From assembly GCA_031288515.1 (NCBI GenBank), contig JAITRG010000066.1, positions 184-64,183 of the forward strand: DNA of 64,000 nucleotides. The letters are read 5' to 3'. This document shows, one piece after another, positions 1-64,000 of the stretch (positions within the stretch are counted from its first letter, which is position 1; the number at the start of each line of letters is the position of its first letter). Source of the DNA: Tannerellaceae bacterium (GTDB taxonomy: Bacteria; Bacteroidota; Bacteroidia; Bacteroidales; Tannerellaceae). The position numbers and the translations under genes are program-made. The notes beneath the pieces are model-generated. The model did no database searches. It had not been told where the DNA came from and worked only from the letters and a program-made list of their open reading frames with translations.

Positions 1-936
1 TACACATATGAAAACAAAGCCTTTACCACCACGTTGCATACAGGCGGTGAGTATACCGGAGCGTTTACCGCAGAGGTGGTTTGGGCTGATGCTTTGGTTA
101 TCAGCGGTACGCCCACGGTTACGGGTTCCGGCAATACTGCTGAGGTGACAGTGAAAACCAATGCTTCTGTTTCCGGTAATGCTGTGGTGAAGATCTGCCG
201 ATCGGATAATGGGGAAACAGTCTGGTCTTATCACATCTGGGTGACGGATTATACGGGAGCCGAAACTTATACCAATACGTACACGTTTAGCTCCAAACAG
301 TATGAATTTATCTTTATGGATCGCAACCTGGGCGCCACCTTTGCCGGCACTGGCACTGGCCTCGGCACGGGTTTGTTCTACCAGTGGGGCAGAAAGGATC
401 CTTTCCCTGCTACTTTGGAACCAGATGACACCCAGCTGGGTGGTGGTTCTTTCACAGCCGTCAAAACATCTGATGTAAACGGTACGGTTGCCAATGCCAT
501 CAAGAATCCGGGGGTATTTTATTTTGGAAACTCAGGCACCGGCGATTGGCTTTATGTTTCCAATAATACCTTGTGGGGTTATGCATCCGATGGTGGCACA
601 AAGACGATTTACGATCCTTGTCCTTCAGGTTGGCGCGTTCCTGTCAATCCGGATCGAGATGAATATAGAAGCCCTTGGAAGGGATTCACATCGTCCAACG
701 GTGGAACATGGAACAATGGTTACAGTTGGGGTACTAACGCCGCGTACCCCGCCGCCGGGTTCCGTAGTAACTACTCCGGAAGTATCCTCGACGCAGGCAC
801 CGCCGGATGCTACTGGAGTGCATCGCCGAACGGTAACATCTACGCCTTAGATCTGTACTTCATCAGTGGAGGCGTCTACAAAAGTAGCTACGCCGCCCGG
901 ATCGGTGGGCGTTTGGTGCGTTGTGTTCAAGAATAG
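1..936 (+). CDS. 5'-truncated fimbrial-tip/FISUMP-like surface protein with C-type-lectin-like C-terminus; probable DGR target
   Basis: Frame is open from base 1. Motifs MDRNLGA, GLFYQWGRKDPF, YDPCPSGWRVP, YPAAGFR, CYWSAS and terminal VRCVQE are typical of Bacteroidetes fimbrial-tip/major-paralogous-domain proteins. Confidence 0.75.
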   Translation, partial: YTYENKAFTTTLHTGGEYTGAFTAEVVWADALVISGTPTVTGSGNTAEVTVKTNASVSGNAVVKICRSDNGETVWSYHIWVTDYTGAETYTNTYTFSSKQYEFIFMDRNLGATFAGTGTGLGTGLFYQWGRKDPFPATLEPDDTQLGGGSFTAVKTSDVNGTVANAIKNPGVFYFGNSGTGDWLYVSNNTLWGYASDGGTKTIYDPCPSGWRVPVNPDRDEYRSPWKGFTSSNGGTWNNGYSWGTNAAYPAAGFRSNYSGSILDAGTAGCYWSASPNGNIYALDLYFISGGVYKSSYAARIGGRLVRCVQE

Positions 937-986
937 CCTATAGCCTTACAGCCTCACCCCGTGCCTTTGTTTTTAGCATTAGCATT

Positions 987-1021
987 ATGGGCAGTTCATG
1001 ATGTGAATCACAACTGCCCAT
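987..1021 (+). other. Stem-loop 50 bp downstream of the putative DGR variable region
   Basis: ATGGGCAGTT (987-996) pairs with AACTGCCCAT (1012-1021), with an inner TGAT/ATCA pair. Confidence 0.55.
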
Positions 1022-1065
1022 TATATAAATAAGTAGATTTTGCACCAACAGCCTCACCCCAAAGG

Positions 1066-1268
1066 GGAAGGTCTTCAAAAGCCCACCAAATGATCCCCTA
1101 TAAATAGGGAAGGTCTTCAAAAGTCCACCAAATGATCCCCTATAAATAGGGAAGGTCTTCAAAACTCCACCAAATGGTTGTCTATAAATAGGAAAGGTCT
1201 TCAAAACTCCACCAAATGGTTGCCTATAAATAGGGAAGGTCTTCAAAACTACACTAAATGGTTTCACC
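1066..1268. repeat. 42-bp tandem repeat, about 4.8 copies
   Basis: GGAAGGTCTTCAAAA recurs at 1066, 1108, 1150, 1192 (one mismatch) and 1234; the rest of the unit drifts gradually (CCACCAAATG..CTATAAATAG). Confidence 0.95.
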
Positions 1269-1334
1269 TAAAATAAAAATCATTTGGTGACTCCACTAAG
1301 CACTTTCCCCAGCGTGGATAATTATTTAAAAGCA

Positions 1335-1368
1335 AAAAGCAGTTTCCCCGTGTGGGGAAACTGCTTTT
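1335..1368. terminator. Bidirectional intrinsic terminator downstream of uxaC
   Basis: AAAAGCAGTTTCCCC-GTGT-GGGGAAACTGCTTTT, a perfect hairpin with A/T tails. Confidence 0.8.
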
Positions 1369-1429
1369 GAGCGCTCGAAAGATGGTCAATGGTAAACGAA
1401 AAACGGTCAATTATCAATTGCCATCATCA

Positions 1430-2836
1430 TCAGAATTTAAAGAATGTTTTAGCGTTATTGTACGAGATGTCTTCGATCATCCGGTTTACCCGTTCCATTT
1501 CGGATACGGGAATCTCGCCGTTTTCCACATCACGCCCGACAAGATTGCACAACGTACGGCGGAAATATTCGTGGCGGGGGTAGGATACGAAAGAACGCGA
1601 ATCGGTCAGCATCCCCACAAAGCGGCTTAGCAAACCCAATACGGAAAGGGCGTTTATCTGCTTTTCCATGCCGTCTTTTTGATCCAGAAACCACCATCCG
1701 GAACCGAACTGTATCTTTCCGGGAACCGTGCCGTCCTGGAAGTTTCCCAGCATGGTGGCAATCACTTCATTGGCGCATGGATTAAGGTTATACAAAATGG
1801 TTTTGGTCAATTTGCCGTTCGAGTTCAACCGATCCAGGAGCTTGGACATCGCTTTGGCTGTTGTAAACTCACCGATCGAATCAAATCCGGTGTCAGGGCC
1901 TAACAGCTTAAACATCTTGCTGTTGTTGTTGCGGATAGCGCCGTAGTGGAACTGCTGCGTCCATCCCTTTTCCCAATCCATCTCTCCGAAAACAACCAGC
2001 ATTGCCGACTTGAACTTCAGGATTTCTTCTTGGGTCAATGCCGTCCCGCCATATACCTTATTAAATATGGCTTTGATTTCAGCAGCAGTATAGTCTTCGG
2101 CATAAAATTCTTCAATGCCGTGGTCTGACAGTTTACAGCCTTGTTCGGCGAAAAAGTCGTGGCGTTTACCAAGCGCGATGATCATATCATCACAGGTGGA
2201 GATCGTTACGCCGCTCACTTCAGCCAGCTTTTCCATATAAGCGCGAAAGTCGGCAGGGACTTCCACCGCCATTGCCTTATCGGGTCGCCATGTCGGCAGC
2301 ATTTTTATTTCAAAGCCGCTCCGGCGTGTTTTGATGTGGTGCTCCAACGAATCAACGGGGTCGTCCGTGGTGCAAACAACTTCCACGTTGTAGCGCCGCA
2401 TCATTCCACGGGCGGAATATTCGGGCAAAGCCAGCTTTTCGTTACATTCGTCGTAGATCTCGCGGGCTGTCCCGGGGTTGAGGATCCTGTTGATGCCGAA
2501 GGCTGTCTTCAGCTCAAGGTGCGTCCAGTGATACAGCGGATTACGCATCGTATAGGGCACCGTTTCCGCCCATTTCTCGAATTTCTCCCAATCCGACGTG
2601 TCTTTTCCCGTACAATAGTGCTCATCAATGCCGTTCGTACGCATGGCCCGCCATTTGTAATGGTCGCCGCCCAACCAGATCTCTGTCAATGACTTAAACT
2701 TGTGGTCATCGGCAACGAATTGCGGGATAAGATGACAGTGATAGTCAATGATCGGCATTTTGGCAGCATGTTCGTGATACAGCTCCTGTGCGGTTTCTGT
2801 TTGCAACAGGAAATTTTCATCCATAAAGTTTTTCAT
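1430..2836 (-). CDS. uxaC: Glucuronate isomerase
   Basis: MKNFMDENFLL, PIIDYHCHL, GGDHYKWRAMR, QFGSGWWFLDQ, TDSRSF..YPRHEYFRR. Confidence 0.97.
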   Translation of the reverse strand: MKNFMDENFLLQTETAQELYHEHAAKMPIIDYHCHLIPQFVADDHKFKSLTEIWLGGDHYKWRAMRTNGIDEHYCTGKDTSDWEKFEKWAETVPYTMRNPLYHWTHLELKTAFGINRILNPGTAREIYDECNEKLALPEYSARGMMRRYNVEVVCTTDDPVDSLEHHIKTRRSGFEIKMLPTWRPDKAMAVEVPADFRAYMEKLAEVSGVTISTCDDMIIALGKRHDFFAEQGCKLSDHGIEEFYAEDYTAAEIKAIFNKVYGGTALTQEEILKFKSAMLVVFGEMDWEKGWTQQFHYGAIRNNNSKMFKLLGPDTGFDSIGEFTTAKAMSKLLDRLNSNGKLTKTILYNLNPCANEVIATMLGNFQDGTVPGKIQFGSGWWFLDQKDGMEKQINALSVLGLLSRFVGMLTDSRSFVSYPRHEYFRRTLCNLVGRDVENGEIPVSEMERVNRMIEDISYNNAKTFFKF

Positions 2837-2947
2837 TCCAATAGTGTTTTAGATATATATATTATTGCTGAAGAGGTAGCGCATCTCTTCGGTATTAACG
2901 ATGTAATGCGCCTTTTCGATTTCATTATTACCGGCTTCCACCGAACA

Positions 2948-2978
2948 CAAAAGTAAATATTTTACTTGTCCCCACAAA
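2948..2978 (-). promoter_or_regulatory. Bacteroidetes sigma-A promoter for uxaC
   Basis: Minus strand reads TTTG (2978-2975), 19 nt, TACTTTTG (2955-2948), matching the -33/-7 consensus TTTG-N19-21-TAnnTTTG. Confidence 0.6.
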
Positions 2979-3020
2979 ATAATCAGTATCTTTACGCCTA
3001 TAATTTATAATCATTAGAAT

Positions 3021-4463
3021 ATGAAAGACTTAAACAGAAAAACAGCCCGGGTAAAAGCATACCCCGAACGTGTTATCCAATTTGGCGAAGGTAATTTTTT
3101 GCGTGCCTTTGTAGATTGGATCATCTACAACATGAACGAGAAAGCAAACTTCAACAGTAGCGTTGTGGTGGTGCAGCCTATTGAAAAAGGTATGGTGGAT
3201 ATGTTGAACACACAGGATAACCTGTATCATGTGAACCTTCAGGGGTTGGATAAGGGTAAAGTGGTAAACGATTTAACGCTGATTGATGTGATCAGCCGCT
3301 CGTTGAACCCGTATTCGCAAAACGAAGAATTTTTGAAGCTGGCCGACCAACCGGAAATGCGCTTTGTGATTTCAAATACTACCGAAGCCGGCATTACATT
3401 CGATCCGTCGTGCAAACTGGAAGATGCGCCGGCTTCGTCATATCCCGGCAAATTGACACAGTTGCTGTACCGCCGCTTTAAAACATTCAAGGGCGACAGG
3501 AGGATGGGACTTATTATCTTTCCGTGCGAACTGATCTTCCTCAATGGACATAAATTGAAGGAAACGATCTATCAATACATTGAACTTTGGGGTTTGGGCG
3601 ACGAATTTAAAGCCTGGTTTGAAGAAGCCTGTGCCGTGTATGCAACGCTGGTAGACCGCATCGTTCCCGGATTTCCGCGTAAAGACATTGATGCGATCAA
3701 AGAAAAACTCCAATACAACGACAACCTCGTTGTCCAGGCGGAGATCTTCCACCTTTGGGTGATTGAGGCCCCGCAGGAAGTCGCAAACGAATTTCCCGCA
3801 GACAAGGCCGGATTGAACGTATTGTTTGTTCCTTCCGAAGCTCCATACCACGAGCGGAAAGTGTGCTTGTTGAATGGCCCGCACACCGTGCTTTCGCCGG
3901 TAGCTTATCTTTCGGGGATCGATATTGTACGCGATGCTTGCCAACACCCTGTCGTTGGCAAATACATCCGCAAGGTAATGTATGATGAATTGATGGAGAC
4001 CTTGAACCTGCCCAAAGATGAATTGACCCGGTTTGCCGACGACGTATTGGAGCGTTTCAACAATCCGTTCGTCGATCACGCCGTTACCAGCATTATGCTG
4101 AATTCATTTCCCAAGTTCGAGACCCGCGACCTTCCCGGATTAAAAACATATCTGGAACGTAAAGGCGAACTGCCGAAAGGCCTCGTATTGGGCTTGGCTG
4201 CCATAATCACTTACTATAAAGGAGGAGTACGTGCAGACGGAGCAGAGATCGTTCCAAACGATGCGCCCGAAATTGTAAATCTGTTGAAAAGTCTGTGGGC
4301 AACCGGCGATACGGAAAAGGTCGCCAAAGGTGTTCTTGCCGCAACATCCATTTGGGGTGAAGATTTGAATAAGATCCCGGGATTGACCGCTGCCGTTAAA
4401 GCAGACTTGGATTCGATACAGGAAAAAGGAATGTTGGAAACGGTAAGCAAACTTATTGAGTAA
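3021..4463 (+). CDS. uxaB: Tagaturonate reductase (altronate oxidoreductase)
   Basis: VIQFGEGNFLRAFVDW, ISNTTEAGI, TLVDRIVPGFP, ERKV.LLNGPHT, VLERFNNPF; divergent from uxaC. Confidence 0.95.
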   Translation: MKDLNRKTARVKAYPERVIQFGEGNFLRAFVDWIIYNMNEKANFNSSVVVVQPIEKGMVDMLNTQDNLYHVNLQGLDKGKVVNDLTLIDVISRSLNPYSQNEEFLKLADQPEMRFVISNTTEAGITFDPSCKLEDAPASSYPGKLTQLLYRRFKTFKGDRRMGLIIFPCELIFLNGHKLKETIYQYIELWGLGDEFKAWFEEACAVYATLVDRIVPGFPRKDIDAIKEKLQYNDNLVVQAEIFHLWVIEAPQEVANEFPADKAGLNVLFVPSEAPYHERKVCLLNGPHTVLSPVAYLSGIDIVRDACQHPVVGKYIRKVMYDELMETLNLPKDELTRFADDVLERFNNPFVDHAVTSIMLNSFPKFETRDLPGLKTYLERKGELPKGLVLGLAAIITYYKGGVRADGAEIVPNDAPEIVNLLKSLWATGDTEKVAKGVLAATSIWGEDLNKIPGLTAAVKADLDSIQEKGMLETVSKLIE

Positions 4464-4977
4464 CGGTATGAAGAATCAGGGTGGTAGCGCCGATCGTGAT
4501 CACAGCTCCGTCTTCAATGTTTATCCGGTCTTTATCTCTCAATAATTCATTGTTTAGAAATGTACCGGTCAAGCTGGGAGCGTCACGAAGAGTGTGTATT
4601 ATCTTTCCTTGCTTATTCTTCCTTACATTGACAATGCAGTGGCGACGATCCATACTCATATCACCGGTCTCGATAGGGGTATGGATCACTGTTCCGACGC
4701 AGCGGCGACCGATCACATTATCTCCCTCCCGCAGCGGCAACATTTGCCTGTATCCAAAAACATTCTCAACGACAGTCATATACCCAAATTCTAACCGGAG
4801 ATCTTCATCTTCCGGTTTTTCTTCTTTGCGGGGGATCTTCATCTTCGCTTCACCTAAACAGATACTAAACTGTTTGCTGCAATGTTCACATACAAAAACG
4901 AGGGATTGCCCCTCGTTATATTTTGTTTCATCAAATGACAGGTAATTCTCACATTTGGGACAAAGGATTCGCCTCAT
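4453..4977 (-). CDS. Zinc-ribbon plus FHA-domain protein
   Basis: N-terminal CPKC..CEHC; FHA motifs NVIGRR, MDRRHC, SLTGTFLN, ITIGATTL. Confidence 0.85.
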   Translation of the reverse strand: MRRILCPKCENYLSFDETKYNEGQSLVFVCEHCSKQFSICLGEAKMKIPRKEEKPEDEDLRLEFGYMTVVENVFGYRQMLPLREGDNVIGRRCVGTVIHTPIETGDMSMDRRHCIVNVRKNKQGKIIHTLRDAPSLTGTFLNNELLRDKDRINIEDGAVITIGATTLILHTVTQ

Positions 4978-4981
4978 AATG

Positions 4982-5995
4982 TTACGGGATTAACAGCCAA
5001 GCGTTTTTATACAGGTCGTTTCTTCGTAACTCAACCAGTCTTTTGTTGGCTTCTTCTCTTGTTGAATACGTTCCTATACTGACACGGAATCTTTCTTCAC
5101 CGGCAAGTACGCGCGCATCGCGATAACCCTTTGTTTTAAGATCGACCGCTATGGCTTCTGCGTCGTCATTAAACACCACGCTGGCAATAATGATATGATA
5201 AGATCCTGAAACGGGTTGCGGTTCGGGCGCTGTTTCAACTTTCGGTTCGGTTGCCGTTTCAGGTTGCGGTTCGATTGCCGTTTCAGGTTGTGATGTCACA
5301 AGATTGGCGGCTTCACTTGTTCCAATAGGCGTTGTCAGCAGAGATTGCTGCTTTATCTTGCTAAAAAGATCAGCCGGAAGAAGTTGCGCATAATTCTCTT
5401 TTTCGACATATGTATTCTTTATAGGAGTGGACAGATAAAAGAATAACGCGATCGCTGCCGCCGTTGCCGCAACATTGCGCACAAACGCACGGCTGATCCG
5501 GATCTCATACGTCTTTTTACGGGAAACGACCGGCGTCCGGGGATTCAACGTTTCGATAGCGGGTCGCTGCAAGACATTGAGGTCTTTTATTTCAAAAGAA
5601 TCTAATCCATACAGGGATGGAGAAATGATCTTGTCATCATAAGGAGAGAATACATAAGTTCCATGAACAGACAGAGCGATCTCGCCGATGTTCATCATTT
5701 CTACCTTTCCTTCCTTATGTAATACTTCGATCAGTTTATTGACTGCTTGCTCCAGGATCTTTGTCGCATCCGGGAAACCGGTATGATAGGCTTCCATATA
5801 GGATTGAACTAAAATACCATCGTTCATTTTTAATTGCGGATTAAACCCTATGATACGGGCCGGAGGAGAAAAAATCTTTTCTTCAGCATCCCACGACGCC
5901 GACGTAGAATATGTGATAAAGCCCCCGAATCCGGGTACTGCAACACAGTCATTTTCCAACAACAATATCTCAATATGTCGTATTAACTCAGTCAT
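4982..5995 (-). CDS. HU-like N-terminal domain / SPOR-domain membrane protein
   Basis: N-terminal HIEILLLENDCV.VPGFGGF, one central hydrophobic helix, C-terminal SPOR (YHIIIAS..RFRVSIGTY..NAWLL). Confidence 0.85.
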   Translation of the reverse strand: MTELIRHIEILLLENDCVAVPGFGGFITYSTSASWDAEEKIFSPPARIIGFNPQLKMNDGILVQSYMEAYHTGFPDATKILEQAVNKLIEVLHKEGKVEMMNIGEIALSVHGTYVFSPYDDKIISPSLYGLDSFEIKDLNVLQRPAIETLNPRTPVVSRKKTYEIRISRAFVRNVAATAAAIALFFYLSTPIKNTYVEKENYAQLLPADLFSKIKQQSLLTTPIGTSEAANLVTSQPETAIEPQPETATEPKVETAPEPQPVSGSYHIIIASVVFNDDAEAIAVDLKTKGYRDARVLAGEERFRVSIGTYSTREEANKRLVELRRNDLYKNAWLLIP

Positions 5996-6103
5996 ATGTG
6001 CAAAGTTAAAAGATAAATCGAACTTATGAAAGAAAAGCTATTTTTATTATAAACAAACGTCCGCCTCTATTCCGCCCTCTAAAAAAGGAAAGGCCCCGAA
6101 AGT
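5716..6103. repeat. Direct repeat copy 1 (SPOR 5' end, promoter, left arm of the tRNA-Cys terminator)
   Basis: 5716-6031 matches 24791-25105 (10 substitutions, 1 indel); 6025-6061 matches 26627-26663; 6068-6103 aligns without gaps to 39947-39982. Confidence 0.9.
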
Positions 6104-6131
6104 TTGCGTCCAACTTTTAGGGGGCAGTTCA
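6102..6131. mobile_element. Isolated IS3-family (IS150-like) terminal inverted repeat
   Basis: Reverse complement reads TGAACTGCCCCCTAAAAGTTGGAC, resembling IS150-group ends; no adjacent transposase. Confidence 0.6.
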
Positions 6132-6143
6132 CATGAAATAAGG

Positions 6144-6995
6144 CTATAAATGCTGCGTATATAATGCTGTTTTTCTATATGTTTTAGGAGACACTCCAAC
6201 CATTTTATTAAACAATTTATTGAAATGAGTCATATTATTGAAGGATAGTTCATATGCGATTTCCTTGACGGTCTTCCGGTTAAGGGCCAGCATTAGTTGT
6301 GCCTTTTCTATTTTCCTTTTATTGATGTAGAACAGAGGGGTAATTGCCATTTCTTTTTTGAAGATCCGGGTAAAGTGATCGCTATTCAGATTACAGTACC
6401 GGGCCACTTCATTTATTGTAATATCCTCATAAATATGCTCATGGATATATTGTAAGGCCTTGATAATCCGGATTTCCGAAATATTGTTTTTCGGTTGGGC
6501 CTTATATAGGAATCTTGATAATAATTGAGACAGAATACCCTTTGTTTCCATACTGGCAACTAAATTAGGGCTGCCATCAGATAATCTCTTTGCCAATAAT
6601 TGTGTATTGTCATACGAACGTGGGTCCGACCGTTTTAGTTCCATATTCGGATTGATAGCCAGCAACCTATTGACAAGCAGAGAATCCAATTCGCAAGCTT
6701 CTATTTCAAAAGGAAAAGAGTGTAAGTCAAAAAAATCATACTCGTTGTAAATATGAAAATAATAATGGGTAAAAGTACTATCCGATTCATATCCGTGTGT
6801 AATGAAAGAAGGTATTAAATACAAGTATCCGGGTTGGATGATATGAATGCCATCGGGCATAATTACTTTCGCCACACCGTTTTTTACCACATACAACCGG
6901 GCAAAAGGACTATTTACATTTTTCCAGTTCCAATCGGCATGATGTATTTTGCAGGCGGCATTTAATAATGTGAAATTAAAAGTATCAGGATTCAT
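6144..6995 (-). CDS. AraC-family transcriptional regulator of the PUL
   Basis: Cupin-like N-terminus (WNWKNVNSPFARLY) and double HTH (DHFTRIFKK..IAYELSFNNMTHFNKLFNKMVGVSPKTYR); divergent from the PUL. Confidence 0.93.
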   Translation of the reverse strand: MNPDTFNFTLLNAACKIHHADWNWKNVNSPFARLYVVKNGVAKVIMPDGIHIIQPGYLYLIPSFITHGYESDSTFTHYYFHIYNEYDFFDLHSFPFEIEACELDSLLVNRLLAINPNMELKRSDPRSYDNTQLLAKRLSDGSPNLVASMETKGILSQLLSRFLYKAQPKNNISEIRIIKALQYIHEHIYEDITINEVARYCNLNSDHFTRIFKKEMAITPLFYINKRKIEKAQLMLALNRKTVKEIAYELSFNNMTHFNKLFNKMVGVSPKTYRKTALYTQHL

Positions 6996-7320
6996 AGTTA
7001 GACTGTATTGTAAAAATTTATACTTTCAGTACAGCTCAATCACTTATTATTTGATACTTGCATCAATATTAAACTATTTAGTGACTGACGCTTATCATAC
7101 ATCAAATGTATTGTGATTTTATATCAGATATATTGATGAAAGTATGTTATAAAACATGATGTCGGTTTTTGAATAGTTAATATCAGAAATGGTTATTTTT
7201 TGAAAGTATCACATAGCACACCTTTGCAGAAAAGAAATCAGCAACTTGTATATAAATCTTAGATATAGTTATGGGAGAAACATTCATTCCGGTAAATCAG
7301 GGAAACATACATACTTATTT

Positions 7321-8571
7321 ATGAAACACATATCTAAATATTCGTATCTGTATTTGATATTCAGTTTGTTTTTTATCTGGGCTATCAGCAGTAACCTGTT
7401 GCCGACGATGATACGGCAACTAATGAAAACATTTGAGCTTTCAGCTTTCCGGGGTTCGCTCACGGAAGCGTCTTATTGGATGGCTTATTTCCTGTTCCCG
7501 ATACCCATCGCCATGTTTATGAAGCGTTACAGCTACAAGGCGGGTATTATTGTCGGCTTATTGATTGCCGCTTTGGGCGGCTTGTTGTTTTTTCCGGCCG
7601 CCGCCATTCAACAGTATTGGGCATATCTGGCTATCTTTTTTATTATCGCTATCGGAATGTGTTTTCTGGAAACGGCGGCCAATCCATATGTTACCGTACT
7701 GGGCGATCCGGGAACAGCTTCGCAGCGGCTGAATCTGGCACAATCGTTCAACGGCTTGGGCGCGTTTATTGCTGCCATGTTTTTGAGTAAGCTGGTTTTG
7801 AGCAACAACAATTATTCTCGCGAAACGCTTCCCGCGGATTATCCAGGCGGCTGGGAAGGATTTGTTCAAATTGAAATCGGCGCCATGAAACTGCCATACC
7901 TGATCCTGGCAGTCATATTAATACTGATAGCCGTTGTTTTTATTTTTTCTAGTTTGCCTAAAATCAAGGAAGGCGACCGGGAAGAAGGGAATGTACAAGG
8001 AGAGAAACTGATCGATTTCAGTGTTTTTAGACATTCCAATCTGCGTTGGGGCGTTATCGCCCAGTTTTTCTACAATGGCGGGCAAACATCTATCAACGCC
8101 ATGTTCTTAGTTTATTCCTGTAAATATTTGGACATGACCGAAAGTATGGCAACTACTTTTTTCGGCGTTTATATGCTAGCTTTCCTGCTTGGAAGATGGA
8201 TTGGAACCTTATTGATGGTAAGATTCAGACCGCAGAATATGTTGGTGGCTTACGCTATTACTAACATTATTTTATGCGCTGTGATTGTTTGTTTTGGCGG
8301 CATGATCGGTCTATACGCCATGATTGCCGTATCCTTTTTCATGTCGATTATATATCCGACGCAATTTTCGCTGGCGTTGAAAGGATTGGGTGGTAAAACC
8401 AAAAGCGGATCGGCTTTTCTGGTCATGGCAATTGCAGGTAATGTAATATTACCTCCTATAACCGGTCATATTATGGATATTTTCCCTGAAACCTACTATA
8501 TCGCCTATGTTATTCCACTGGTTAGTTTTGCCGTTTGCGGATATTATGGTTGGAAAGGGTATAAATGTTAG
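7321..8571 (+). CDS. FucP-like MFS sugar:H+ symporter (candidate L-galactose/L-fucose permease)
   Basis: FLETAANPYVTVLG, RLNLAQSFNGLG, LRWGVIAQFFYNGGQ, FMSIIYPTQF; ATG at 7321 preferred over TTG at 7246. Confidence 0.9.
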   Translation: MKHISKYSYLYLIFSLFFIWAISSNLLPTMIRQLMKTFELSAFRGSLTEASYWMAYFLFPIPIAMFMKRYSYKAGIIVGLLIAALGGLLFFPAAAIQQYWAYLAIFFIIAIGMCFLETAANPYVTVLGDPGTASQRLNLAQSFNGLGAFIAAMFLSKLVLSNNNYSRETLPADYPGGWEGFVQIEIGAMKLPYLILAVILILIAVVFIFSSLPKIKEGDREEGNVQGEKLIDFSVFRHSNLRWGVIAQFFYNGGQTSINAMFLVYSCKYLDMTESMATTFFGVYMLAFLLGRWIGTLLMVRFRPQNMLVAYAITNIILCAVIVCFGGMIGLYAMIAVSFFMSIIYPTQFSLALKGLGGKTKSGSAFLVMAIAGNVILPPITGHIMDIFPETYYIAYVIPLVSFAVCGYYGWKGYKC

Positions 8572-8768
8572 AAATAACAATAACAGCGGAAAACAGGAAA
8601 ATGCTGGTTGATTGGATAAAATAGTATTAACAATCTTAAATATTATATTATGAAACATACATGACATGAAAAACATAAATGAGCACTAATTGCATGTTTG
8701 TCATGCGACAAACGCTATTTATTTAGTGATAAAATTAGATAATTATTAACTAAAAGATCGTAGTACAT

Positions 8769-11700
8769 ATGAAAGTATTTTTAATTCTGTTTTGTATTGT
8801 TCCCATCTTCTCATTTGCTTTGGATGTGGATGAAGGAAAGATGCGGGGAAAGGTAGTCGATATGAATGGGGAGCCCCTTGCAGGAGTTGCCATTCATGTG
8901 ACTGGGGGTACTAAAGGGACCATAACAGATTCTAATGGGGCATTTGGAATGGATAATGTTAAGTTAGGAGAAAAATTTACGGTTACTTATCTGGGAATGC
9001 AGGATACCGAGTTTGTGTATCAGGGAAAAGATGTAACGATTGTATTAAAGGAAAAAGAAAATGAATTGGACGAGGTAATCGTGGTCGCTTTCGGCAAGCA
9101 AAAGAAAGAAAGCGTGATTGCATCGGTGATTACGGTCAAGCCTTCCGATTTAAAAGTCCCATCAAGTAATTTGACTACCGCGCTTGCAGGACGGATTTCG
9201 GGACTTATTTCTTATCAACGGAGCGGTGAACCCGGACAGGATAACGCTGACTTTTTTGTACGCGGTATTACCACTTTCGGTAACGGGAAAGCCAATCCGC
9301 TTATCCTTATCGATGGAGTGGAGCTTTCGTCGGAAGACCTGTCGAGACTGAATACTGATGATATTGCTAGCTTTTCTGTTATGAAAGACGCTAACGCAAC
9401 TGCCCTTTACGGAGCGCGGGGTGCGAATGGCGTAATCCTCATTTCGACGAAAGAAGGAACAGAAGGAAAAGTAAAAATATCCGTCCGTGCAGAAGAATCG
9501 TTTTCTATGCCGACACGCAGTATAGAATTTGCCGATCCTGTTACCTACATGAAACTTGGTAATGAAGCGGTTCGCACGCGCAATCCATTGAGCGCGCTTC
9601 CCTATTCGAGCGAGAAGATAGCGCGGACAGGAACCGGAAATCCATACGTTTATCCGGCCACAGACTGGGCTGACCTAATGTTGAAAGACGTTACAAGTAA
9701 TCAGCGGGTAAACGTGAATATGAGTGGAGGAGGAAGTATAGCCAGGTACTACATTGCCGCTTCATATGCTCATGATAGTGGTATCCTAAAAGAAGATAAG
9801 CGTAATGAATTCAATAACAATGTCGATTTGAAAAAATATTTGTTAAGGATGAATTTCAATATAAAAGTGACTCCGACAACCGAAGTTATAGCTCGTCTTC
9901 ATGGCACATTCGATGATTACACAGGGCCTCTCGATGGCGGATCGGGCGTTTATAATAAAATCATGCGTACCAATCCGGTTCTTTTTCCGGCTTATTACGT
10001 ACCGGATACCGCCCATAAATACACCAAACATATCTTGTTTGGAAATTACGGAGGAGGAAATCAATCCTCTAATTTTTACCTTAATCCGTATGCCGACATG
10101 GTAAAAGGTTACAAACAGTATAGCAAAACTCTATTGTTGGCCCAAATGGAACTGAAGCAAGATCTCGGATTCTTGTTAAAAGGTCTTTCCGTGCGTGGAA
10201 TGTTCAATACTACCCGCTATTCGTATTTCGACCTGTGGCGTAATTATAGACCTTATTATTATAATATCGGAAGTTACGACAAGCAAGCCGATACATATAA
10301 GCTGGCACCATTAAATGAAAGAAATGGTACTGAATATATCAGCGAATTTGGCGAAGGAGGGAAGGACATTAACACTACGATTTACTGGGAAGCGGCAGCG
10401 CAGTATAATAATACATTTGCCGAAGATCATGCCGTGAGTGGCCTGTTGGTTTTTACAGGCCGTGAAGAATTGCACGGAAATATTAGGGGGGATTTGCAAA
10501 ATTCGTTTCCATACCGCAACCTTAGCTTGTCGGGACGTTTAACATACGCCTACCGGAACAAATATTTCATTGAAGGTAATTTCGGATACAATGGTTCGGA
10601 ACGGTTTTTCCAAAAAAATACATTTGGCTTTTTCCCTTCAATCGGTGTGGGATACATGCTTTCAAATGAAGAATTTTGGCAACCGTTAGCCAAAACATTC
10701 TCCAAATTAAAGCTGAAAGCCACTTACGGTTTAGTAGGGAATGATGCTATCGGCGATATCAACGACAGGTTTTTCTATTTAGAGAAAGTTTATATCGGCA
10801 ATACCGACCGTGGTTATTCTTTTGGTACGGAAAAAGGATACGGTAACAGCGGGATTAGCATTTCCCGTTACGCGGATCCCGATATAACATGGGAAACGGC
10901 ATATAAACAAAACTATGGAATAGAAATCGGTCTGTTTGATAAGCTGGATTTCCAGATGGATTACTTCAGAGAATATCGTAAAAACATATTAATGGATCGC
11001 GCAGCAGTCCCTACTACAATGGGATTGCAAGCTACTCCGAAAGTTAATATCGGTGAGGCGTTCGGTTCAGGCGTAGATATGTCTCTGGATTATTCACATG
11101 CTGTTAATTCCGACCTTTGGTTTTCATTACGCGGTACTTTTACATACGCCAAGAGCAAATATCACGCATTTGAAGAACCCGCTTATGAAGGGCAACCGTG
11201 GAGGAAACATCTCGGACAGCCTTTGTCACAAACTTATGGGTTGATTGCAGAACGTCTGTTTATCGACGACGATGACGTGTATAATTCCCCTACGCAAATG
11301 TTTGGCGAATATGGTGCCGGCGACATCAAATACAAAGATATTAACATGGACGGGAAGATAGACAATCAGGACTACGTGCCTGTCGGTTATCCTACAACTC
11401 CAGAGATTATTTATGGAGGCGGGTTTTCTCTGGGATACAGAAGTTTTGATCTATCCGCTTTTTTTCAAGGCTCAACTCAGTCGTCTTTTTGGATAAATAA
11501 CGGTAACATTTCTCCATTTTTGGATACGGACGGCGACAATAACGTCAATTCTCAAAACGCTTTATTACAAATCATAGCTGACAGTTACTGGGCAGAAGAC
11601 AACCGTAATCCTCATGCTTTCTGGCCCCGCCTTTCCAATTATGAGATAGAAAATAATACGCAAACCAGTACATGGTGGATGCGCGACGGTGCGTTCCTTC

Positions 11701-11903
11701 GCTTAAAAACTATAGAATTAGGTTATACCGTACCTAAAAAGTGGACGAGTAAGGCACATCTGGCTATGGCTCGCTTTTACATTAGCGGAACTAATCTGCT
11801 GACATGGAGTAAATTCAAATTTTGGGATCCAGAAATGGGAGGAGGAGGATTGAATTATCCGGTTCAGAAAGTATTCAATATAGGTATTAATGTTAACTTA
11901 TAA
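8769..11903 (+). CDS. SusC/RagA-family TonB-dependent transporter
   Basis: RSGEPGQDNADFFVRGITTFG, PLILIDG, KDANATALYGARGANGVILISTK, FLRLKTIELGYT. Confidence 0.97.
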   Translation: MKVFLILFCIVPIFSFALDVDEGKMRGKVVDMNGEPLAGVAIHVTGGTKGTITDSNGAFGMDNVKLGEKFTVTYLGMQDTEFVYQGKDVTIVLKEKENELDEVIVVAFGKQKKESVIASVITVKPSDLKVPSSNLTTALAGRISGLISYQRSGEPGQDNADFFVRGITTFGNGKANPLILIDGVELSSEDLSRLNTDDIASFSVMKDANATALYGARGANGVILISTKEGTEGKVKISVRAEESFSMPTRSIEFADPVTYMKLGNEAVRTRNPLSALPYSSEKIARTGTGNPYVYPATDWADLMLKDVTSNQRVNVNMSGGGSIARYYIAASYAHDSGILKEDKRNEFNNNVDLKKYLLRMNFNIKVTPTTEVIARLHGTFDDYTGPLDGGSGVYNKIMRTNPVLFPAYYVPDTAHKYTKHILFGNYGGGNQSSNFYLNPYADMVKGYKQYSKTLLLAQMELKQDLGFLLKGLSVRGMFNTTRYSYFDLWRNYRPYYYNIGSYDKQADTYKLAPLNERNGTEYISEFGEGGKDINTTIYWEAAAQYNNTFAEDHAVSGLLVFTGREELHGNIRGDLQNSFPYRNLSLSGRLTYAYRNKYFIEGNFGYNGSERFFQKNTFGFFPSIGVGYMLSNEEFWQPLAKTFSKLKLKATYGLVGNDAIGDINDRFFYLEKVYIGNTDRGYSFGTEKGYGNSGISISRYADPDITWETAYKQNYGIEIGLFDKLDFQMDYFREYRKNILMDRAAVPTTMGLQATPKVNIGEAFGSGVDMSLDYSHAVNSDLWFSLRGTFTYAKSKYHAFEEPAYEGQPWRKHLGQPLSQTYGLIAERLFIDDDDVYNSPTQMFGEYGAGDIKYKDINMDGKIDNQDYVPVGYPTTPEIIYGGGFSLGYRSFDLSAFFQGSTQSSFWINNGNISPFLDTDGDNNVNSQNALLQIIADSYWAEDNRNPHAFWPRLSNYEIENNTQTSTWWMRDGAFLRLKTIELGYTVPKKWTSKAHLAMARFYISGTNLLTWSKFKFWDPEMGGGGLNYPVQKVFNIGINVNL

Positions 11904-11930
11904 CAAATTGAACAGTAAAAACATAATATT

Positions 11931-13856
11931 ATGAGAAAAATTATAAGATTAATAACCGGTATATCGTTATCATGCATGTTATTATTCTGTTCATGTAACG
12001 ACTACCTATCCATAGTGCCGGATGATATTCCTTCGATGGAACACGTATTCAACAGCCACACAACTACGGAACAATTTCTTTTTACATGTTATTCTTATTT
12101 ACCCAATCCTGCCGATCTTCTGGCAACGCAGGGCATGATGTCGAGCCGCGAATGTTGGTTCCGTCCCGAAGGATGGTATTGGCTAGCCGGCGACTCCAAC
12201 GGAGGTAATTTTTATACATGGCATATTGCCAGGGGATTGCAAAACTCTAATAACCCATATACAAATTACTGGGATGGAGGACAGGGAGGAATACCATTAT
12301 TCAATGCTATCCGCGACTGCAATATCTTTCTCGAAAACATAGACAATGCTGTCGACGTAGAACCATACGAGAAAAAACGCTGGACTGCCGAGGTGAAATT
12401 CCTGAAAGCTTTTTATCATTATTACCTGATGCGGATGTACGGGCCTATTCCTGTCATCAGAGAGAATATTCCGGTAGGCGCGCTCACCAAAGAAGTACAG
12501 GTATATCGCGAACCGCTTGAAGATGTGGCCAACTACATTGTATCGCTGTTGGATGAAGCCTATTCCGAAAAAGAATTGCCCGCTTCCATCATAAACGAAG
12601 CTGAAGAGCTGGGACGTATTACTAAACCCATTGTTTTGTCCATAAAAGCACAGGTATTGACGTTGATGGCAAGCCCGTTGTTCAATGGTAATCCAACCTA
12701 CCGTAACTTTGCCGACAAACGGGGAATACTTCTCTTTCCTCAAGAGTACAATCCTGACAAATGGCGCGTCGCTGCGGAAGCCCTTAAAGCCGCTATTAAC
12801 TGCGCCGAAAATGAAGATAACAGGAGCTTGTTCCGGTTCGAAGACCCTATGATGCAATTATCGCCGGCTCTTCAACAAGAACTGACAATTAGAGATGCCA
12901 TTACGGAACGGTGGAACAATGAAATTATCTGGGCGTCAACCAAATCCGAAGATATGTTGCAACGTTTGTCTACCGTACCTACCAGTGCTACCGATTCATG
13001 GATGCATGTGGCGGCTGTTTCTCCTACATTGGACGTTGCGGAACTATTTTATACCGATAATGGATTACCTATCCAGGAAGACAAGGAATATCTCATCGCT
13101 TATCCGGACATATACGTCACATCCAAAGCTACGGCGGTGGATGCCGACTATATACGTGAGGGCTTTGAAACCGCGAACCTGCATTTCCACCGCGAACCCC
13201 GTTTCTATGCTTCATTAACGTTCGACGGAGGATACTACTTCGGGAATGGCAATGTGAAGAGAAACATAGATATGAAGTACGGAACAACCGGAGGAAAGAG
13301 AGGCCCGGACAGATATTCCATTACAGGTTATTTCCCTAAGAAACTGGTAAACAGAGAATCGGTATATTCTTCTAATGGATGGACAAGCCATTTTTATACT
13401 TATCCTTATATACGTCTGGCTGATTTATATCTCCTCTATGCCGAAGTCCTGAATGAGGTAAAAGCCACTCCCGACGAAGAGGTATATTATTACATCGATA
13501 AAGTCAGAGAGAGAGCGGGGCTGAAAGGCGTGGAGGAAACATGGAATTCCACGGTATCCATACATCCCGAATATATTGCAAACAAAGACCGCATGAGAGA
13601 TATTATACATCGCGAGCGCCTAATTGAGCTGGCGTTCGAAAATACGCCTTATTGGGATATTCTGAGATGGAAAGAAGGGGAAAAACGCTGGAACGGAACC
13701 GTAAGAGGATGGAATGTCAATGGGAAAAGTACAGACAGTTTCTATAATGTAACGACTATCGGCACAACCTCATTCTCATATAAAGATTATTTAACCCCTA
13801 TCTCTTTAGGTTCCCTGGATAGAAATACCAATCTTGTACAGAATCCGGGATGGTAG
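11931..13856 (+). CDS. SusD/RagB-family lipoprotein
   Basis: Lipobox CSC-NDYLSIVP, IRLADLYLLYAE, RERLIELAFE, terminal LVQNPGW. Confidence 0.96.
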   Translation: MRKIIRLITGISLSCMLLFCSCNDYLSIVPDDIPSMEHVFNSHTTTEQFLFTCYSYLPNPADLLATQGMMSSRECWFRPEGWYWLAGDSNGGNFYTWHIARGLQNSNNPYTNYWDGGQGGIPLFNAIRDCNIFLENIDNAVDVEPYEKKRWTAEVKFLKAFYHYYLMRMYGPIPVIRENIPVGALTKEVQVYREPLEDVANYIVSLLDEAYSEKELPASIINEAEELGRITKPIVLSIKAQVLTLMASPLFNGNPTYRNFADKRGILLFPQEYNPDKWRVAAEALKAAINCAENEDNRSLFRFEDPMMQLSPALQQELTIRDAITERWNNEIIWASTKSEDMLQRLSTVPTSATDSWMHVAAVSPTLDVAELFYTDNGLPIQEDKEYLIAYPDIYVTSKATAVDADYIREGFETANLHFHREPRFYASLTFDGGYYFGNGNVKRNIDMKYGTTGGKRGPDRYSITGYFPKKLVNRESVYSSNGWTSHFYTYPYIRLADLYLLYAEVLNEVKATPDEEVYYYIDKVRERAGLKGVEETWNSTVSIHPEYIANKDRMRDIIHRERLIELAFENTPYWDILRWKEGEKRWNGTVRGWNVNGKSTDSFYNVTTIGTTSFSYKDYLTPISLGSLDRNTNLVQNPGW

Positions 13857-13887
13857 TTAGTTGATTAATAATTAAAAAATTATTCAA

Positions 13888-15096
13888 ATGAAAAATATAT
13901 TATTCATATTGGTGATTATTCTGTTTGTCGGATTTATAACAGGCTGCAAAGATGATTTTGTGGGACAACCACCGACAGATAGCCAGGCTCCCGCACCAGT
14001 CAGGAATCCGGTAGCGGTAAGTATACCGGGCGGGGCAAAAATTACATACGAACTTCCCGACAACAATGATTTACTTTACGTGAAAGCCGTCTATGTGATT
14101 AACGGTACAGAACGCAACACTTCTGCATCATTCAGCTCAAAAGTCCTCGAAATAAAAGGTTTCGGAACTACGGAATCGCAAACGGTATCGCTATACAGTG
14201 TCGACCGTAGCGGCAATATGTCGGAGCCCGTTAAAGTATCCATTACTCCGGGAACATCGCCGATAAGAATCATCAGTGAATCCATCCGTATGAAGGAAAC
14301 TTTCGGCGGCATTCAGATTACATGGGAAAACGCGAGTAAAGAGAATGTGGCGCTTTATATAGTAGAAATGGGCAAGGACGGGGATATGGACGAGCTGGAT
14401 ATTGCCTTCAGCAATGCGGAAAACGGGAAATACAGTGTGCGCGGATTGGGATCCATCGAACGTGTGTTTGGCGTATATGTACGCGACCGCTGGGACAATA
14501 TTTCGGAAACCCGAACGGCTACTTTAACGCCTTTGGCCGAATACAAGCTGGATAAATCATTGTGGCAAAGGCGAATCATACCAGGAGACAATCCAACCAA
14601 CTCAGGCTTTGGCCCATGGAGTCATATAAAAGACGAGATATGGGAAACGGACAATATATGGGAAACCCTTACATCGATGATACCGATCCTCTTTACCATA
14701 GATTTAGGCGTAACGACTAAATTAAGCCGTTATACATTATGGCAACGGAATGCTGGTTATCAATATAAAAACTCTAATCCGAAACGTTGGAAAATATATG
14801 GAACCGATATATTAAAGGGAAGTGAATCCGATGACTACTGGAAAACCGTAGAGGAAGACGCCGGTTGGAAAAAAGACTGGATATTACTTGGCGATGGTGA
14901 AACGTTTAAACCGTCGGGCGATGGTCCTGTTACACAGGAAGACCTTGAATATGCCTTGCAGGGATATTCATTCGACATGTCGATAGATGCTCCGCCGATA
15001 CGCTATGTCCGTTTTCATGTAACGGATATATGGGAAACGATCGGCTTGTTGCATATTTCGGAACTTTCATTTTGGGGTGCAAGTGCAGAAGAATAA
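13888..15096 (+). CDS. PUL surface lipoprotein (DUF4959/DUF5126/DUF5000-like)
   Basis: Lipobox ITGC, GGAKITYELP..DLLYVKAVY, SVDRSGNMSEP, FTIDLG, C-terminal ISELSFWG. Confidence 0.8.
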   Translation: MKNILFILVIILFVGFITGCKDDFVGQPPTDSQAPAPVRNPVAVSIPGGAKITYELPDNNDLLYVKAVYVINGTERNTSASFSSKVLEIKGFGTTESQTVSLYSVDRSGNMSEPVKVSITPGTSPIRIISESIRMKETFGGIQITWENASKENVALYIVEMGKDGDMDELDIAFSNAENGKYSVRGLGSIERVFGVYVRDRWDNISETRTATLTPLAEYKLDKSLWQRRIIPGDNPTNSGFGPWSHIKDEIWETDNIWETLTSMIPILFTIDLGVTTKLSRYTLWQRNAGYQYKNSNPKRWKIYGTDILKGSESDDYWKTVEEDAGWKKDWILLGDGETFKPSGDGPVTQEDLEYALQGYSFDMSIDAPPIRYVRFHVTDIWETIGLLHISELSFWGASAEE

Positions 15097-15114
15097 AATT
15101 AATAAATCAAATTT

Positions 15115-16233
15115 ATGAGAATACGAAATTTAATATATTTCCTGGCAGGGCTTGCGATATTATTCAGCACTTCCTGTACAGAACTGAATGATAACATTCA
15201 GTCATATTTGGACCGTGGGGAAATCAATTACCTTGGACGTCCCGATTCGGCATATACCTTAGCCGGTAAACAGCGTGTCATTATCAACTGGCTGGTAAAA
15301 AACGATCCGAGGATAGAATCCTATACTATTTTCTGGAATGATTTGGACAACAAGAAGCAAGAAGTTTCCGGATCCATAGACCGCAATTTGCTGACTGATG
15401 GTTACATGTCGAATACTTTGGATGTTGAAGAAGGCTCATACCTGTTCAGCATTGTACATACGGGAAGCAAGGGTTATAATTCTATTGCAACGGAAGTAAT
15501 GGGCAATGCATATGGAGACATATACGCCTCCACGTTGCTTCCCCGCGAAATAGCTTCTGTAGCCGCATATGCGGATCATATCGAAATCAACTGGTCGCAG
15601 GCGGAGGAGAGTGTCGTCGATTTAGAATTGACTTATGAAGCGAATGATGGCAGTGAAAGAACGGTTAGGGTATCTGCTACCGAAATGCAAACTAATATTT
15701 ACGAATATAAGCAGCGAGGAAAATACTTTTGGGTAACATGGTTTCAACCGGAATCAACGATAGACAAGTTCAGCGTAACTTCAATTGAATATGAATTCCC
15801 GATAGTCAAATATACGTTAAATAAATCCGGCTGGACTGCTTCTGCACCGACAAGTCATTGGTGGGGAACCGGACCTGGTGCAGTGATCGACGATAATAAC
15901 AATTCTTATTGGCATTCAGCTGTAGACGAATCGGCATCGTCGCCAAACAGGCCTTATTATATTGAAGTCGATATGAAAAACATTAAGAATGTCTTATCCG
16001 TCACTGTTGAGAAGCGTTATGATCCGAAAGAAATAGAGATAAGAAGCAGCATCAATGGAACCGAATGGACAATGCTTGGCAGAGTAATATTTGACGGAGG
16101 TGAGCGTGATACTAAAACGTTGGAACTGAATGATGAAATTCAGGCTCAATTCCTCAGATTTTATATTACCGATAGTACTAGTGGAGACGGTCGTGGAGGT
16201 ATATTTGAAATAAACGTCTTAGGCTGGGATTAG
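15115..16233 (+). CDS. PUL surface lipoprotein (DUF4998-like plus F5/8-type C domain)
   Basis: Lipobox STSC, YLDRGEINYLGRPDS, C-terminal discoidin motifs (AVIDDNNNSYWHS, YIEVDM, QFLRFYIT). Confidence 0.8.
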   Translation: MRIRNLIYFLAGLAILFSTSCTELNDNIQSYLDRGEINYLGRPDSAYTLAGKQRVIINWLVKNDPRIESYTIFWNDLDNKKQEVSGSIDRNLLTDGYMSNTLDVEEGSYLFSIVHTGSKGYNSIATEVMGNAYGDIYASTLLPREIASVAAYADHIEINWSQAEESVVDLELTYEANDGSERTVRVSATEMQTNIYEYKQRGKYFWVTWFQPESTIDKFSVTSIEYEFPIVKYTLNKSGWTASAPTSHWWGTGPGAVIDDNNNSYWHSAVDESASSPNRPYYIEVDMKNIKNVLSVTVEKRYDPKEIEIRSSINGTEWTMLGRVIFDGGERDTKTLELNDEIQAQFLRFYITDSTSGDGRGGIFEINVLGWD

Positions 16234-16254
16234 GGCAAGAAGCCAGTAATATTT

Positions 16255-16287
16255 ATGAAAGTGTGTCTATTTATGACACACTTTCAT
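16255..16287 (+). terminator. Perfect 13-bp stem-loop between the lipoprotein genes and the hydrolases
   Basis: ATGAAAGTGTGTC-TATTTAT-GACACACTTTCAT followed by TTT. Confidence 0.6.
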
Positions 16288-16304
16288 TTTAAATTATATA
16301 TATT

Positions 16305-19109
16305 ATGAATAAAGCCTTTAAACTTTTACTTCTATTTATATTCACAGGTTTCGCTGCAATTTGCGACGGGAAAGGTACAAACACGATTTTCGTACAGGAT
16401 CTAACCTGCGAATATCTGGTCGATCCGCTCGGAATAGATGTTCCCCAGCCCCGTTTTGCATGGAAGATAGTACAGACCGGTAAAGCAAAGAAAGGACAAT
16501 TACAAACTGCTTACCAAATTCTGATAGCCTCTTCTTCCGAAAAATTAGCGGAAAATGAAGGTGATATCTGGAACAGCGAAAAAGTACAGTCCGGACAGTC
16601 CGTTCATATAACATATAATGGTAAACCGCTCGAAAGTATGCAGCAATGCTGGTGGAAAGTAAAAATCTGGAATAACTACGGCGAAGTTACCTCTTGGAGC
16701 AACTCCGCCCGCTTCGGAGTGGGAATTCTTCAACCTTCGGGCTGGAAAGGACAATGGATTGGCGACAAACCCGATCTCAAGTTGAAGGAATACGTGGAAT
16801 ATGTGGACGCGCACCACACTAAAAAGGAGGATGGCTATGACGCTAAAATAGTGGAAAACCCGCCCTTACTTCCTTCTCCTTTGCTGCGAAAATCGTTTTC
16901 CGTTACCGGCAGTGTCAAAAGCGCTCTGCTCTATGTATCTTCGCTCGGCTATAACGAGATTTTCTTCAACGGAGAACGTATCGGCGATCATCAACTGGCA
17001 CCCGAATGGACTGACTATTACCGACGTGTTCAGTATCAGGTATATGACTTAACCGCTCAGGTCGCTTCCGGGACAAATGCCCTTGCTGCTGTTCTGGCAG
17101 ATGGCTGGTACCTTGGCGAACTGGGGCCTGTACGGTGGAGGTGGAGTCAAGAATTCCCGTTTCGCGGATTCTATGGTCTCGACCGCCGTTTAATTGCCCA
17201 ACTCTGTATCGTATATTCCGATGGTTCCAGACAGATAATATCCACTGACGGCTCATGGAAGATCAATCCCGACGGATATATCCGTACTGCTGATAACTTT
17301 GTAGGGCAAACTATTGACGCCCGCAAAATTATTTCCGGATGGAATCTTCCCGGTTTTGACGATTCATCTTGGGCAAACGCATATGTGGATAATAGCGTTG
17401 ATAAAAACCTCGAAGCCCAGAAAAACGAACCCATCCGCATTCATCGAGAACTTAAACCGATAAAAATAAACGCGTGGAAAGACAAGTATATCGTCAATTT
17501 CGGACAAAATATCGCTGGTTGGTGCGCCTTGAAAATCAAAGGAAAAGCTGGAACAGTAGTTACACTTCGCCATGGAGAATGGCTCAACAATGACGGCAGC
17601 ATTTATACTTACGGACTAGGACAAGCTAAACAAACCGACGTATTCATTCTTTCGGGAGGCGATGATTGTTTTGAACCCCGTTTTACATATCACGGTTTCC
17701 AGTATGTAGAAATATCCGGCTTGGACGAAAAGCCGGCAGCCGACATGATTGTCGCCCGAGCCGTATCATCCGATCCGGAGGTAACAGGAACTTTCGAATG
17801 TTCTAACCCCAAGCTTAACCGATTATTTGCCAATATCCTTTGGACCCAGCGTAACAACATGCACAGCGTCCCAACCGATTGCCCGCAACGCGATGAACGT
17901 TGTGGCTGGCTGGGCGATGCACAGGTTTTTTGCCAAAATAGCATTTTTAATATGAATATGGCGGCATTTTATACCAAGTTCACGAAAGATCTGTGCGACG
18001 CGGTTGCCCCGAACGGACAATTTTACAGCATCGTACCGTCCGTCAGGCATGGAAATTTCGGAGTGGACTGGTACGGGGGGCCCGCTTGGGCCGATGCCGG
18101 TGTGATCATCCCATGGCGTGTTTATGAAAATTATGGCGACCGGCGAATATTGGAAGAACATTACGTAGTTATGAAACACTACATAGAATCCATTCTTTCG
18201 GAAAATCCTGATTATCTCTGGAAAGAGAAACACGCCAATTATAATGACTGGCTGAATGCCAACACATTTTCGAATCCGCCTGAAGAATACAATACGACAA
18301 GAGGCGGCATGCCTGACGATGTTTTCAATACGGCATTCTTCGCCCATTCGGCACACCTGCTATCGGAAATCGCAACGATACTCGGTAATAAAGATGATGC
18401 GGCCCTGTACACTGATTTAAGGAATAAAATAGCCGCCGCTTTCGTGAAGAATTTTGTGGACGAAAACGGAGTTGTTGAGGGTAATTCGCAGGGAGCTTAT
18501 GCTATCGCCTTGCATTTCGATCTCCTGCCGGAAAACCTACAAGTCAAGGCTTTTGAAAATTTATTGAAATGCATTGAAGAATACGATTATCGAATCTCTA
18601 CCGGATTTGTAACCACGCCTATGATGATGAAAGAACTTGTCCGCAGGGGACGCGCTGACATTGCGTACAAATTTCTTGAATCAGAACGTTTTCCATCATG
18701 GATTTATGCCGTCAACCAAGGTGCAACGACTGTTTGGGAACGTTGGGACGCTTATGTGAAAGGACGCGGGATCAATCCGTCTGATATGAATTCGTTCAAT
18801 CATTATTCCATCGGGTCTGTAGGTGAATGGATTTATCGCAATGTACTTGGTATCAATCCCGACATCAAGCATCCAGGTTATGAGCATTTCACGATTCGTC
18901 CGCTCTTGGGCGGTACGCTGGTTTGGGCAAAAGGTTCATACAATTCCATATATGGCGAAATTGCCGTTTCGTGGAAAATCGAAGGAAATTCATTTATACT
19001 TAATGTAAAAATCCCGGTCAATACAACGGCGACTGTAGTTTTACCCAATAATGAAACAAAAGAAACCGGTTCGGGAGAATATACATTTAAATTAAGAATT
19101 AAGAGTTAA
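16305..19109 (+). CDS. GH78 alpha-L-rhamnosidase
   Basis: DPLGIDVPQPRFAW, SVPTDCPQRDERCGWLGD, ATTVWERWD, MNSFNHYSIG. Confidence 0.93.
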   Translation: MNKAFKLLLLFIFTGFAAICDGKGTNTIFVQDLTCEYLVDPLGIDVPQPRFAWKIVQTGKAKKGQLQTAYQILIASSSEKLAENEGDIWNSEKVQSGQSVHITYNGKPLESMQQCWWKVKIWNNYGEVTSWSNSARFGVGILQPSGWKGQWIGDKPDLKLKEYVEYVDAHHTKKEDGYDAKIVENPPLLPSPLLRKSFSVTGSVKSALLYVSSLGYNEIFFNGERIGDHQLAPEWTDYYRRVQYQVYDLTAQVASGTNALAAVLADGWYLGELGPVRWRWSQEFPFRGFYGLDRRLIAQLCIVYSDGSRQIISTDGSWKINPDGYIRTADNFVGQTIDARKIISGWNLPGFDDSSWANAYVDNSVDKNLEAQKNEPIRIHRELKPIKINAWKDKYIVNFGQNIAGWCALKIKGKAGTVVTLRHGEWLNNDGSIYTYGLGQAKQTDVFILSGGDDCFEPRFTYHGFQYVEISGLDEKPAADMIVARAVSSDPEVTGTFECSNPKLNRLFANILWTQRNNMHSVPTDCPQRDERCGWLGDAQVFCQNSIFNMNMAAFYTKFTKDLCDAVAPNGQFYSIVPSVRHGNFGVDWYGGPAWADAGVIIPWRVYENYGDRRILEEHYVVMKHYIESILSENPDYLWKEKHANYNDWLNANTFSNPPEEYNTTRGGMPDDVFNTAFFAHSAHLLSEIATILGNKDDAALYTDLRNKIAAAFVKNFVDENGVVEGNSQGAYAIALHFDLLPENLQVKAFENLLKCIEEYDYRISTGFVTTPMMMKELVRRGRADIAYKFLESERFPSWIYAVNQGATTVWERWDAYVKGRGINPSDMNSFNHYSIGSVGEWIYRNVLGINPDIKHPGYEHFTIRPLLGGTLVWAKGSYNSIYGEIAVSWKIEGNSFILNVKIPVNTTATVVLPNNETKETGSGEYTFKLRIKS

Positions 19110-19165
19110 GAACTATAGTTTATATTCAATTAAGTATATATGTTTTGTTTTCTGTATCTTAACTG

Positions 19166-19237
19166 CCTCCGGCTGAAGCTGGAGGATAAGAAATAATTCA
19201 GTAAAAGGCTTTAGCTAAAATGATTTCGACTAAAGGC
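19166..19237. repeat. Degenerate REP-like palindromes
   Basis: CCTCCGGC-TGAA-GCTGGAGG (19166-19185) and GGCTTTAGCT...GACTAAAGGC (19207-19237). Confidence 0.4.
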
Positions 19238-19346
19238 ATTTGCTTTCTAAATCTTTATCCATAACTTGAAAGTCGTGATAGCTAATATGCTTTGAGATAA
19301 TCCTTTATACTTTTATTGTATATAAAGTCTATTAAAAATTTAAAAT

Positions 19347-20921
19347 ATGATGATACAAAAGAATTTTTTTTGCATTTGTTTTTTTGCCATTTTTCTAATG
19401 GTGTGCAATGGAGTATCCGGACAGGAAACAAGAAAAAAAGAGGCTCCGGCAGATATTTTCAATCAATTTCAAGTCCCGCAATGGTTCAAGGACGCCAAAT
19501 TCGGATTATGGTTGCACTGGGGGCCTCAATCTATTCCCGCAAAAGGCGGCGGTTGGTATGCCCGCCACATGTACGCGCACGGCGAAGACCTGACCGATGG
19601 CTGGGGTAGTGACGCATGGCCCTATCATAGGGAAACCTACGGACACCAGTCAGAATTTGGCTATAAAGATATTATCAACCTATGGAAAGCGGAAAAATTC
19701 GATGCGGATGCCACGATGAAGCAGTTTAAGAGATGGGGTGCGCGTTATGCCGCCATTATCGGGCAGCATCACGACAATTACGATTTATTCTATTCGCCGG
19801 TGCATCAGTGGAACGCCGTCAATGTTGGCCCCAAGCGCGATATATTAGGTGAGTTTGCCACCGCTGCCCGCAAGTACGGACTGAAATGGGCGGCTACTTC
19901 ACATGGCTATTGGGCGAATTGGTGGTATAAACCGGCATTCAGTTGCGATAAGGAAGGTCCGAAAAAAGGAGTATCTTATGATGGAAACCTGACTAAAGTT
20001 GATGGTATCGGACAATGGTGGGAAGGATTAGACCCGCAACAATTGTATGCGCACAAATATCCCGATTTTGAGAAAGAGTTAAATATCCGCCTAATGGATT
20101 TAGTGAAAAATTACCGACCTGATATATTGTATTTCGACAATAATGATATTCCGGCTCCGGCTGTTGCAGCCTGTGAATATTTATACAAACAGAGCTTGGA
20201 CAGAGAAGGACATATCCAAACTATTGTTACCGTCAAAAAGCCACAGCAAGGAACTGTCCTTGATTTTGAAAAAGGCATTGCCGATGGCATTATGAACGAA
20301 TACTGGCAAACAGACACCTCTTTGAATGGAGCCTGGTTTATCAAGCCGAACGACGGGAAAGGAAGCGTTGTAGAAAGTTCATCTTCCGGCGAACTGCGTC
20401 ACAATGCTCGCACGCTGGAAGAGTTGTTTGTCGATATTATCAGCAAGCGGGGCGTACTCCTGTTAAATCTTCCTATTTATCCGGACGGCAGTATTCCCCA
20501 AGAACAAATAAATATCATGGATGAGTTCGGAAGTTGGATTAACGCGAACGGTGAAGCTATTTTTGCATCCGAACCTTGGAAGGTTTATGGTAAAGGCGGC
20601 GAAGCTGCCGGAGGACATTTTAATGAGCGTACAGTAACGTCCCAACCTTGGGACGAAAACATCTATCGTTTTACCTGTAATAAGGATAAAAAGACTTTGT
20701 ACGTTCATATCTTCGGTAATCCATCAGGGAAAAAAATCGTAATCAGCGAATTAGCCGACAAGGAATTATTCAATGGTCAGGTGAAAAAAGTGTTTATGGT
20801 ATCGGGTAAAAAATCCGTTCGATATAAAATGACGCCCGAAGGATTATCCGTTATAATGCCCGACAAACTGGATTTCCCGAATTGTAATGTCTTAAAAATT
20901 ACGACGACTGGACTATGGTAA
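19347..20921 (+). CDS. GH29 alpha-L-fucosidase family enzyme (candidate alpha-L-galactosidase)
   Basis: PQWFKDAKFGLWLHWGPQS, HHDNYDL, NVGPKRDI, PDILYFD (nucleophile motif). Confidence 0.88.
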   Translation: MMIQKNFFCICFFAIFLMVCNGVSGQETRKKEAPADIFNQFQVPQWFKDAKFGLWLHWGPQSIPAKGGGWYARHMYAHGEDLTDGWGSDAWPYHRETYGHQSEFGYKDIINLWKAEKFDADATMKQFKRWGARYAAIIGQHHDNYDLFYSPVHQWNAVNVGPKRDILGEFATAARKYGLKWAATSHGYWANWWYKPAFSCDKEGPKKGVSYDGNLTKVDGIGQWWEGLDPQQLYAHKYPDFEKELNIRLMDLVKNYRPDILYFDNNDIPAPAVAACEYLYKQSLDREGHIQTIVTVKKPQQGTVLDFEKGIADGIMNEYWQTDTSLNGAWFIKPNDGKGSVVESSSSGELRHNARTLEELFVDIISKRGVLLLNLPIYPDGSIPQEQINIMDEFGSWINANGEAIFASEPWKVYGKGGEAAGGHFNERTVTSQPWDENIYRFTCNKDKKTLYVHIFGNPSGKKIVISELADKELFNGQVKKVFMVSGKKSVRYKMTPEGLSVIMPDKLDFPNCNVLKITTTGLW

Positions 20922-21958
20922 AGCAGATAAACCGGCTGCTTTGGATAGCAGGCATTGTTTTTTTATGTAGCTGCTCTTCCAATAAGTATTTAAGCCATCG
21001 GGCGGTTCAAATTTTTGAACCGCCCGCCGGTAAATGTTTGGTGTTTATCGGACAGGATTTAGGTGCAGTGGGCGGCTTACCCGGTTACAGCGACGGTTAT
21101 TGCGATGCTTTCGCAACTCCGGCAGGAGTAACGGTGTATCTGGGCTTGAATCCCGGTGGAAAGGTGTTGGGACTGATGGATACCGCCAATTGGGGTTCGG
21201 GCGATTGCTGCGCCAATCAATACGCCGAAGCCAAACGATTTGACGGCGTGATGATTGCCGTAGGCTTGGCTATTGTCGGGCAGGAAACCAATATCGTTCA
21301 AGGCAAATTGGACGGTAATCTTGGTGAAATTTCGTTGTGGATAAAGCAGTTATCCCCGCGTCCGGTATTCCTTCGTATCGGTTACGAATTTGACGGCCAC
21401 GACTGGAACCATTACCAACCGGAAACGTATATTGCTGCGTACCGTTACATAAAAAATTTCATCGACAATCAGGGAATTAACAACGTCGCATACGTTTGGC
21501 AGTCGAAAGGCTGGGGAACACCTTTAACCGATTACGATAAATGGTACCCAGGCGATGAATATGTCGATTGGTACGGTTATTCCTATTTCAACGATCCCGA
21601 CGATGTGATGATACGTTTTGCCCGCACACACGGCAAACCTGTAATTATTGCCGAAGCAACGCCAACACTCCGGGAAAACGGCAAGTTTATCGACGCAGAC
21701 CTTAAAAAGGATGAGGTCGCCCGCGCGATGTGGGATAAATGGTTTACGCCGTTTTTTAATACAATCGAAAATAATGCGGATGTTATCAAAGCCTTTTCGT
21801 ACATTAATGTCGATTGGTATACGCAACGGATGTGGGTAAATGATGCCATTTTTAATCAATGTGATTCCCGTATTCAGAAAAACGGTTATATCAGCAAGAA
21901 ATGGGCGGATAAAATGAAACGGTTGCAGTATATCGTAAAACAAAATAGGAAACCATAA
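20915..21958 (+). CDS. GH26 lipoprotein glycoside hydrolase, beta-1,3-xylanase-like
   Basis: Lipobox LCSC, VFIGQD, LRIGYEFDG (acid/base), YVWQS, DWYGYSYF, KPVIIAEATP (nucleophile). Confidence 0.75.
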   Translation: MVKQINRLLWIAGIVFLCSCSSNKYLSHRAVQIFEPPAGKCLVFIGQDLGAVGGLPGYSDGYCDAFATPAGVTVYLGLNPGGKVLGLMDTANWGSGDCCANQYAEAKRFDGVMIAVGLAIVGQETNIVQGKLDGNLGEISLWIKQLSPRPVFLRIGYEFDGHDWNHYQPETYIAAYRYIKNFIDNQGINNVAYVWQSKGWGTPLTDYDKWYPGDEYVDWYGYSYFNDPDDVMIRFARTHGKPVIIAEATPTLRENGKFIDADLKKDEVARAMWDKWFTPFFNTIENNADVIKAFSYINVDWYTQRMWVNDAIFNQCDSRIQKNGYISKKWADKMKRLQYIVKQNRKP

Positions 21959-22229
21959 TTTCATTTTATAGTTACGTGTTTATGAATAGATTGATTATAA
22001 CATCTGCCTTGGTCTTTTCAAGCCGTAGAACTGGTGGAGTGAGGCGCTTCACGGAGTGGCTCGGGCAGGTTTGTCCACTGTATTTCCTCAATCGATATGT
22101 AACGGCGGCGATTCGATGAAGAGATTCGCGGTAGTTTCAGTGCGGCGGCGCTCCAAACCCTGCCTGAGAAAGGATAAGTTACGGTAATACACGGCATAAC
22201 CAAAGGCTATTTTCTGGAAATAGCTGCCG

Positions 22230-22355
22230 ATGGCGTTAATACAGGAAAAGAACTGAGTCGCTGGTTATTCCCGAAACAAATACGATTGACGGACGGTATA
22301 TCTGGCTGCCAATCTGCCTTGAGGGCAGCAACCCGTTATTGAATGGAAAGATAAG
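22230..22355 (+). pseudogene. Remnant resembling the C-terminus of a GH43 (galactanase-like) enzyme
   Basis: Broken frames give ..RW..PK.TIDGRYIWLPICLEGSNP and IEWKDK, similar to the DGRYIWLPI...IEWKDKW end of Bacteroidetes GH43 proteins. Confidence 0.4.
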
Positions 22356-22402
22356 AGGCAATTATAAGAGAAATTAAACAATTTAAATAAAAAGGATATA
22401 AT

Positions 22403-23335
22403 ATGGAATACAGAGAAATAGGAAAAACAGGAATGAAAGTATCTAGCCTTAGTTTTGGAGCCTCATCGCTTGGCGGCGTTTTCCATTCCGTCAGGGAGGA
22501 AGACGGCATTGAAGCCGTATATACAGCCATAGACCATGGTATAAACTTTATAGATGTGTCTCCTTACTATGGACATCTAAAAGCCGAAATAGTATTGGGT
22601 AAGGCATTAAAGAATATCGACCGAAAAAAGTATTACTTATCTACAAAAGTTGGACGTTACGGCAAAGATGGAAGAAATTGCTGGGATTACACGGCAAAAA
22701 AGGCAGTTGAAAGCGTATATGAAAGCATCGAACGGCTGAATGTCGATTATATTGACCTGATTAATGTACATGATATTGAATTTGCCGATTTGGAAACAAT
22801 TTGTAATGAAACACTTCCCACTCTTGTCGAATTACGGACAAAAGGTGTTGTTAAACACGTTGGAATCACCAATCTGACACTGCGCCATTTCCGATATGTT
22901 ATCGACCATGTTCCGGCTGGAACTGTGGAAAGCATACTGTCATTCTGCCATTACTGTCTCAACGATGATGCGCTGGTTGATTACCTCGATTATTTTGAAA
23001 AGAAAAGTATTGGCGTTATCAACGCTTCGCCTTTTTCGATGGGCCTTTTGACCGGACGTGGCGCTCCGGATTGGCATCCGGCGCCCAAACCTTTACAGGA
23101 TTTATGCCGGAAAGCGGTGGAGTATTGCAAATCGAAAGGAAAGGAAATAGAGCCGCTAGCTGTAAAATATTCGGTTTCAAATCCGCTCATTGCGACAACC
23201 TTGTTCAGCACTGCCCGTCCCGAAGCCGTTTTGAAAAATATAGAATGGGCTGAAAAAGATTTGGATAAGGATTTGTTGCAGGAGGTACAGGCAATATTGG
23301 AGCCACGTTTCAGGGATACATGGCTGAACAGTTAA
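22403..23335 (+). CDS. Aldo/keto reductase, L-galactose dehydrogenase-like
   Basis: LSFGASSLGGVF, FIDVSPYYG, LSTKVGRYG, INVHDIEF, INASPFSMGLLT.RG.P.WHPA. Confidence 0.85.
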   Translation: MEYREIGKTGMKVSSLSFGASSLGGVFHSVREEDGIEAVYTAIDHGINFIDVSPYYGHLKAEIVLGKALKNIDRKKYYLSTKVGRYGKDGRNCWDYTAKKAVESVYESIERLNVDYIDLINVHDIEFADLETICNETLPTLVELRTKGVVKHVGITNLTLRHFRYVIDHVPAGTVESILSFCHYCLNDDALVDYLDYFEKKSIGVINASPFSMGLLTGRGAPDWHPAPKPLQDLCRKAVEYCKSKGKEIEPLAVKYSVSNPLIATTLFSTARPEAVLKNIEWAEKDLDKDLLQEVQAILEPRFRDTWLNS

Positions 23336-23349
23336 TATTAGAATAAGTC

Positions 23350-23751
23350 ATGGAAAATAAAGAATCAGGCTATATTTCGAAACAATATGGTTTCCCGACA
23401 AAAAGATATTGTCAGGCGCTTGATCTGAAGGATGACCCTCAATTAATAGAAGAATATGTCAAGCGGCATAGCGAAAAAGAACATTGGGAGATAATCCGAA
23501 ATGGAATCAGAGAAGTCGGGATCCTGGAAATGGAAATCTATCTTTATGAAAACCATCTGTTTATGATTGTGGAAACACCGTTGGATTTTAGTTGGACGGA
23601 AGCCTTCTCAAAACTGGCGACATTACCTAAACAATCCGAATGGGAAACATATATGTCAGCTTCTCAAGATGCAAAGGAAGATGCAGCATCAAACGAAAAA
23701 TGGCAACTGATGGAACAGATTTTTAAATTATATGAAACTAATGGAAAGTGA
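23350..23751 (+). CDS. L-rhamnose mutarotase-family protein
   Basis: KRYCQALDLKDDPQLIEEY..H, GIREVGILEMEIY, QSEWETYMS. Confidence 0.88.
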   Translation: MENKESGYISKQYGFPTKRYCQALDLKDDPQLIEEYVKRHSEKEHWEIIRNGIREVGILEMEIYLYENHLFMIVETPLDFSWTEAFSKLATLPKQSEWETYMSASQDAKEDAASNEKWQLMEQIFKLYETNGK

Positions 23752-23759
23752 ATAATACA

Positions 23760-24776
23760 ATGAAAGCAGTTGTAATATTAAAAGAAAGAGAAGTTTCAGT
23801 CATTGAGCGGGAAAAACCCGTGTTGAAACAGGGTGAAGCGTTAATAAAAATAAAATATGCAGGATTTTGCGGATCGGATTTGAATACATTTCTTGGTAAA
23901 AATCCGATGGTAAAACTACCCGTTATACCGGGACATGAAATCGGCGCAATTGTCGAAACTGTAACTGACGGCGTTCCTGAAACCATTCAATCCGGAATGC
24001 CATGCACCGTCAACCCTTATACAAGCTGCGGATATTGCTCATCCTGCCGTAACGGGCGTCCAAACGCTTGCCGGTTCAATCAGACATTCGGCGTACAGCG
24101 CGACGGCGCCATGAGCGAATACATCGCTGTTCCTTGGGAGAAGGTGATTGCAGGCAAAGGTATAAGTCCAAAGGATTTTGCGCTGGTCGAACCGATGAGC
24201 GTAGGTTTTCACTCCGTTTCGCGTGCAGGCATCACCGACCTTGACAGAGTGCTGGTTATTGGTTGCGGCATGATAGGCATAGGCGCGGTTGTACGTGCCG
24301 TCCTGCGTGGAGCCGAAGTAATCGCGATGGATGTCGATGATGAAAAGCTGAATCTGGCGAAACGGCTGGGAGCTTCATATACAATTAACTCAAAAACCGA
24401 AGATGTACATGCCCGCTTGCAGGAATTGACCGGAGGCAACGGTGCGGATATTGTTATTGAGGCGGTCGGATCTCCGGTTACCTATCAAGTAGCAGTAAAC
24501 GAGGTTGCATTTACAGGTCGTGTAGTTTGTATCGGTTACGCCAAAAGCGAGGTATCCTTTGAAACGAAATATTTTGTCCAGAAAGAACTTGATATATGCG
24601 GCTCCCGGAATGCCATGCCCGAAGATTTCCGTGCCGTAATGGAATACTTGAAACGGGGGACATGTCCTGTCGATGAACTCATTAGCGGAGTTTATAAGCC
24701 GGAACAGGCGCAACTGGCTTTGGAAGAATGGGCCAGGAATCCGGGAAAAGTATTCAGAATTTTAATTGCTTTCTAA
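23760..24776 (+). CDS. Zn-dependent dehydrogenase, L-galactonate 5-dehydrogenase-like
   Basis: GFCGSD, GHEIG, structural-Zn CGYCSSC..C, VIGCGMIG, GSRNAMPEDF. Confidence 0.85.
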   Translation: MKAVVILKEREVSVIEREKPVLKQGEALIKIKYAGFCGSDLNTFLGKNPMVKLPVIPGHEIGAIVETVTDGVPETIQSGMPCTVNPYTSCGYCSSCRNGRPNACRFNQTFGVQRDGAMSEYIAVPWEKVIAGKGISPKDFALVEPMSVGFHSVSRAGITDLDRVLVIGCGMIGIGAVVRAVLRGAEVIAMDVDDEKLNLAKRLGASYTINSKTEDVHARLQELTGGNGADIVIEAVGSPVTYQVAVNEVAFTGRVVCIGYAKSEVSFETKYFVQKELDICGSRNAMPEDFRAVMEYLKRGTCPVDELISGVYKPEQAQLALEEWARNPGKVFRILIAF

Positions 24777-24790
24777 TAAATGGATTTCAA

Positions 24791-25105
24791 TATGTAATAC
24801 TTCGATCAGTTTATTGACTGCTTGCTCCAGGATCTTTGTCGCATCAGGGAAACCGGTATGATAGGCTTCCATGTAGGATTGAATTAAAATACCATCGTTC
24901 ATTTTTAATTGCGGATTAAACCCTATGATACGGGCTGGAGGGGAAAAAATCTTTTCTTCAGCATCCCACGACGCCGGCGTAGAATATGTGATAAAGCCCC
25001 GAATCCGGGTACTGCAACACAGTCATTTTCCAGCAACAGTATCTCAATATGTCGTATTAACTCAGTCATATGTGCATAGTTAAAAGATAAATTGAACTTA
25101 TGAAA
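24791..25105 (-). pseudogene. Direct repeat copy 2: truncated, frameshifted SPOR-gene 5' end with mutated promoter
   Basis: About 96% identical to 5716-6031; 1-bp deletion in a C run; -7 box TAACTTTG changed to TAACTATG. Confidence 0.92.
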
Positions 25106-26626
25106 CACCCATGAAATAAATTTCGTCCAAGAGGATGTAAATTGGTGGGTATTGTTTACTTTAGGAGCATTCACCAAAAGAAGAATGCTATGAGTACAGT
25201 AATCTTCCAGCAAGTGATTCTCCGGGGTTGTGGCATAGATGTCCACAAGGATGTAGTGGTAGCCACGATCAGTGGCGAAGGTCTAACAACTGAAACCCGC
25301 AGTTACAAGACTTTGGAATGTCCTCGAATGAAGGTCTGGATCGTGAACGCTCGTCATATCAAGTATGTACCGGGTCACAAGACGGACAAGAAGGACAGTG
25401 CCTGGATCTGCAAGCTTCTCTTAGCCGGTTTGTTGAAGCCGAGTTACATTCCTGAGCGTGAACAGCGTGAACTTCGTGACTTGACCCGTTACCGCAACAA
25501 GCTGATCCAGCATGTGGCTTCGGAAAAGAACCGTATCGTCCGTATCCTGGAAGACTGCAATGTCAAGCTTTCGAGTGTAATGAGTAGTTTGGATGGTGTT
25601 GTGGCAACGAAACTGATAGATATGCTAATAGATAAAGGTCAGGTAACAATGGATGACATTGTTTGTGTTTACCATAAAAAACTTGAAGCCAGTCCCGAGC
25701 TTCTTTATCAAGCCTGTGAGGGTTTTATAGAAGCTCATCACGTCTATATGCTGCAGGCTATCGGCAAAGATATGGAGCAGACCGAAATTATCATAGCCGA
25801 TCTGACAGCCCGCATAAAAGAGGTTCTTGCTCCTTGTGAGAATGTCATAGAGCTTTTGCGTAAGATACCGGGATTGAACAGAAAAACGGTTGAAGACCTG
25901 ATCGCCGAGATAGGTGTGGATATGGAAGTCTTCCCTACGGAAAAGTATCTGGCTTCATGGGCAGGCTTATGTCCGGGCAATAATGAAAGCGCCGATAAAA
26001 AAAAGTAACAGGACCACCCATGGCAACAAACAGTTGAAAGCCGTAATTACGGAAGCAGCTTGGGCAGCAACCCGTAGCAAGAATACCTTTTACAGCGCCC
26101 GTTATCACCGGTTGGCATCCCGCAGGGGTAAGAAAAGAGCTTTAATAGCAGTAGGACATTCGATCCTCAAATCGGTATGGCATGTGTTGAAAGAAGGTTG
26201 TGAGTACAGGGAACCCGGTGCGGAATATCTCATCCAAAGGATAGGACAAAAAAGGAAAAACTACTTGAAGAAGGAACTGGAAGCCCTCGGTTATAGGGTG
26301 AAAATCAGCCGTGATACACCTGTTCCCAAAACAAGTTGAATCATAGAATAAGGTCGTTTTTTACTGGCCTGCTGTCTTAAAACAGCAAGAGGTCGTTTAT
26401 GAAACTGACTTCAACAGCTAAGCTGTCAAGACTGTGAGTCTATTTAACACGTGTATGAAATTTTTTCTCCTTAGCTGTTGTAAAACTATAAAATGCCGAA
26501 AGATACTAACCAACCGCATTTGTATCGCTACAAGTGCTTTCTTTTGTTTTGTCTGAACTCTACAATAATTAATTTATTTATGGTTTAAAACAGCTCTCTT
26601 TAAGGGGGAGTGCAATTAAATTTACG
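25106..26626 (+). mobile_element. IS110-family element (inactive) plus a 166-bp unassigned tail, inserted in repeat copy 2
   Basis: Insert is flanked by TATGAAA at 25099-25105 and 26627-26633; further TATGAAA copies at 26398 and 26454 make the right end ambiguous. Confidence 0.8.
25190..26339 (+). pseudogene. IS110 transposase/recombinase pseudogene
   Basis: GCGIDVHKD and KTDKKDSAWI are present, but the MESTG-type segment with the catalytic Glu is missing; frameshift at A8 (25997-26004); C-terminal AAWAA..KNTF, RRGKKRALIAVGHSIL. Confidence 0.9.
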
Positions 26627-26663
26627 TATGAAAGAAAAGCTGTTTTTATTATAAACAAACGTC

Positions 26664-27588
26664 AGTTAATTAATTCAAGTTGCTATTTATAATTTGTACA
26701 ATTTATCAAAAGTATACGCCCAGATGAACATAATGAGTTTAATCAAAAACCTTGATTTAGTGACAGCATGAATTTTTTCAGGCAAATATTTAGCGATATC
26801 GGGGAAAGCAGTTTCCACCTGTTTTCTGCCGATAGTGATAAGATATTCCGTATAGAGGTTATGGGAATTCCTGGAATTACTTTTACGGCTTGCAAGTAAT
26901 CTTATTCCATTTTCCAGCAGCATCTCTTCAAGCAAATAATCAGTATAAGTGGAATCTGCCAACACTTCGCTTCCTTCGGGCAGATTAACAAGTAACTGCC
27001 TGAACCAATCCAGATCATGTTTGCTTCCGGCACTAAAAGTAAATTCCACGAGAATTCCACCCGAAGTAACTATCATGTGGACTTTGAACCCATAGAATCA
27101 ACAGCGTTTGGAAGCGCAGCGCCCTCTGTACTTTTTTATTTTGATAATCAGGGCGTTCGCGATACGGATATTATTGTAAACACTTACAGGAAAACTGTCG
27201 ATACTATAAACGGTTTGAAGGTTCAATTCTTTTATGGCTTGTCCCGTGTGAAAGAAAAGTTCGCCAAGGAGTTCCCCGATCTGAGGCATTCGTCGATTGA
27301 AACGACTTTTGCCAAGCATATGAGGTATAAGCCTTGTACAGCGGACAAAGCAAAGGGATTTTTCAATATTCCCTGCAAAGTATCCGCCCACAAGCAATAC
27401 GACTGTGATGATTTCCGCATCGGTTGTTTTCCGGCTTTCAGGTTCTTTATATCGTCAAAAAATACGTATATTGCAACGGTTTTATTAACCATGGTCAATT
27501 TGTTTTATTGGGTATTAAGCACACCAAATATAACTTATTGACCTTTTTTATTGCTGTAATTTATAGGTAGCAACTTGAATTAATTAAT
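26664..27588 (-). mobile_element. IS982-family element with frameshifted transposase
   Basis: Terminal IRs TTAATTAATTCAAGTTGC (about 26666-26683) and GCAACTTGAATTAATTAA (about 27570-27587); ORF pieces 27232-27498, 27098-27397 and 26687-27076 contain IDSFPVSV, LADSTY, RKQVETAF. Confidence 0.85.
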
Positions 27589-27903
27589 GGCTTGGCTGAA
27601 AAGGGGAAAAGTACGATGGGCCGGTTCTTTGGTTTTAAATTGCATCCGGTATGTAATGAACGTGGAGAGTTATTGAATTTTTGCCTCATGTGTGGGAATG
27701 TGGATGACAGGAATGCAGATACAATCAATACCATATGCAAAGGCTTATTTGGCAAATTGTATGCTGATAAAGGGTATATATCAGCTTTCCTGTTTGAGTT
27801 TTTGTTTGACAACAATAGCATTCATTTAATCATCGGGATCAGGAGGAATATGAAGAACAAACTCATGAGTTTCAGGAATAGGATTCTTCTGCGCAAACGA
27901 TGA
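27589..27903 (+). pseudogene. Internal fragment of a second IS982-family transposase
   Basis: GKSTMG.FFGFKLH, GNVDDR, LFGKLYADKGYIS, RRNMKNKLM; begins exactly at the end of the preceding IS. Confidence 0.85.
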
Positions 27904-28083
27904 ATTTATGGCCAAGTATGAACAATTTGAGGTGTTCGATGATATAGAAGAAACATATTTTAAGAGGAAGAGTTGGTAACAATACAAGTTGCAAAGTATG
28001 GGCGGGCATCTTGAACTCTTTGTAAGAATTTGGTAAAAAGGCATTTCTTATCCTGGGATTGTTCATATTATATTCAAAAGTAA

Positions 28084-28722
28084 TTAGTTTGCAAGAGTTG
28101 TCGATCTAGATTCTATTACACCTGTTTTTGGAATAATATGAATGAGAAAACGCTGATTTTTGCTTTCTATTCTTTCGCGCATTGAGCCGCCTGTGCCACT
28201 ACCCGAAATTAGCACTTCACAGTTTTTTCCGAAGTCAATTCCTGAGTTTTGCCAAAAACGATTTAGGGCTAACGCCCGTTCGTAGCTTAACTCGTAATTT
28301 TGTACGTAATTGTCTTTTGATGCTTGCCCTTCGATAATGAGTAGATATTGAATTTCAGGATTTGTTTTTGTAATTTCATCTATTTGATTTTTAACAGCTC
28401 TCCCTGCTTTTTGGAGTTCTTGCAATGTGCTATAATCAATGTCATTTATGTTAGATTTTCCTGTCGGAAAATTTACGCTAATTTTCAAAATGTGTTTCTT
28501 GTAATCGGGATTATAGGCAAAATAAGTACTGTCGATATTATTGAGCGACTTCTTGATTTCTTCTATTTTTTCAAATTCCTCAAGTTTGAGTGCTTGTTCG
28601 CCTATTTTATTATGCAACAATACAATAACCAACACAAAAAGTAGCAACATCACGAAAAACAAACTCATCATTAAGTCGGAGTAACTGGTCCAGAAAAAGG
28701 ATTCTTTTTTATTTTTGATCAT
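28084..28722 (-). CDS. ZorB/MotB-like protein with OmpA-type peptidoglycan-binding domain
   Basis: N-terminal TM FWTSYSDLMMSLFFVMLLLFVLVIV with the MotB/ZorB-type Asp; IIEGQAS, NYELSYERALAL, NQRFLIHI. Confidence 0.8.
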   Translation of the reverse strand: MIKNKKESFFWTSYSDLMMSLFFVMLLLFVLVIVLLHNKIGEQALKLEEFEKIEEIKKSLNNIDSTYFAYNPDYKKHILKISVNFPTGKSNINDIDYSTLQELQKAGRAVKNQIDEITKTNPEIQYLLIIEGQASKDNYVQNYELSYERALALNRFWQNSGIDFGKNCEVLISGSGTGGSMRERIESKNQRFLIHIIPKTGVIESRSTTLAN

Positions 28723-28728
28723 AGTCAA

Positions 28729-28905
28729 TTATTTGAAATTCAACAATAATTTGATTAAATCGATATTTGTAAACCCTAAAATCAATATAGCCGAACTTGT
28801 GCAAACTACCATGATAAAGCGTTTCGTTTTTTAACTTTTTACTCAAAAATATTTGTGGGCAATACCAAACAAGCTTGTTATTGCTTTGATAATTATTCCT
28901 GCCAT
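28729..28905 (-). pseudogene. Possible decayed 58-codon two-helix membrane gene
   Basis: ATG lies 1 nt after the zorA-like stop and the frame ends at the base before the zorB-like ORF; two in-frame stops (TGA, TAA). Confidence 0.35.
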
Positions 28906-28906
28906 A

Positions 28907-30499
28907 TTAGAAAAACATATTTAGCCATTCAATAATTTTAGGAATAAGCATAGTGAGGCAAGTTATGCACATAAGAAAAACACCCGGAATAACAGTTATT
29001 TTTAGCCATTTAGGCAGTTCTTGCTCAACCGATATTTTACCACCTGTCTCTTTTGCTGTCGCCCATTTTTCGAGATTGTTTGCTAAATTGTCAATTTTCT
29101 TATTTTGGCTGGTTATTGCATCCTCAAACGCTTTTACTGATTTTTGTACTTCGCCAAGTTCAAAAAGAGATTTAACAATTTTATCCCAATCGCTTGTGCT
29201 TGCAGTTAATGCCTTGTTTTGAGTATCAATAAAAGTTCCTAACTCTTGCCGTTTGCCTTCAATATCGGTTTTTATTTCATGGAAAATATCTTCTATAGCT
29301 TTATTGTACTTTCCTACAACTCCCACCAATGCACGGTTTGCTTCATCATAGTTTTCTGCTAACCAATGCTCGTGTTTGGAATAGAATTGGCTTGCTTTTT
29401 CGATAAATTGAGTACGGTTTTCATAGGCGTCTAATTTCTTATTCAATGCTTGTACATTGACAAGATACTGATTGCAATTTTTCAGATATTCCCCGAGTAT
29501 GTGTATTTCTCCGGTACTGTTTTGTAATGCAGTAAAGAGTTTCAAGTTTTGCAGCACGAGGTCTTTTTCAGCTATTTTGCGGACAGAATCCAAAAGTTGT
29601 ACCTGCATCTTGTGCGATTCATTGACTTTCTCGAGTGCCGAGCTGAGATTTCCTGTGTTTTCGGCAAACTTGGAATTAAAATTATTCAAGTTCTTAGTCA
29701 TTTTGCAAATTGCACCCACTACATTGTCCGAAAGCGTGGGTAAGAGTTTTGCTTGTATCCAAGATAGAAATTTGTGTTTGCTGCTTTCTACAGTCGACTT
29801 TGCGGTTTTGAATTTATTTGAACCAACAGTAGTGAGAATAATTCCTAAAATACTCGAAATCATTGCTAATGCCACGCCTCCGAGTAATGCCTCAACACCG
29901 TCAACACCCGATTCACCTCCTGCGCTCAACAAATCGCCAATACCGCCGCTCAACCACAAATAGAGAATACCTATCAAAATCCCCGCCATTGTTCCTACTA
30001 ACCCCATATAAAGTGGAATAGGAATTTGTGTGTTGATTTCCTCTTCTTTAGCATCACAATTTCTATCAATAATATCTTTCATCAAATGAAAATCGCTAAC
30101 GGTTTTGTTATTTTCTAGATAATCGTTAATAGACCTGATAATGGTTTTCAACGTTGGATTGTCGTGGTTTGCTGAAATAACGCCTAATTTTAAATCACTT
30201 TTTATAATGTTAAGGTTATATTCGCCTGTAGTATTACCATTTTTGTCATATTTTTTATAACGAGAATCTTTGATATTTAGACCAATAGCCGACAGCATTC
30301 TTGCTAATTTCTCATGATTTGCATTATCAATTTCTTGATTTGCATTATCAATTTCTTCTTGGCTGTGCAGTTCATAATTACCATCTTTTTCAAGAAAAAT
30401 ACTCAAAAAATCTTCTATTTTTTTCTTTGTGTCAGTAAAAAAGCATAATTGAATAATTACAATGATTGCGACAATGAGTATTACAATAAAATAGTGCAT
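28907..30499 (-). CDS. ZorA/MotA-TolQ-ExbB-like protein with long coiled-coil tail and extra C-terminal TM
   Basis: TM1 at the N-terminus; IPLYMGLVGTMAGILIGI and GVEALLGGVALAMISSILGIILT match the MotA/ZorA TM pair; about 280-aa helical tail; hydrophobic C-terminus. Confidence 0.75.
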   Translation of the reverse strand: MHYFIVILIVAIIVIIQLCFFTDTKKKIEDFLSIFLEKDGNYELHSQEEIDNANQEIDNANHEKLARMLSAIGLNIKDSRYKKYDKNGNTTGEYNLNIIKSDLKLGVISANHDNPTLKTIIRSINDYLENNKTVSDFHLMKDIIDRNCDAKEEEINTQIPIPLYMGLVGTMAGILIGILYLWLSGGIGDLLSAGGESGVDGVEALLGGVALAMISSILGIILTTVGSNKFKTAKSTVESSKHKFLSWIQAKLLPTLSDNVVGAICKMTKNLNNFNSKFAENTGNLSSALEKVNESHKMQVQLLDSVRKIAEKDLVLQNLKLFTALQNSTGEIHILGEYLKNCNQYLVNVQALNKKLDAYENRTQFIEKASQFYSKHEHWLAENYDEANRALVGVVGKYNKAIEDIFHEIKTDIEGKRQELGTFIDTQNKALTASTSDWDKIVKSLFELGEVQKSVKAFEDAITSQNKKIDNLANNLEKWATAKETGGKISVEQELPKWLKITVIPGVFLMCITCLTMLIPKIIEWLNMFF

Positions 30500-30503
30500 A
30501 ATT

Positions 30504-31571
30504 TTATACGAATTTAATTTTTGCAGGTATGATTATAACCCAGTTATTATTATCTTTTTTCACATTACCCGGTTGGGTGGTATTTATTTGTTTCTTGTCG
30601 GTGAGATTATCTTTTGCATCGTTTTCGATAGAGCAAATACCTTCAAACCAGTTTTCATTTTTTACCACACCAATATACTCAAATTTTGCTTCATTGCTGT
30701 TAACCGCAAAAACGCGAAAGCTTGCATTTGTTTTGCTGGGTAGTTGCTCTGTCAATTGTTTATCACTTTTTGAAGCGAAATATAAAGCGTTATCGCTCTG
30801 TGGAGTATTATTTGCTTGCTGCGGCGCTTGCTGTTGTATCCCATTTCTTACTTTTTCAGATAATTCACCAAATTGCCGTTCCAATTTATTGAGTTTGTCT
30901 TCAAACATTCTGACATTGTTGTTGCTATCGCTTATAATTGGAGATCTCAGGTTATTAAACTTTTCTTTTATTCCTTCACTGAGAAAAAACACATCTTCTA
31001 CAAATTTGCGAACCAAACTATTGCGATTTACAGTAAACTGCAATTTATACCATAGAAATAAAGTCGTAATAAGTAAAATAATCACCACCAAACAGATAAT
31101 GATCAATAGCCAAAGCGTAGAGTTTTGTTGTTGCAATTTTTTAATATCCACCTCCAGTTTATTTACTTGCGAAGAAGTTTGGATTGTCTGATTTTTAATA
31201 ATTTTCTGTACGGACAATGAATTGTCATCGAGAGCCTTGTTATATTTATTTTTGCGTTTATTGATTTTGCCGGCAAGTTGCAATGCAACATCATTTGACC
31301 CATCGGGAAATAAAGATTCGATTTTGTTATAATTCGGTGCATCATTCAAATTATTAAGCGTTGCCTTTAACAATTCGGGCTTTACGCTTTTTTCGTAAGT
31401 GTCTTTAATGTAGGATTTTTCCGCATCGTTTTTTTCGATAAAAGCAATTAAATACTGATAATTAGCATAGTCCAGCAAATGATCAAAAAAGGCTTTATCT
31501 ATTTCTTTTTTCGCAACCGCCGAAATGCAGCACAAAACTAATACGCTGAATATTACTGTTATTTTTTTCAT
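30504..31571 (-). CDS. Signal-peptide, single-TM protein with coiled coil and C-terminal beta-rich domain
   Basis: MKKITVIFSVLVLCCISAVA signal, TM LWLLIIICLVVIILLITTLFLW, heptads FEDKLNKLERQFGELSEKV. Confidence 0.7.
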   Translation of the reverse strand: MKKITVIFSVLVLCCISAVAKKEIDKAFFDHLLDYANYQYLIAFIEKNDAEKSYIKDTYEKSVKPELLKATLNNLNDAPNYNKIESLFPDGSNDVALQLAGKINKRKNKYNKALDDNSLSVQKIIKNQTIQTSSQVNKLEVDIKKLQQQNSTLWLLIIICLVVIILLITTLFLWYKLQFTVNRNSLVRKFVEDVFFLSEGIKEKFNNLRSPIISDSNNNVRMFEDKLNKLERQFGELSEKVRNGIQQQAPQQANNTPQSDNALYFASKSDKQLTEQLPSKTNASFRVFAVNSNEAKFEYIGVVKNENWFEGICSIENDAKDNLTDKKQINTTQPGNVKKDNNNWVIIIPAKIKFV

Positions 31572-31574
31572 TAT

Positions 31575-34500
31575 TTAGTCTTCCTTATTTTCTATTTCTT
31601 TACTTATAGTTCTCAGTAATGTAGGTACTGCAAAGAAGAAGAATGTTTCTTCAACTTCGGAATTTTCGTCTTTGCTGTTAATCTTATTTTTCACAACATT
31701 TTCTATATCGCCTTTATTAGCAACTACTTCTTTGGCTTTGTTTATCGCTGTTTTGGGAATTGATAATGCCCGTTCTATTGATTCTGTTCCGACCTGTTTT
31801 CCAATTTTACTTTTGAGCAATTCGTCAAAAACATAAGTGAAAAACGCTGTGACTTGTGCGATTATTTTATCAATCAGCTGCGTGTTAGCCAGCAATTCTG
31901 AATATGTTTTTGTGTTGGCGAAAGAACTATCACCCAAGCCAAGCAAAACCTCGTAAGGAACATTAGCTGACGTTTCACCAGCTGTTTTTATTGTGCCTTC
32001 GCAAGTAACTTCTTTCGGATTGTTCGTGTTAGGAATGATTTCCATTTTTTTTGGATTTCCGTCATCGCCATATTTTGCATCAAATACTTTTTCAAAAATA
32101 AGTGTTGCGATTTTTTCCAACATTTCTTTTTTCCCAACGACATCCACGATACGAGAGCCATTGCCACTAAAGGTAAGATGGCGCGGCATAGACGATCCTT
32201 TTGCTTTCATTATCTGCGCCGTATGATAAATGATTGCAGCATAGAACAGTAAAAAAACAATTTTTTGATTATTGTCGTCTTTCAGCATTTTATTAAAATC
32301 AATACTTTTACCTCTTTCAGTCAAATCTTCATTGTCTTTCAGTGAAAAGAAAAAGGAAGCAAAATCGCCAAACTCAGTATTTTCATCAATAGCACTCATC
32401 GTTCTTGTTAAAATCCTAAATTCGCTAATCTGATTTTCAATCCTCGACTTGTATTTTGTAACAACTTTGCTTACATACAGCCCGAGTCCGAAAAGATCGT
32501 TTGCAGCAAAGCGAAATGAGGTTACAAAATTCGGTTTGCTGTCTTTAACAAAAACTACATCGGTAGTTCCTCCGCCAATGTCAATAGATACAAGGTCTTT
32601 TATGTAGTCTTTGTAATCCAGCAAATTGCTGTAATAATAGAACGGAGCAAGCGATTCTGTAAGTTTTTTGCATTTGTCGACAACTTTGTCTTCTGAAAAA
32701 TACTTTTTGTATGCCTCTGTCCATTTTTCTTCAACTTCCCCTAAACGAGTTGAGTTCATACTTAATGGATAAGTCCAAATTATTTTCGTATTCGCCAAAT
32801 CACCATTGCCAAAAGCAACTTTGTTGCGCATTAAATAGCACAAATTATCAATATAATAGCCAACTTGATCTATATCCGATTCCCATTTCAACTGTGTAAC
32901 GGGCATGCCATTGTAGACAGGGACATTTCTTTTGTCGAAAGGCAAAATAATATTGGTGTGTGCAAACGGCAATTTCAGTTCCGTAGTTGCATTATTCGCC
33001 ACTATTAATGCCGTGCGTGTAGGAAACTTGACTTTGATATTTTTCGCTTTGTTGAACCCGATATGTTCGGGAATAAAATCAATATCGGCAACTAATCGCG
33101 TTTGACAAACTCTATCGCCCGGATTTACAAGCCACGAAATTTGCTCGTCTTGGTCTGTAATATCAAATGCTGTTATATTGCCATTTGTACTTGTTTTGTA
33201 TGCAATATGCGTGTTAGAAGTGCCAAAATCGACTGAAAAAGTAAAATTCACATTTTTACTAACGGGTTTAAGCACAGGAATTATTATTCCACTTATATTA
33301 TTGTCTATCAAGATTTTTACACGATCAAACTCTTTTTTTTCTAATGCATAAGTGGTACAAACATTGTTAGCCGGGTCAATATTGTTGCGAGTGATTTTAT
33401 CATTTGTTTCATTTAAATTAATTTTCTCTGATTTGTTGTAAAAATAAGCTGATAACTGCTTTATTTCATTGAATTCGTGAAATAAGCCGAAACGATAAAA
33501 AGATCTTTCTGCATTTTCAAATTTCACTCTTGGGAAAATCATAAAATCAGTTTCACTGCCAAGCGAAATAATACTTTCTAACTTGTAATCTTTAACAAAT
33601 TGAACTACACCTTTTTTGACAGGGATTGACAGGATCACTTTGATTGAACTGCTACCATCAATTCTGATCATTTTCTTCAATTCTTCTACTGAAAAAAACT
33701 CAAAAAATTTATCTTTTAATGGCAGCAAAATACACTTATCGCCAGCGTTGGTATGATTGCCTGAAAAGTAGTATTTTTCGATTATTGGTTTTGGTAGTTG
33801 AATTATTTTGTCTTCCAGAAAATCTTCGGCAGTAAGCCACGAATAATGAGTGCCGTCAGGGAGAATTTCATGATTATTTCCTAAAACTTGTCCCTTCCAT
33901 ATTGAATTGCTGTCGAGTTTCCAATTCTCAATTCCAGGTGCAGTGCCACCAAGAATTAAAGGCAAATGAGCTGTTTTTGCAGGAACAGAAGGCTGTACAA
34001 CAAAATCACTTGTATTAGCCACATCGGCAGGATTGTTCTGTAAAATAAAAAGTTCATAGCCGCAAACAGCAGGATAAATATTGTTGCCGATTTTAAGCTG
34101 CGTATAATCATTCATATTATTGGGTAGATCCGCGATACGTGCTACCCGGTTTGTTGGTATTTGAGAGATCAGATACTCGAAAAATTCAGGAAATGCATTG
34201 GAATTTTTGTTTGTTTTAATCCAGGTATGCAAGTAATCTTGAAATCTAAGACCGCGCTGCGATAATGGAAGAATACCACTAAAAGCGAAGTGATTTTGGC
34301 TTAATTGAATTGCGGAAAATGTAGTTTCTTCATTATTGTTGTTTTTATTGAAAAAAGTGCCATCTACTTTGGTAAATTCAGATTCAATAATTCCTGCGTG
34401 ACGATTTTTTATATTTGCAGCACTAAAAAACAATGTGCGTGGCGAAGTGCCTCCTATTATTTTGCCTGTGTTTTTATGTTTAAGAAAATAGAGTTCTTTC

Positions 34501-34928
34501 ATATTTTGTAAGTTTAATGCAGCAGAATCGCTCTCTAAAAACAAATTGATAGTACTCTTCAAACAACCGTCAGGCATACTATTGAGCATATCTATATCCC
34601 ACTCAATACATTGTAATATGGTGGTGTGTTTGGCGAAATCAAAAAAGATTTCGCCAATATCCAAACTGTTAGATACAATTTGCTGATACGCTCTCAAAGC
34701 ATTCGTCCCCTTTTTAGCCACTTCTGCAAAGGCGGTCTTAGTCAAAGCTATACGGGCAAATGGCGAAGGTATGGAGGTTGGTTCGTTTGTTGAGTTTGGA
34801 TTCGAGGGTGGAATTTGATCTATTTCGCTTGTGCTGTAGCCTTTTGTGTCACCCCAATCTTGAATAGTAGCGGACAATGTACCTGCGCCTTGCGTTAGGC
34901 TTGTATTTAATCTGAAAATATATGACAT
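31575..34928 (-). CDS. 1117-aa protein with C-terminal actin/Hsp70-fold ATPase domain
   Basis: Phosphate-1 FSVDFGTSNTHIA, phosphate-2 SIDIGGGTTDV, adenosine LTFSGNGSRIV, connect-2 NPKEVTCEG; N-terminal PTSIPSPFAR. Confidence 0.8.
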   Translation of the reverse strand: MSYIFRLNTSLTQGAGTLSATIQDWGDTKGYSTSEIDQIPPSNPNSTNEPTSIPSPFARIALTKTAFAEVAKKGTNALRAYQQIVSNSLDIGEIFFDFAKHTTILQCIEWDIDMLNSMPDGCLKSTINLFLESDSAALNLQNMKELYFLKHKNTGKIIGGTSPRTLFFSAANIKNRHAGIIESEFTKVDGTFFNKNNNNEETTFSAIQLSQNHFAFSGILPLSQRGLRFQDYLHTWIKTNKNSNAFPEFFEYLISQIPTNRVARIADLPNNMNDYTQLKIGNNIYPAVCGYELFILQNNPADVANTSDFVVQPSVPAKTAHLPLILGGTAPGIENWKLDSNSIWKGQVLGNNHEILPDGTHYSWLTAEDFLEDKIIQLPKPIIEKYYFSGNHTNAGDKCILLPLKDKFFEFFSVEELKKMIRIDGSSSIKVILSIPVKKGVVQFVKDYKLESIISLGSETDFMIFPRVKFENAERSFYRFGLFHEFNEIKQLSAYFYNKSEKINLNETNDKITRNNIDPANNVCTTYALEKKEFDRVKILIDNNISGIIIPVLKPVSKNVNFTFSVDFGTSNTHIAYKTSTNGNITAFDITDQDEQISWLVNPGDRVCQTRLVADIDFIPEHIGFNKAKNIKVKFPTRTALIVANNATTELKLPFAHTNIILPFDKRNVPVYNGMPVTQLKWESDIDQVGYYIDNLCYLMRNKVAFGNGDLANTKIIWTYPLSMNSTRLGEVEEKWTEAYKKYFSEDKVVDKCKKLTESLAPFYYYSNLLDYKDYIKDLVSIDIGGGTTDVVFVKDSKPNFVTSFRFAANDLFGLGLYVSKVVTKYKSRIENQISEFRILTRTMSAIDENTEFGDFASFFFSLKDNEDLTERGKSIDFNKMLKDDNNQKIVFLLFYAAIIYHTAQIMKAKGSSMPRHLTFSGNGSRIVDVVGKKEMLEKIATLIFEKVFDAKYGDDGNPKKMEIIPNTNNPKEVTCEGTIKTAGETSANVPYEVLLGLGDSSFANTKTYSELLANTQLIDKIIAQVTAFFTYVFDELLKSKIGKQVGTESIERALSIPKTAINKAKEVVANKGDIENVVKNKINSKDENSEVEETFFFFAVPTLLRTISKEIENKED

Positions 34929-34932
34929 GATC

Positions 34933-36435
34933 TTAATGAGTTTTAAGGGTTAGTAATTTTTCAGTAGCACGTGAAAAGAGTAAGAGAAATTTTTGCGATT
35001 CCGACAGTGCTTCGTCAATACTTCCGTGTATATCGACAAGTATTTTCAGCACCCTCTCCCAATCTTTGTTGAATCGAGAACCATTCCACAAGTCTAATGT
35101 ACCTTTGATAAATTCATCAGCCCTCGACATTTCAAGTTTGAATGGGCTGAAACTACGGGCTTGGGCTTCCATTTCGATTAACCAATCCACATAATTTTTT
35201 TGGATAATCTCAAGTGATTGTAATTCATTTGAGCGAAAAGCACTATCAAAACCTTTACGGATAGCATAAACAGCAGATAATCCCGTTTTGTCAAAATGAT
35301 TACCACTATCTTTTTGAGCAATTTTATCGGTGATTTTTACGGTTTTCGGATTGTTATCTTTTATTGCATTGTAGCCCATATATTTAGCAAAAAGTAAAAA
35401 TCTTGATAGCGGTTCAACAACAAGATTTTTTGTTGACTGATGTAGCATATTGAAATCAGATTGTGTTTCGTCACTTATGCCAAATTCTTTGTATGTAGTA
35501 GCGTGGCTATTGCTATTGTTGGTAATTGTAAAACTATTTACTGGCAATTTTGCGAAATTAAGAATTGCCAGTGCCGAAGCCATTTCTACAAAGTGAGCAG
35601 GGTCAGTTTGATTTGCCCCACCTTTACAGTGCGGGTAAGTACTTGGTTTTGTATCGCCAATATAATATAACATATCTAAATGATTTTGTTCATCAATGTA
35701 ATAATTCAATGCGGCTTTTGCCTTGTCGTTCCAATCATTAGCATTGACAGTACTGTTATCATTAGCATCTGCGTCTGCAACTTGATAATAGGGTAAAACA
35801 GTAATTGCGCCAATCGGGGCATTCTTAATCGGACCCCATTGCCCTGTGTTTTGTGTGCGTGTTTTATGCAAAAGTTTCCGCAAAAGTGGAAATCCACTTG
35901 CACCTGTTCCACCAAAAATAGAGGAAATGATAAAAATACGGTCGCCTGTTTGAAACTGATTGGCAAAAGCTGTGAATAAATCGTTGTTCTCAAATTGATT
36001 TTGAACCACACAGCCCATATTAGGATTTCCCTGAAAACCATGACTCATATCCATTTCCAATGTTTCACGCGAAAAAAGCATATCTACCAATGCTTTATTT
36101 GGGTCATCCAACTGACTATAATTTATAAAATCATCAAACCTTACATTTTGCTGATCCCATTGCAAACAAAACTGCCATGCACCATTCACTTTCAATAAGT
36201 CTATTTTTGTTTTGAAAAACTTGCAGTCATGGCTTGACATATTTTCATTTACCCTGATATAATTGTCAACAAGTTTTTTTACCTGAACATAATCGCCGTT
36301 CTGTACATCGCGGTCGATAATGATTGGTATAATAGTGTCGAATGCACAATCTACGCCACTTGATAGCAGCATTATAAGCGATTTAAGAACACGAGAACCT
36401 GTCCCGCCTATTCCAAATATATATAATTTTGCCAT
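34933..36435 (-). CDS. Divergent tubulin/FtsZ-superfamily GTPase (Tubulin_2-like)
   Basis: T1 loop GIGGTGSRV, T3 GFQGNPNMG, T4 signature FGGTGASG; start MAKLYIFG at 36435. Confidence 0.85.
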   Translation of the reverse strand: MAKLYIFGIGGTGSRVLKSLIMLLSSGVDCAFDTIIPIIIDRDVQNGDYVQVKKLVDNYIRVNENMSSHDCKFFKTKIDLLKVNGAWQFCLQWDQQNVRFDDFINYSQLDDPNKALVDMLFSRETLEMDMSHGFQGNPNMGCVVQNQFENNDLFTAFANQFQTGDRIFIISSIFGGTGASGFPLLRKLLHKTRTQNTGQWGPIKNAPIGAITVLPYYQVADADANDNSTVNANDWNDKAKAALNYYIDEQNHLDMLYYIGDTKPSTYPHCKGGANQTDPAHFVEMASALAILNFAKLPVNSFTITNNSNSHATTYKEFGISDETQSDFNMLHQSTKNLVVEPLSRFLLFAKYMGYNAIKDNNPKTVKITDKIAQKDSGNHFDKTGLSAVYAIRKGFDSAFRSNELQSLEIIQKNYVDWLIEMEAQARSFSPFKLEMSRADEFIKGTLDLWNGSRFNKDWERVLKILVDIHGSIDEALSESQKFLLLFSRATEKLLTLKTH

Positions 36436-36460
36436 ATATTTTTCATTAGGTGATTTATAA

Positions 36461-36904
36461 TTATTTATATGATTTACGAAACAGGAAAGGTACATTCCCG
36501 TGTATATTAATAAAAATCAGTTGTATTGCCACTGAAAAAACAAGACAATAGACAAAAGACCACAAAAGATTTATCAGAGCAAATCCCACAAAGTTTTCGA
36601 AACTATATGGTAAGTCCTGATTTTGTTCGGCATAAATTCCATACAAAGTGTTGTTGGATAGCGTATAAGCAATAGCAAAACTGATAATACACAGTAGAAG
36701 CACTGTGATAAACCAAGCGAGCAAACGAAAAGTAAGTGGCTTTTGTGCTTTGAACAGGTAGAAAATAATCATACCCAACACTGTAACTGCCAGCGTTGCA
36801 ATACCAGTTGAGGTATAAATACCTGCATCGTAAAGATTATCGGAAAAACCTTCAATATAGTTTGAACCAAAAAGTTCGTAGAATAGAGAAAGAAAATCGT
36901 TCAT
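36461..36904 (-). CDS. Small multi-TM membrane protein
   Basis: Three or four hydrophobic segments in 147 aa; sits in-operon between the vWA and tubulin genes. Confidence 0.75.
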   Translation of the reverse strand: MNDFLSLFYELFGSNYIEGFSDNLYDAGIYTSTGIATLAVTVLGMIIFYLFKAQKPLTFRLLAWFITVLLLCIISFAIAYTLSNNTLYGIYAEQNQDLPYSFENFVGFALINLLWSFVYCLVFSVAIQLIFINIHGNVPFLFRKSYK

Positions 36905-36935
36905 AATGAAAAAATATTATGTTATTGTTATTTAA

Positions 36936-38330
36936 TTATTTATCTATTGAAATTGTACATTCAAAAAAGTATTTATTATCGGGATAAATGATTTTATACG
37001 CTTCTGCAATACCTGCTACCCAATAGTTTAAACCGAATGTTTTGCCTTCTGTTTTTTCCTGCGAAGTATCGTCTTCGGTGCTGCTGTTGATAATCCATTG
37101 TGGTATTTGTTTATTCAGTACAAATGAAACATCGGAAACAGCTTTTGTTTTTGCCTCCAATACAATGATATGAGTGGGTTTTGCGTTGGCAATACGATTT
37201 TTATCGTTAGCATTAATTTTCACAGAGTCTATCGGAAAAATTTCTTTCACAATAAAATTATTGGTAGTAACTGTATAATTTGCAGGATTTGTCAGATAAT
37301 CGTTTTCTGTTTGCACATTGCTGTAGTTCACTGCTACAGCAAATTGAATTCTATCTACTCCCCGCATTAAATCTACATCTTTAATTCCGTGAATGTGGGT
37401 TAATTTTGTTTTGTCGCGGTCAGGTTTGAAACGCCCTTTGTTACAGGTTGACTGTAGAACAGAATAATACAAATCTTTCGATTTTTTGGAAAGCAAAGTA
37501 TATTTATTTTCAAAACCTTCTACTTTGTTGGCTTTCAGTTCTATATTTTTATTAAAATCATCAAGAATTTCCTGATTTGCAATTACACAGATATAATAAG
37601 GTCTGTTTCCTTTGATATAATACCCTTTGTCGTCGCCAGTAAAAGGATAGTATTTGCCATCAAATTTCGATTTCATTTTTACAATGGTTGTGGCAAGTGG
37701 CACTTTATCGTTTTTCCATTTCGAGAGAAATGCGTCTTTTGTTAAACTTTTTTCATCCAAAAGCAATCCTATGGCATCGCTTGAGCCATGAATGGAATAA
37801 ATACAGTCGGAAAACAAAATAGAAATAGAGTTGTTGCCAGTTTTGTCCAAAATCATTTTGAAAATTTGATTAAGATTAGTGCTTTGCCACATTTCTTTTT
37901 CTTGTCCGTTCCGCCATTCCAGTTCAATATTTTGCGCAAAAGCTGTAAGGTCAATTTTTGCAGTATTTTCAGATTTGATTTTTTGTTGCTTCTTTTTTGT
38001 TAATTCAGGTTGAGGATTGAGTCGCAGTTTATTGATTTGCTGATTGATAAAAAACAGATTAATACTGTCTTCATCGTAATGATATTTGAGTAGCACCAAC
38101 AAATCGCGAATTGCGCCTTTGAACTCGGTTTTGCCCTTCACATAGCCGTCCATACTGCCGCTATTTTCGATATAAACATTGACAATAGGAGCTGGCTTAG
38201 CAACAGTAAAGTCGGCAGCGGCTGCTGTGTCTTTCGGTTCTGATTTATCGCCATCCGATGAAGATGGTTTGCCATTGCCACAAGAACATAAAGGCAAGGC
38301 AACAAGTGTGAAAATTAAAAGTTTATACAT
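36936..38330 (-). CDS. vWA-like lipoprotein
   Basis: Lipobox LPLCSC; MIDAS-like VNVYIENSGSMDG, STNLNQIF, ILFSDCIYS. Confidence 0.7.
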   Translation of the reverse strand: MYKLLIFTLVALPLCSCGNGKPSSSDGDKSEPKDTAAAADFTVAKPAPIVNVYIENSGSMDGYVKGKTEFKGAIRDLLVLLKYHYDEDSINLFFINQQINKLRLNPQPELTKKKQQKIKSENTAKIDLTAFAQNIELEWRNGQEKEMWQSTNLNQIFKMILDKTGNNSISILFSDCIYSIHGSSDAIGLLLDEKSLTKDAFLSKWKNDKVPLATTIVKMKSKFDGKYYPFTGDDKGYYIKGNRPYYICVIANQEILDDFNKNIELKANKVEGFENKYTLLSKKSKDLYYSVLQSTCNKGRFKPDRDKTKLTHIHGIKDVDLMRGVDRIQFAVAVNYSNVQTENDYLTNPANYTVTTNNFIVKEIFPIDSVKINANDKNRIANAKPTHIIVLEAKTKAVSDVSFVLNKQIPQWIINSSTEDDTSQEKTEGKTFGLNYWVAGIAEAYKIIYPDNKYFFECTISIDK

Positions 38331-39560
38331 AGTTATTGAATTTCATTGCTGTCCCGTTAAAACCACAAATAGTTTTTTATATATTTGAAATGCAGTTAGT
38401 TACAGATGTTTTTCGATTAAACAGGTTCCAGTTTTCACCTTTGCTGTTCTTAAGAGGACGTCCAAAAAATTTTAAAACTCATTTGAAAGACCTCTTCAAC
38501 AAAACTAATTTTTAATATAACAAAGAACGATGTGAACCTAATGAACCAAGTTTATTTAATTATTCTTTAATACTCCCTTTTAACAGAGCACTAATGATTG
38601 AATTTAATTTATTAACTGTTCGAAAACTATATGTGTTGTTTCCGGATTGATAGTGTTTGTATCACTTTGCATTACCTTTTGTTTCCTTAAAGCAGAAGCT
38701 CTTGAACATGACAAACTCCATATATTTCTTTCGCTTGCAACGTTCTCTGATATTTCTGGAAGATTCCTGCAAGGGTTCAATAATGATTCTTATTAATATT
38801 TCCACCATAATAGCATTTTTTTAACGAGCACAGTTTATTTTTTAGTAGTATTTGCAAGCAGTTATTTTTGATCTATTTTATTTTGTTTAATCAATAAGTC
38901 GTACGTGATTATCGCATCTACAAAATTATTGAAATTTATTGTATTGCAGACGATTTTAGCAAAAAAATGAGCATGAGATCAAAAAAATCAATTACAGAGT
39001 ATGTAAGTAAGGAAAGAAGCGCAATCGATCCGGTAGCCTACCTGATAACGGGATGATCACAATCACTATTTGCTTTCATCTCGGGACTCTACACAATTTT
39101 AAACATTACTATTTGTTTTACGCTCGCTATCACCTGAGTAAAGAATTTCCGACAATTATTTATGACTATTGCTAAGAGTAGATTTGAACGCCAGCCTTTT
39201 TCTTTGCTTTGATATTCTGGTAAGTAAAGCCAAAACTCACCTTATTGGCAGTTGAAGGTACTGCAATCTTTATAGTTTGGCATTTCTCCGTTTTGCGAAG
39301 CGTCGATATAGGTTAGCTTGAAAAAGGCTGGCTGGAGTGAAGCTGTTACGTAAGAAGGATAAAAAGCAGGGTGGCTCATTAAACGAACGTTTAATGACAA
39401 ATAATTCCCTTGGCTACCTGCATAATCCTTTCCAATCGGCGTCCCCGGATTCATTCCCCAGTATAAAAAACAACCTTTTCAAGGTGCCGGACAAGGATGC
39501 TGGCACGCCTGCACCTCCCGTTCTTTAATGAACTACTTAAAAAACAAATAGTATGCGACA

Positions 39561-39898
39561 ATGAAGAAAACAGTATTTACTCCTATATATGGTTACACTG
39601 CTTTGTTCTTGCATTAAGAACAGCGAGGCATTGCTTGAAGACACTCCGGTGGAGGTTGCTTTTGTTGGTAATTCCCTTGGGAGAAGTGATCTGGGGATAC
39701 CCGCGCCACGGACGCTACATAGACGGATGGGGGATGAGATGGGCATTTATATATATGCTCCCCGCCAGCGTGACCGCTTTGAATAATACCTATAAGTACA
39801 TGGTTACTTCTGCTACTGGTACCACGAGCCCGTACGATAATGCCAATACCCTTTATTATCATATTGATGGAATGGGGTTCGATTTGTGGCCTACTATC
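39561..39898 (+). pseudogene. Frameshifted fimbrillin-family lipoprotein remnant
   Basis: Across frames: lipobox LLCSC, GDEMGIYMLPA, YKY.VTS..G, NTLYY..DG..FDLW; truncated by an IS982 end. Confidence 0.55.
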
Positions 39899-39948
39899 TG
39901 TGCTTTTGATAAATTGTACAAACTATAAATAGCAACTTGAATTAATTA
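39899..39948 (+). mobile_element. IS982 3'-end remnant, inverted relative to the copy at 26664
   Basis: CTTTTGATAAATTGTACAAACTATAAATAGCAACTTGAATTAATTA is the near-identical reverse complement of 26667-26710 and encodes the same ..FDKLYKL* end. Confidence 0.85.
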
Positions 39949-39968
39949 TTCCGCCCTACCAAAAAGAA

Positions 39969-40009
39969 AATGCACCGAAACTACTAATAATAAAGAGTTT
40001 CGGGGCATT
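39969..40009 (-). terminator. Displaced original tRNA-Cys terminator
   Basis: AATGCACCGAAACT...AGTTTCGGGGCATT hairpin with an A run on + (U tract on -), adjacent to the att copy. Confidence 0.6.
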
Positions 40010-40025
40010 GTTGAGGTTCCTGGCG
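40008..40025. repeat. att site, distal copy (18 bp)
   Basis: TTGTTGAGGTTCCTGGCG is identical to 46398-46415, which overlaps the tRNA-Cys 3' end. Confidence 0.92.
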
Positions 40026-40202
40026 AACCTCTTTTTCTTTATTTTACTTATCTATTCAATAAAAGTTGTATTGCATAATAATCTGATTATTAGAGTGTTT
40101 TTTATTTATCAGAGAAAATAAAATTAAACGAGATAAAAAATTGTAGTACCATTGTAGTACCAAATAAAAAGAACCTCTATCTTTGTAGTACCAATCAAAA
40201 CA

Positions 40203-41537
40203 ATGAAAAGTATGTCAGCTACATTTATTTTGAGAACAGATAAAAACGAAGGATATGCGACCTTATACGCTCGCATCCAAAACAGAGTACCTAAAATCAA
40301 TATCAGGGTATCTACGGGTTTAGAGGTCGATATAAAGGAGTGGAATAAGTCTTTGACCGGCGCAAAAGCATTAACAGTATTCAGGAACGGTAAAGGAAAA
40401 GAATTGTTTGTTAAGCTGGATGCCATTTCCTCAATGATTGACGCTTTTATAAAAAATGGCGTAATAATTACTTCCGAGATGGCAAAAGTCCGAGTACATG
40501 AAATTGTGTATGCCGAACAGATTGCAGCGGAAAAAGAACGTGTTGAGGCTGAGGCCAAAGCCTTGGAAGAAGAACAGGCTACCAACTTTAACGATTTTAT
40601 TACTCAATTCATACATGAATGTGAAAGTGGTAAGCGAAAGAAGAAAGGAGGTACTACCAATGTATCACCTGGAACAGTAAAAAGCTATAAAGGCTTTCAG
40701 GCCCAATTCAAAGCATATCAAGAGATAAGACTTAGAGTTATTGACTTTTCAGACTTGACGGTAAATTTTTATAATGACTTCCGATTATTCCTGACTGATA
40801 AAAGATACTCCCCGAACACTATTGCTCGAATGGTGAAGGTATGCAAGACAGTATGTTATGCAGCCGAACAACTAAAGTTAATGGATGCCGGTAATGTCCG
40901 TGCCGGATTTGATGTTATTTATAAAGATGTTGATAATGTCTATCTAACAGAGGAACGCATACAGGAACTTTACGAGTACAATTTATCCAACCGTCCTGCA
41001 TGGGAAAAGGTGAAAGATGTGTTTATAGTTGGCTGCCTAACCGGACAACGCGTTAGTGATTACAAGCGTATCAATTCAAATATGATTATTACCCTGACTG
41101 ATGGGAACCGCTATATCAAACTAAAGCAGGAGAAGACAGAAAACATAGTCTATATTCCTTTGGATTATCGTATAGAGGCTATTCTTGATAAATACGACGG
41201 AGAGTTGCCAAAGGTTTACGATCAGAAGATAAACGACCACATAAAAGAGATTGGCGAGGATTTGGGATGGACTGAAATAATAGAATTTGACGAACAACGG
41301 GGAGTAATGGCGTACACCGCAAGAAAGCGTTTCTGTGACCTGTTGAAAACCCATACATGCAGGAGATCTCTCGCAACAAACATGTATAAAACCGGTGCTT
41401 CGCTGAGTTCTATCATGGCCATAACCGGACATGGTTCGGAGCAGCAATTAAAAACATATCTCAAACTGAACGAATCAGAGAAAAGCATGTTGGCGGCGAA
41501 AGAGAGTTATTTCACGAAATTAAGGACAGTAAAATAA
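40203..41537 (+). CDS. Tyrosine recombinase/integrase
   Basis: Catalytic GQRVSD, KQEKT, HTCRRS, ITGH, TYLK; SAM-like domain YSPNTIAR. Confidence 0.95.
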   Translation: MKSMSATFILRTDKNEGYATLYARIQNRVPKINIRVSTGLEVDIKEWNKSLTGAKALTVFRNGKGKELFVKLDAISSMIDAFIKNGVIITSEMAKVRVHEIVYAEQIAAEKERVEAEAKALEEEQATNFNDFITQFIHECESGKRKKKGGTTNVSPGTVKSYKGFQAQFKAYQEIRLRVIDFSDLTVNFYNDFRLFLTDKRYSPNTIARMVKVCKTVCYAAEQLKLMDAGNVRAGFDVIYKDVDNVYLTEERIQELYEYNLSNRPAWEKVKDVFIVGCLTGQRVSDYKRINSNMIITLTDGNRYIKLKQEKTENIVYIPLDYRIEAILDKYDGELPKVYDQKINDHIKEIGEDLGWTEIIEFDEQRGVMAYTARKRFCDLLKTHTCRRSLATNMYKTGASLSSIMAITGHGSEQQLKTYLKLNESEKSMLAAKESYFTKLRTVK

Positions 41538-41546
41538 TAACCAGTT

Positions 41547-42437
41547 ATGAATGAGTTTAAAGAATTTATTGATGCAATTCCTACCTATAAATACCATCCT
41601 TTTAAAGGATATGCTTGGACTGACGAAACATTGACTAACCCCGTGATGGATGAGTTGCAAGCTAAGTTTAAAACATGTTTGTGTAAGTTTGAAGAATACA
41701 TTTTTTCACTTGATAAAAATGATAGGACAACAATAATAGAAAAAACAATTATAGAATTAATTGAAGCGGCATTGAGAGCAGAATGGTATAGGTTAACCCA
41801 TGAAGAAACTTCTACTGCTGATGAAAAGTTTTCAGGAGATATACTTGAAATGACACTACATAATGGGATCAAACATTTAATGATCTCAATGAAAGAGCTA
41901 AAAATAGCATACTCTACAGATTTTGTAAGCCGGCTAAATAATATAGCCAATAGCGAAGTAGAATATCGCTCTAAGCTGTTTTGGTTAAAGGCTGGAAGGA
42001 ACCTTACGAAAAAACCAATCCTTCTTTCATATCGCTATAAGCTGTTTTGGTTAAATGCTATATTGAGGATTATATTCCGTGAAAAGACGTCATCTCAATC
42101 CAATAGTGATAATATCAGTTTTGACAGTACCATTATAGATAAGGTTTATAATGAATGTAATGGTAAGTTATGGGTAAGCATTGAGAAAGATGCTTTCATA
42201 TCAATGCTAAACACTGGAATCCTGACAATTCAAATCAGGAAAGGTAATAAACAACGCGTCATCGCTCTATTTAATCGTTTAGGTATGCTGATAGAAAATA
42301 AAACTCAATGGGTGAAAACAGTAGAACAGTCTTTAGGTGTTGGTATTAGACTAAATAGGGTTCTAAAATTAGATGAAATCAATAGTGATCAAAACAAAGA
42401 ATTTAATCGCTTTTTAGACGGAATATATTCATTATAA
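41547..42437 (+). CDS. Hypothetical cargo protein
   Basis: 296-aa AT-rich ORF directly after the integrase; no motif recognised. Confidence 0.6.
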   Translation: MNEFKEFIDAIPTYKYHPFKGYAWTDETLTNPVMDELQAKFKTCLCKFEEYIFSLDKNDRTTIIEKTIIELIEAALRAEWYRLTHEETSTADEKFSGDILEMTLHNGIKHLMISMKELKIAYSTDFVSRLNNIANSEVEYRSKLFWLKAGRNLTKKPILLSYRYKLFWLNAILRIIFREKTSSQSNSDNISFDSTIIDKVYNECNGKLWVSIEKDAFISMLNTGILTIQIRKGNKQRVIALFNRLGMLIENKTQWVKTVEQSLGVGIRLNRVLKLDEINSDQNKEFNRFLDGIYSL

Positions 42438-42502
42438 TATATCAGGCAACTTTGCCTGACTTTGCCTGATAAAATAATTCATAACGCATTGATATTCAGA
42501 TA

Positions 42503-42510
42503 TATCTTTG
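42503..42510 (+). promoter_or_regulatory. -7 promoter box for the xis/replication operon, flanked by (ACT)TTGCCYGA repeats
   Basis: TATCTTTG; repeats at about 42448-42470 and 42526-42553. Confidence 0.45.
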
Positions 42511-42621
42511 CGTTATTTTTTTGTGTTTGCCCGAATCGCCCGACTTTGCCCGATATAACTTTGCTGGTAAGAAGATAAGGAGGTGCGCACCCTGACTTCA
42601 TAATAATTTAAAAATCAAATT

Positions 42622-42924
42622 ATGGATAGATTAAAAGTAAACCAGCGAGACGTTATATTGGATTTCTTTTCTCCAATAATTGACACAATTGCAGATAAGG
42701 TAGTTGAAAGAGTATTGGGTGCAACATCCAATAAAGAGCCGAAATACTATACACGTAAGGAGGTAGCCGGAATACTACACATTACGTTACCTACGTTGTC
42801 TCGTTTGACAAATAACGGAGTATTGACATGTAAACGTATTGGTAGTCGAATATTATACGATGCTAATACTATTGATGATGCGATAAGGAGTAAAGTAATC
42901 TTTAAATACCGGAGGGCAAAGTAA
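42622..42924 (+). CDS. Excisionase-like HTH protein
   Basis: YYTRKEVAGILHITLPTLSR..GSRILYDANTI (HTH_17-like). Confidence 0.85.
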   Translation: MDRLKVNQRDVILDFFSPIIDTIADKVVERVLGATSNKEPKYYTRKEVAGILHITLPTLSRLTNNGVLTCKRIGSRILYDANTIDDAIRSKVIFKYRRAK

Positions 42925-43256
42925 TGAATAAAAGAAAAAAGGCAGCCTCATCGACTACCCATCCTCTTAATCAGTATGACAAAGATAATAGTTTCAGGTC
43001 ACAGTACCAAAGGGTTTATCAATCATTTAAGGAGCGCCCTAAAACGATGTTGGAAGTATCCATTGAGACCGGAATACTACGCGCTAATATTTGCCGGTAC
43101 ATTGCCGATATGGAAAATAAAGGCTTGATTCAGCGTCTTTATAAGGCAGAGGACGAACATACTAAGTGTACGGCAGGATATTATTCTACTGATGAAACTC
43201 TATTTACAAAACCTGATGTTTCACGATTAAATTTATTTGACGATGGAAGAATATGA
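42924..43256 (+). CDS. Small winged-HTH-like protein
   Basis: PKTMLEVSIETGILRANICRYI motif, common in Bacteroidetes integrative elements. Confidence 0.7.
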   Translation: MNKRKKAASSTTHPLNQYDKDNSFRSQYQRVYQSFKERPKTMLEVSIETGILRANICRYIADMENKGLIQRLYKAEDEHTKCTAGYYSTDETLFTKPDVSRLNLFDDGRI

Positions 43257-44778
43257 TCCATCAGGTCTTTTTGCAGCGGGCGGGAATAAGAGTACCGCCC
43301 CACAGCTAAGTATAAGCATGGATGAGATTAAAGCTCACATTGATAATTTAGTTGAGTGCTTGACTGCACCACCAGAACTCAAAAGCAAGGGTGAAATACT
43401 AACATCATTGATCGAACAGTGTACGCCGGTGGATTTTACAGCAAAGTTGTATCCAAACATACCAGCGGAAGCACGTGCCGAAATCAAAATGAAACGCCCC
43501 GAAATGAAAGTGCTTATCATTGATGAAATTTTACGGCTGGCAGAGGCTAATAATTGGTCTTTGTGCAAACAGGGCGGGTTTTGTTATCTTTATAATGGTG
43601 CATATTGGGAAACCCTGGCCGAGGACGATGTAAGACACTTCCTTTCCGATTGTGCGGAGAAATTGGGAACCAAACAGGTTCTGGCTAAAGAATATCAGTT
43701 TGTTGATGAACTTTATAAACAGTTTCTCTTTTCTGCACACTTGCAGCCGCCGGAATTTGAACCGAATAAGGTTTTAATCAATTTACAGAACGGAACGTTT
43801 GAGGTTACGACAGAACGGCAGGAGCTACGCCCATTCAATAGCACCGACTTTCTGACCTATCAATTGCCGTTCCGGTATGATGCCGGAGCAGCCGCCCCGA
43901 TATTCAAGAACTATCTCGACAGAGTTTTGCCCAACAAACAGATGCAGGCGGTTTTATCGGAGTATGCAGGATATTTGTTTATCCGGCACGGCAGCGGATT
44001 GAAGTTTGAAAAGTGCCTTATCCTTCACGGAAACGGCGCAAACGGCAAATCTGTTTTCTTTGAGGTATTGACGGCGTTGCTTGGACGTGAAAATGTGAGT
44101 ACATTCCCACTTTCCGACCTGACCGACAAAACAGGTTACTATCGTGCCGAAATAGCTAACAAACTTTTGAACTATGCAAGCGAGATCAGCAAGGAAATGA
44201 ATTGCGATCTGTTTAAGAAGTTGGCAAGCGGCGAACCATTTACGGCGCGAAGTCCATACGGACGACCTTTTGAGGTCAGGAACTACGCAAAGATGATTTT
44301 TAATGCTAATGAGCTGCCAAGGGATACGGAGCAGACAAACGCGTTCTTTCGCCGGTTTATTATCATTCCTTTTGATATTACCATCCCGCCGGAAGAGCAA
44401 GACAGAGAGTTGCACCGAAAAATCATTGAGGGCGAACTTGCAGGGATATTCAACTGGGTATTGGATGGATTGAAGCGGTTGTTATCAAACAAAAAGTTTA
44501 CCGTCTGTCTCGCAATAGACGAAACGTTGAAACGATACCGTGCCGAGAGCGACAGCGTACAAATGTTTATTGATGATAATAGTTATCAGACAAGTAACAA
44601 TGAACGTATGCTACTGAAAGAATTGTATTGGCAATACAAGGCTTTCTGTATGGATGATGGATACAGGGCTTGCAGTAACCGGACGTTTTCGGAAAGATTG
44701 CGGACGAAAGGGTTTGAGATAATAAAGAGCGGTGACAGGTATGTTTATATTAAAAGAATAAATGAGTGTCTCTACTAA
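43237..44778 (+). CDS. P4/D5-type SF3 helicase (phage/plasmid primase family)
   Basis: INLQNGTF, Walker A GNGANGKS, Walker B region LNYASE, KMIFNAN, FFRRFII. Confidence 0.9.
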   Translation: MTMEEYDPSGLFAAGGNKSTAPQLSISMDEIKAHIDNLVECLTAPPELKSKGEILTSLIEQCTPVDFTAKLYPNIPAEARAEIKMKRPEMKVLIIDEILRLAEANNWSLCKQGGFCYLYNGAYWETLAEDDVRHFLSDCAEKLGTKQVLAKEYQFVDELYKQFLFSAHLQPPEFEPNKVLINLQNGTFEVTTERQELRPFNSTDFLTYQLPFRYDAGAAAPIFKNYLDRVLPNKQMQAVLSEYAGYLFIRHGSGLKFEKCLILHGNGANGKSVFFEVLTALLGRENVSTFPLSDLTDKTGYYRAEIANKLLNYASEISKEMNCDLFKKLASGEPFTARSPYGRPFEVRNYAKMIFNANELPRDTEQTNAFFRRFIIIPFDITIPPEEQDRELHRKIIEGELAGIFNWVLDGLKRLLSNKKFTVCLAIDETLKRYRAESDSVQMFIDDNSYQTSNNERMLLKELYWQYKAFCMDDGYRACSNRTFSERLRTKGFEIIKSGDRYVYIKRINECLY

Positions 44779-44799
44779 AAAAAATATGTTTTAAATGAA

Positions 44800-44862
44800 C
44801 GCCCAAATCGTCCGTATCGTCCAAAACATAAAAGGAGTTGGACGTAACGGGCGAAATGGGCG
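44800..44862. promoter_or_regulatory. Putative replication origin with 3+3 inverted hexamer iterons
   Basis: CGCCCA-3-CGTCCG-3-CGTCCA, AT-rich centre, TGGACG-3-CGGGCG-3-TGGGCG. Confidence 0.55.
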
Positions 44863-44883
44863 CTGAAAACAAAACATTTTTTT

Positions 44884-46059
44884 TTGAAAAACCAGATGAG
44901 TATGGAATATCATAAATATAGTTTGTCCAAACGCGGGAAGCATCATTGTCCGGCGTGCGAGCATAAAACCTTTGTGTTGTACATTGACAACAGCACAGGT
45001 AATCCGTTACATTCCATCGTCGGCAAATGCGACCGCGCCGATAACTGCGGGCATCATTATCCCCCGAAGCAGTATTTCCAGGATAATAACATTCACTTTG
45101 ATACGACAAGGAACTTCACGCCGTACCGAAGGCCGGCCCCGACGCCTCAGCTCGCACCGTCTTACATTGACATTGATGTATTCAAAAGGTCATTGCAGGG
45201 ATACGGGGATAACAGGCTTGTTAAATACCTGTGCAGTGTGGTTGGCGTTGAGGCTGCAAATGAAGCCGTACATCACTATCTCATAGGTACGTCCAAACAT
45301 TGGGACGGTGCAACGCTATTCTGGCAGATAGACTGCTTTGGGCGCGTCCATACCGGAAAGATCATGCAGTATGACAGCCGGACAGGTAAGCGAGTGAAAG
45401 AACCTGTCAATAGAATATCATGGGTGCATACTGTTTTGAAGCTATCAAACTTCAATCTGTCTCAATGTTTGTTCGGGGAGCATCTTCTGAGTGGAAATAA
45501 TAATCCGGTTGCTATTGTCGAAAGTGAAAAGACGGCCATCATAGCAAGCTGTTATTTGCCTGCCTTTATTTGGCTTGCCTGCGGAGGCTGTGGGCACTTG
45601 TCCGCAAAGCTGTGTGAGCCGTTAAGAGGCCGGAATGTAGTATTGTTCCCTGATGCAGGAAAGTTAAGGGAATGGACAGAAAAGGCTAAGGCGCTACATG
45701 CTGTTTGCCACGTGTCTGTTTCGTCTTTGATAGAGGAAAAAGCGAGCGACGAAGAACGGAAAGCCGGATTTGATTTAGCGGATTACCTTGTGCGCTTCTC
45801 CCTTCCGGAGTTCACCGGCAAGCCTCAATCGGAAACAGACGGAACTCCCGTCGGAACCGGAACGGGAAAACGTCATCCATCCTATGTTTCCGATACCGGT
45901 ACGTTGTATATTCCTACCCCACCGGATAGACAAACAACCTATACCGTATATCCGAGCGTTGAGGCCTACAACAAACGATTAACAACCCCTGAAATCGTTT
46001 CAATGCGAAACGTGGATATTATCGGAATGAAACAAGTATTTATCAATCCTGATACTTGA
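44884..46059 (+). CDS. Zn-finger/Toprim primase-like protein (DUF6371-like)
   Basis: CPAC..GKCDR..NC zinc finger, TGKIMQY, AIVESEKTA, VLFPDAG. Confidence 0.8.
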   Translation: MKNQMSMEYHKYSLSKRGKHHCPACEHKTFVLYIDNSTGNPLHSIVGKCDRADNCGHHYPPKQYFQDNNIHFDTTRNFTPYRRPAPTPQLAPSYIDIDVFKRSLQGYGDNRLVKYLCSVVGVEAANEAVHHYLIGTSKHWDGATLFWQIDCFGRVHTGKIMQYDSRTGKRVKEPVNRISWVHTVLKLSNFNLSQCLFGEHLLSGNNNPVAIVESEKTAIIASCYLPAFIWLACGGCGHLSAKLCEPLRGRNVVLFPDAGKLREWTEKAKALHAVCHVSVSSLIEEKASDEERKAGFDLADYLVRFSLPEFTGKPQSETDGTPVGTGTGKRHPSYVSDTGTLYIPTPPDRQTTYTVYPSVEAYNKRLTTPEIVSMRNVDIIGMKQVFINPDT

Positions 46060-46367
46060 TAATAGGAAGTGAATAATACATCTAAAAGTGTGCACTTGCT
46101 ATACTTCGGTATGGGTAAGAATTTATCAAGAACAGCTCCCCCCTATACCTCCCCGCCCTGCTTTACACACACAGTATTTTTTAAAAAAGCCATTTTGCGG
46201 TAACTTTAACAGGATTAATATGCTTATTATTAGCATTGATGCAACTTCGTAGTAGGGTATGTAGCCCTTATTTGCCCGAATTATTAAATGTTAAATGTGA
46301 GATAAACAAATTAAAACAGCTGCGATTGTAGTACCAATGTAGTACCATTTTAGAATAAGAGCAAAGA

Positions 46368-46400
46368 AAAACCCTTTTAGAAGACTTCTAAAAGGGTTTG
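46368..46400 (-). terminator. Element-supplied terminator downstream of tRNA-Cys
   Basis: AAACCCTTTTAGAAG-A-CTTCTAAAAGGGTTT perfect inverted repeat. Confidence 0.65.
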
Positions 46401-46403
46401 TTG

Positions 46404-46474
46404 AGGTTCCTGGCGGACTCGAACCGCCGTAAACGGTTTTGCAGACCGGCGCCTAACCACTCGGCCAAGGAACC
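46404..46474 (-). tRNA. tRNA-Cys (GCA)
   Basis: Acceptor stem GGTTCCT/AGGAACC with U discriminator, anticodon arm GGTCT-GCA-AAACC, T arm GGTTCGAGTCC; CCA not encoded. Confidence 0.96.
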
Positions 46475-46528
46475 CTATCCTATTTCCATTGCGGTGGCAA
46501 AGGTATTATCTAAAATCTGATTTAGCAA

Positions 46529-46762
46529 CTAACCGCAGTGTTTTTTGTTCTTCTTCTTCAGGTTTTCGCTGCATTTTCGCTGCTTTTCGTCTGACATATG
46601 TTTCAGGCTGCACTTGCCGGAGCAATTCGCGCACGGATCATCGCCACGCTTTGCCGGCTTGAAGAAAGATAAAATACGCCGCCCGACTTCAAGGAAGCAA
46701 AGGAGCACGATGATCGCAACGGCCCATTCCTGTATTGTCGGCAACGTCATAACGGAAGTCAT
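46529..46762 (-). CDS. FeoB-associated Cys-rich small membrane protein
   Basis: One TM followed by PCANCSGKCSLK; directly downstream of feoB. Confidence 0.75.
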   Translation of the reverse strand: MTSVMTLPTIQEWAVAIIVLLCFLEVGRRILSFFKPAKRGDDPCANCSGKCSLKHMSDEKQRKCSENLKKKNKKHCG

Positions 46763-46790
46763 ATCAAAAGGGAGCAGCCGGCCATGGGGA

Positions 46791-49154
46791 TCAGATAAAC
46801 AGCCGGCCGACCTGGTAGACGGCAAAGGTTATGATCCAAGCCAAGCCGGTCGTGTAAACTGCTGCAAACAAGGCCCATTTCCAGCTTCCGGATTCGTGTT
46901 TGATGGCGGCAAGAACAGCGATACACGGAAAGTAGATCAAAGAGAACAGCATATAGCAGAATGCCACAAACGGGGTGACGGGGATGCGCTCGGCGAGGCT
47001 TGTGGCTTCGGAATCATTGGCATAAAGTACTCCCAAGGTACTGACGACCAATTCTTTGGCGCCGATGCCCGTCAGCAGGCCGATGCCCAATTCCCAATCG
47101 AATCCAAGCGGTTCGATGACGGGTTCGATGGCTTTACCCAGCTGACCGATATAAGAGTTTTCCTGCTGCTCGGCAACCGTCTGCTCGGCATCGTTTCGAG
47201 GATAATAGCCCAGGAACCAGATAATAATGGATGCGATCATGATGATCCCGCCCATTTTCTTCAGATATTGCGCCCCTTTCTCCCAGGTGTGGCGGAAAAT
47301 GGATTTTGCAGTCGGCATACGGTATGGCGGCAGTTCCATGACAAAAGGAGTGTCGTCGCCCTTGAAGAATTTGGTAAACAGGCGCGCCATGAGCACGGCC
47401 AGCAGGATGCCAACGGTATAGATGAGCAATAACACCAAACTTTTTCTACCGGGGAAAAATATGCCGGCAAAGAGCAGATAAATAGGCAAACGCGCGCTAC
47501 ACGACATTAACGGGTTGATCAACATAGTGATCAAGCGGCTTTTCCGGTTTTCTATCGTACGCGAAGCCATGATGGCCGGAACATTGCAGCCGAAGCCCAT
47601 GATGAGCGGGATGAACGATTTTCCGTGCAGTCCCATCTTGTGCATGATCTTATCCATGATGAAAGCCGCGCGGGCCATGTAACCGGAGTCTTCCATCAGT
47701 GAAATGAAAAGATAAAGGATCAAAATATTAGGCAGAAAAACAATTACGCCGCCGGCCCCGCCGATGACGCCGTCAATGAGCAAATCTTTCAGTGGGCCGG
47801 CGCTTATGTGTTCGCGTATGAGGTCGCCAATCGCTCCAACAAGCCATTCGATGCCATTCATCGGGTATTCGCCCAGGACGAAGGTGCTTTCAAACATCAG
47901 ATACATGAACAGGAAGAAGATCGGGAATCCCCAAAAGCGATGGGTTACAATGGAGTCCAAAACCTTGGTTGTTTGTTTCTCCTGGTGATTATCGGTATAA
48001 GTTTCCCGTAAAGCTCCGGAGATGAAGCCATATTTGGCGTCGGTTATTGCCGATTCGGTATCTTCTTTGGTTAATTCGTGGATACGGTGCGCCTGCTTAT
48101 CTCTTTTCCCGATAATATCCCGTCCGTTAGGCATTTGGCATATCAATCCTTCCACATCCCTGTCGTTCTCCAGCAGTTTGATCGCCAGGAAGCGAGTGGA
48201 GTATTTATGGCGTATTTCTTCATTTTCAGAGATGGCTTCCTTTAATAAATCGATGGATCTCTCCAGGTCGGGGCCGTGATTGATATGGATGTGCCGGTAT
48301 ATCTTATTATTGTCGTCTTTGCTGAGAATATCCGTCCCTTCATATAAATTGATGACGATACGGAAAAGATGTTCGATGCCCAGATTTTTCTTTGCTACGG
48401 TTGGCGCCATCGGCACGCCGAAGAGGCTGCCCAACAGGTGATAATTCAGCTGATTGCCGCTATCTTCCAGCTCATCAAACATATTCAGAGCGACGACCAT
48501 GCGGACGTTCATGTCGATCAGTTGCGTGGTCAGATAGAGGTTGCGTTCCAGATTGGACGAATCTACCACGTTGATGACAACATCGGGCGTATCTTCGATA
48601 ATATGTTTGCGCACATACATCTCCTCCGGAGTATAGGCCGATAGGGAGTAGGTTCCGGGGAGGTCGACGACCTTAAAGCGGTATCCCTCGAATTTGAAGG
48701 TGCCTTCTTTTGCATCGACGGTCACTCCGCTATAATTTCCCACATGTTCGTGCAGGCCGGAGACTAAATTGAAAAGTGATGTTTTCCCGCTGTTCGGATT
48801 GCCGACTAAGGCGACGTTGATCGTTTTCCGTTCGCCGAGGGCGATGTTTTTGAGGACTTCTTCGGGATGTTTTATTTCTTCGTTCAATCCGGCGTGATAA
48901 TCCGGCTCGGCGTGGCGTTCCAGCGCCTCCTGTTCGCTGATTATCTCAATCATTTCGGCTTCCCGGCGGCGCAATGAAATTTCGTAGCCCATCAGGCGGT
49001 ATTTTATGGGATCTTTCAATGGGGCATTCAACAATACTTCTACTATCTTCCCTTTGATGAATCCCATCTCGACGATTCGTTTACGGAACCCGCCATGCCC
49101 TAAAACCTTCACGACAATTCCTCTTTCACCTGTTTTTAATTCGGATAACCGCAT
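46791..49154 (-). CDS. feoB: Ferrous iron transporter B with fused FeoA domain
   Basis: N-terminal FeoA (RIVEMGFIKG, NAPLKDP), G1 GNPNSGKT, HVGNYSGVTV, DLPGTYSL, GFGCNVPA. Confidence 0.96.
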   Translation of the reverse strand: MRLSELKTGERGIVVKVLGHGGFRKRIVEMGFIKGKIVEVLLNAPLKDPIKYRLMGYEISLRRREAEMIEIISEQEALERHAEPDYHAGLNEEIKHPEEVLKNIALGERKTINVALVGNPNSGKTSLFNLVSGLHEHVGNYSGVTVDAKEGTFKFEGYRFKVVDLPGTYSLSAYTPEEMYVRKHIIEDTPDVVINVVDSSNLERNLYLTTQLIDMNVRMVVALNMFDELEDSGNQLNYHLLGSLFGVPMAPTVAKKNLGIEHLFRIVINLYEGTDILSKDDNNKIYRHIHINHGPDLERSIDLLKEAISENEEIRHKYSTRFLAIKLLENDRDVEGLICQMPNGRDIIGKRDKQAHRIHELTKEDTESAITDAKYGFISGALRETYTDNHQEKQTTKVLDSIVTHRFWGFPIFFLFMYLMFESTFVLGEYPMNGIEWLVGAIGDLIREHISAGPLKDLLIDGVIGGAGGVIVFLPNILILYLFISLMEDSGYMARAAFIMDKIMHKMGLHGKSFIPLIMGFGCNVPAIMASRTIENRKSRLITMLINPLMSCSARLPIYLLFAGIFFPGRKSLVLLLIYTVGILLAVLMARLFTKFFKGDDTPFVMELPPYRMPTAKSIFRHTWEKGAQYLKKMGGIIMIASIIIWFLGYYPRNDAEQTVAEQQENSYIGQLGKAIEPVIEPLGFDWELGIGLLTGIGAKELVVSTLGVLYANDSEATSLAERIPVTPFVAFCYMLFSLIYFPCIAVLAAIKHESGSWKWALFAAVYTTGLAWIITFAVYQVGRLFI

Positions 49155-49499
49155 AACTATTTTCCTTGAAAAATTTAAGCAAAGATAAGCCATTTATTCA
49201 CAGGCTACAATCTATTTAGATTGTTTTCAAATAAGCTTCAATGTCAGGCCACCCGATTGTCGGTGCAAAGTTCATAGACAGGGCGCGCGCTTCCTTTTGT
49301 CGGAATGCAGGGAGGCGAGCAATATATTTATTTATCTTCCAATTGACGCAACAAAAGAATTTATTATGCGCACTTTAAAAAATGGACAATTAGCCTGTTG
49401 GTGAACTAATTGCCCATTTGCAATTGTAATTTATCTATTGACAACCGCTCATATCAATTGGCGATGTACCCTTTGCCAATTGTTCATGATAAAATAAGT

Positions 49500-50375
49500 T
49501 CAGGCATCTGGATCTTCCCATTCTGGAGGTGGGATAAATTCGTCGTCGTTGTCTTCTTCTTCGTTTCCGCCGACTTCCTCTTCGTCGTCGCCGGCGTCTT
49601 CTTCGTTGCCGTTTCCATTGTTATTGTCGCCGCTGCCGCTATTGGGATCGTCGCTGCCATTGCCGGAGGTAAGATGGCGGAAGCTGTCGAGCGTTCCGTT
49701 GATCTCGACGATGGCGTGTTCAAAGGCGGTGAGCAGCGCTCCGGTTGCCTCGGTATAGTGCACGGGGATGGCGGAATAGAGCAGGAATTGGAGTTGTTTC
49801 TCAAGTTTTTTGCGGGTGTCGGTGGCATTGCCGAGTTCTTTCCGGAATGCTTTTTCTTCGCCGCGTATATACAATATTTGTCCGACTGCGTGTGCCAGGG
49901 CTGCAATTTCGTCTACGAAGTCTTTCAGTCCAAAAGATGTGAGCGCCGGCAGGTTTGCAGCTGTGCGCAAGGCGTCGGCCATCTCGGCTGCGTTGGCGGC
50001 TAGGGCGGCCTGTGTGTCATGCGCTGCATTTTTTAGATAGGGATGCGCCAGATTTTCCAACAGCTTGGCTTTCTTAATATCTTCCCCTGTTGCGCTGGCC
50101 AATACGTCTTTTAGCATACCTTTGAAGAGAATCATTTTCCGGCGGATACCTGCAATGGTCACTACCAGCTCTTCCGTTTGCAGCATCGCCGGATTCCGGC
50201 GGAAGATGTCTACCAATTTATCGTATGACTCTTCTGTTTCGTTATAGGCTCTTCCAAGCCCGAGGGTCTTCGCCAAAGCGCGCGGCAGGGTAAATTCAAA
50301 AATGATACGCAACAATTCGAGAAATTCCGAAAGGGTCAAATCATAAAACTTAAATAATCGAATATATTTCTTCAT
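49500..50375 (-). CDS. DUF6261-like helical protein with acidic tail
   Basis: Helical body ending IVEINGTLD followed by a G/N/D/E-rich low-complexity tail. Confidence 0.6.
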   Translation of the reverse strand: MKKYIRLFKFYDLTLSEFLELLRIIFEFTLPRALAKTLGLGRAYNETEESYDKLVDIFRRNPAMLQTEELVVTIAGIRRKMILFKGMLKDVLASATGEDIKKAKLLENLAHPYLKNAAHDTQAALAANAAEMADALRTAANLPALTSFGLKDFVDEIAALAHAVGQILYIRGEEKAFRKELGNATDTRKKLEKQLQFLLYSAIPVHYTEATGALLTAFEHAIVEINGTLDSFRHLTSGNGSDDPNSGSGDNNNGNGNEEDAGDDEEEVGGNEEEDNDDEFIPPPEWEDPDA

Positions 50376-50791
50376 GATGTTTTGTTGATTAAATATGCTG
50401 CTAAATTAAGCATTAATTCAATAGCTTCCTAATTTTTTTGAAGAAAAAGAGAATTATTTTTTTCTTTTTTGATCTTTTTGCCGGTTTGACGCTTTTCGTT
50501 GAAATCAGGACGTCATCAATGGCCTAACGGAGGTCTTTTTATTTTACAAAACACCTTTAAATGATTTTGTGAGGCTTCGACAAAATCTAAGCGCCAAAAA
50601 TTCTGTGGATGATGCTTCGACAAAATCTAAGCTTCATTTTTTTAGAAAACGTAGCTTTTTAAATTCATAAAGCTTTATTTTTTTCAGAAAAATGGCGTTT
50701 TGTAACTATATAGTCCTTTTTCAGAAAAATCCGGGCTTATTTTTTTGCAGAAAGCGCTATCTTTACGGAAATAACTTAAACCATTTTTTTT

Positions 50792-51940
50792 ATGGCAAGA
50801 AAAATATTTTATTTCATAGCTGTTGGATTGACGGCTCTTTTTTGTACGAATAAGAAGGCGTCGCAACCTGCGACGGGGCCTGCGGGAGACGAAATGGCCC
50901 TGCTTGTTGGTACTTATACAACCGGCGACAGCAAAGGGATCTATACATTTCGTTTTGATCAGGAAACCGGAGCGTTTGAGGCTTTGTCGGATGTTGAAGT
51001 CAGTAATCCGTCCTATTTGACGCTTTCGGATGATAACCGGTTCGTTTATGCGGTGAGCGAGCACGGCGATGGTAATGAGGCGGTTACGGCTTTTGTTTTC
51101 AACCAAAATAACGGGGCATTGCAGCGATTGAACAGTGTTCCGGCCATGGGTGCGGATCCGTGCTTTATTCTGGCGGCAAACGGGCACGTGGTTACTGCCA
51201 ATTACAGCGGCGGAAGTATTTCGGTGTTTCCGGTGGCTAAAGACGGCTCTTTGCTACCTGCTTCGGATGTGATCCGGTTCGCGGGCGCGGACGCTGACAA
51301 AGAACGGCAAGCGAAGCCGCATTTGCATTGTGTCCGGCTGTCACCCGATGGCAGGTTTCTTTTTGGCTGCGATCTGGGTACAGACCGGGTCTACGCTTTC
51401 GAGATCAATACGCAGATGAATGTAGAAAAAGGGGATAAATTTCTGAAAGCGGCGTCTCCGCCGGATTTCCGTCTTGCTTCCGGTTCGGGGCCTCGCCACA
51501 TCACATTTTCTCCCGATGGCGGTCGGGCTTATCTGATCAATGAGATTTCCGGAGCGGTTGTTTGTTTTAATTTAAATAATGGAGCATTGCGGGAGTTTCA
51601 AACAATACAGTCGGATACGATTGGCGCCAAAGGCAGCGCGGATATTCACATCAGCCCGGACGGGCGGTTTTTGTATGCCAGCAACCGTCTTGCGGCCGAT
51701 GGAATCGCCATTTTTTGCATCGACCAAACGAACGGCCGGTTAACTAAGGAGGGTTATCAATTGACGGGGAGGCATCCGCGTAATTTTATAATCACACCCA
51801 ACGGAAAGTTTTTGCTGGTGGCCGCGCGGGACGACAACGCAGTTGAGATATACGAACGGGATAAAGAGAGCGGACGGCTTGCTTTTACGGGGAAACGGAT
51901 TGTTATTGACCGGCCTGTTTGTTTAAAGTTTGCGATGTAG
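50792..51940 (+). CDS. 6-phosphogluconolactonase-like beta-propeller (Pgl/lactonase family)
   Basis: LLVGTYT, NPSYL, TANYSGGS, PHLHC, SGPRH, ADIHISPDGRFLYASNR, HPRNF. Confidence 0.9.
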   Translation: MARKIFYFIAVGLTALFCTNKKASQPATGPAGDEMALLVGTYTTGDSKGIYTFRFDQETGAFEALSDVEVSNPSYLTLSDDNRFVYAVSEHGDGNEAVTAFVFNQNNGALQRLNSVPAMGADPCFILAANGHVVTANYSGGSISVFPVAKDGSLLPASDVIRFAGADADKERQAKPHLHCVRLSPDGRFLFGCDLGTDRVYAFEINTQMNVEKGDKFLKAASPPDFRLASGSGPRHITFSPDGGRAYLINEISGAVVCFNLNNGALREFQTIQSDTIGAKGSADIHISPDGRFLYASNRLAADGIAIFCIDQTNGRLTKEGYQLTGRHPRNFIITPNGKFLLVAARDDNAVEIYERDKESGRLAFTGKRIVIDRPVCLKFAM

Positions 51941-51960
51941 GTCGCGCGGAAAAAAAAGAG

Positions 51961-51996
51961 ATCCCGGCAAGGCCGCTTGTGGCGTCTTACCGGGAT
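51961..51996. terminator. Bidirectional terminator between the lactonase and GH57 genes
   Basis: ATCCCGG..AAG...CTT.CCGGGAT stem with an upstream A run and downstream TTTTG. Confidence 0.55.
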
Positions 51997-52018
51997 TTTG
52001 CTTGTAAACCGATAATAT

Positions 52019-53332
52019 TCAGGCTTTCTTTTTGGTTTTGGCTCCGGCTGATCCGCCTTTGAGTTTATCCAGCTCTTTGTGTAGCTTTTCCAATTCTTTA
52101 TCCTGATTTTTGATGGTGGTCAGGAGGGAATTCAGCTCTTCATTGTCCATATCTTCGGGATAGAGCGCATTGACACGCTTGATGAAATCCCCCAGAATGT
52201 TCATATAATTGGTAAATGCATCGTAAGGAGAATCGTAAATTCCGCGGTAAACGGAGATCGCGGTGTTCTTCGTGGTCATAAAACGGAAGTTGTTGCTGGC
52301 CTGCAGGTAATCCCAATCCTGTTTGATGCGGCGGTCGTTGCTAAGGTGTACTCTTTCGGCCACACTGTACAATTTATTGAACGCTTCGCGCTGCATGACG
52401 TTGCCCAGCCATGAGGTGACGTCTCTTTCTTCATCCACCCACGAAATGGGGTAGGAGACTTCTATGGAGGATACCGGCCTCAATCTGGTGATGATATCGG
52501 TGGGGGTGGAGAATGTTATTCCTTTTTCTTTGGCGCAGGCCGGTAGCGCCTTCAAAAATTCAAGGATGTTCGAGGACAGGTGCTGCGCCATGCCGATTGC
52601 CGACAATTCCATGAAAATATTTATCACTTGCTCGTCTGACGGCAAAGCGTCGATCCAGCCGATGTATTTGTCGGCGAACAGGGGGTAATCGCTCCATTCC
52701 GAATTGGAGAAGCGCAAACTGATGTCATCCGAGAGCTTAAAATCTCTCAGCAGGAGTTTCAGGTTCGGGTTGATGGCGCAGTGGTAGAGGTAATGCGGGC
52801 TTTTCCATCCGAGGATGTGCTTGGCGCCTTCGGTGATCATTCCCTTAAATCCGAGGCTTGCCACCAGCGCTCCGATCTCGTCGGAGTAAATAAGGCTTGA
52901 GTTGCGGAATATTTTGGGTGTTTTGCCGAATAATTCTTTTATTTTCTTGCTTTGCCTGAGCACTTCTTCGCGGAAGCAGTCTTCGTTTCCGAGCGAAGAC
53001 AGGCCGTGGGAGTAGGGTTCGGCAAGAAATTCGCAACATCCCGTATTGTTGAGTTGGTGCAGCAATTCGATCACGTCGGGGGCGTATATCTCCAATTGTT
53101 CCAGCGCTACGCCGGAGATGGACAGCGCCACCTTGAACGGGTTTTTGGTGTTCTTCGCCATCTCGATCAGCGCGGTAAGGGCGGGGATGTAGGATCGTTC
53201 GGCTACTTCGCTTATGGTTGCCTCGTTGGCGTAGTCGTCATAATAGTAATGATCGGTGCCGATCTCAAAGAAACGGTAACGTTTCAAATGTATGATTTGA
53301 TGGATCTCAAAATAAAGACAGATGGTTCTCAT
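52019..53332 (-). CDS. GH57 alpha-amylase-family glycoside hydrolase
   Basis: LYFEIHQ, EFLAEPYSH, FRNSSLIYS, SWVDEERD, YLQASNNF. Confidence 0.92.
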   Translation of the reverse strand: MRTICLYFEIHQIIHLKRYRFFEIGTDHYYYDDYANEATISEVAERSYIPALTALIEMAKNTKNPFKVALSISGVALEQLEIYAPDVIELLHQLNNTGCCEFLAEPYSHGLSSLGNEDCFREEVLRQSKKIKELFGKTPKIFRNSSLIYSDEIGALVASLGFKGMITEGAKHILGWKSPHYLYHCAINPNLKLLLRDFKLSDDISLRFSNSEWSDYPLFADKYIGWIDALPSDEQVINIFMELSAIGMAQHLSSNILEFLKALPACAKEKGITFSTPTDIITRLRPVSSIEVSYPISWVDEERDVTSWLGNVMQREAFNKLYSVAERVHLSNDRRIKQDWDYLQASNNFRFMTTKNTAISVYRGIYDSPYDAFTNYMNILGDFIKRVNALYPEDMDNEELNSLLTTIKNQDKELEKLHKELDKLKGGSAGAKTKKKA

Positions 53333-53349
53333 ATCTATTTTTTTTATTG

Positions 53350-54618
53350 TTATCGATAGTGTTTTAAAATTTCGTTGTAGATACCGCGCACTTTATGACC
53401 GACGTTCTCCCATTTGATCCGGTCGACTTCTTTTTTGCCTTCATCGCGCAGATATTCGTATAAAGCGGGGTATGTACAGATCGAATACACGGCGTCCGCC
53501 ATGGCGTGAATATCCCAATAGTCTGTTTTGATGCAATTTTCGAGGATCTCTGCGCAACCCGATTGTTTAGAAATAATTGTGGGGACGCTCACTTGCATGG
53601 CTTCCAGAGGGGATATTCCGAACGGTTCGGATACGGACGGCATAATGTATACATCGCTGGCTTTGAGGACTTCATATACTTGTTTTCCTTTCATGAATCC
53701 GGGAAAATGGAAGCGGTCGGCAATGCCGCGTTCGGCCACTAAGCGGATCATCTGGTTCATCATGTCGCCGTTGCCTGCCATGACAAAACGGACGTTGCGG
53801 GTTTTCTTCAAGACCAATGCGGCGGCTTCAACGAAGTATTCCGGCCCTTTTTGCATGGTTATGCGCCCGAGGAAGGTGACGATCTTTTCTTTTGTGTTCT
53901 TTTTGGGAACGATGTCCATAATTTCCTGCGACAATGGCGATACGGCATTGTGCACGGTGGAAACTTTCCGGGGGTCCTGGTGGTACTTGTGGATGACGGT
54001 TTGCCGCGTCAATTCGCTTACGCACATGATATGATCGGCATGATCCATTCCGTTTTTTTCGATGGCATAAACGGTTGGGTTGACGTTGCCGCGGCTGCGG
54101 TCGAAATCTGTTGCGTGGACATGAATGACCAGCGGTTTGCCCGAAACGTGCTTGGCATGGATGCCTGCGGGATAGGTCAGCCAGTCGTGCGAATGGATGA
54201 TGTCGAACGCCTGCTGGCGGGCGACTACGCCTGCAACGATGGAGTAATTGTTGATCTCTTCGTGCAGATTGTCCGGATAACGCCCCGAAAATTCTATACA
54301 TCCCAGGTCGTTGGTGTGCAGGTAGCTAAAGTCGGCGTAAATGCGATCCCTCAGGTCGTAATACAGCTGCGGGTCCATAGAGGCGCCTATCCTGCCGTTG
54401 ACATACTCCCAGCTGACGTTGCGCCATACGACCGGGGTGTTGTTCATTCCGATTATTTTTAAGAAGTCCTGTTCTTCGTCTCCCCAGAGCTTGGGGATGC
54501 AGAATGTGGTTTCCAGGTCGTCTTGTAGCGACATTCCTTTTGTGAGTCCGTAACTTGCTGTGCCTAAGCCACCCAGAATATGCGGAGGGAATTCCCATCC
54601 AAACATTAAGACTTTCAT
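53350..54618 (-). CDS. GT4 glycosyltransferase
   Basis: FGWEFPPHILGGLG, HSHDWLT, FLGRITMQKGPEYF, PSVSEPFGISPLEA. Confidence 0.92.
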   Translation of the reverse strand: MKVLMFGWEFPPHILGGLGTASYGLTKGMSLQDDLETTFCIPKLWGDEEQDFLKIIGMNNTPVVWRNVSWEYVNGRIGASMDPQLYYDLRDRIYADFSYLHTNDLGCIEFSGRYPDNLHEEINNYSIVAGVVARQQAFDIIHSHDWLTYPAGIHAKHVSGKPLVIHVHATDFDRSRGNVNPTVYAIEKNGMDHADHIMCVSELTRQTVIHKYHQDPRKVSTVHNAVSPLSQEIMDIVPKKNTKEKIVTFLGRITMQKGPEYFVEAAALVLKKTRNVRFVMAGNGDMMNQMIRLVAERGIADRFHFPGFMKGKQVYEVLKASDVYIMPSVSEPFGISPLEAMQVSVPTIISKQSGCAEILENCIKTDYWDIHAMADAVYSICTYPALYEYLRDEGKKEVDRIKWENVGHKVRGIYNEILKHYR

Positions 54619-56570
54619 TTCCGTTCCTCCCCGTTCAAATTAAATTTAGACAACAGCTTCAGAATACGCAGGATCTCGGCCACGTTCATGGCGAAGGAGA
54701 TCGCTCCACGGCCCTTGAAAGGCGGATTTCCATCGAACAGCTCGGATATGGCCCCGATGCAGTGGGCGGTGATCTCTTCTTCAAAGCCGATGAGCTGGCG
54801 TTCCACAAAAGAGATCCCGCTCATTTTGTAAATGCGCAGATAGGCTTCCAGATAGAATCCCATCAGCCAGGGCCAGGCCGTTCCTTGGTGATACGCCTGA
54901 TCCCGGTGGCTCTGCGGCCCAACATAGTTCGGATTGTATCCGCCGCTCTTGGGGCTTAGCGATCGTATGCCTTTAGGGGTGAGCAATTCTTTGGTTACGA
55001 TGTCCAACACTTGTTTTTTCTGCGCGCGTTCGAGGGGTGAGTAATCGAACGCTACGGTGAAGATCATGTTCGGCCGAACGCTCCAATCCATCATATTTCC
55101 GTTCACATAGTCCAGCAAATATCCGTATTCGTTGCGAAATACCTTGACGAAGGATGCTCCTGCGGTTTCAGCCTGGGCATCCAAGACATCGGCCAGCAAT
55201 TCGTTCTGTTGGCGGAACAGATCGGCCACAAAACGTAAGGCGTTGTACCAAAGCGCGTTGATCTCCACGATGTATCCGGTACGGGCGATAACCGGCTTCC
55301 CGTTCGCGATAGAATTCATCCAGGTGACCGGTTTATCCTCGCCATGGGTGTACAGCAAACCGTTTTCGTGCAAAAACAGGTTGTTGTGCTTGCGTTTGCG
55401 GAGAAAGTCCATAATGTCTTCAAGAAGTTGCCCGTACTTGGTCCGGCAGTTTTCGTAGCCGGTTTCTTTGGCGTATTGCTGTAAGGTCCAGACGGCCCAT
55501 AAAAGAATGTCCGGATCGTCCATCTCATAGACTTTGTAAACGGGCGGTTTATCATTAATATAGTCGTAAATGGCTTTTTGAGCGGTTTCCATTACGCTTT
55601 CAAACTCATGGCGCTCGTCTATTGCCAAGGTAAGCCCGGGTAAGGAAACAAAGAGATCCCGCGCGCGGCATTTGAACCAGGGATAACCGGCCAGAATGTA
55701 ATGCTGGTCGTTTTGCTTGTTGTGGAATTGGTGGGCGGAGTTTTTCAGGCAGTGGTAAAAGCTGTCGCGGGGAGTGCGGTCGGCCACCTCCTGGTCGAAC
55801 ATACGCTTCAGCTGACGCGGCAAGATCCCGGAAATTCCGGCGGAGAAGACAATACTTTCGCCTTTTTTGATGTCTACTTCAAAGTAGCCCGGCACATAGA
55901 GGTCTTCACAGAAATCATAGCCGCGTTCCTGTTCTTTTGAATACTCAATTCCCCTGTACCAGTCGGGCATGAAATGGAATGTGTTCTTTTTGTTGAGCTG
56001 CATGTATAATTCGGGATAGCCGGAGTACATGCAGGTCTTTATTCCATTTTCTACTTCCTGATAGTCCCGGCTTGCCGTAGGGTTTTCGTTGGTATACTGT
56101 CTTACGCTCCGGAAGGCCAAAAACGGGCGGAACCGCAAGGTTGTAGCCGAATTTGCTTCTATTAATGTATAGCGGATCAGTATCCTGTTCTCATGGTGTA
56201 CAAAGATCTTCTCCTTTGTCAGGATCACGCCTCCTACGCGGTATGTGGTCGCCGGAATTTTCTCGCAGTCAAATTCGCGGATATACTTATGCCCTTTCGG
56301 ACTAAAGTTGTTCCCTTGATATTTATGCAAGCCCAGGTTAAATTCCGCACCGTGTTGAATCACAGTTTCGTCCAACGAAGAGAGTAACACATGGTTTTCG
56401 TCATCCAGACCGGGCACCGGAATTACCAGCAGCCCGTGATATTTTCGTGTATTACAATCTACGATTGTCGTGCAATGATAAGCTCCTGATTTATTTGTCC
56501 GGAGTATTTCCCGGGTCAGCGACTCCTCCAAATTGATCATGAGATTCTTATCGAATCGTAAATAACTCAT
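54615..56570 (-). CDS. Glycogen debranching enzyme (amylo-alpha-1,6-glucosidase)
   Basis: NTRKYHGLL, ILAGYPWF..RARD, VTWMN, VEINALWYNAL, AYHQGTAWPWL. Confidence 0.92.
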   Translation of the reverse strand: MSYLRFDKNLMINLEESLTREILRTNKSGAYHCTTIVDCNTRKYHGLLVIPVPGLDDENHVLLSSLDETVIQHGAEFNLGLHKYQGNNFSPKGHKYIREFDCEKIPATTYRVGGVILTKEKIFVHHENRILIRYTLIEANSATTLRFRPFLAFRSVRQYTNENPTASRDYQEVENGIKTCMYSGYPELYMQLNKKNTFHFMPDWYRGIEYSKEQERGYDFCEDLYVPGYFEVDIKKGESIVFSAGISGILPRQLKRMFDQEVADRTPRDSFYHCLKNSAHQFHNKQNDQHYILAGYPWFKCRARDLFVSLPGLTLAIDERHEFESVMETAQKAIYDYINDKPPVYKVYEMDDPDILLWAVWTLQQYAKETGYENCRTKYGQLLEDIMDFLRKRKHNNLFLHENGLLYTHGEDKPVTWMNSIANGKPVIARTGYIVEINALWYNALRFVADLFRQQNELLADVLDAQAETAGASFVKVFRNEYGYLLDYVNGNMMDWSVRPNMIFTVAFDYSPLERAQKKQVLDIVTKELLTPKGIRSLSPKSGGYNPNYVGPQSHRDQAYHQGTAWPWLMGFYLEAYLRIYKMSGISFVERQLIGFEEEITAHCIGAISELFDGNPPFKGRGAISFAMNVAEILRILKLLSKFNLNGEERK

Positions 56571-56744
56571 AGTTTATACTTTCATTAAAGGTTAATTAAT
56601 TCTACTCCCGATATATAGTAGGGATTTCCAAAAATACGAATTATGGGATGAAAACGAAATAAAAAGATTCTTTATTTTCTTTATATTCCGTTTCTTTGCA
56701 GCATTGCGTGATAAAGAGGGCGGAATGTACTAATAAAGGGACTT

Positions 56745-57431
56745 ATGAAAGATGATATACGAAGAATGATAGCGGCAATGGCCATTCCTTTTTTCCTGAT
56801 CTTTATTCTCTATCTGGTAAAGATACTGGAGGCCGGAATGGAATGGGATTTCACCCATTTGGGTGTGTTTCCGTTGCAGCGGAAGGGGCTGTTCGGGATA
56901 TTTGCCCATCCGTTGGTACACAGTAGTTTTCACCATCTGATGGCCAATACCATCCCTTTGTTTTTCCTGATGTGGTGCTTATTCTACTTCTATCGGAATA
57001 TTGCTCCTTTTATTTTCCTTATTCTTTGGATCGGATGCGGCATGTTCACTTTCGCCATAGGAAAAGCGGGCTGGCACGTGGGATCCAGCGGAGTTATTTA
57101 TGGTTTGGCTTTCTTTCTGTTCTTTAGCGGGTTCATCAGAAAACACATTCCTTTAATTGCTATTTCATTGTTGATCACATTTGTTTACGGCGGATTGGTG
57201 TGGAATATGTTTCCGTTTTTCGCCAAAGAAACAACATCATGGGAAGGACATCTCAGCGGTGCGATAACAGGTGCTTTGTCCGCCTTTATCTTCCGGAAAT
57301 ACGGTCCGCAAAGGCCGGTCGTTTATGATAAAGAGGAAGAAGACCCCGAAAAGGAGGACGGGGCTGAAAAGGAGGACAAAATTGATAAGGAGGACGGGGC
57401 TGAAAATGAAGACGGCAGATCCGGCCGTTAG
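56745..57431 (+). CDS. Rhomboid-family intramembrane serine protease
   Basis: HLMAN, HVGSSG (catalytic Ser), SWEGHLSG (catalytic His). Confidence 0.9.
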   Translation: MKDDIRRMIAAMAIPFFLIFILYLVKILEAGMEWDFTHLGVFPLQRKGLFGIFAHPLVHSSFHHLMANTIPLFFLMWCLFYFYRNIAPFIFLILWIGCGMFTFAIGKAGWHVGSSGVIYGLAFFLFFSGFIRKHIPLIAISLLITFVYGGLVWNMFPFFAKETTSWEGHLSGAITGALSAFIFRKYGPQRPVVYDKEEEDPEKEDGAEKEDKIDKEDGAENEDGRSGR

Positions 57432-57434
57432 CTC

Positions 57435-58037
57435 TTATTGTTTTTGAAGCATCTCGACCATCAGCGTTATGTTTGACATGAAGAGTTTTACGGAGATCGC
57501 TATAAGGATGATTCCGAAGAACTTGCGGATCAGATAGATCCCTCCTCTGCCAAGAAAATGCTCCACCCGGCCGGTCATGTCCACAACGAAATATACAAAT
57601 ATCATATTGAGCGTAAGAGCGATGAGAATATTGACGCTCGAATATTCGGCGCGTAATGAAAGCAATGTTGTGAACGAACCGGCTCCGGCCAATAACGGGA
57701 AGACAAGGGGCACTAAAGTGGCGGATTTTATCGGCCCCTGGTTCTTGAATATTTCCACGTCGAGCAACATTTCCAGCGCCATTAAGAAAATCACGATAGC
57801 TCCGGCAACGGCAAAAGACGCAATGTCTACATGAAACAGGTTGAGCATCATTTCTCCGGCATAGAAGAATCCAAGCATCAAAGCAAAAGAAATAAGAGTG
57901 GCTTTTAAGGCATTTACAGATTGTCCCCTGTCTTTGAGATTTATAATAATGGGGATGGAGCCAATAATGTCAATTACGGCAAAAAGTACGATAAACGCAC
58001 TGATCATTTCCTGGAAATCAAAGTATGAGAACATCAT
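57435..58037 (-). CDS. MarC-family membrane protein
   Basis: LFAVIDIIGSIP, VPLVFPLLAGAGS, KFFGIILIAISV. Confidence 0.9.
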   Translation of the reverse strand: MMFSYFDFQEMISAFIVLFAVIDIIGSIPIIINLKDRGQSVNALKATLISFALMLGFFYAGEMMLNLFHVDIASFAVAGAIVIFLMALEMLLDVEIFKNQGPIKSATLVPLVFPLLAGAGSFTTLLSLRAEYSSVNILIALTLNMIFVYFVVDMTGRVEHFLGRGGIYLIRKFFGIILIAISVKLFMSNITLMVEMLQKQ

Positions 58038-58119
58038 TCATCGTTTTTTTTGCGTTAGCAGCCCGTGAGGGCTGCTAACGCAATGATACAATAATTATTT
58101 GCTTGACTACGGCGTGCTG

Positions 58120-59274
58120 TTATGCGAGTTTCCTCGAACCGTCCGAAATGACTACGTCGTATACTTTGGGACATCTGCCGAATTTATCGGTGAAGGCTTC
58201 TTTGGCTTTGGCGATGAAGCTATCGTATAGTTCGTCTTTCACCAGGTTGATGGTGCATCCGCCGAATCCGCCGCCCATTACGCGTGAGCCGGTTACGCCA
58301 CATTCTTTTGCGAGGTCGTTCAGGAAGTCAAGCTCTTCGCAGCTTACTTCATAGAGTTTACTCATGCCGTGGTGGGTTTCGTACATTTTCCGGCCTACGG
58401 TTTCATAGTCGGCTACCTCGAGCGCATCGCAAACATCAAGTACGCGTTGGATCTCTTCGATCACATATTCGGCGCGCATGTAGTCTTCGGCGCTTACTTC
58501 ATCCTTCACTTCTTCAAGCATGGCCAGGTTCGCATCCCGGAGGAATTGCACATGCGGATGTTTTTTCTGCATGGCAGCCACTACGGTTTCACAGGATTGG
58601 CGGCGTTTGTTGTAAGCGGAGGAAGCAAGTTCGTGTTTTACGACCGAATCGATTAATACCAAGCGGTATCCGGTCGGGTTAAATGGAAAATATTGGTATT
58701 CCAACGAACGGCAGTCCAGACGTATCAAACTTCCGGCTTTTCCGAATAGAGAAGCAAACTGGTCCATTATGCCGCAATTCACGCCTACATAGTTGTGCTC
58801 GGTAGCTTGTCCGGCTTTTGCCAGTTCAAACTTGTCTATCTTGTTGTCACCGAAAAGTTCGTTCAGTGCAAAGGCATACGTGCTTTCCAGCGCGGCGGAT
58901 GAAGACATTCCGGCGCCCAGAGGCACATCGCCGGCAAAAGCCGTGTCGAAGCCTTGTACATTCACACCACGTTTGGTCATTTCGCGGCATACGCCGAAGA
59001 TATATTTCGCCCAGCTTGTACGCGGCTTGTCTTCTTCGTTCAATCCGAACTCAATCCAATCTTTCAGGTCAATAGAATATGCACGCACTTTATCTGTCCC
59101 GTTTGGCTTGATCTCTGCGATAATGCCTTTATCCACAGCACCGGGGAAAACGAATCCACCGTTATAGTCGGTATGCTCGCCGATGAGGTTGATACGTCCC
59201 GGCGATGCGTATACTGATCCTGTTGCGCCGTCGAAATGTTTCGCGAAGCGGCTTCTTACATGATTGGTATCCAT
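58120..59274 (-). CDS. galK: Galactokinase
   Basis: PGRINLIGEHTDYN, VPLGAGMSSSAA, CGIMDQ, GSRVMGGGFGGC. Confidence 0.97.
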   Translation of the reverse strand: MDTNHVRSRFAKHFDGATGSVYASPGRINLIGEHTDYNGGFVFPGAVDKGIIAEIKPNGTDKVRAYSIDLKDWIEFGLNEEDKPRTSWAKYIFGVCREMTKRGVNVQGFDTAFAGDVPLGAGMSSSAALESTYAFALNELFGDNKIDKFELAKAGQATEHNYVGVNCGIMDQFASLFGKAGSLIRLDCRSLEYQYFPFNPTGYRLVLIDSVVKHELASSAYNKRRQSCETVVAAMQKKHPHVQFLRDANLAMLEEVKDEVSAEDYMRAEYVIEEIQRVLDVCDALEVADYETVGRKMYETHHGMSKLYEVSCEELDFLNDLAKECGVTGSRVMGGGFGGCTINLVKDELYDSFIAKAKEAFTDKFGRCPKVYDVVISDGSRKLA

Positions 59275-59299
59275 AGTTTTCTATTTATTAATGCTAATG

Positions 59300-60793
59300 T
59301 TACTCTACCGGTATGTCTTTATTCACGTTTTTACATCCTGCCAGGCCATAGAACAACATATAGGCGAGTGCGGCAATGATGAGCCAATAGCTGGACATAT
59401 AGCTGACGGCGTCTGAAATAGCCTGTTGTATCAAAGGCAATACGCCTCCTCCTACCACCATCATCATAAAGATGCCGGAAGCCTGCGCCGTATACTTGCC
59501 AAGTCCTTCTACCGCAAGATTGAAGATAGCGCCCCACATAACGGAAGTGCACAGACCGCAAAGGATCAGCAAGAATGCGCTGACCGGTACTTTAGGCGCT
59601 TCTAGGGATTTGAGAACGTCTGCCGGCTTCAGGTTGGCTTCCTGTTCCAGTTTTTCGGCGTATGGCGTAAAGTCTGCCGTAGCAGGATTGGCTATAAATG
59701 CTTCAATCTGTTCTGCCGGCACACCCACATTCGTTAGTATCTCCGTGGTTTTTTTCACCGGGTTGTATATAATAGAAGGTACTTCTATGCCGGCATTCTT
59801 CGGGATGAAGATCGCGGCCACAATAAAGATGATGGCAGCGGTAGATACGGTGATCAATTGCGTACGGCTGGAAACTTTGCCGCTGATGGCGCTACTTATG
59901 GTACGTCCCACGAGCATCAGCAGCCAGTAGAGGGCAACGATCGCGCCGCCGATCGCAGCGCCGTTGATCAATATGCCTGCACCTTTGTCGGGTGTTGCAT
60001 CTGCAAGATAGAAGTTCAGCGTACCCGGGATGCCGATTTCGATACCTACATAGATAAAGATGCCGATCACGCCCAATACGGTGTGGCGGAAACTCCAGGG
60101 GCTGTGAGCAAATTTCTCTTTTATTACCGTTCCCTTTTTCAGATGGGGTTCCGGCATGGCAATGAATGAGATGATCATGAATGCAACGGCGAATACGCCC
60201 ATAGCGACGAAGAGGAGAGGTGCCACATCCGACATGGCGGTCTTTTGGGTCACTGTGCCGATCAAAGCGCCGACGAAGAGCGGGGTCAGCGTACCGGACA
60301 ACGAGTTAAGCGCTCCGCCGGTTTGAATAAGCTGGTTCCCTTTGTTGCCGCCGCCGCCGAGAAGGTTCAGCAACGGATTCACCACGGTGTTCAGCATACA
60401 TACGCAGAATCCGCAGATGAATGCACCAAGCAGATAGATAATGAAGTTCAGCAAGATCGTGTATTCGCCGAACGAGAAAACTGCGGTATTGGCTCCGAAC
60501 AAACTGGAAAGATATTGTATGAGCAATCCGACAACTCCTACGGCCATGGCGATCAACGCCGTCTTTTTGTAGCCGATCCGGACAAGCATATTGCCCGCTG
60601 GGATTCCCATAAATAGATAAGCGAGGAAGTTCATCATATTTCCCATCATACCCAGCGTATTCGACCCGGCGTATTGGCTTTTCCAGATCGTGCCGAAAGG
60701 TGCGGCAAGGTTTGTGACGAACGAGATCATCGCAAAGATGAAAAACATTGTAATGATCGCTACAATGTTACTGTTTTTTTGGTTTTGTTCCAT
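59300..60793 (-). CDS. Glucose/galactose MFS transporter with an enlarged late loop
   Basis: FAMISFVTNLAAP, LNTVVNPLLN, YVGIEIGIP, LCTSVMWGAIFNLAVEGLG; between galM and galK. Confidence 0.9.
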   Translation of the reverse strand: MEQNQKNSNIVAIITMFFIFAMISFVTNLAAPFGTIWKSQYAGSNTLGMMGNMMNFLAYLFMGIPAGNMLVRIGYKKTALIAMAVGVVGLLIQYLSSLFGANTAVFSFGEYTILLNFIIYLLGAFICGFCVCMLNTVVNPLLNLLGGGGNKGNQLIQTGGALNSLSGTLTPLFVGALIGTVTQKTAMSDVAPLLFVAMGVFAVAFMIISFIAMPEPHLKKGTVIKEKFAHSPWSFRHTVLGVIGIFIYVGIEIGIPGTLNFYLADATPDKGAGILINGAAIGGAIVALYWLLMLVGRTISSAISGKVSSRTQLITVSTAAIIFIVAAIFIPKNAGIEVPSIIYNPVKKTTEILTNVGVPAEQIEAFIANPATADFTPYAEKLEQEANLKPADVLKSLEAPKVPVSAFLLILCGLCTSVMWGAIFNLAVEGLGKYTAQASGIFMMMVVGGGVLPLIQQAISDAVSYMSSYWLIIAALAYMLFYGLAGCKNVNKDIPVE

Positions 60794-60854
60794 AAATGTT
60801 TAAAATGGTAAATTATAAATTAGGTTAGTATAGTTTTGATCCATAAGGGATCTT

Positions 60855-62021
60855 TCACTTGTTTTTCGCACGGAACGTGTACTTTTTATCGCGTTTGAAG
60901 CGCGTGTCGATCTTTGTTCCTTCCACATGAAACATGTATATGGTGGTTTGACGATACTCTTCTTTGGGTTTTAAGATTGCCGTCGGAAAATATGGCCGGT
61001 TGGGCGTATCGGGAAACTTCTGCGCTTCAAAGCATACGCCGCTTCGAGCGGGGAAAGTCGCTCCGTTCGCTCCGGCGAATCCGCTCAGCCAGTTGCCGGT
61101 ATAGAGTTGTACGCCCTGTTCTGTGGTATACACTTCCATGATGCGTCCGCTATGTTCTTCGGCACAGACGGCGGCAAGTTCCAGGTTTCCCGCTTCCGTT
61201 TTGTTCAGCACATAGCAATGGTCGTAGCCGGCGCCATGGATAAGCTGTTGGAAGTTATCGTTTATGCGTTCGCCGATCCGGTGCGGCTTACGGAAATCCA
61301 TAGGTGTTCCTTCCACGCTTAGGATCTCTCCGGTTGGGATGGAATTATTGTCGATGGGGATGTAGTGGTCTGCCGCTATGGTGAGCGTATGGTTTTCTAT
61401 GGAAGGGCTTGGATTGTCGATTCCCGCCAGGTTGAAGAATGCGTGGTTCGTCAGGTTGACGGGCGTGGCCTTATCGGTTTTTGCCACATATTGAATATGG
61501 AAGAATGTCGTATCCTTAGCCGGAATGAGCCGGTAGGTCATCTCGATGCGTAGCGTGCCGGGGAATCCTTCTTCTCCATCCGGTGAAATATAGGAAAAGG
61601 TAATGCTGTCTTCGGTTTGTTCCACCACGTCCCACACCTGGGTATGGTATCCGGTTGGCCCGCCATGCAGTGCGTTCGGCCCGTTATTGACGGACAGGTT
61701 ATATTCCTTATTATTCAAGGTGAATTTACCTTCGCAGATCCGGTTGCCGTAACGTCCGATCACTGTGTTTAGAAAAGGCTCCGGGCTGTTCACCACGCTG
61801 TCTATACTGTCGTGGCCTAAAACTACATTGGCGAATTGGCCATTTTTGTCGGGCACCATGATTGCAAGAATGGCACATCCGTAGTTGGTTACGGCAAGTT
61901 CCGAATCATTTTTCGTCTTCAGAATGAAAAGGTCTGTTTGTTTGCCACTAATGGTTTTTTGGAATTTCTTTCTATCCAAACCGGATAGGTTTTTTTCATT
62001 TTCAGTCGGGCGTTTACTCAT
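60855..62021 (-). CDS. galM: Aldose 1-epimerase
   Basis: IGRYGNRI, ALHGG, EEGFPG, VNLTNHAFFNL, GYDHCY, FEAQKFPD; ATG at 62021. Confidence 0.93.
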   Translation of the reverse strand: MSKRPTENEKNLSGLDRKKFQKTISGKQTDLFILKTKNDSELAVTNYGCAILAIMVPDKNGQFANVVLGHDSIDSVVNSPEPFLNTVIGRYGNRICEGKFTLNNKEYNLSVNNGPNALHGGPTGYHTQVWDVVEQTEDSITFSYISPDGEEGFPGTLRIEMTYRLIPAKDTTFFHIQYVAKTDKATPVNLTNHAFFNLAGIDNPSPSIENHTLTIAADHYIPIDNNSIPTGEILSVEGTPMDFRKPHRIGERINDNFQQLIHGAGYDHCYVLNKTEAGNLELAAVCAEEHSGRIMEVYTTEQGVQLYTGNWLSGFAGANGATFPARSGVCFEAQKFPDTPNRPYFPTAILKPKEEYRQTTIYMFHVEGTKIDTRFKRDKKYTFRAKNK

Positions 62022-62163
62022 GTTTTCTTCATTTTTAATCCTTGCAAATAAAGAGAAATTCTTCCTTTCCCACAAATAGTTTCAAGTAATAATTGATAAT
62101 TTCCGTATGTTTGCCCGCGAATTGTTTAATCGTTATTTTAATCTATATCTTACTATATAAATA

Positions 62164-63135
62164 ATGTATCCGCTAAAATTTGCCCCTATATTGAAGCAAA
62201 CGCTTTGGGGAGGAAATAAAATTGTTCCGTTCAAACAGCTGGACAATAACGACTTGACGGGAGTGGGAGAGAGCTGGGAAATATCCGGTGTGGAAGGTGA
62301 CGAATCCGTCGTTGTTAACGGGCCGGATAAAGGAGTTAGCCTGACAGCGATGGTACACAAGTATCGTGAAAAGCTGGTCGGCGAAGCCAATTACCTCCGT
62401 TTCGGCAACACGTTTCCGCTGCTGATCAAGTTCATCGATGCCAGGCAGGATCTGTCTATCCAGGTACATCCCAACGACTTGCTGGCTAAAGAACGGCATA
62501 ACTCTTTCGGTAAAACCGAGATGTGGTATGTGGTCGGCGCCGACGACGGTGCGAAACTGCGTTCCGGATTCTCGGAACAGATCACCCCGAAAGCATATAA
62601 GGAACGGGTTTCTAACAACAGTATCACCGATGTCTTGCAGGCCTATGAGATTAAAGCCGGAGATGTGTTTTTCCTGCCTGCCGGCCGTATACACAGCATA
62701 GGCGCCGGCGCCTTTATTGCCGAGATACAACAGACTTCGGACATTACCTATCGTATATACGACTTCAACCGGAAAGATGCTCACGGCAGGACGCGCGAAC
62801 TGCATACGGAATTGGCGTGTGAAGCTATCGACTACGAAGTACGGGACGATTACCGCACCCTGTACGAAGCGGCAAAGAATGAGCCGGTGAAGCTGGTGGC
62901 CTGCCCTTATTTTACGACTTCATTGTATGACATGACGGAAGAGATTTGCCGCGATTATTCGGAGCTGGATTCCTTCGTTATCCTGATCGGTGTGGAAGGT
63001 TCGTGCAAGTTGATCGACGATCAGAAGAACGAAACCACATTGCAGGCCGGCGAGACCGTATTGCTGCCCGCCGCTACCCGGAATGTAACGATCCTGCCCG
63101 CCGGCGCCGCGAAAATTCTGGAAACCTACGTATAG
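62164..63135 (+). CDS. manA: Mannose-6-phosphate isomerase class I
   Basis: LWGG, GESWEIS, FPLLIKFIDA, LSIQVHP, GKTEMWY, AEIQQTSDITYRIYD. Confidence 0.93.
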   Translation: MYPLKFAPILKQTLWGGNKIVPFKQLDNNDLTGVGESWEISGVEGDESVVVNGPDKGVSLTAMVHKYREKLVGEANYLRFGNTFPLLIKFIDARQDLSIQVHPNDLLAKERHNSFGKTEMWYVVGADDGAKLRSGFSEQITPKAYKERVSNNSITDVLQAYEIKAGDVFFLPAGRIHSIGAGAFIAEIQQTSDITYRIYDFNRKDAHGRTRELHTELACEAIDYEVRDDYRTLYEAAKNEPVKLVACPYFTTSLYDMTEEICRDYSELDSFVILIGVEGSCKLIDDQKNETTLQAGETVLLPAATRNVTILPAGAAKILETYV

Positions 63136-63184
63136 ACCGCCTTCTATTAACTTTCAGGAGTTATGCACATGAACTCCTGAAATG

Positions 63185-63631
63185 TTAATACTCCAGCAGC
63201 TTCTTCAGAAAGCTGTTCAGTTCCTTATCCAATCCCTTGAGTAATTCTTCGTTCACCAGAAAGGTGTCGTCGTCTATAAGGAGGAGATCGGTGATTGTTT
63301 CTCTATCTTCGTCTACCAGGACGAATGAAAAAGGCTGTATGATGGGAAGGTTATCAAAACTTCCGCCTTCTTTCATCCGGTTCAGGATAGAGCGCAGGAC
63401 ACGTTCCGTATCTTTATAGAAATTAATGCCATCGTGTGCCAACCATTCTTCGATAATGGCATGTGATAGTTCCTCATCGTTGTCATCGAATATAATTAAT
63501 TCACCCGAACCGCTGATGGGTTGCAAATGAATATCCGTAACGACAGTTTGCCCGTTACCCGACGGATACTTATCCATTGCCTCACGGATAGTAGATTCAA
63601 TGAATAGCTGCGATTGCTGACTTAGTTTCAT
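63185..63631 (-). CDS. Conserved acidic hypothetical protein
   Basis: 148-aa ORF (VTDIHLQP..GEL.IFDD, PFSFVLVDED); no function recognised. Confidence 0.7.
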   Translation of the reverse strand: MKLSQQSQLFIESTIREAMDKYPSGNGQTVVTDIHLQPISGSGELIIFDDNDEELSHAIIEEWLAHDGINFYKDTERVLRSILNRMKEGGSFDNLPIIQPFSFVLVDEDRETITDLLLIDDDTFLVNEELLKGLDKELNSFLKKLLEY

Positions 63632-64000
63632 AAAAAGATCTTGTTTTAAGGTTTAAAATGCTGTTCTTATAGATACAAAGTAACGCTTCTTTAAAAAAAA
63701 ATCAAAATGAATCGCATCTTTTTTTGCTTTTGCATAAAATGACCGTAAGTGCCAAGCTCAATCTACTTATTTTTCGGCTACATTATTTATAGTCATTCAT
63801 TCCTTTTGCCCGGAAACCATTTTCGTGCACACGAAAGCACTTTCGGAGCAGTCGGAACTGCCGGCAGGCAACGCCCAACCGGTATGATAGTACGATGAGC
63901 GTTTTTTAGTGTAAACGTATACATTGTTGTCCTTTTAAAATTCCGGTTTCTTATATGGAAAAAACAGGGGAATACTTCGCGGTTAACAAAATATGCTTAA

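What the first reader, a model, noticed from the sequence alone, without database searches (positions are those of the whole stretch)
733..936. 3' end of the first gene has the codon signature of a DGR variable region
Between 736 and 903, 34 of 56 codons end in C. All 7 Tyr are TAC, all 4 Asn AAC and all 4 Ile ATC, whereas upstream the gene often uses T-ending codons. NNC codons are what adenine-specific mutagenesis of an AAC-rich template repeat leaves behind. The protein ends in the CLec-like pattern (YPAAGFR..YWSAS..R..G..VRCV) typical of Bacteroidetes DGR targets, and a hairpin follows 50 bp downstream. No template repeat or reverse transcriptase was found in this window, so the target would be served in trans or from upstream.
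Basis: partly seen in the sequence, partly recalled or inferred. Interest (0 to 1): 0.7.

Follow-up and report, generated by a model that had tools for sequence, protein, structure and literature searches.

The report
DGR-type variable region in adhesin gene
The last ~190 bases of the window's first gene look like a variable region written by a diversity-generating retroelement (DGR) in a pilus-adhesin-like surface protein of a termite-gut Bacteroidales bacterium; this is a known kind of system, and the template and reverse transcriptase that would serve this copy were not found.

Summary
The codon observation is real. In 736-903, 34 of 56 codons end in C, against 27% upstream (p about 1e-7).

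The gene (1-936, cut at its 5' end by the contig end) belongs to a large paralogous FISUMP/TIGR02145 family in termite-gut Mediterranea MAGs. Full-length members carry an N-terminal type V pilin (Mfa-like) domain.

Across 25 paralogues the segment matching window 745-933 varies at codon positions 1 and 2 while position 3 stays C. That is the AAC-template footprint.

Public data hold many short Asn-rich ORFs that are template repeats of this class, flanked by bAvd and a DGR reverse transcriptase. One cassette (L112) differs from its own variable region (VR) only at template adenines. At the 17 positions where same-length template repeats (TRs) carry Asn, the window has NNY codons at all 17.

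No TR, RT or Avd lies in the 64 kb window, and no cognate TR was found anywhere. This VR also departs from the scaffold shared by its sibling paralogues and is clonal in the one run that holds it.

Verdict: a DGR-written VR and a new member of a known kind. Whether it is still being diversified is unproven.

The parts
1..936 (+). 3' 311 codons plus stop of a surface-protein gene. Its 5' end is cut by the contig end: the recorded product P0001 has 372 aa and starts without Met.
   Evidence: ORF list and translation. P0001 lies on a 64,638-nt contig. Full-length paralogues are about 650 aa with an N-terminal PF13149 Mfa_like_1 domain.
313..933 (+). FISUMP-like (TIGR02145 / Fib_succ_major / DUF8237-like) C-terminal domain, running from FMDRNLG to the end.
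   Evidence: NCBIfam TIGR02145 E 0.021, 15.5 bits, below the cut-off of 41.65. Homologues are named FISUMP/TIGR02145. AF2 model pLDDT 90.9. Foldseek against BFVD matches 'Fibrobacter succinogenes major paralogous domain' proteins at E 5e-5 and 9e-4.
745..933 (+). Variable region (VR). It starts at TACCCCGCC, where the sibling paralogues become uniform in scaffold, and runs to the last sense codon.
   Evidence: TR-encoded ORFs match the window only at 742-933. Paralogue codon alignments. 17/17 NNY codons at TR-Asn positions.
760..912 (+). Hypervariable core: the codons that vary at positions 1 and 2 among paralogues, from TTC at 760 to CGT at 910.
   Evidence: Per-column entropies. Among the 9 Roe453_bin87 VRs that share one scaffold, 46 sites carry 3 or more bases: 23 at codon position 1, 22 at position 2, 1 at position 3.
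902..928 (+). 27-nt adenine-free stretch, the longest in the gene, encoding the invariant ...GGRLVRCV. It is a candidate for the 3' invariant, IMH-like end of the VR. A 19-nt adenine-free run (747-765) marks the 5' edge.
   Evidence: Run-length scan. That it acts as an IMH is inference only.
950..1030 (+). Conserved 3' flank of the gene family (AGCCTCACCCC...TTAGCATTAGCATTA) with a hairpin at 989-1019. Probably an end-of-operon element rather than a DGR target hairpin.
   Evidence: Found on the same strand after paralogues in L004, L005, L006, L013 and L016, and only after the last gene of the L109 array. Fold. Comparison with cassette hairpins.

Best explanation
Window 745-933 is a DGR variable region.

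What it is. It encodes the ligand-binding C-terminal face of a FISUMP-type domain in a protein of a type V pilus tip-adhesin-like family. The host is a termite-gut Mediterranea (Bacteroidaceae).

How it was made. The sequence was written by mutagenic retrohoming. cDNA is made from a template repeat of the class ...PA(A/S)G-R-NN-S-G-S-NN-VG-S-NG-N-YWSASPN...NLNFNSGNVN-NNNN-RANG-SVRC. Template adenines (AAC/AAT Asn codons) are copied as random bases, which gives NNC/NNT codons between adenine-free scaffold codons.

Where the machinery is. The TR, Avd and RT lie outside this 64-kb window, so this gene would be a remote (non-adjacent) target.

Shown versus inferred. The footprint, the family-wide pattern, and the existence of matching TR-Avd-RT cassettes in relatives are shown. 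That this particular copy was itself a homing target is inferred. I put the chance that it is still serviced at roughly 0.35-0.45.
For: 1. Internal footprint. 61% C-ending codons against 27% upstream, p about 1e-7. Adenine-free runs flank the core.

2. Paralogue pattern. In 25 paralogues from three Mediterranea MAGs, the homologous segment has high entropy at codon positions 1 and 2 with position 3 fixed as C; column 209, for example, is C in 21 of 21. Among 9 Roe453_bin87 paralogues, third-position differences are 0.053 in the VR against 0.266 upstream, while position 1+2 differences are 0.306 against 0.175. Of 46 sites with 3 or more bases, 45 are at positions 1 or 2, and A is the commonest base there.

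3. Matching TRs exist. A synthetic TR peptide retrieved 120 short Asn-rich ORFs. The ones examined lie between bAvd and a DGR RT (L111, L112).

4. Positive control. The L112 TR and its own VR show 20 mismatches, all at TR adenines, and none elsewhere inside the VR.

5. Register. Against 14 TR ORFs with the same YWS-to-VRC spacing, the window has NNY codons at all 17 Asn-consensus positions (14 NNC), encoding 9 different residues. It is identical at 21 of 28 non-Asn positions.

6. An RT in the same sample. A DGR RT (P0281) exists in MAG Roe453_bin87. Its contig is present at 100% identity and depth 12.7 in run X1, the only run that holds the window, where the window's depth is about 10.

7. Literature. 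This VR class and pilus-adhesin targets are established (PMC5758913; bioRxiv 10.1101/2024.11.15.621889).
Against: - No TR, RT or Avd in the window.
- No RT within 10 kb of the VR of any Mediterranea paralogue, many of which lie at contig ends. The one exception by a small margin is L011, whose VR lies about 11 kb from P0281 on the same contig.
- No cognate TR found. The L111 and L112 TRs give 50-58 non-adenine mismatches to this VR. Two viral contigs pattern scans were empty. My single metagenome scan was wasted on a pattern that poly-A satisfies.
- The window VR is 2 codons shorter than the Roe453_bin87 scaffold. It differs from that scaffold at normally invariant, non-adenine sites (CGT, TAC TCC, GCA, TTA GAT, AAA, ATC GGT GGG CGT TTG). 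Its third-position distance to those VRs (0.25-0.28) is only slightly below its upstream third-position distance (0.26-0.42), far above the 0.053 seen among those VRs themselves.
- The GC hairpin that starts a few bases after the stop codon in L112, L007 and L016 is absent here.
- In X1 the VR is carried by one contig whose depth (9.84) equals that of the flank (10.1). No other contig at 80% likeness or more covers 844-909. So there is no visible heterogeneity and no sibling or TR of that likeness.
- The RT found in the MAG is tied to a different VR class and looks degenerate.
Confidence: 0.8

Rival explanations
1. Fossil or orphan VR. The segment carries a DGR footprint by descent, from a diversified ancestor or by recombination with a diversified paralogue, but this copy is no longer a homing target, or never was one. 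Its TR has been lost or has diverged, and ordinary mutation is slowly eroding the signature.
For: - The scaffold departs from the sibling VRs at non-adenine sites, with a 2-codon deletion.
- There is no third-position homogenisation with those VRs.
- The stop-proximal GC hairpin is missing.
- The VR is clonal in X1 and has no sibling or TR at 80% likeness or more.
- Other family members are clearly decaying: four array paralogues have only 29-30% C-ending codons in the VR, and L004 has an in-frame TGA.
- The MAG's RT locus has a truncated TR and no avd.
- The gene is a mosaic relative to L004, which points to recombination among paralogues.
Against: - The NNY signature is still sharp: 17/17 at TR-Asn positions and 61% C-ending codons.
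- The ORF is intact up to the stop codon.
- A different, unassembled TR type would explain the scaffold differences equally well. TRs of the same length class exist.
- Logan contigs drop rare variants, so clonality is weak evidence.
Confidence: 0.4
2. No DGR is involved. A locally GC-rich, C-ending codon bias, combined with diversifying selection and gene conversion among adhesin paralogues, produced the pattern.
For: - The family is large, mosaic and clearly recombining.
- Several other 56-codon windows in the window's ORFs reach 30 or more C-ending codons.
- No TR was found.
Against: - Selection or conversion does not explain variation confined to codon positions 1 and 2 with position 3 fixed (45 of 46 multi-base sites).
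- It does not explain fivefold lower third-position divergence inside the VR than upstream.
- It does not explain the exact register with Asn positions of real TRs.
- It does not explain the bona fide cassette in a homologous protein (L112).
Confidence: 0.07
3. Assembly artefact: the gene's 3' end is a chimera of paralogous reads joined at the contig edge.
For: The gene lies at a contig end, and many paralogues break assemblies.
Against: An independent Logan contig of run X1 spans 709-979 at the same depth as the unique flank, 9.84 against 10.1. Its 4 mismatches to the window did not appear in the differences table, so I take them to lie near the contig's ends. L001 continues at 100% identity from 1147.
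Confidence: 0.02

Closest known systems
Bacteroides DGRs that diversify type V pilus tip adhesins (BfrT and relatives; Macadangdang et al., bioRxiv 10.1101/2024.11.15.621889)
   Same: - Bacteroidales host.
- The target family has an N-terminal type V pilin (Mfa-like) domain and a C-terminal VR at the very end of the protein.
- The TR is Asn-rich.
- Cassettes with bAvd-TR-RT sit next to a homologous target on an ICE-like element (L112).
   Different: - Here the target has no cassette within 64 kb.
- The host is a termite-gut Mediterranea.
- The family is expanded to more than 20 paralogues, including a 10-gene tandem array.
- At least 9 dispersed VRs share one scaffold.
- This copy's N-terminal pilin domain is not in the window.
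'Category d' / CLec2 VRs (DUF1566, DUF823, Fib_succ_major), exemplified by Legionella LdtA (Wu et al. 2018, PMC5758913)
   Same: The VR overlaps weak and mixed Fib_succ_major/DUF1566/DUF8237 matches. The motif is ...G.R....G....G..G.YWS......L.F......R..G.SVRC. Some members have fimbrial-type appended domains.
   Different: LdtA is a lipoprotein with an adjacent cassette. Membership of this copy in an active DGR is unproven.
Treponema denticola TvpA DGR with remote targets
   Same: It is the precedent for one DGR serving several non-adjacent or remote VRs in trans; seven is the maximum in PMC5758913.
   Different: The fold class differs (FGE-sulfatase-type CLec), as does the phylum. There the TR-VR pairs are known.
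Bordetella phage BPP-1 Mtd/brt prototype
   Same: Adenine-specific TR-to-VR mutagenesis, AAC codon logic, and an invariant adenine-poor 3' end of the VR.
   Different: It is a phage tail-fibre target with an adjacent cassette, and its hairpin/cruciform lies immediately after the IMH. Here the nearest hairpin is 52 nt away and is shared by the gene family as a terminal element.

Membership tests
DGR target gene / variable region | A cognate template repeat that differs from the VR (almost) only at TR adenines | tested here: inconclusive
   None in the window. The TRs of L111 and L112 are not cognate, with 50-58 non-adenine mismatches. Viral-contig scans were empty. The metagenome scan was uninformative because its pattern is satisfied by poly-A. 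The window's own genome is not in the collections I could reach: the best match in genome contigs is 74%.
DGR target gene / variable region | A DGR-clade reverse transcriptase (and usually Avd) in the same genome | tested here: inconclusive
   Absent from the 64-kb window. A DGR RT (P0281, with IGDLTSQ...YVDD motifs) is present in MAG Roe453_bin87. Its contig is in run X1 at depth 12.7, against about 10 for the window. Assigning it to the same genome is an inference. That locus has no avd and only a truncated TR, which is of another class.
DGR target gene / variable region | Substitutions confined to sites that are adenine in the TR (codon positions 1 and 2 of AAC/AAT), seen among VRs or reads | tested here: met
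   Among paralogues, 45 of 46 multi-base sites are at positions 1 or 2, position 3 is fixed, and A is the commonest base there. The window has NNY codons at all 17 TR-Asn positions. This is family-level evidence. Read-level variation of this copy was not seen: the contigs are clonal.
DGR target gene / variable region | VR at the C-terminus of a C-type-lectin-fold (or Ig) ligand-binding domain | tested here: inconclusive
   The VR is C-terminal (met). The fold matches FISUMP-domain proteins in BFVD at E 5e-5. Against the PDB nothing is significant: short matches to 4eps, Lcl and LOX-1/CLEC9A C-type-lectin-like domains at E 0.37 or worse. The assignment of the FISUMP/DUF1566 class to CLec2 rests on PMC5758913.
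DGR target gene / variable region | An invariant GC-rich 3' end (IMH) followed closely by a hairpin/cruciform | tested here: not met
   A 27-nt adenine-free 3' stretch is present at 902-928. No hairpin follows within a few bases of the stop codon, unlike L112, L007 and L016. The 989-1019 hairpin is 52 nt away. This feature is not universal among DGRs.
FISUMP (TIGR02145 / PF09603 Fib_succ_major) domain proteins | A score above the curated model cut-off | tested here: not met
   TIGR02145 scores 15.5 bits against a cut-off of 41.65. Pfam gives no hit at E up to 1. Close homologues are annotated TIGR02145 / FISUMP and some carry PF09603 or PF26707. The fold match to FISUMP-domain proteins supports a divergent member.
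Type V pilus (Mfa/FimA-like) tip adhesins | An N-terminal type V pilin domain and a pilus operon context | not testable with these tools
   The 5' part of the gene is off the contig. Full-length paralogues carry PF13149 Mfa_like_1. The AF2 model of the available N-terminal part is an Ig-like beta sandwich.

The most novel reading that the evidence does not exclude
Termite-gut Mediterranea may carry an unusually large trans-acting DGR regulon. At least 9-10 dispersed pilus-adhesin paralogues share one VR scaffold, which would be kept uniform by a single unassembled TR. Further copies, including the window's gene, would be written from a second TR type. That would exceed the 7-8 targets per DGR recorded in PMC5758913, and would imply that DGR targets are routinely recruited and retired within one expanding adhesin family.
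Probability: 0.25. Interest if true: 0.6.

Novelty: new member of a known kind. Interest (0 to 1): 0.4.

Why it matters
DGR diversification of Bacteroidales type V pilus adhesins is already described for the human gut. This finding extends the same logic to a termite-gut lineage in which the target family has grown to more than 20 paralogues. It also shows that a VR can be recognised from codon signature alone, even when the cassette is absent from the contig. If the remote-target reading holds, it bears on how many genes one DGR can serve and on how targets are gained and lost. For genome annotation, 'hypothetical' FISUMP proteins at contig ends in such MAGs should be flagged as likely DGR targets and as causes of assembly breaks.

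Tried and rejected
- TR inside the window. blastn of 601-940 against the window found only chance 11-13-mers. tblastn with TR ORFs hit only the VR.

- RT or Avd inside the window or near paralogues. A motif regex and tblastn with two RTs and two Avds found nothing, apart from L064 itself.

- Metagenome scan for a cognate TR. I used an A/M/R/W pattern, which was my error: every degenerate code includes A, so the 27 hits are all poly-A stretches.

- Two viral contigs pattern scans for TRs of this class returned 0 hits.

- L064 (Rikenella microfusus). An avd and an RT lie 3.5 kb downstream of a 28%-identical homologue, but I found no TR matching its VR. I did not pursue it.

- The TRs of L111 and L112 were tested as templates for the window VR and rejected.

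- The RT lineage P0281/P0295 was followed into L113 and L114. It is tied to another VR class ('YWSCAV') and so is not an evident template for this VR. P0303, P0289 and P0308 come from other runs.

- Read-level variation. Only Logan contigs of one run (X1) hold this genome. There were no raw reads and no second sample, so the hypervariation test could not be done properly.

- PDB sequence search returned nothing relevant. Foldseek with the whole model was dominated by the Ig-like domain.

Full report
**Observation**

The ORF in frame 1 runs from the window's first base to a TAG at 934-936. In 736-903, 34 of 56 codons end in C, against 27% in the 245 upstream codons. Tyr is 7/7 TAC and Asn 4/4 AAC, whereas upstream TAT and AAT dominate. 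The Ile contrast is weak, since upstream Ile is already 5 ATC to 1 ATT. GC is 58.9%, against 49.4% upstream and 42.5% for the window.

The excess is far beyond chance: binomial p 1.3e-7, and only 38 of 14,297 windows of 56 codons in the window's long ORFs reach 34. The quoted C-terminal motif is there. A hairpin lies at 989-1019, 52 nt after the stop codon, with modest stability (z -1.86).

**What the gene is**

The recorded product (P0001, 372 aa) starts without Met on a 64,638-nt contig. The gene is therefore cut by the contig end, and at most a few hundred bases lie outside the window.

Pfam gives nothing, and TIGR02145 (FISUMP) scores below its cut-off. However, 2,119 homologues were found. 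The closest are from termite-gut metagenomes and 'Mediterranea sp.' MAGs, and many are annotated FISUMP/TIGR02145.

A scan of species-representative genomes found at least 11 paralogues in MAG Roe453_bin87, and more in Cd354_bin2 and Cc175_bin25. The window's own genome is not there: the best match is 74%. Many paralogues sit at contig ends with unrelated downstream genes. One 24-kb contig carries ten paralogues in tandem, each about 650 aa with an N-terminal PF13149 Mfa_like_1 (type V pilin) domain.

An AF2 model of the C-terminal 213 residues is confident (pLDDT 90.9). It matches FISUMP-domain proteins in BFVD at E 5e-5. Against the PDB nothing is significant. The weak top hits are a Bacteroides fimbrial protein (4eps), Legionella Lcl and C-type-lectin-like domains.

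**Comparative test of the DGR reading**

I aligned the C-terminal codons of 21, then 25, paralogues. From the codon matching window 745 (TAC CCC GCC...) to the VRC motif, many columns have high entropy at codon positions 1 and 2 while position 3 is C in nearly all sequences. Column 204 is C in 20 of 21 and column 209 in 21 of 21. Upstream, the usual pattern holds, with position 3 the most variable.

Nine Roe453_bin87 paralogues share an identical scaffold: TAC CCC GCC GCC GGG NNC CGC NNC NNC AGC AGT GGG AGT CTC NNC NNC GTA GGC ACC NNC GGG NNC TAC TGG AGT GCA TCG CCG NNC ... CGG GCG NNC GGG NTC TCG GTG CGT TGT.

Among these nine:
- Third-position differences are 0.053 in the VR against 0.266 upstream.
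- Position 1+2 differences are 0.306 against 0.175.
- Of 46 sites with three or more bases, 23 are at position 1, 22 at position 2 and 1 at position 3.
- A is the commonest base at those sites.

This is what repeated overwriting from one AAC-rich template produces. Ordinary divergence or selection does not.

In run X1, 116 contigs lie on one such VR. Changes involving adenine make up 88 of 135 changed places.

**Do templates of this class exist?**

A synthetic peptide with Asn at the variable positions retrieved 120 short ORFs of 50-114 aa that are Asn-rich copies of the motif. Many carry PF26707 or PF07603 hits, and one runs into the N-terminus of an RT.

The contexts confirm that they are template repeats. 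In L111 the order is bAvd, then TR. L112 holds a full cassette: DUF3575, DUF5119, a 672-aa FISUMP target, a small ORF, bAvd, TR, RT, then conjugation genes.

As a control, the L112 TR and its own VR differ at 20 positions. All 20 are TR adenines, and none lies elsewhere inside the VR.

**How the window's copy fits**

TR ORFs match the window only at 742-933. Fourteen TR ORFs have the same YWS-to-VRC spacing as the window. Against them, the window has NNY codons at all 17 positions where the TRs have Asn (14 NNC, 3 NNT; nine different residues). It is identical at 21 of 28 non-Asn positions. The longest adenine-free run of the gene (902-928) and another (747-765) bracket the variable core. I conclude that 745-933 was written by DGR-type adenine mutagenesis (confidence about 0.8).

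**What is missing**

The window holds no TR, no RT and no Avd. The TRs of L111 and L112 are not cognate, with 50-58 non-adenine mismatches.

The window VR is two codons shorter than the Roe453_bin87 scaffold. It differs from that scaffold at sites that are invariant and non-adenine there, and it is not homogenised with those VRs at third positions (0.25-0.28). So it was written from another TR type, or it has drifted since.

The GC hairpin that starts 4-6 nt after the stop codon in L112, L007 and L016 is absent here. That element follows single paralogues, and in the ten-gene array it follows only the last gene. This fits an end-of-operon element better than a homing signal.

In X1, the only public run that holds this genome, the VR lies on one contig of depth 9.84, equal to the flank at 10.1. 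Nothing else at 80% likeness or more covers 844-909. A cognate TR should be about 84% identical over the whole VR by my count, so this is a weak negative. It is also weak evidence against ongoing diversification, because contigs drop rare variants.

**An RT in the related genome**

A search with the L112 RT returned P0281, 'RNA-directed DNA polymerase [Mediterranea sp.]'. It lies on Roe453_bin87 contig JAITSN010000009 (L113). On the same contig a 1,733-aa paralogue with a Roe-type VR starts 5.8 kb downstream.

Run X1 carries this contig at 100% identity and depth 12.7. So a DGR RT coexists with the window's genome at similar abundance, and the two may be one genome.

However, upstream of this RT lie three tandem, adenine-depleted (10-15% A) mini VR-like units of another class (YPASG...WS.AV...VRCVQY). 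Only a 45-nt TR-like fragment is present, and there is no avd. A relative (L114; RT 82% identical) has bAvd, an RT and six such units of the 'YWSCAV' class. This RT lineage is therefore not an evident template source for the pilin VRs. Their TR remains unassembled or unbinned.

**Errors and limits**

My only metagenome-contig scan used a pattern in which every degenerate letter allowed A. It matched poly-A tracts only. It says nothing either way.

**Comparison with what is known**

Wu et al. [quoted passage not shown] Some of those targets have fimbrial-type appended domains. The same paper documents non-adjacent and remote targets, with a maximum of seven remote and eight tandem.

Macadangdang et al. 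(bioRxiv 10.1101/2024.11.15.621889) show that Bacteroides DGRs, often ICE-borne, diversify type V pilus tip adhesins.

The window's gene is a new member of that kind in a termite-gut lineage. The unusual aspect is the size of the paralogous target family and the number of VRs that share one scaffold. That lies outside the window, and the TR is still missing.

**Verdict**

Interest is moderate (0.4).

Noticed in passing
window 1065-1263: A 42-nt tandem repeat with 4.7 copies and 92% matches (consensus GGGAAGGTCTTCAAAACTCCACCAAATGGTTCCCTATAAATA), lying between the adhesin gene and uxaC. Among all loci fetched it was seen only here, and in the Logan contig L001 that covers the same place.
   Followed up: partly
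window 950-1030; also L004 1177-1205, L005 1852-1880, L006 1179-1207, L013 1462-1490, L016 754-782 (a second, more diverged copy follows about 70 nt downstream), L109 18067-18095: A conserved 3' element (AGCCTCACCCC...TTAGCATTAGCATTA plus a hairpin with a GUGA loop). It always lies on the gene's strand downstream of family members, in at least two MAGs and the window. In the 10-gene array it follows only the last gene.
   Followed up: partly
L109 1-17964 (Roe453_bin87 contig, JGI Ga0466728_069221): A tandem array of ten paralogous adhesin-like genes (nine with a Mfa_like_1 hit). Four members have lost the C-ending codon bias in the VR (29-30% C at position 3), while others keep 51-61%. This suggests a mix of serviced and decayed VRs.
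   Followed up: partly
L004 about 880-890 (Roe453_bin87 contig JAITSN010000087): The closest paralogue of the window gene has an in-frame TGA in place of the conserved Trp of SPWYGF. It is a likely pseudogene that still carries a Roe-type VR.
   Followed up: no
L113 1-1111 (Roe453_bin87) and L114 1-2841 (JGI 3300009856): Upstream of a DGR RT lie three (L113) or six (L114) tandem units of about 270 nt that encode only a VR/TR-like C-terminal motif ('YPASG...WSCAV...VRCVQ') with no N-terminal domain. The L113 units have 10-15% A (VR-like), while the L114 units are Asn-rich (TR-like). L113 lacks avd and has only a 45-nt TR fragment before the RT.
   Followed up: partly
L064 8921-16286 (Rikenella microfusus DSM 15922): A 788-aa homologue is followed by an inverted duplicate of its own last ~60 coding bases plus ~120 nt of 3' flank (11969-12146). 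An avd (13345-13728) and a DGR RT (14781-16286) follow. No TR matching the VR was found between avd and RT.
   Followed up: partly
L112 1847-6528 (Logan SRR25448488): A textbook ICE-type DGR next to a FISUMP target. VR and TR differ at 20 positions, all at TR adenines, and a 7-bp GC hairpin starts 4 nt after the stop codon. It served as the positive control.
   Followed up: yes
Roe453_bin87 loci L004-L008, L010, L011, L016, L018: Nine dispersed VRs share one identical scaffold, including synonymous sites. That is more targets per presumed TR than the maxima cited in PMC5758913 (7 remote, 8 tandem). One scaffold codon reads T-N-G (TCG or TTG), which would imply a TAG in the untranslated TR.
   Followed up: partly

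What the first reader, a model, noticed from the sequence alone, without database searches (positions are those of the whole stretch)
5716..39982. PUL is bracketed by a diverged direct duplication whose second copy is split by two later insertions
5716-6103 recurs as 24791-25105 + 26627-26663 + 39947-39982, interrupted by the IS110 insert and the 13.3-kb IS982-bounded block. Of 8 coding substitutions between the copies, 6 are synonymous (CCG/CCT, TAT/TAC, TCT/TCC, CCG/CCA, TTG/CTG twice). That pattern suggests copy 2 came from a functional allele of a related strain rather than decaying after a local duplication. It then lost a base and its -7 box. I infer that the 18.7-kb PUL arrived by homology-assisted recombination with no integrase, and that it could be deleted by recombination between the copies.
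Basis: partly seen in the sequence, partly recalled or inferred. Interest (0 to 1): 0.65.

Follow-up and report, generated by a model that had tools for sequence, protein, structure and literature searches.

The report
Sugar-use island flanked by duplicated gene start
In a termite-gut Bacteroidales contig, an 18.7-kb polysaccharide-utilisation gene cluster with no mobility genes sits between two slightly different copies of the first 0.4 kb of a cell-division-type gene, a known kind of scar left by integrase-free insertion that cannot be tested further because no close relative has been sequenced.

Summary
5716-6101 is the promoter plus the first 93 codons of an HU/SPOR gene. It recurs in direct orientation as 24791-25105 (96.5%), 26624-26663 (95%) and 39947-39980 (82%). 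The second copy is split by an IS110 and by a 13.3-kb block bounded by IS982 ends. The 6:2 synonymous count, the 1-bp deletion and the damaged -7 box are all confirmed.

Together with synteny in relatives, it shows that copy 2 sits in the ancestral position. It also shows that this integrase has its own att sites and did not insert the PUL.

The low dN/dS (0.09), outgroup polarity and the conserved promoter box moderately support (P about 0.003-0.09) the idea that both copies evolved as working alleles before being joined. The best model is a single homologous crossover of a circular DNA from a related lineage. An in-situ long target duplication is the main rival.

Recombination between the copies could still delete the PUL. 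It would leave the SPOR gene without a working promoter.

The organism is known from one sequencing run, and its closest orthologue is 75% identical. The proposed tree and strain tests are therefore impossible now. I classify this as a new member of a known kind, of modest interest.

The parts
4982..5995 (-). Intact HU-CCDC81/SPOR-domain gene (337 aa); its first 93 codons lie in copy 1
   Evidence: Pfam HU-CCDC81_bac_1/2 + SPOR. Orthologues occur throughout Bacteroidales.
5716..6101 (-). Repeat copy 1: codons 1-93, the promoter with -7 box TAACTTTG (6001-6008), and the T-tract with the 3' half of a terminator stem
6085..6125 (-). Candidate terminator hairpin downstream of AraC, proposed from reading the sequence; the repeat ends in or at its loop. 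The predicted fold did not recover this hairpin.
   Evidence: Sequence read. The minimum-free-energy fold of 6070-6130 (-19.8 kcal/mol, z -1.26, not better than shuffles) pairs other bases.
6104..24790 (+). 18.7-kb PUL: AraC regulator(-), MFS, SusC, SusD, DUF4959/5126/5000, DUF4998/F5-8C, GH78 rhamnosidase, GH29 fucosidase, GH26-like, aldo-keto reductase, RhaM mutarotase, Zn-ADH. It has no mobility gene and ends 14 bp after the Zn-ADH stop codon.
   Evidence: GC3 is 0.428 against 0.564 in the backbone (P 6e-5).
24791..25105 (-). Repeat copy 2, part a: truncated 5' fragment of the SPOR gene with a 1-bp deletion (codon 24) and a mutated -7 box (TAACTATG)
25106..26623 (+). IS110-family insertion, flanked by TATGAAA on both sides. 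The transposase is split over two frames.
   Evidence: Pfam DEDD_Tnp_IS110 / Transposase_20 and NCBIfam transpos_IS110. Other copies in the metagenome share sequence from 25098 onward.
26624..26663 (-). Repeat copy 2, part b (promoter-distal 40 bp)
26664..39946 (.). 13.3-kb AT-rich block bounded by inverted IS982 termini. It holds a decayed but complete IS982 (26666-27587), a second IS982 transposase fragment (27592-27903), a solo 46-nt end (39903-39948), and as cargo a ZorB/MotB-like gene plus six large genes of unknown function.
39947..39980 (-). Repeat copy 2, part c (28/34 identical to 6068-6101)
39973..40005 (-). Terminator hairpin downstream of the ancestral tRNA-Cys position
   Evidence: Fold energy -17.3 kcal/mol, z -2.2
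40008..46418 (+). Separate 6.4-kb integrative element in tRNA-Cys. It has 21-bp att repeats (40008-40028, 46398-46418), TTGTAGTACCA arm repeats, a tyrosine integrase (40203-41537), an HTH_17 protein, a D5/DUF5906 primase-helicase, and a DUF6371 protein.
   Evidence: An empty-site contig exists in the same metagenome (loose end at 46398).
46403..46474 (-). tRNA-Cys(GCA), the ancestral upstream neighbour of the SPOR promoter

Best explanation
The PUL entered without an integrase, by homologous recombination through a short arm. A circular DNA carried the PUL plus about 0.4 kb of the SPOR gene's 5' end and promoter, taken from a related lineage about 3.5% diverged. It recombined once (Campbell-type single crossover) with the resident SPOR gene. 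That event necessarily leaves the insert between two direct copies of the arm. One copy is joined to the gene body and keeps the gene working. The other is a truncated 5' fragment left next to the original upstream neighbour, tRNA-Cys. The redundant fragment then decayed. It acquired a frameshift in a G run, a T-to-A change in the conserved -7 box, an IS110 insertion in the promoter, and an IS982-bounded 13.3-kb block. An unrelated integrase element entered tRNA-Cys next door.

Shown: the structure, the junctions, the absence of mobility genes in the PUL, the ancestral context of copy 2, and the substitution pattern.

Inferred: the circular intermediate, the foreign origin of one allele, and the order of events.
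For: 1. Structure: 0.39-kb direct repeats flank an 18.7-kb insert that has no integrase or transposase. This matches what single-crossover integration of a circular molecule gave in E. coli conjugation experiments, namely duplications of 109-950 bp of the homologous locus (PMC3240628).

2. Substitution pattern: 6 synonymous against 2 non-synonymous changes, dN/dS 0.09. The null model is that copy 2 was neutral for the whole divergence time. Under it, P = 0.03-0.09 from coding sites alone and 0.003-0.013 with the distal intergenic piece added.

3. Outgroup polarity: the copy-2 lineage has 4-5 derived changes and only one (Val63Ile, conservative) is non-synonymous. Copy 2 keeps the near-invariant Pro32, whereas the working copy has a derived Ser.

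4. The inactivating lesions (frameshift, -7 box, IS elements) are all on the truncated copy. The -7 change is derived relative to six orthologous loci.

5. Copy 2 abuts the tRNA-Cys terminator. DUF6261 lies directly upstream of SPOR in two of the closest relatives and sits 3 kb beyond tRNA-Cys here. The PUL is therefore an insertion into a conserved backbone.

6. The PUL is compositionally foreign: GC3 0.428 against 0.564.

7. The junctions and the two-fold depth of the repeat are reproduced in an independent assembly.
Against: - The statistics rest on only 14 changes. With a strong transition bias the coding-only test is not significant (P about 0.09-0.12).
- No relative closer than 75% protein identity exists, so neither allele can be assigned to a lineage. 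No donor arrangement and no empty site for the PUL was found.
- A circular intermediate is hypothetical. The PUL has no transfer functions, and how the DNA moved between cells is unknown.
- The first association of the PUL with the SPOR 5' region still needs two illegitimate joints. A single in-situ event is more parsimonious in number of steps.
- The phase of the alleles within the repeat is not independently confirmed.
Confidence: 0.45

Rival explanations
1. In-situ insertion with long target duplication. Foreign DNA was inserted by an illegitimate or replicative event that duplicated about 0.4 kb of target. The two copies were identical at first and diverged in place.
For: This class is documented in natural genomes. 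Inserts under 20 kb with no mobility genes are flanked by 46-423-bp direct repeats that are 93-99% identical to each other (PMC2853133). The size and identity here (about 388 bp, 96%) fall in that range. It needs the fewest steps. The PUL's foreign GC3 means that at some point an illegitimate insertion from a distant donor must have happened.
Against: A fragment that was a pseudogene from the start should have accumulated mostly non-synonymous changes. Observed: at most 2 of 8 changes overall, and 1 of 4-5 on its own lineage. A neutral divergence of about 10% implies a long residence, yet the fragment shows only one indel.
Confidence: 0.2
2. A local duplication was followed by allelic replacement. 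The copies were once identical. A later homologous-recombination tract from a PUL-less relative then replaced copy 2 together with the tRNA-Cys/FeoB side. This is the version closest to the reader's wording.
For: The first 55 bp of the repeat are identical, which could have anchored such a tract. It explains differences that reflect purifying selection and that run to the distal end of the repeat.
Against: The same incoming DNA would pair better with copy 1 plus the gene body, and that pairing would delete the PUL. There is no independent sign of a recombination tract. It cannot be distinguished from the main model with one genome.
Confidence: 0.12
3. The PUL is the remnant of a site-specific integrative element that targeted the 5' end of the SPOR gene and carried a replacement 5' end and promoter, as e14/phage 21 do at icd or SXT does at prfC. 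Its integrase was later lost or was supplied in trans.
For: An element-borne replacement of a gene end, with mostly synonymous differences, is the signature of such elements (my own knowledge of e14/icd and SXT/prfC). There is a 55-bp identical stretch at the gene-internal end of the repeat. The region is an integration hotspot.
Against: There is no recombinase anywhere in 6104-24790. The neighbouring integrase has its own tRNA-Cys att sites and arm repeats, and these are absent from the PUL borders. The PUL ends 14 bp after a catabolic gene, with no element-like end.
Confidence: 0.08
4. Assembly artefact. Two strains of one metagenome population were mis-joined or mis-phased through the shared 0.3-kb sequence.
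For: The window is a single metagenome contig from one run. At k=31 the repeat interior collapses into one 286-bp contig with mixed alleles. No raw reads are available.
Against: The joint between the PUL end and mid-SPOR sequence (24790|24791) lies inside a 15-kb independent contig, and both exits from the repeat exist at similar depth. The only alternative path makes the PUL a 19-kb circle without replication genes and leaves the SPOR gene frameshifted and without a promoter. Neighbouring differences are at most 55 bp apart, so ordinary reads phase them.
Confidence: 0.07

Closest known systems
Insertion with long target duplication (described for restriction-modification gene units in Helicobacter, Haemophilus, Burkholderia and others; PMC2853133)
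   Same: An insert under 20 kb without mobility genes is flanked by direct repeats of tens to about 420 bp that are 93-99% identical. The repeated sequence is ordinary chromosomal DNA, and the insert differs in composition from the genome.
   Different: The cargo is a polysaccharide-utilisation locus in a termite-gut Bacteroidales, not an RM system. No insert-free sister genome is available to prove that the target is single-copy. The repeats differ in a way that suggests two functional alleles rather than one duplicated target.
Campbell-type single-crossover integration of a circular molecule with one homology arm (laboratory suicide-vector integration; spontaneous events during E. coli conjugation, PMC3240628)
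   Same: It produces exactly this topology: the insert lies between two direct copies of the arm, one completing the gene and the other truncated. The arm length is within the observed 109-950 bp.
   Different: This is a natural event inferred from a single sequence. The circular donor, its origin and its route of transfer are unknown.
Homology-facilitated illegitimate recombination (Acinetobacter, S. pneumoniae, P. stutzeri)
   Same: Integrase-free capture of foreign DNA using one homologous anchor. It has been proposed for displaced orphan gene fragments in T6SS and Rhs loci (PMC5361080).
   Different: The typical product is an insertion with a deletion of recipient DNA, not a duplication of the anchor (PMC3240628).
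Integrative elements that replace the end of their target gene (e14/phage 21 at icd; SXT/R391 at the 5' end of prfC)
   Same: A duplicated gene end flanks the island, the differences are mainly synonymous, and the element-side copy keeps the gene functional.
   Different: Those elements encode their own integrase and use a short core site. Here no recombinase belongs to the island.

Membership tests
Insertion with long target duplication | Inserted segment shorter than 20 kb with no integrase, transposase or other mobility gene | tested here: met
   The insert is 18,687 bp. All 12 genes are PUL or catabolic genes on Pfam.
Insertion with long target duplication | Direct repeats longer than 30 bp immediately flanking the insert | tested here: met
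   The repeat is about 386 bp at 96.5% / 95% / 82% identity by segment.
Insertion with long target duplication | The repeated sequence is single-copy at the same locus in a genome that lacks the insert | tested here: inconclusive
   Six orthologous loci (61-75% protein identity) have one SPOR 5' end and no PUL there. No genome of the same species exists.
Campbell-type single-crossover integration | Insert flanked by direct copies of the homology arm, one joined to the rest of the gene and one truncated | tested here: met
   Copy 1 continues into the gene body at 5715. Copy 2 is cut at codon 94 and abuts the PUL end.
Campbell-type single-crossover integration | The two copies derive from two different alleles (donor and recipient) | tested here: inconclusive
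   dN/dS is 0.09, polarity is symmetric, and P is 0.003-0.09. No alleles from other strains are available to assign them.
Campbell-type single-crossover integration | Existence of a circular form carrying the insert plus one repeat | not testable with these tools
   The k=31 contig graph is compatible with such a circle but cannot show it. Raw reads are not held.
Site-specific integrative element | Recombinase gene within the element | tested here: not met
   None in 6104-24790.
Site-specific integrative element | att core or arm sites of a resident integrase at the island borders | tested here: not met
   The att core and the TTGTAGTACCA arm repeats occur only at 40008-40193 and 46326-46418.
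Homology-facilitated illegitimate recombination | Insertion accompanied by deletion of recipient DNA next to the anchor | tested here: not met
   The anchor is duplicated, not deleted. For the typical outcome see PMC3240628.
Composite transposon / IS-mediated insertion of the PUL | IS copies or terminal inverted repeats at both borders of the insert | tested here: not met
   No repeat other than the SPOR fragment brackets 6104-24790. The IS elements lie inside copy 2, not at the PUL borders.

The most novel reading that the evidence does not exclude
The PUL plus its 0.4-kb arm behaves as an integrase-free mobile cassette that depends on RecA. Recombination between the flanking repeats releases a circle carrying the PUL and one repeat. 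If that circle reaches a related strain, it re-integrates by a single crossover into that strain's SPOR gene, which recreates diverged repeats. Decay of the displaced copy then locks the PUL in, because excision would now destroy an otherwise conserved gene. A similar life cycle has been proposed, without experimental evidence, for RM units with long target duplications (PMC2853133).
Probability: 0.1. Interest if true: 0.6.

Novelty: new member of a known kind. Interest (0 to 1): 0.33.

Why it matters
PULs decide which glycans gut Bacteroidota can eat, and the best-documented route for their spread is on conjugative elements. This locus would be a natural example of a PUL captured with no recombinase of its own, through a short homology arm. 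The scar it left can be read for the history of the event. It also shows how decay of the displaced gene fragment can make an acquired island irreversible. The value is limited at present, because the evidence is one metagenome contig with no sister genomes.

Tried and rejected
- **Responsibility of the neighbouring integrase (40203-41537).** Rejected. It belongs to a 6.4-kb element with its own tRNA-Cys att repeats and arm sites. Neither occurs at the PUL borders.
- **Search for close relatives or a donor arrangement.**
  - Genome contigs with the SPOR protein gave one locus at 71%.
  - An exact-protein look-up found nothing.
  - The protein database gave a best hit of 75% for SPOR and 78% for AraC.
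  - The AraC relative is not next to a SPOR gene.
  - A degenerate-codon DNA scan of the JGI metagenomes gave 0 hits.
  - Three sequencing-run searches found only one run.
- **Lower depth of the PUL as a sign of PUL-less cells.** PUL depth is 10.0-10.4 against 12.3-13.1 for the backbone. Rejected as evidence, because depth tracks GC content across all segments. Depth by segment: backbone 12.3-13.1, element A 11.1, PUL 10.0-10.4, block 8.9. GC by segment: 47-48%, 40%, 42%, 35%.
- **Mixed-allele 286-bp Logan contig as an excision product.** Considered, but it is equally explained by bubble popping at k=31.
- **Remnant of the tRNA-Cys att core next to the AraC terminator.** None found.
- **Rfam.** Only tRNA-Cys was found.
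- **Pfam, NCBIfam and PADLOC on the 13.3-kb block.** Only a ZorB/MotB-like hit and weak tubulin-like and actin-fold-like hits.


Full report
**What is in the sequence**

A self-comparison of the window gives 5716-6031 ~ 24791-25105 (316 bp, 96.5%, one gap) and 6022-6061 ~ 26624-26663 (95%). The third piece is more diverged: 6068-6101 ~ 39947-39980, 28 of 34 identical. No shuffle out of 2000 reaches its score.

Copy 1 is the promoter and the first 93 codons of a 337-aa gene on the minus strand (4982-5995). The gene has two HU-CCDC81 domains and a SPOR domain. Copy 2 is a fragment cut at codon 94. It starts 14 bp after the stop codon of the last PUL gene.

**The segment between the copies**

Between the copies lie 18,687 bp. 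They encode:
- an AraC regulator and an MFS transporter;
- a SusC/SusD pair and two surface-protein genes;
- a GH78 rhamnosidase, a GH29 fucosidase and a GH26-like enzyme;
- an aldo-keto reductase, a rhamnose mutarotase and a zinc dehydrogenase.

None of these 12 genes is a recombinase or a transposase.

**The interruptions of copy 2**

An IS110-family element occupies 25106-26623, with TATGAAA on both sides.

A 13.3-kb block occupies 26664-39946. It is bounded by 46-nt inverted IS982 termini that are 98% complementary. At its left end there is a complete but decayed 922-bp IS982, and at its right end only a solo terminus. About 8 bp of the repeat is missing at this block, and there is no target duplication. 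The pieces of copy 2 are colinear with copy 1, so both are insertions into a once continuous copy.

About 25 bp right of copy 2 begins a 6.4-kb integrative element. It has 21-bp direct repeats at 40008-40028 and 46398-46418. The second repeat is the 3' end of tRNA-Cys (46403-46474, minus strand). It has five TTGTAGTACCA arm-type repeats at its two ends. It encodes a tyrosine integrase (40203-41537), an HTH_17 protein, a D5/DUF5906 primase-helicase and a DUF6371 protein.

A contig in the same metagenome joins 39978-40007 directly to 46398. This is the empty site, so the element is polymorphic or excising. With the element removed, copy 2's promoter region runs into a terminator hairpin and then into tRNA-Cys, FeoB and a DUF6261 gene.

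In two of the closest relatives a DUF6261 gene lies directly upstream of the SPOR gene. The downstream genes (FHA, mannitol dehydrogenase, UxaC) are conserved in the relatives. Copy 2 therefore sits where the 5' end of the gene ancestrally was. The PUL, both IS-related insertions and the tRNA-Cys element are all additions to a conserved backbone.

The integrase's att core and arm repeats occur nowhere near the PUL borders. It did not insert the PUL.

**Is the assembly sound?**

The window is almost the whole of a single 64.6-kb metagenome contig from a termite-gut sample. Only one public run holds it.

Logan's independent k=31 contigs of that run reproduce each junction:
- PUL into copy 2, within a 14,963-bp contig;
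- gene body into copy 1;
- copy 1 into AraC;
- copy 2 into IS110.

The interior of the repeat has a depth of 20.2, against about 10 for the flanks. That interior is collapsed into one 286-bp contig with mixed alleles, so the phase is not independently confirmed.

The only alternative path would make the PUL a 19-kb circle without replication genes. It would also attach the gene body to the frameshifted copy that lacks a promoter. All the damage sits on the truncated copy, and neighbouring differences are at most 55 bp apart. I therefore accept the assembled arrangement, with about 7% reserved for an artefact.

The lower depth of the PUL (10.0-10.4 against 12.3-13.1) tracks GC content across all segments. 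It is not evidence for PUL-less cells.

**The substitution pattern**

The eight coding substitutions are six synonymous and two non-synonymous (Ser32/Pro and Val63/Ile). There is also one deleted G in a G5 run in copy 2. dS is 0.105, dN is 0.009, and the ratio is 0.09.

The proper null model is that copy 2 was neutral from the start while copy 1 stayed constrained. Under it, six or more synonymous changes out of eight has P = 0.03 with no transition bias. P rises to about 0.09-0.12 with a strong bias, and seven of the eight changes are transitions. Adding the distal intergenic piece as neutral sites gives P = 0.003-0.013.

Outgroup codons from six orthologous loci give polarity. The copy-2 lineage has 4-5 derived changes, and only Val63Ile is non-synonymous. 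Copy 1 has two derived changes. One of them is Pro32Ser, at a position that is Pro in all 19 orthologues aligned.

The promoter motif ATTTATCTTTTA..TTTGCA, with its TAnnTTTG -7 box, is conserved in all six orthologous loci. Only copy 2 reads TAACTATG.

Both copies evolved as parts of working genes for most of their divergence, and copy 2 was disabled afterwards.

**How it most likely came about**

A single homologous crossover between the resident gene and a circular DNA carrying the PUL plus a 0.4-kb arm gives exactly this topology. In E. coli conjugation experiments with one-sided homology, most integrants were of this type, with duplications of 109-950 bp. True homology-facilitated illegitimate recombination gave deletions instead (PMC3240628).

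The arm would come from a relative about 3.5% diverged. The PUL itself is compositionally foreign to the backbone (GC3 0.428 against 0.564, P 6e-5). Its first capture next to a SPOR gene must therefore have been an illegitimate event in some earlier genome.

The main rival is an in-situ insertion with long target duplication. This is a documented class, with repeats of 46-423 bp at 93-99% identity and no mobility genes (PMC2853133). It needs fewer steps but fits the substitution pattern less well.

Which copy is the import cannot be decided. In the Campbell model both copies are chimeras. Synteny says only that copy 2's right flank is native.

**Consequences**

Recombination between the 316-bp uninterrupted parts is still possible, since they share identical runs of 55, 51 and 37 bp. 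Every product would place the gene behind the mutated -7 box and the IS110 insertion 36 bp upstream of the ATG. Crossovers left of 5926 would also bring in the frameshift. The SPOR gene is conserved across Bacteroidales, so loss of the PUL is now probably costly.

**Limits**

The closest SPOR orthologue is 75% identical and the closest AraC is 78% identical. No related PUL lies next to a SPOR gene. A degenerate scan of the JGI metagenomes found nothing.

**Verdict**

This is a new member of a known kind (long target duplication / Campbell-type insertion), here carrying a PUL in a termite-gut Bacteroidales. Its interest is modest.

Noticed in passing
window 40008-46418: A 6.4-kb integrative element sits in the 3' end of tRNA-Cys. 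It has a tyrosine integrase, an HTH_17 protein, a D5/DUF5906 primase-helicase, a DUF6371 protein and a 296-aa protein without family. It has 21-bp att repeats and five TTGTAGTACCA arm repeats. A contig with the empty site exists in the same metagenome, so the element is polymorphic or active.
   Followed up: yes
window 27588-39902: An AT-rich (35% GC) cargo lies between IS982 ends. It encodes a ZorB/MotB-like protein (PADLOC 5e-13) and proteins of 530, 355, 1117, 520, 147 and 464 aa. These have no family hits beyond weak tubulin/FtsZ-like (520 aa) and actin-fold ATPase-like (1117 aa) hits. It may be an undescribed defence or membrane-anchored system.
   Followed up: partly
window 25098-26630: The IS110-family element is flanked by TATGAAA on both sides. 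Other copies in the metagenome share sequence from 25098 (TTATGAAAC...), which suggests a sequence-specific target, as expected for RNA-guided IS110 transposases. The transposase is split over two frames, and there is a 284-bp non-coding 3' end.
   Followed up: partly
window 26666-28060 and 39903-39948: This is a nest of IS982 remnants. There is a 922-bp copy with 30-nt inverted repeats and a transposase broken into three frames, and an adjacent transposase fragment on the other strand (27592-27903). A solo 46-nt terminus matches the far left end better (98%) than the IS's own right end does (90%). There is no target duplication, and 8 bp of the target is missing.
   Followed up: partly
window 5900-5902 (codon 32 of the SPOR gene): The intact, presumably functional gene has Ser where all 19 aligned orthologues and the pseudogene fragment have Pro.
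   Followed up: partly
window 1065-1263: A tandem array of a 42-bp unit, 4.7 copies, 92% matches. It overlaps only a doubtful 109-aa ORF. Its function is unknown.
   Followed up: no
loci L001-L007, upstream of the SPOR gene: The gene upstream of the SPOR gene differs among relatives: DUF6261, Tricorn protease, or dTDP-sugar isomerase. The closest relative's contig ends 267 bp upstream. The downstream genes are conserved. The upstream side looks like a rearrangement hotspot.
   Followed up: partly
window 5996-6010: The conserved -7 box ends 5 nt before the ATG in this gene and in all six orthologous loci. This implies a leaderless or nearly leaderless mRNA.
   Followed up: no
window, all segments (run X1 contigs): The k-mer depth of Logan contigs falls with GC content. 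Depth runs 12.3-13.1, 11.1, 10.0-10.4 and 8.9 for backbone, element A, PUL and block. GC runs 47-48%, 40%, 42% and 35%. This is a caution against reading depth as strain heterogeneity here.
   Followed up: yes

Follow-up and report, generated by a model that had tools for sequence, protein, structure and literature searches.

A predicted AraC-controlled L-galactose locus that encloses a small PUL module on a Tannerellaceae contig

The window analysed here, a 64,000-nucleotide stretch of contig JAITRG010000066.1 from a Tannerellaceae bacterium, contains a locus that we read, with reasonable though limited confidence, as one AraC-controlled unit, in which a small PUL module is nested between the transporter and enzyme genes of a Bacteroidales L-galactose cluster. 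It is a new arrangement of known parts; both building blocks, the PUL and the L-galactose cluster, are of kinds already known. An earlier note on this DNA had proposed that the locus takes L-galactose through L-galactonate to D-tagaturonate, an interpretation that is partly supported overall. At the level of sequence this route is well supported by the match of the aldo/keto reductase (AKR) to PDB 7LH6, by conserved neighbours in 46 related loci and by the gene order in P. plebeius, and it is incomplete here in one step, that of the lactonase. The features on which the argument rests are as follows.

1430-2836, minus strand: UxaC
3021-4463, plus strand: UxaB tagaturonate reductase (NF002969, 646 bits), outside the insert
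5716-6078, no strand: left direct repeat, by blastn against the right copy
6144-6995, minus strand: AraC-family regulator (Pfam HTH_18/HTH_AraC), divergent from FucP
7121-7210, plus strand: candidate operator in the AraC/FucP intergenic region, two copies of ATATCAGAnAT ... TGAAAGTAT
7246-8571, plus strand: FucP-type MFS permease (TIGR00885), predicted inner-membrane L-galactose importer
8769-11903, plus strand: SusC-like TonB-dependent transporter (Pfam Plug and CarbopepD_reg_2)
11931-13856, plus strand: SusD-like lipoprotein (SusD_RagB, 182 bits/SusD-like_3; lipoprotein-type N-terminus)
13888-15096, plus strand: predicted surface glycan-binding lipoprotein, DUF4959-DUF5126-DUF5000 (Pfam)
15115-16233, plus strand: predicted surface glycan-binding lipoprotein, DUF4998 and F5/8 type C (Pfam)
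16305-19109, plus strand: GH78 alpha-L-rhamnosidase (five GH78 Pfam domains; signal peptide)
19347-20921, plus strand: GH29 glycosidase for an alpha-L-fucoside or alpha-L-galactoside (Pfam Alpha_L_fucos, 239 bits)
20915-21958, plus strand: GH26-like lipoprotein, beta-1,3-xylanase-like (Pfam GH26, 37.6 bits)
21959-22402, no strand: 445-bp non-coding gap from GH26 to AKR
22403-23335, plus strand: AKR, predicted cytoplasmic L-galactose 1-dehydrogenase (match to PDB 7LH6)
23350-23751, plus strand: RhaM-family mutarotase (Pfam rhaM, 90.5 bits), predicted to interconvert L-galactose anomers
23748-24776, plus strand: predicted Zn-dependent L-galactonate 5-dehydrogenase, product D-tagaturonate (Pfam ADH_N/ADH_zinc_N)
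24791-26663, no strand: right direct repeat, split by a frameshifted IS110 (blastn)

The ORF list and profile searches confirmed all 12 genes of the locus at their stated positions, and the AraC regulator, FucP-like permease, AKR, mutarotase and Zn-dehydrogenase are what it had called them. The block of SusC/D, GH78, GH29 and GH26 sits between FucP and AKR and is enclosed by the catabolic genes, again as described. Two genes for lipoproteins of the surface-glycan-binding type (13888-15096 and 15115-16233) had gone unnamed. Every gene from FucP to the Zn-dehydrogenase lies on the plus strand, with AraC alone on the minus strand, and 12 of the 12 ORFs are intact.

The AKR aligned without gaps, over residues 1-310, to the ‘L-galactose dehydrogenase’ of PDB 7LH6 (460 bits), and its top five PDB matches (7LH6, 9W6Y, 7EZI, 7SMI and 8SCC) are all L-galactose dehydrogenases, 9W6Y, which bears that title, scoring 343 bits. 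It is 82-83% identical to the best among 80 cluster genes fetched. In a tree of related AKRs its clade-mates carry canonical clusters with a lactonase, implying that it is no separate paralogue lineage; by homology, it counts as an orthologue of the L-galactose dehydrogenases. For the Zn-dehydrogenase, identity is 66% with its counterpart in the P. plebeius cluster and 35% with E. coli LgoD (E = 2e-60), and its Zn-ligand motifs align with those of LgoD. The permease passes the L-fucose permease model TIGR00885 (334 bits, cut-off 280) and is 67-82% identical to FucP genes within L-galactose clusters, the upper value being that for the cluster of Dysgonomonas sp. 216, while it is only 33-35% identical to other FucP-like genes of the MAG; its true start is probably an internal ATG about 25 codons downstream of the called one. 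The RhaM-family mutarotase would presumably act on L-galactose.

Conserved gene neighbourhoods point the same way. Of the related AKR loci, 46 have flanks of 5 kb or more in both directions; 44 of these carry a Zn-dehydrogenase within 8 kb, so that the association of the two enzymes is not due to chance. A lactonase, confirmed as Amidohydro_2 (PF04909), was present in 43, FucP in 22 and RhaM in 14 (P. plebeius included), in the last case between or beside AKR and the Zn-dehydrogenase; rarer partners were GH29 (13/46), AraC (12/46) and UxaB (4/46). The P. plebeius cluster (L075) reads AraC on the minus strand, GH29, RhaM, AKR, lactonase, FucP, Zn-dehydrogenase, and its order of AKR-lactonase-FucP-Zn-dehydrogenase is presumably also that of BVU_0219-0222.

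Moreover, L-galactose genes coupled to SusC/D recur in other genomes (L051, L059, L063, L009). In mini-PULs from MAGs and genomes of Paludibacter (L051) and Proteiniphilum (L059, L063), as in the window, AraC, SusC/D and L-galactose genes make up one co-directional unit, with the order AraC on the minus strand, SusC, SusD, AKR, Zn-dehydrogenase, lactonase, RhaM, GH29, or a permutation of it. These differ from the window locus in that the lactonase is kept, the GH29 is closely BpGH29-like, SusC/D replaces FucP, and GH78, GH26 and the two surface glycan-binding genes are absent; a SusD/SGBP/DUF4998 set resembling that of the window adjoins the mini-PUL of L051. The locus of L009 combines AKR-RhaM-GH97-GH29 with SusC/D, an SGBP-B xyloglucan-binding domain, GH43, GH2 and GH3. 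Our literature search found no publication describing SusC/D-coupled L-galactose mini-PULs. Their repeated origin in other lineages argues for functional coupling, and their recurrence favours the interpretation of the earlier note, in which the locus would serve some L-galactose-containing glycan.

The locus is an 18.7-kb insert between imperfect direct repeats of about 350 bp, after which IS elements follow. In blastn, identity was 96.5% between 5716-6031 and 24791-25105, and 95% between 6022-6061 and 26624-26663; the repeat is lengthened by 11 matching nt, TATTCCGCCCT, that start at 6068 and at 39947. The left copy includes the upstream region and first ~93 codons of an HU/SPOR gene; the right copy begins 15 bp past the stop codon of the Zn-dehydrogenase and is split by the IS110, whose transposase domains lie at 25142-26339. 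IS110 and IS982 elements and an integrase adjoin the locus, the GC content is 0.424 in the insert versus 0.469 in the left flank, and the 18.7-kb unit appears to have been laterally acquired. The right junction falls at the exact position of the lactonase gene in related clusters. An Amidohydro_2 lactonase was not found in the locus or the whole window, where tblastn with two lactonase queries detected no remnant (best E = 0.25). The earlier note had overlooked this absence. Without a lactonase gene the L-galactose route is incomplete in the locus, and L-galactono-lactone would have to hydrolyse spontaneously or with help from elsewhere. A second, complete L-galactose cluster, with UxaB embedded, is found on contig C65 of the MAG and holds the only PF04909 lactonase gene of the MAG; help in trans from it is uncertain, since contig C15 and the remainder of the MAG disagree phylogenetically, and C15 may come from another organism than the other contigs.

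The same caution extends to the downstream enzymes. The window encodes UxaB and UxaC, and in the MAG UxaA was found only on contig C63, which may be from a different host than C15. UxaB would accept D-tagaturonate, the pathway product, and the earlier note had pointed to its lying about 1.7 kb from the PUL border. The distance holds (1,680 bp from the end of UxaB to the AraC gene) but carries little weight, with the recombination junction at the left direct repeat and two unrelated genes in between; the adjacency is probably incidental, because the locus is a repeat-bracketed insert followed by IS elements.

An insert of this kind could also be a mosaic, which we consider unlikely. A foreign PUL block (SusC to GH26) would then have entered an L-galactose cluster by insertion or recombination; each part would have its own regulation and use, the catabolic genes would be a partly disabled remnant that has lost its lactonase, and the PUL would target a rhamnosylated or fucosylated beta-xylan-like glycan that has nothing to do with L-galactose. 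The missing lactonase, the junction so close behind the Zn-dehydrogenase and the adjacent mobile elements are in keeping with such an origin, as is the finding that the same exact locus occurs in no other genome searched (80 of the family, 401 of the order). However, the L-galactose proteins of the locus are 75-83% identical to their counterparts in complete clusters, the twelve intact ORFs are co-directional without a second regulator, and SusC/D-coupled clusters arose repeatedly elsewhere, all of which speak for the single unit.

Regulatory features bear on both readings. The locus has no HTCS, SusR or ECF-sigma/anti-sigma gene, the cytoplasmic AraC being the only regulator there; a dedicated glycan sensor is usual in PULs but not obligatory. 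This AraC shares 47% identity along its whole length with its counterpart next to the C65 cluster, and 45-48% with those AraC regulators of other loci whose genes diverge from AKR. The full ATATCAGAnAT...TGAAAGTAT pair occurs in the window only at 7121-7146 and 7180-7210, the half-motifs each also matching stray window sites, so that the pairing is interpretive; the two copies may be binding sites for the regulator. A motif search of the window found no operator-like motif upstream of AKR, where the 445-bp gap yielded no ORF, no Rfam match and no protein or DNA similarity except a weak 92-bp match to contig C138. We counted the gap and the want of such a motif against a single unit, whose co-transcription is putative; together with a strong hairpin at 16255-16287 inside the unit, and operator-like repeats at the FucP promoter only, the gap would suit separate regulation of a mosaic.

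Within the nested block, adjacent SusC and SusD genes and co-located exported carbohydrate-active enzymes (GH78, GH29 and GH26-like) identify a PUL. Signal or lipoprotein N-termini were seen on SusD, both surface glycan-binding-type proteins (a lipoprotein Cys, then acidic residues) and all three glycosidases, and on none of AKR, RhaM and the Zn-dehydrogenase, a distribution that fits the model proposed below. GH78 scored 640 bits against SaRha78A (PDB 3W5M). The GH26-like protein matched the beta-1,3-xylanase of PDB 2DDX over residues 38-340 (141 bits), and AlXyn26A at 94 bits versus mannanases at no more than 24 bits, which by sequence places it in the beta-1,3-xylanase branch, not the mannanase branch. 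It is the sole candidate endo-acting enzyme of the locus and is rare, occurring in 10 of 401 genomes of the order; in G026 its homologues adjoin a GH43 beta-xylosidase and a sugar transporter.

For GH29, the earlier note had raised alpha-L-galactosidase activity as a possibility. Its best PDB match is the exo-alpha-L-galactosidase BpGH29 (7SNK/7LJJ; 246 bits, next best 149), and the motifs presumed to carry the catalytic Asp and Glu line up with those of BpGH29. The relationship is nevertheless distant, at about one-third identity, and the GH29 usual in L-galactose clusters is a different enzyme, closely BpGH29-like. Such a close orthologue is present on C65 (658 bits against BpGH29; 29% identical to the window GH29). 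In the three contexts examined, close homologues of the window GH29 were not beside L-galactose genes, as a mosaic would also allow. The GH29 family consists mostly of fucosidases and, according to PMC11189522, the sequence-similarity cluster of BpGH29 includes fucosidases too; this cluster is not isofunctional.

It is conceivable, though quite improbable, that the locus serves L-fucose or mixed 6-deoxy-L-sugars, with GH29 an ordinary alpha-L-fucosidase, FucP importing L-fucose as its TIGR00885 match would permit, and AKR and the Zn-dehydrogenase oxidising L-fucose or another L-sugar; the AKR of L009, moreover, lies in a xyloglucan-type PUL, where the usual terminal sugar is L-fucose. Homology disfavours this reading, which the earlier note had named as the main alternative: the nearest solved relatives of the AKR are all L-galactose dehydrogenases, L-fuconate dehydratase and the keto-deoxy-fuconate enzymes of the known oxidative route are not in the locus, and the MAG has a separate FucI and FucP pair on C187, a contig perhaps of another organism. 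We know of no route with a 5-dehydrogenase acting on L-fuconate, which also counts against it.

The L-galactose pathway of P. vulgatus is that of BVU_0219/0220/0222 (Hobbs et al. 2014, PMID 24963813, as relayed in PMC12632266). The window carries predicted counterparts of its AKR-type L-galactose dehydrogenase and of its Zn-dependent enzyme that turns L-galactonate into D-tagaturonate, and shares with the P. plebeius version of the cluster the accompanying FucP-type permease, RhaM-like protein, AraC and GH29. Unlike the Phocaeicola pathway, it has no cog3618/Amidohydro_2 lactonase, carries a 13-kb SusC/SusD/SGBP/GH78/GH29/GH26 block between FucP and AKR, and lies as an insert between direct repeats. 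In the P. plebeius porphyran PUL (PMC12316285), BpGH29 (7LJJ/7SNK) frees L-galactose; that PUL likewise contains a GH29, the best solved match of ours, whereas the window locus is without sulfatases, GH16, GH86 and GH2, and the L-galactose catabolic genes of P. plebeius lie outside its porphyran PUL. E. coli LgoT/LgoR/LgoD (b4356-b4358) is similar in that LgoD belongs to the same superfamily, acts as a Zn-dependent L-galactonate oxidoreductase and yields a product that passes to UxaB/UxaA; it differs in starting at L-galactonate without an L-galactose dehydrogenase, in its transporter family and regulator, and in lacking glycan-degrading genes. In Luteolibacter LG18 (PMC12632266), LguA clusters phylogenetically with BVU_0219 and plant L-galactose dehydrogenases, and the lgu L-glucose/L-galactose pathway converges on D-tagaturonate; this Verrucomicrobial cluster differs in its downstream enzymes and has no PUL link.

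Under the single-unit reading, SusD and the two surface lipoproteins would bind the glycan at the cell surface, the beta-1,3-xylanase-like GH26 lipoprotein would cleave it, and SusC would take in the fragments. In the periplasm, GH78 would release alpha-L-rhamnose, and GH29 alpha-L-galactose and/or alpha-L-fucose. The FucP-type permease would carry L-galactose into the cytoplasm, where the RhaM-family mutarotase would equilibrate its anomers and the AKR, judging from its homology to solved L-galactose dehydrogenases, would oxidise it to L-galactono-1,5-lactone. Once the lactone had been opened by a lactonase encoded outside the locus, the Zn-dehydrogenase, given its conserved synteny with the Phocaeicola-type cluster, would convert L-galactonate to D-tagaturonate, which would enter the UxaB/UxaA hexuronate route. 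The signal for AraC, which would turn on the whole unit, is probably L-galactose or an intermediate of the pathway.

An ORF listing combined with Pfam and NCBIfam scans placed every gene named in the earlier note where it had been reported. The genes of the locus, and UxaC and UxaB to its left, are as follows.

1430-2836, minus strand: UxaC, left of the locus
3021-4463: UxaB (NF002969, 646 bits), left of the locus
6144-6995, minus strand: AraC regulator, the sole regulator of the locus
7246-8571, plus strand: FucP-type permease (TIGR00885, 334 bits, above the cut-off)
8769-11903, plus strand: SusC
11931-13856, plus strand: SusD
13888-15096, plus strand: predicted surface glycan-binding lipoprotein (DUF4959/5126/5000)
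15115-16233, plus strand: predicted surface glycan-binding lipoprotein (DUF4998 and F5/8-type-C)
16305-19109, plus strand: GH78
19347-20921, plus strand: GH29
20915-21958, plus strand: GH26-like protein
22403-23335, plus strand: aldo-keto reductase (AKR)
23350-23751, plus strand: RhaM-family protein
23748-24776, plus strand: Zn-dependent dehydrogenase (ZnADH)

All genes from FucP through ZnADH share one direction, and this co-directional run is interrupted by gaps of 198, 238 and 445 bp, across which co-transcription is putative. The 445-bp gap between GH26 and AKR (21959-22402) is non-coding and relatively GC-rich; it contains no ORF and has no Rfam match, its sole similarity being a weak 92-bp match to contig C138 of the same metagenome-assembled genome (MAG). 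N-terminal sequences predict that SusD, both binding proteins and the GH26-like enzyme are lipoproteins and that GH78 and GH29 carry signal peptides, while inspection of the N-termini of AKR, the RhaM-family protein and ZnADH revealed no export signal. The only operator-like feature in the window is a pair of ATATCAGAnAT...TGAAAGTAT repeats between AraC and FucP, a candidate operator. The full pair is unique within the window, where each half-motif has stray matches, and the same motif was absent upstream of AKR, SusC and GH29. A strong hairpin with a 13-bp stem and a T-rich tail after it separates the second binding-protein gene from GH78 (16255-16287) and could be an internal attenuator; such attenuators are common after susC/D-SGBP genes.

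To assign the catabolic genes, we relied on structural matches and gene neighbourhoods. The five best PDB matches of AKR are all titled L-galactose dehydrogenase, and the top match, 7LH6, aligns without gaps across all 310 residues (460 bits). Scanning one genome per species identified 562 AKR relatives, of which the best 80 were analysed; 46 loci from this set had at least 5 kb on each side, and genes within 8 kb of AKR were counted. A Zn-dehydrogenase was found in 44 of these 46 loci and the Amidohydro_2 lactonase, which acts between the two dehydrogenases, in 43, followed by a FucP-type permease (22), a RhaM-like gene (14), GH29 (13), an AraC gene that is usually divergent from AKR (12), GH78 (7) and UxaB (4). 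The possibility that the window AKR represents a distinct paralogue lineage of other function was rejected, since in a tree it nests among Dysgonomonas and Bacteroides sequences from canonical, lactonase-bearing clusters. ZnADH is 66% identical to the enzyme of the Phocaeicola plebeius cluster and 35% identical to the L-galactonate oxidoreductase LgoD of E. coli (E = 2e-60), with the Zn-ligand motifs aligned. The P. plebeius locus comprises AraC (minus strand), GH29, RhaM, AKR, lactonase, FucP and ZnADH, a gene order that we take to be that of BVU_0219-0222 in P. vulgatus. The three enzymes of that P. vulgatus cluster were reportedly characterised by Hobbs et al. 2014, as cited in PMC12632266. 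Because it is backed by both homology and synteny, we regard the predicted conversion of L-galactose via its lactone to L-galactonate and D-tagaturonate as well founded. The earlier note, which had joined the PUL to an L-galactose-type route ending in the substrate of UxaB, was correct at its core.

That route stood as far as AKR and ZnADH are concerned, but its lactonase step is absent here. When used in tblastn searches of the window, two lactonase queries gave nothing better than E = 0.25, and neither a lactonase gene nor a remnant was found in the window or the 445-bp gap by tblastn, six-frame translation, blastn or Rfam searches. A seven-bladed propeller lactonase (PF10282, 357 bits) at 50792-51940 was rejected as a substitute: its lipoprotein-type signal and its position beside genes of glycogen metabolism make a cytoplasmic role in place of the missing enzyme unlikely. 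The sole Amidohydro_2 gene of the MAG is on contig C65, inside a second, complete L-galactose cluster (locus L100, 1988-8880). There an AraC gene points away from an operon made up of AKR, ZnADH, the lactonase, a paralogue of UxaB and GH29. The divergently transcribed regulator is 47% identical to the window AraC, and the corresponding identities for AKR, ZnADH and the UxaB paralogue are 75%, 68% and 65%. This second cluster is without a transporter gene and without a mutarotase gene. The closest loci to the window L-galactose proteins are from Dysgonomonas (75-83%), while those closest to the C65 proteins are from Tannerella and Parabacteroides.

Were both clusters housed in one genome, the C65 cluster could help the window locus in trans. 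We downgraded this explanation, as C15, the contig that carries the window, is phylogenetically discordant with the MAG. The galK gene of C15 shares at most 74% DNA identity with same-genus genomes, and the family protein most similar to its product (85%) comes from another genus, whereas a second galK, on contig C223, is 94% identical to that of the relative G475. Likewise, G475 has a collinear counterpart of the C65 cluster at 86% identity, while the UxaC region of the window reaches only 73-74% with those relatives. In addition, the assembly contains two copies each of galK, the glycogen synthase/debranching region, feoB, uxaC, uxaB, AKR and ZnADH (C15 versus C223, C312, C94, C63 and C65). 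Given these discordant identities and duplicated genes, C15 is probably either a mis-binned contig of a related organism or a large foreign block. The C65 lactonase, FucI/FucP (C187), UxaA (C63) and RhaA (C83) may thus lie outside the genome of the window's host, and the C65 lactonase therefore cannot be claimed as serving the window locus. Elsewhere in the MAG, contig C131 carries (locus L102, 7396-15964) an AraC gene, 56% identical to the window AraC, which is divergent from an MFS permease; with its HpcH-type aldolase, enolase-superfamily dehydratase, 348-aa AKR and GFO/IDH/MocA oxidoreductases, this region looks like a non-phosphorylative deoxy-sugar-acid route of the L-rhamnonate or L-fuconate type.

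Turning to how the locus came to lie near UxaB, we found that 5716-6031 is repeated at 24791-25105 with 96.5% identity. The whole 18.7-kb locus thereby sits between imperfect direct repeats of about 350 bp. The left copy spans 5716-6078, and the right copy resumes at 26624-26663, beyond a frameshifted IS110, and again at about 39947, beyond a 13.3-kb block with inverted IS982 ends. The repeat holds the initial ~93 codons of the HU/SPOR gene together with its upstream region. Its right copy starts 15 bp past the ZnADH stop codon, and just past ZnADH is the position at which Dysgonomonas-type clusters (for example L022 and L041) have the lactonase and then FucP. An integrase and a D5-type primase come after the right repeat, and the GC content falls from 0.469 in the left flank to 0.424 in the insert. 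The locus is a recently assembled insert that was probably acquired laterally. Just right of the repeat and IS block, genes for a tyrosine integrase, a D5/primase-helicase-like protein and a DUF6371/Zn-ribbon protein (40203-46059) together look like a small integrative element; a third att-like repeat was not found near it. UxaB does lie 1.68 kb from the PUL border, as had been noted, with an FHA-domain gene and the HU/SPOR gene separating UxaC/UxaB from the locus; because the locus is an insert, the distance reflects where it landed. The adjacency is probably incidental, and proximity is weak evidence of functional linkage. The biochemical link to UxaB is still sound, and is echoed by the UxaB genes that four of the 46 clusters and the cluster on C65 contain.

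The glycosidases bear on the target glycan. GH78 resembles exo-rhamnosidases such as SaRha78A (640 bits). The GH26-like protein matches the beta-1,3-xylanase 2DDX with 141 bits, against at most 24 bits for mannanases; its gene is rare (10 of 401 genomes of the order), and its nearest genomic homologues (43-48%) adjoin a GH43 beta-xylosidase and a sugar transporter. For the window GH29, the best solved relative is BpGH29 of the P. plebeius porphyran PUL (246 bits, about one-third identity), an exo-alpha-L-galactosidase (7SNK/7LJJ; PMC12316285) whose similarity cluster is not isofunctional (PMC11189522). Close homologues of the window GH29 (60-76%) come from termite-gut metagenomes, and three of their genomic contexts revealed no conserved link to L-galactose genes. 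By comparison, the C65 GH29 matches BpGH29 with 658 bits and has homologues at 72-78% in six of the loci compared (L009, L051, L059, L047, L020 and L015). Judged by similarity, the GH29 habitually found beside L-galactose clusters is this other, closely BpGH29-like type and not that of the window. Since its BpGH29 match is distant, the cluster is not isofunctional and its homologues occur in unrelated contexts, the window GH29 may be an alpha-L-galactosidase, a fucosidase or both. The sugars implied for the target glycan are L-rhamnose, L-galactose and/or L-fucose, and beta-linked xylose.

SusC/D genes also accompany L-galactose genes in other genomes, in three compact mini-PULs from Paludibacter and Proteiniphilum, whose GH29 is BpGH29-like, and in a Dysgonomonas locus.

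L051 (Paludibacter MAG), 567-11415: AraC (minus strand), SusC, SusD, AKR, ZnADH, lactonase, RhaM, GH29
L059 (Proteiniphilum sp. X52), 4093-14936: the same genes as L051
L063, 2-7220: similar arrangement to L051 and L059
L009 (Dysgonomonas sp. 521), 2014-20838: AraC and AKR-RhaM-GH97-GH29 (BpGH29-like) among SusC/D, an SGBP-B xyloglucan-binding-domain protein, GH43, GH2 and GH3

In L051, a SusC/SusD/DUF4959-type/DUF4998 set resembling that of the window lies back to back with these genes. L009 has neither a Zn-dehydrogenase nor a lactonase nearby, and its context hints at L-galactose-bearing xyloglucan side chains as the source. As these four layouts reveal, L-galactose catabolic genes have been wired several times into SusC/D loci, and the coupling in the window is probably meaningful. 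Literature searches yielded no description of SusC/D-coupled L-galactose loci, including the mini-PULs. Searches of 80 family genomes for the whole locus, and of 401 genomes of the order for the GH26-like gene, recovered parts of the locus only in isolation from one another.

The locus is a new arrangement of known parts. Because neither its chemistry nor its components are new, the gain is incremental and lies in the unusual operon architecture and regulatory logic, not in a new mechanism. In our boldest reading, which we consider improbable, it would be a laterally mobile PUL under a monosaccharide sensor, an L-galactose-responsive AraC, and would serve to capture and degrade, in a termite-gut-type community, an undescribed glycan whose beta-1,3-xylan-like chain bears alpha-L-galactose and alpha-L-rhamnose, with a new GH29 subgroup acting as alpha-L-galactosidase and the RhaM-family protein as the first L-galactose mutarotase. 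If this were true, the locus, the L051, L059 and L063 mini-PULs and the xyloglucan-type L009 would form an unrecognised class of Bacteroidales L-galactose PULs. The GH29 variants, the RhaM-family mutarotase and the beta-1,3-xylanase-like GH26 are concrete enzyme candidates. L-galactose is a rare sugar, found in RG-II, some xyloglucans, grass xylans, red-algal galactans and a few animal glycans, and to our knowledge a single pathway for its use by gut bacteria has been characterised. Our comparisons suggest that its pathway genes are repeatedly wired into SusC/D loci in Bacteroidales of insect guts, digesters and sediments; glycans that bear L-galactose would then be a regular nutrient niche.

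Follow-up and report, generated by a model that had tools for sequence, protein, structure and literature searches.

What kind of machine is encoded by the seven co-oriented genes g1 to g7 (Table 1) found in a 64,000-nucleotide stretch of DNA from a Tannerellaceae bacterium, hereafter called the window? The initial annotation regarded them as a candidate new Zorya-like system, in which two cytoskeletal-fold NTPases replace the usual effectors. The genes are separated by gaps of 4 nt (g3/g4), 3 nt (g4/g5), and 4 nt (g5/g6), and the GC content at 28–39 kb is 0.31–0.39 versus 0.41–0.52 in most of the remaining window. All seven genes are intact, since their lengths agree with those of full-length homologues. 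The description of the set as co-oriented, intact, tightly packed, and AT-rich therefore holds in coordinates, gaps, GC content, and homologue lengths. An identical gene order is kept in approximately 80 loci of other genomes, a sample out of at least 574 species, most of which are Bacteroidota, indicating that the seven ORFs are not due to chance. The seven genes are a real operon uniting a stator-type ion motor, a tubulin-like GTPase, and an actin/Hsp70-like ATPase.

Table 1. Positions of the cassette genes and of the flanking insertion sequence remnants in the window
Feature	Position	Strand	Description
g1	36936-38330	-	464 aa lipoprotein with a MIDAS-like ExSxS motif (ENSGSM); putative periplasmic vWA-like protein
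g2	36461-36904	-	147 aa, small multi-pass membrane protein
g3	34933-36435 (ORF to 36495, 520 aa)	-	500 aa FtsZ/tubulin-like GTPase, Tubulin_2 (PF13809)/FtsZl1 family
g4	31575-34928	-	1117 aa; C-terminal half an ASKHA (actin/Hsp70/MreB-fold) ATPase
g5	30504-31571	-	355 aa bitopic membrane protein
g6	28907-30499	-	530 aa MotA/TolQ/ExbB/ZorA-superfamily subunit with helical tail
g7	28084-28728	-	212-214 aa MotB/ZorB-like subunit with OmpA-like domain
IS982-like transposase fragments	26687-27903	.	Directly downstream of g7; both fragments end ...FDKLYKL
Second IS982-like remnant	39497-39948	.	Upstream of g1; ORF 39497-39928

In a Foldseek search of the PDB with the AF2 model of g6 (pLDDT 72), all 50 of the top matches listed are TolQ, ExbB, ZorA, or MotA (probability about 1.0, E = 7e-4 to 9e-2). 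The best matches are TolQ, and ZorA (8qyd) is within the top three, with the longest alignment among the 50 matches listed. P162, Y164, G166, T170, G173, A212, S216, G219, and T223 in the two pore helices are invariant. The C-terminal part forms a helical tail of approximately 255 residues, in which a coiled coil is followed by a C-terminal TM helix, suggesting that the tail goes back to the membrane, unlike the free tail of ZorA. No ZorA HMM of PADLOC matches g6 significantly; the match with ZorA3 is limited to the tail (E = 0.26). The partner g7, whose start is probably the ATG at 28722, has an invariant Asp (SYSDLM) in its single TM segment, together with an OmpA-like domain for peptidoglycan binding, and both the Asp and the OmpA motif are conserved in 56 sequences. 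It matches ZorB1 (E = 4.8e-13) and six further ZorB models in PADLOC, as well as OmpA in Pfam (E = 5.5e-5). With the NCBIfam ZorB1 model, g7 reaches 25 bits against a cut-off of 400 bits, and other MotB-like models score equally. g6 and g7 are thus a MotA/TolQ/ExbB-type and MotB-type pair, and the annotated long-tailed MotA-type subunit and Asp-keeping MotB/OmpA subunit are both borne out. The term Zorya-like, however, is too specific, because g6 is as TolQ/ExbB-like as it is ZorA-like and has no significant ZorA HMM match.

g3 is an FtsZ/tubulin-type GTPase, as had been proposed. It matches Tubulin_2 (E = 8.4e-5) and Tubulin (E = 0.007) in Pfam, PF13809 is precomputed for the protein itself and for its homologues, and a homologue is named "tubulin-like domain-containing protein" at NCBI. 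The motifs GIGGTGSR, GFQGNPN, and SSIFGGTGASG are invariant, and all 26 profile matches in the PDB are FtsZ, tubulin, or CetZ, though singly weak (E = 0.05–2.6). The start was corrected to Met21 (36435), based on the start site of homologues. The Tubulin_2/FtsZl1 family was still treated as uncharacterised in a 2023 paper.

The best PDB matches found by Foldseek with the AF2 model of g4 (pLDDT 84) are MreB, the Hsp70 NBD, Ppx/GppA, and Arp (E down to 4e-8), and its viral fold matches are Hsp70 and actin. The profile matches Hsc70 at the phosphate-2 motif, and a weak match to FtsA is found in Pfam. The fold assignment covers the C-terminal half (residues ~560–1010), and D567/G569/T570, E758, D783/G785-787/D790, and F920-G924 are invariant, whereas the N-terminal ~550 aa carry an invariant TSIPSPFA motif. 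By sequence and model, g4 carries an ATPase of the actin/Hsp70 type whose catalytic motifs are intact, and the initial assignment of this fold is sustained for the C-terminal half. The family comprises 673 clusters at 50% identity (E ≤ 1e-30). Some genomes encode g3 and g4 as one polypeptide, that is, as natural tubulin-ASKHA fusions.

g1 is an exported lipoprotein, in which the lipobox Cys17 as well as E55/S57/S59 and D175 are unchanged among 29 homologues. The lipoprotein part of the earlier call of a vWA lipoprotein is firm, while the invariant ExSxS motif is what suggests the vWA part: one of the 29 members matches VWA_2 in Pfam (E = 0.012), and a PDB sequence search with g1 gave no match. 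Of the initial set of five domain calls, the remaining four are upheld. The position of g1 is that of the COG2304 vWA genes in the FtsZl1 operons that Makarova and Koonin tabulated. g1 and g2 each occur together with g3 in all 71 loci with enough flanking sequence. g2 and g5 are membrane proteins. Three hydrophobic segments can be read from the sequence of g2, which has no family match in model searches with Pfam, PADLOC, and NCBIfam. g5 is composed of an N-terminal signal/anchor, a variable region, a TM segment near residues 152–175, a cytoplasmic coiled coil, and a small C-terminal domain, and conservation is limited to the C-terminal ~60 aa. It is found in 57 of 63 loci, and motor-less relatives carry extra g5 paralogues.

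The motor pair is present in 47 of 63 loci. Since about 25% of the related cassettes are without it, the conserved core is g1–g5, not the A/B pair. The spread of the cassette among Bacteroidota is patchy, and contigs labelled Leptospiraceae, Williamsia, Acetatifactor, and an archaeal MAG contain one locus each. The cassette is also found on cyanobacterial plasmids and, flanked by integrases, on nine IMG/VR contigs. In a prophage-like IMG/VR contig (L095), it is flanked by portal and tail-fibre genes. In Spirosoma, the flanks are identical in many species, which resembles vertical inheritance and is unusual for defence genes. The co-conservation for which the initial annotation had proposed a survey is clear from the approximately 80 loci; as to association with defence islands, only some 10% of the 135 neighbouring proteins sampled match defence models, the other matches being ordinary housekeeping families, which speaks against a defensive role.

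Complete relatives contain further genes. An exported retropepsin-like Asp protease is encoded in 36 of 63 loci, and the exported nucleases SNase, Endonuclease_NS, and EEP, which are mutually unrelated and all have signal peptides, interchange at the 3' end of the operon in 21 loci. These accessory proteins are lipoproteins or secreted proteins. Such a swap of non-homologous effectors is typical of conflict systems and counts for a defensive role. The window has neither protease nor nuclease genes, nor any trace of them by tblastn, and the downstream IS remnant sits where relatives have these genes. The two remnants share a 25-nt repeat (D5; 27562–27586 and 39924–39948) and bracket a 12.3-kb AT-rich segment. 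With the hydrolase genes lost from its 3' end, the window copy may retain only part of its function. The hydrolase genes of the relatives could not be seen in the initial sequence-only view.

The operon type is known in outline from bioinformatics of 2010. The supplementary tables of Makarova and Koonin (PMC2875224) already list FtsZl1-vWA-MotA/MotB neighbourhoods, including vWA-FtsZl1-B7 (~525–550 aa)-MotB in cyanobacteria and DR_0540-DR_0539-FtsZl1-MotA/TolQ/ExbB-OmpA, the first two hypothetical, in Deinococcus. The initial annotation was correct in citing that paper for FtsZ-like families with vWA and OmpA neighbours, and the claim of a new system is overstated. The tubulin-like family, the upstream gene at the vWA position, and the motor pair are common to both. 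In the present cassette, however, a short g3 is followed by the separate ASKHA protein (fused in some genomes), the bitopic g5 is present, and relatives add the exported protease and nucleases, whereas the P-loop GTPases, kinases, and B1–B6 proteins of the 2010 operons are all absent. The A/B pair was not recognised as a stator-type motor in that paper. As had been stated, no published functional study was found for this cassette type.

We propose that the operon encodes a self-contained, horizontally mobile, ion-motor-coupled machine that extends through the cell envelope and is probably defensive, a reading to which we assign a probability of roughly 0.4. Of the possible biological roles, defence against invaders, for example phage or other incoming DNA, is the most likely. 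The strict synteny, the g3-g4 fusions, the swapped 3' nucleases, the mobility, and the IS-bracketed AT-rich segment support this reading. g6 and g7 would assemble in a 5:2 ratio into an ion-driven stator unit with a peptidoglycan anchor, and g1, together with the protease if present, may sense or act on the periplasmic side. The g3-g4 pair would be docked on the inner membrane by g2, g5, and the membrane-returning g6 tail, as FtsZ is tethered by FtsA. An envelope disturbance could alter ion flow or rotation, leading to nucleotide-dependent assembly of g3/g4 and local membrane remodelling or sealing, while the exported hydrolases would attack whatever entered the periplasm. ZorAB provides a precedent for defensive envelope sensing by a stator-type motor (PMC11946911, PMC11890865). 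Against defence, g7 alone among the cassette proteins matches PADLOC defence models, and the motor-less quarter means that motor-based sensing is not a universal mechanism.

A non-immune role in physiological membrane or envelope remodelling is the main alternative and somewhat less likely. A TolQR/Pal-like motor and an FtsZ/FtsA-like pair would work as a "mini-divisome" for membrane constriction, tethering, or budding, for example in producing vesicles that carry lipoprotein hydrolases or in maintaining the outer membrane. Bacteroidota sort cargo of the lipoprotein or secreted hydrolase type to vesicles, and the accessory protease and nucleases are of this type. The g3/g4 pairing parallels FtsZ/FtsA, including the weak FtsA match in g4, and the TolQ-like and TolR/MotB-like motor (TolQ giving the best g6 fold matches), the peptidoglycan-binding domain, and the periplasmic lipoprotein recall Tol-Pal. 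The common Spirosoma flanks and the neighbour proteins, most of which match no defence model, also agree with remodelling, the role given to FtsZl1-vWA-OmpA operons in 2010 (PMC2875224). However, the cassette proteins are not members of FtsZ, FtsA, TolQ, or TolR by sequence, and g4, whose 550-aa N-terminal half lies outside the assigned fold, is three times as large as FtsA. The cassette is mobile and non-essential. It is patchy and has moved between phyla; plasmids, integrase islands, and a prophage-like contig carry it, and in the window it lies within an AT-rich, IS-remnant-bracketed segment. A housekeeping remodelling machine would not readily account for the interchange of three mutually unrelated nucleases.

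A genuine new Zorya subtype, in which the motor senses phage entry and the tail recruits g3/g4 as cytoplasmic effectors replacing ZorC/D to destroy or exclude phage DNA intracellularly, is improbable. The ZorB1 match of g7, its channel Asp and peptidoglycan-binding domain, the fold and long helical tail of g6, and the mobile accessory genes with operon-linked nucleases are all reminiscent of Zorya (ZorAB with ZorC/D, ZorE, or ZorF/G). Contrarily, the ZorA HMM match is not significant and is limited to the tail, which re-enters the membrane, and g7 falls far below the NCBIfam cut-off. PADLOC finds none of ZorC, D, E, F, and G in the cassette, as initially noted, and the partners are instead the two NTPases of cytoskeletal fold, along with a lipoprotein and two membrane proteins. 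Identity with a Zorya system was rejected, given the lack of a Zorya effector and of a ZorA model match and the dispensable motor. The associated nucleases are exported, whereas Zorya effectors are cytoplasmic, which also speaks against defence. The Agl-Glt machinery of Myxococcus consists of a TolQR-like motor, MreB as an actin homologue, a GTPase, a coiled-coil protein, and CglB, an adhesin that is a vWA lipoprotein, and the same kinds of parts are present here (the coiled-coil protein being a membrane protein). A force-transducing adhesion or surface-motility module of this sort, or one resembling the motor-coupled vWA "force transducers" (PMC12204202), whose genes adjoin TolQR-like motor genes and for which force transduction through the periplasm is proposed, is nevertheless very improbable. 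Their vWA proteins are inner-membrane-tethered, replace the B-subunit, or are outer-membrane adhesins, and none of these systems has a tubulin-like partner, though a 5:2-type motor gene is likewise syntenic with a vWA-type envelope protein. Moreover, the hosts of the cassette include Bacteroidales of gut and termite gut that do not glide, and it is also carried by plasmids and prophage-like contigs; the protease and nucleases have no obvious motility role, and no Glt or Gld homology was seen in Pfam and NCBIfam searches.

The public runs found for the cassette consist of termite-gut metagenome DNA only. In the window, a tRNA-Cys integration hotspot adjoins the AT-rich segment.

The seven genes, numbered g1 to g7 from the 38330 end, lie on the minus strand and are co-oriented and intact, as the initial annotation had described; the ORF listing agrees, and the gene lengths are those of full-length homologues. 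The spacings of g3/g4, g4/g5, and g5/g6 are 3–4 nt. The GC content is 0.31–0.39 over 28–39 kb, compared with 0.41–0.52 for most of the window. The start of g3 was moved downstream, since its homologues begin at Met21, giving a protein of 500 aa. The ATG listed in the table is probably the start of g7.

The GTPase g3 belongs to the Pfam family Tubulin_2 (PF13809), named FtsZl1 by Makarova and Koonin, and three of its motifs (GIGGTGSR, GFQGNPN, and SSIFGGTGASG) are invariant. In the PDB, the chains matched by a broad g3 profile are all FtsZ, tubulin, or CetZ, and each match is weak. The Pfam search finds neither an FtsZ_C nor a Tubulin_C domain in g3, and a Tubulin_2 GTPase lacking both is the composition that characterizes FtsZl1. 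Searching the phage genome collection with g3 gives no match.

The predicted model of g4 (1117 aa; pLDDT 84) has an ASKHA fold at approximately residues 560–1010. The best Foldseek matches are MreB, the Hsp70 nucleotide-binding domain, Ppx/GppA, and Arp, with E values down to 4e-8, and the fold search has matches to Hsp70 and actin of viruses as well. The two RNase-H-like lobes carry the phosphate-1, phosphate-2, and adenosine motifs (DFGTTNTH, DIGGGTTD, and FSGNGS, respectively), which are invariant together with the connect-1 Glu. The N-terminal half (residues 1–550) is confidently predicted and resembles no fold in the PDB or in the BFVD viral library. An invariant TSIPSPFA peptide, which could be a docking motif, is located in this half directly after the disordered N-terminus. 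Natural fusions of g3 and g4 into a single polypeptide of 1,540–1,640 aa are found in at least ten protein clusters (P0279, P0269, P0273, P0275, P0276, P0278, and others), indicating that the two NTPases act together.

The g7 protein (214 aa) matches seven PADLOC ZorB models, with ZorB1 as the best (E = 4.8e-13), and also Pfam OmpA (E = 5.5e-5). ZorB itself is a MotB-like subunit with a channel Asp and a peptidoglycan-binding domain. The score of g7 against the NCBIfam ZorB1 model is 25 bits, far below the cut-off of 400, and generic peptidoglycan-binding and MotB-like models score equally. Across 56 homologues, neither the Asp in SYSDLM nor the OmpA-like motifs vary. Judged by these profile scores, g7 is a MotB-type subunit, with no specific assignment to ZorB.

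No match to Pfam MotA is found for g6 (530 aa), and its best PADLOC ZorA match (E = 0.26) covers the tail region only. The profile built from the full g6 alignment retrieves only coiled-coil proteins (apolipoproteins and MCPs) among PDB sequences because the tail dominates the profile, and the fold search was used instead. The best 50 Foldseek PDB matches of the AlphaFold model (pLDDT 72) are all TolQ, ExbB, ZorA, or MotA chains, and the fold is common to TolQ, ExbB, and ZorA in equal measure. Invariant motifs, GLxGT and S/T, mark the two pore helices. These are followed by a tail, also helical and about 255 residues long, with a conserved transmembrane helix at its end; therefore, the tail returns to the membrane. 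Thus g6 combines a MotA/ExbB fold with conserved pore-lining residues, as an A subunit of a stator unit does, and g7 combines a single transmembrane helix bearing the essential Asp with a periplasmic anchoring domain, as a B subunit does. The two would form a peptidoglycan-anchored 5:2 ion motor. A 21-nt tandem duplication in perfect register, giving the repeated peptide EIDNAN/QEIDNAN, is located in the variable cytoplasmic region of g6.

Most domain calls of the initial annotation are correct, namely the tubulin-like g3, the ASKHA g4, the MotA-type g6, and the MotB/OmpA-type g7. Its description of the operon as Zorya-like, however, is too specific, as neither a significant ZorA profile match nor a Zorya effector is found. 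In Zorya, ZorA has a long free cytoplasmic tail, whereas that of g6 returns to the membrane. Zorya types are also distinguished by their effectors ZorC/ZorD, ZorE, or ZorF/ZorG; none is recognized among g1–g5, which have no PADLOC match at E ≤ 1, in agreement with the initial annotation. PADLOC and NCBIfam return nothing for the operon beyond the generic MotB/ZorB match. A true Zorya subtype is improbable.

The closest prior description is that of the FtsZl1 neighborhoods by Makarova and Koonin in 2010, in which an OmpA/MotB-like gene accompanies MotA/TolQ/ExbB or "B7", as g7 accompanies g6 here. Their tables (PMC2875224) include vWA-FtsZl1-B7-MotB in cyanobacteria, DR_0540-DR_0539-FtsZl1-MotA/TolQ/ExbB-OmpA in Deinococcus, and an Hsp70-like gene in one Magnetospirillum operon. 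The family was still treated as uncharacterized in a 2023 paper, and the literature searched contains neither a functional study of the cassette, as we call the operon with its relatives in other genomes, nor a link between Zorya and a tubulin-like protein. Cassettes of this kind have been described by bioinformatics and never characterized experimentally. The novelty claimed for the operon is thus partial: the architecture was partly published in 2010, but three features had not been described: the giant ASKHA partner (separate or fused), the identification of the motor for what it is, and the modules for an exported protease and exported nucleases. FtsZl1-ASKHA cassette with a stator-type motor is the better name.

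The remaining genes encode membrane and exported parts. The g1 lipoprotein (464 aa) has an invariant Cys and an invariant, MIDAS-like ExSxS motif with a downstream Asp. The initial annotation had called it a vWA protein. The HMM support for this call is negligible (Pfam VWA_2 is matched by one of 29 members, E = 0.012), and the g1 profile has no match in the PDB or Pfam, but the motif and an operon position equivalent to that of the vWA gene in FtsZl1 operons make the identity plausible. The g2 protein is a small multi-pass membrane protein, and g5 is a bitopic membrane protein whose conservation is limited to the C-terminal domain.

The g3 family comprises more than 4,462 clusters at 90% identity, and the g4 family 673 clusters at 50% identity (E ≤ 1e-30). 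Scanning a single genome for each species finds a g3 relative in at least 574 species, mostly Bacteroidales, Flavobacteriales, and Cytophagales, with single loci on contigs labeled Leptospiraceae, Williamsia, Acetatifactor, and an archaeal MAG. Gene counts were obtained with iterated profiles over the ORFs of 84 fetched loci, counting only loci with enough flank. The g4 gene accompanies g3 essentially always, g1 and g2 do so in 71/71 loci, g5 in 57/63, the g6 and g7 pair in 47/63, and an exported Asp protease in 36/63. Loci without the motor are mainly from Spirosoma and other Cytophagales, and those keeping g1–g5 include five from Spirosoma (L038, L049, L059, L061, and L068) and one on a Picosynechococcus plasmid (L087). 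The extra downstream genes of these Spirosoma and cyanobacterial plasmid loci were considered as diverged MotA/MotB and rejected; they encode g5-like bitopic proteins that replace the MotA/MotB pair and in some cases contain WG-repeat or TM2 domains. Accordingly, the conserved core is g1–g5, and the stator is a common, not universal, module.

Related operons end with genes for exported hydrolases. A retropepsin-like lipoprotein (DTGAS) is encoded downstream on the same strand in 42 fetched loci, of which the 36 counted above have enough downstream flank. Exported nucleases, which come after the lipoprotein in the gene order, are encoded in 21 loci; each is an SNase, an Endonuclease_NS, or an EEP, three families unrelated to one another. 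A DUF6804 membrane protein and an FtsK-gamma-domain DNA-binding protein are additionally encoded in some loci. Genes of all four kinds are missing from the 64-kb window. IS982-like fragments adjoin g7 at the position of the relatives' protease and nuclease genes, and the copy in the window has lost this 3′ module.

Cyanobacterial plasmids carry the cassette, as do nine IMG/VR contigs, with five integrases in the flanks of the latter. Portal-like and tail-fiber-like genes lie directly upstream of the cassette in one IMG/VR contig (L095), and an integrase lies immediately upstream in another locus (L092); hence the cassette can travel as prophage or island cargo. On the other hand, only a modest share of 135 sampled neighbor proteins (about 10%) match defense models in the defense-island test, and the genes flanking the cassette are common to Spirosoma species; both observations speak to some extent against a mobile or defensive setting.

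The cassette is mobile, its parts are strictly co-inherited, and g1, the protease, and the nucleases carry export signals. We propose that the g3/g4 pair would be docked on the membrane in an FtsZ/FtsA-like manner, that an envelope disturbance would trigger its nucleotide-driven assembly, and that the inner membrane would thereby be remodeled or sealed, with periplasmic hydrolases as the putative effectors. A defensive role is the leading but tentative reading, with the odds somewhat against it; it is suggested because the cassette is mobile, unrelated nucleases are swapped, and the envelope sensor ZorAB sets a precedent (PMC11946911, PMC11890865). The link to defense is circumstantial. To the specific reading that the cassette is the first recognized member of a new mobile class of envelope immunity, in which an ion-driven 5:2 motor and a periplasmic vWA-like lipoprotein would control a pair of tubulin- and actin-fold NTPases at the inner membrane and send out a protease and nucleases as exported effectors to stop phage or foreign DNA at the envelope, we give a probability of roughly 0.3. 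If correct, it would provide a first function for the orphan FtsZl1 family. Any defensive role would extend the idea of the stator as an envelope sensor beyond Zorya and would be an instance of prokaryotic immunity built on cytoskeletal NTPases and periplasmic effectors.

The main rival, physiological envelope remodeling as proposed in 2010, is a rather doubtful possibility. The same FtsZ/FtsA-like pair and TolQ-like motor would then be a portable analogue of FtsZ/FtsA and TolQR/Pal, perhaps producing vesicles loaded with the hydrolases. Such a mini-divisome would be relevant to how vesicles form in Bacteroidota and to the evolution of FtsZ/FtsA-type and Tol-type machines. An adhesion or motility module resembling Agl-Glt is very unlikely. 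Plasmid partition of the TubZ or ParM type was rejected because the cassette has periplasmic and membrane parts and is mostly located on chromosomes. The FtsZl1 family has been without a known function for about 15 years, and the cassette is a compact version present in many species, with identifiable parts and obvious point mutants to make.

Positions of features in the window and, where a locus is named, in related loci
Feature	Position	Remark
Operon g1–g7	28084-38330	minus strand
Revised start of g3	36435	
ATG of g7	28722	probable start
Tandem duplication in g6	30312-30353	21 nt
Regions with IS982-like remnants	26687-27903 and 39497-39948	
Repeat shared by the remnants	27562-27586 and 39924-39948	25 nt
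IS110-family transposase ORFs	25142-26008 and 25914-26339	
Integrative element	40008-46418	6.4 kb, at tRNA-Cys
tRNA-Cys	46403-46474	minus strand
Direct repeats of tRNA-Cys 3′ end (att)	40008-40028 and 46398-46418	21 nt, bound the element
Tyrosine integrase	40203-41537	in the element
HTH_17 excisionase-like	42622-42924	in the element
D5_N/DUF5906 primase-helicase (D5-type)	43237-44778	in the element
DUF6371 with Zn-ribbon	44884-46059	in the element
TGTAGTACCA-type repeats	40140-40200 and 46325-46369	near both ends of the element
3′ protease/nuclease regions	L003:17663-18824; L012:17715-20258; L016:20055-20861	similar in other loci
Portal-like and tail-fiber-like genes	L095:4411-6786	upstream of cassette
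Integrase	L092:4412-5617	upstream of cassette

The contig derives from a termite-gut metagenome, and among the public runs searched for expression data, only termite-gut metagenome DNA runs contain the sequence. The operon lies in a 12.3-kb AT-rich segment flanked on both sides by IS982-like remnants that share a repeat. It was also considered as cargo of the neighboring integrase element, and this was rejected, since the att-bounded element stops about 1.7 kb from g1. The TGTAGTACCA-type repeats of that element may be arm-type recombinase sites. An IS110-family transposase near the g7 end of the operon is split into two overlapping ORFs.
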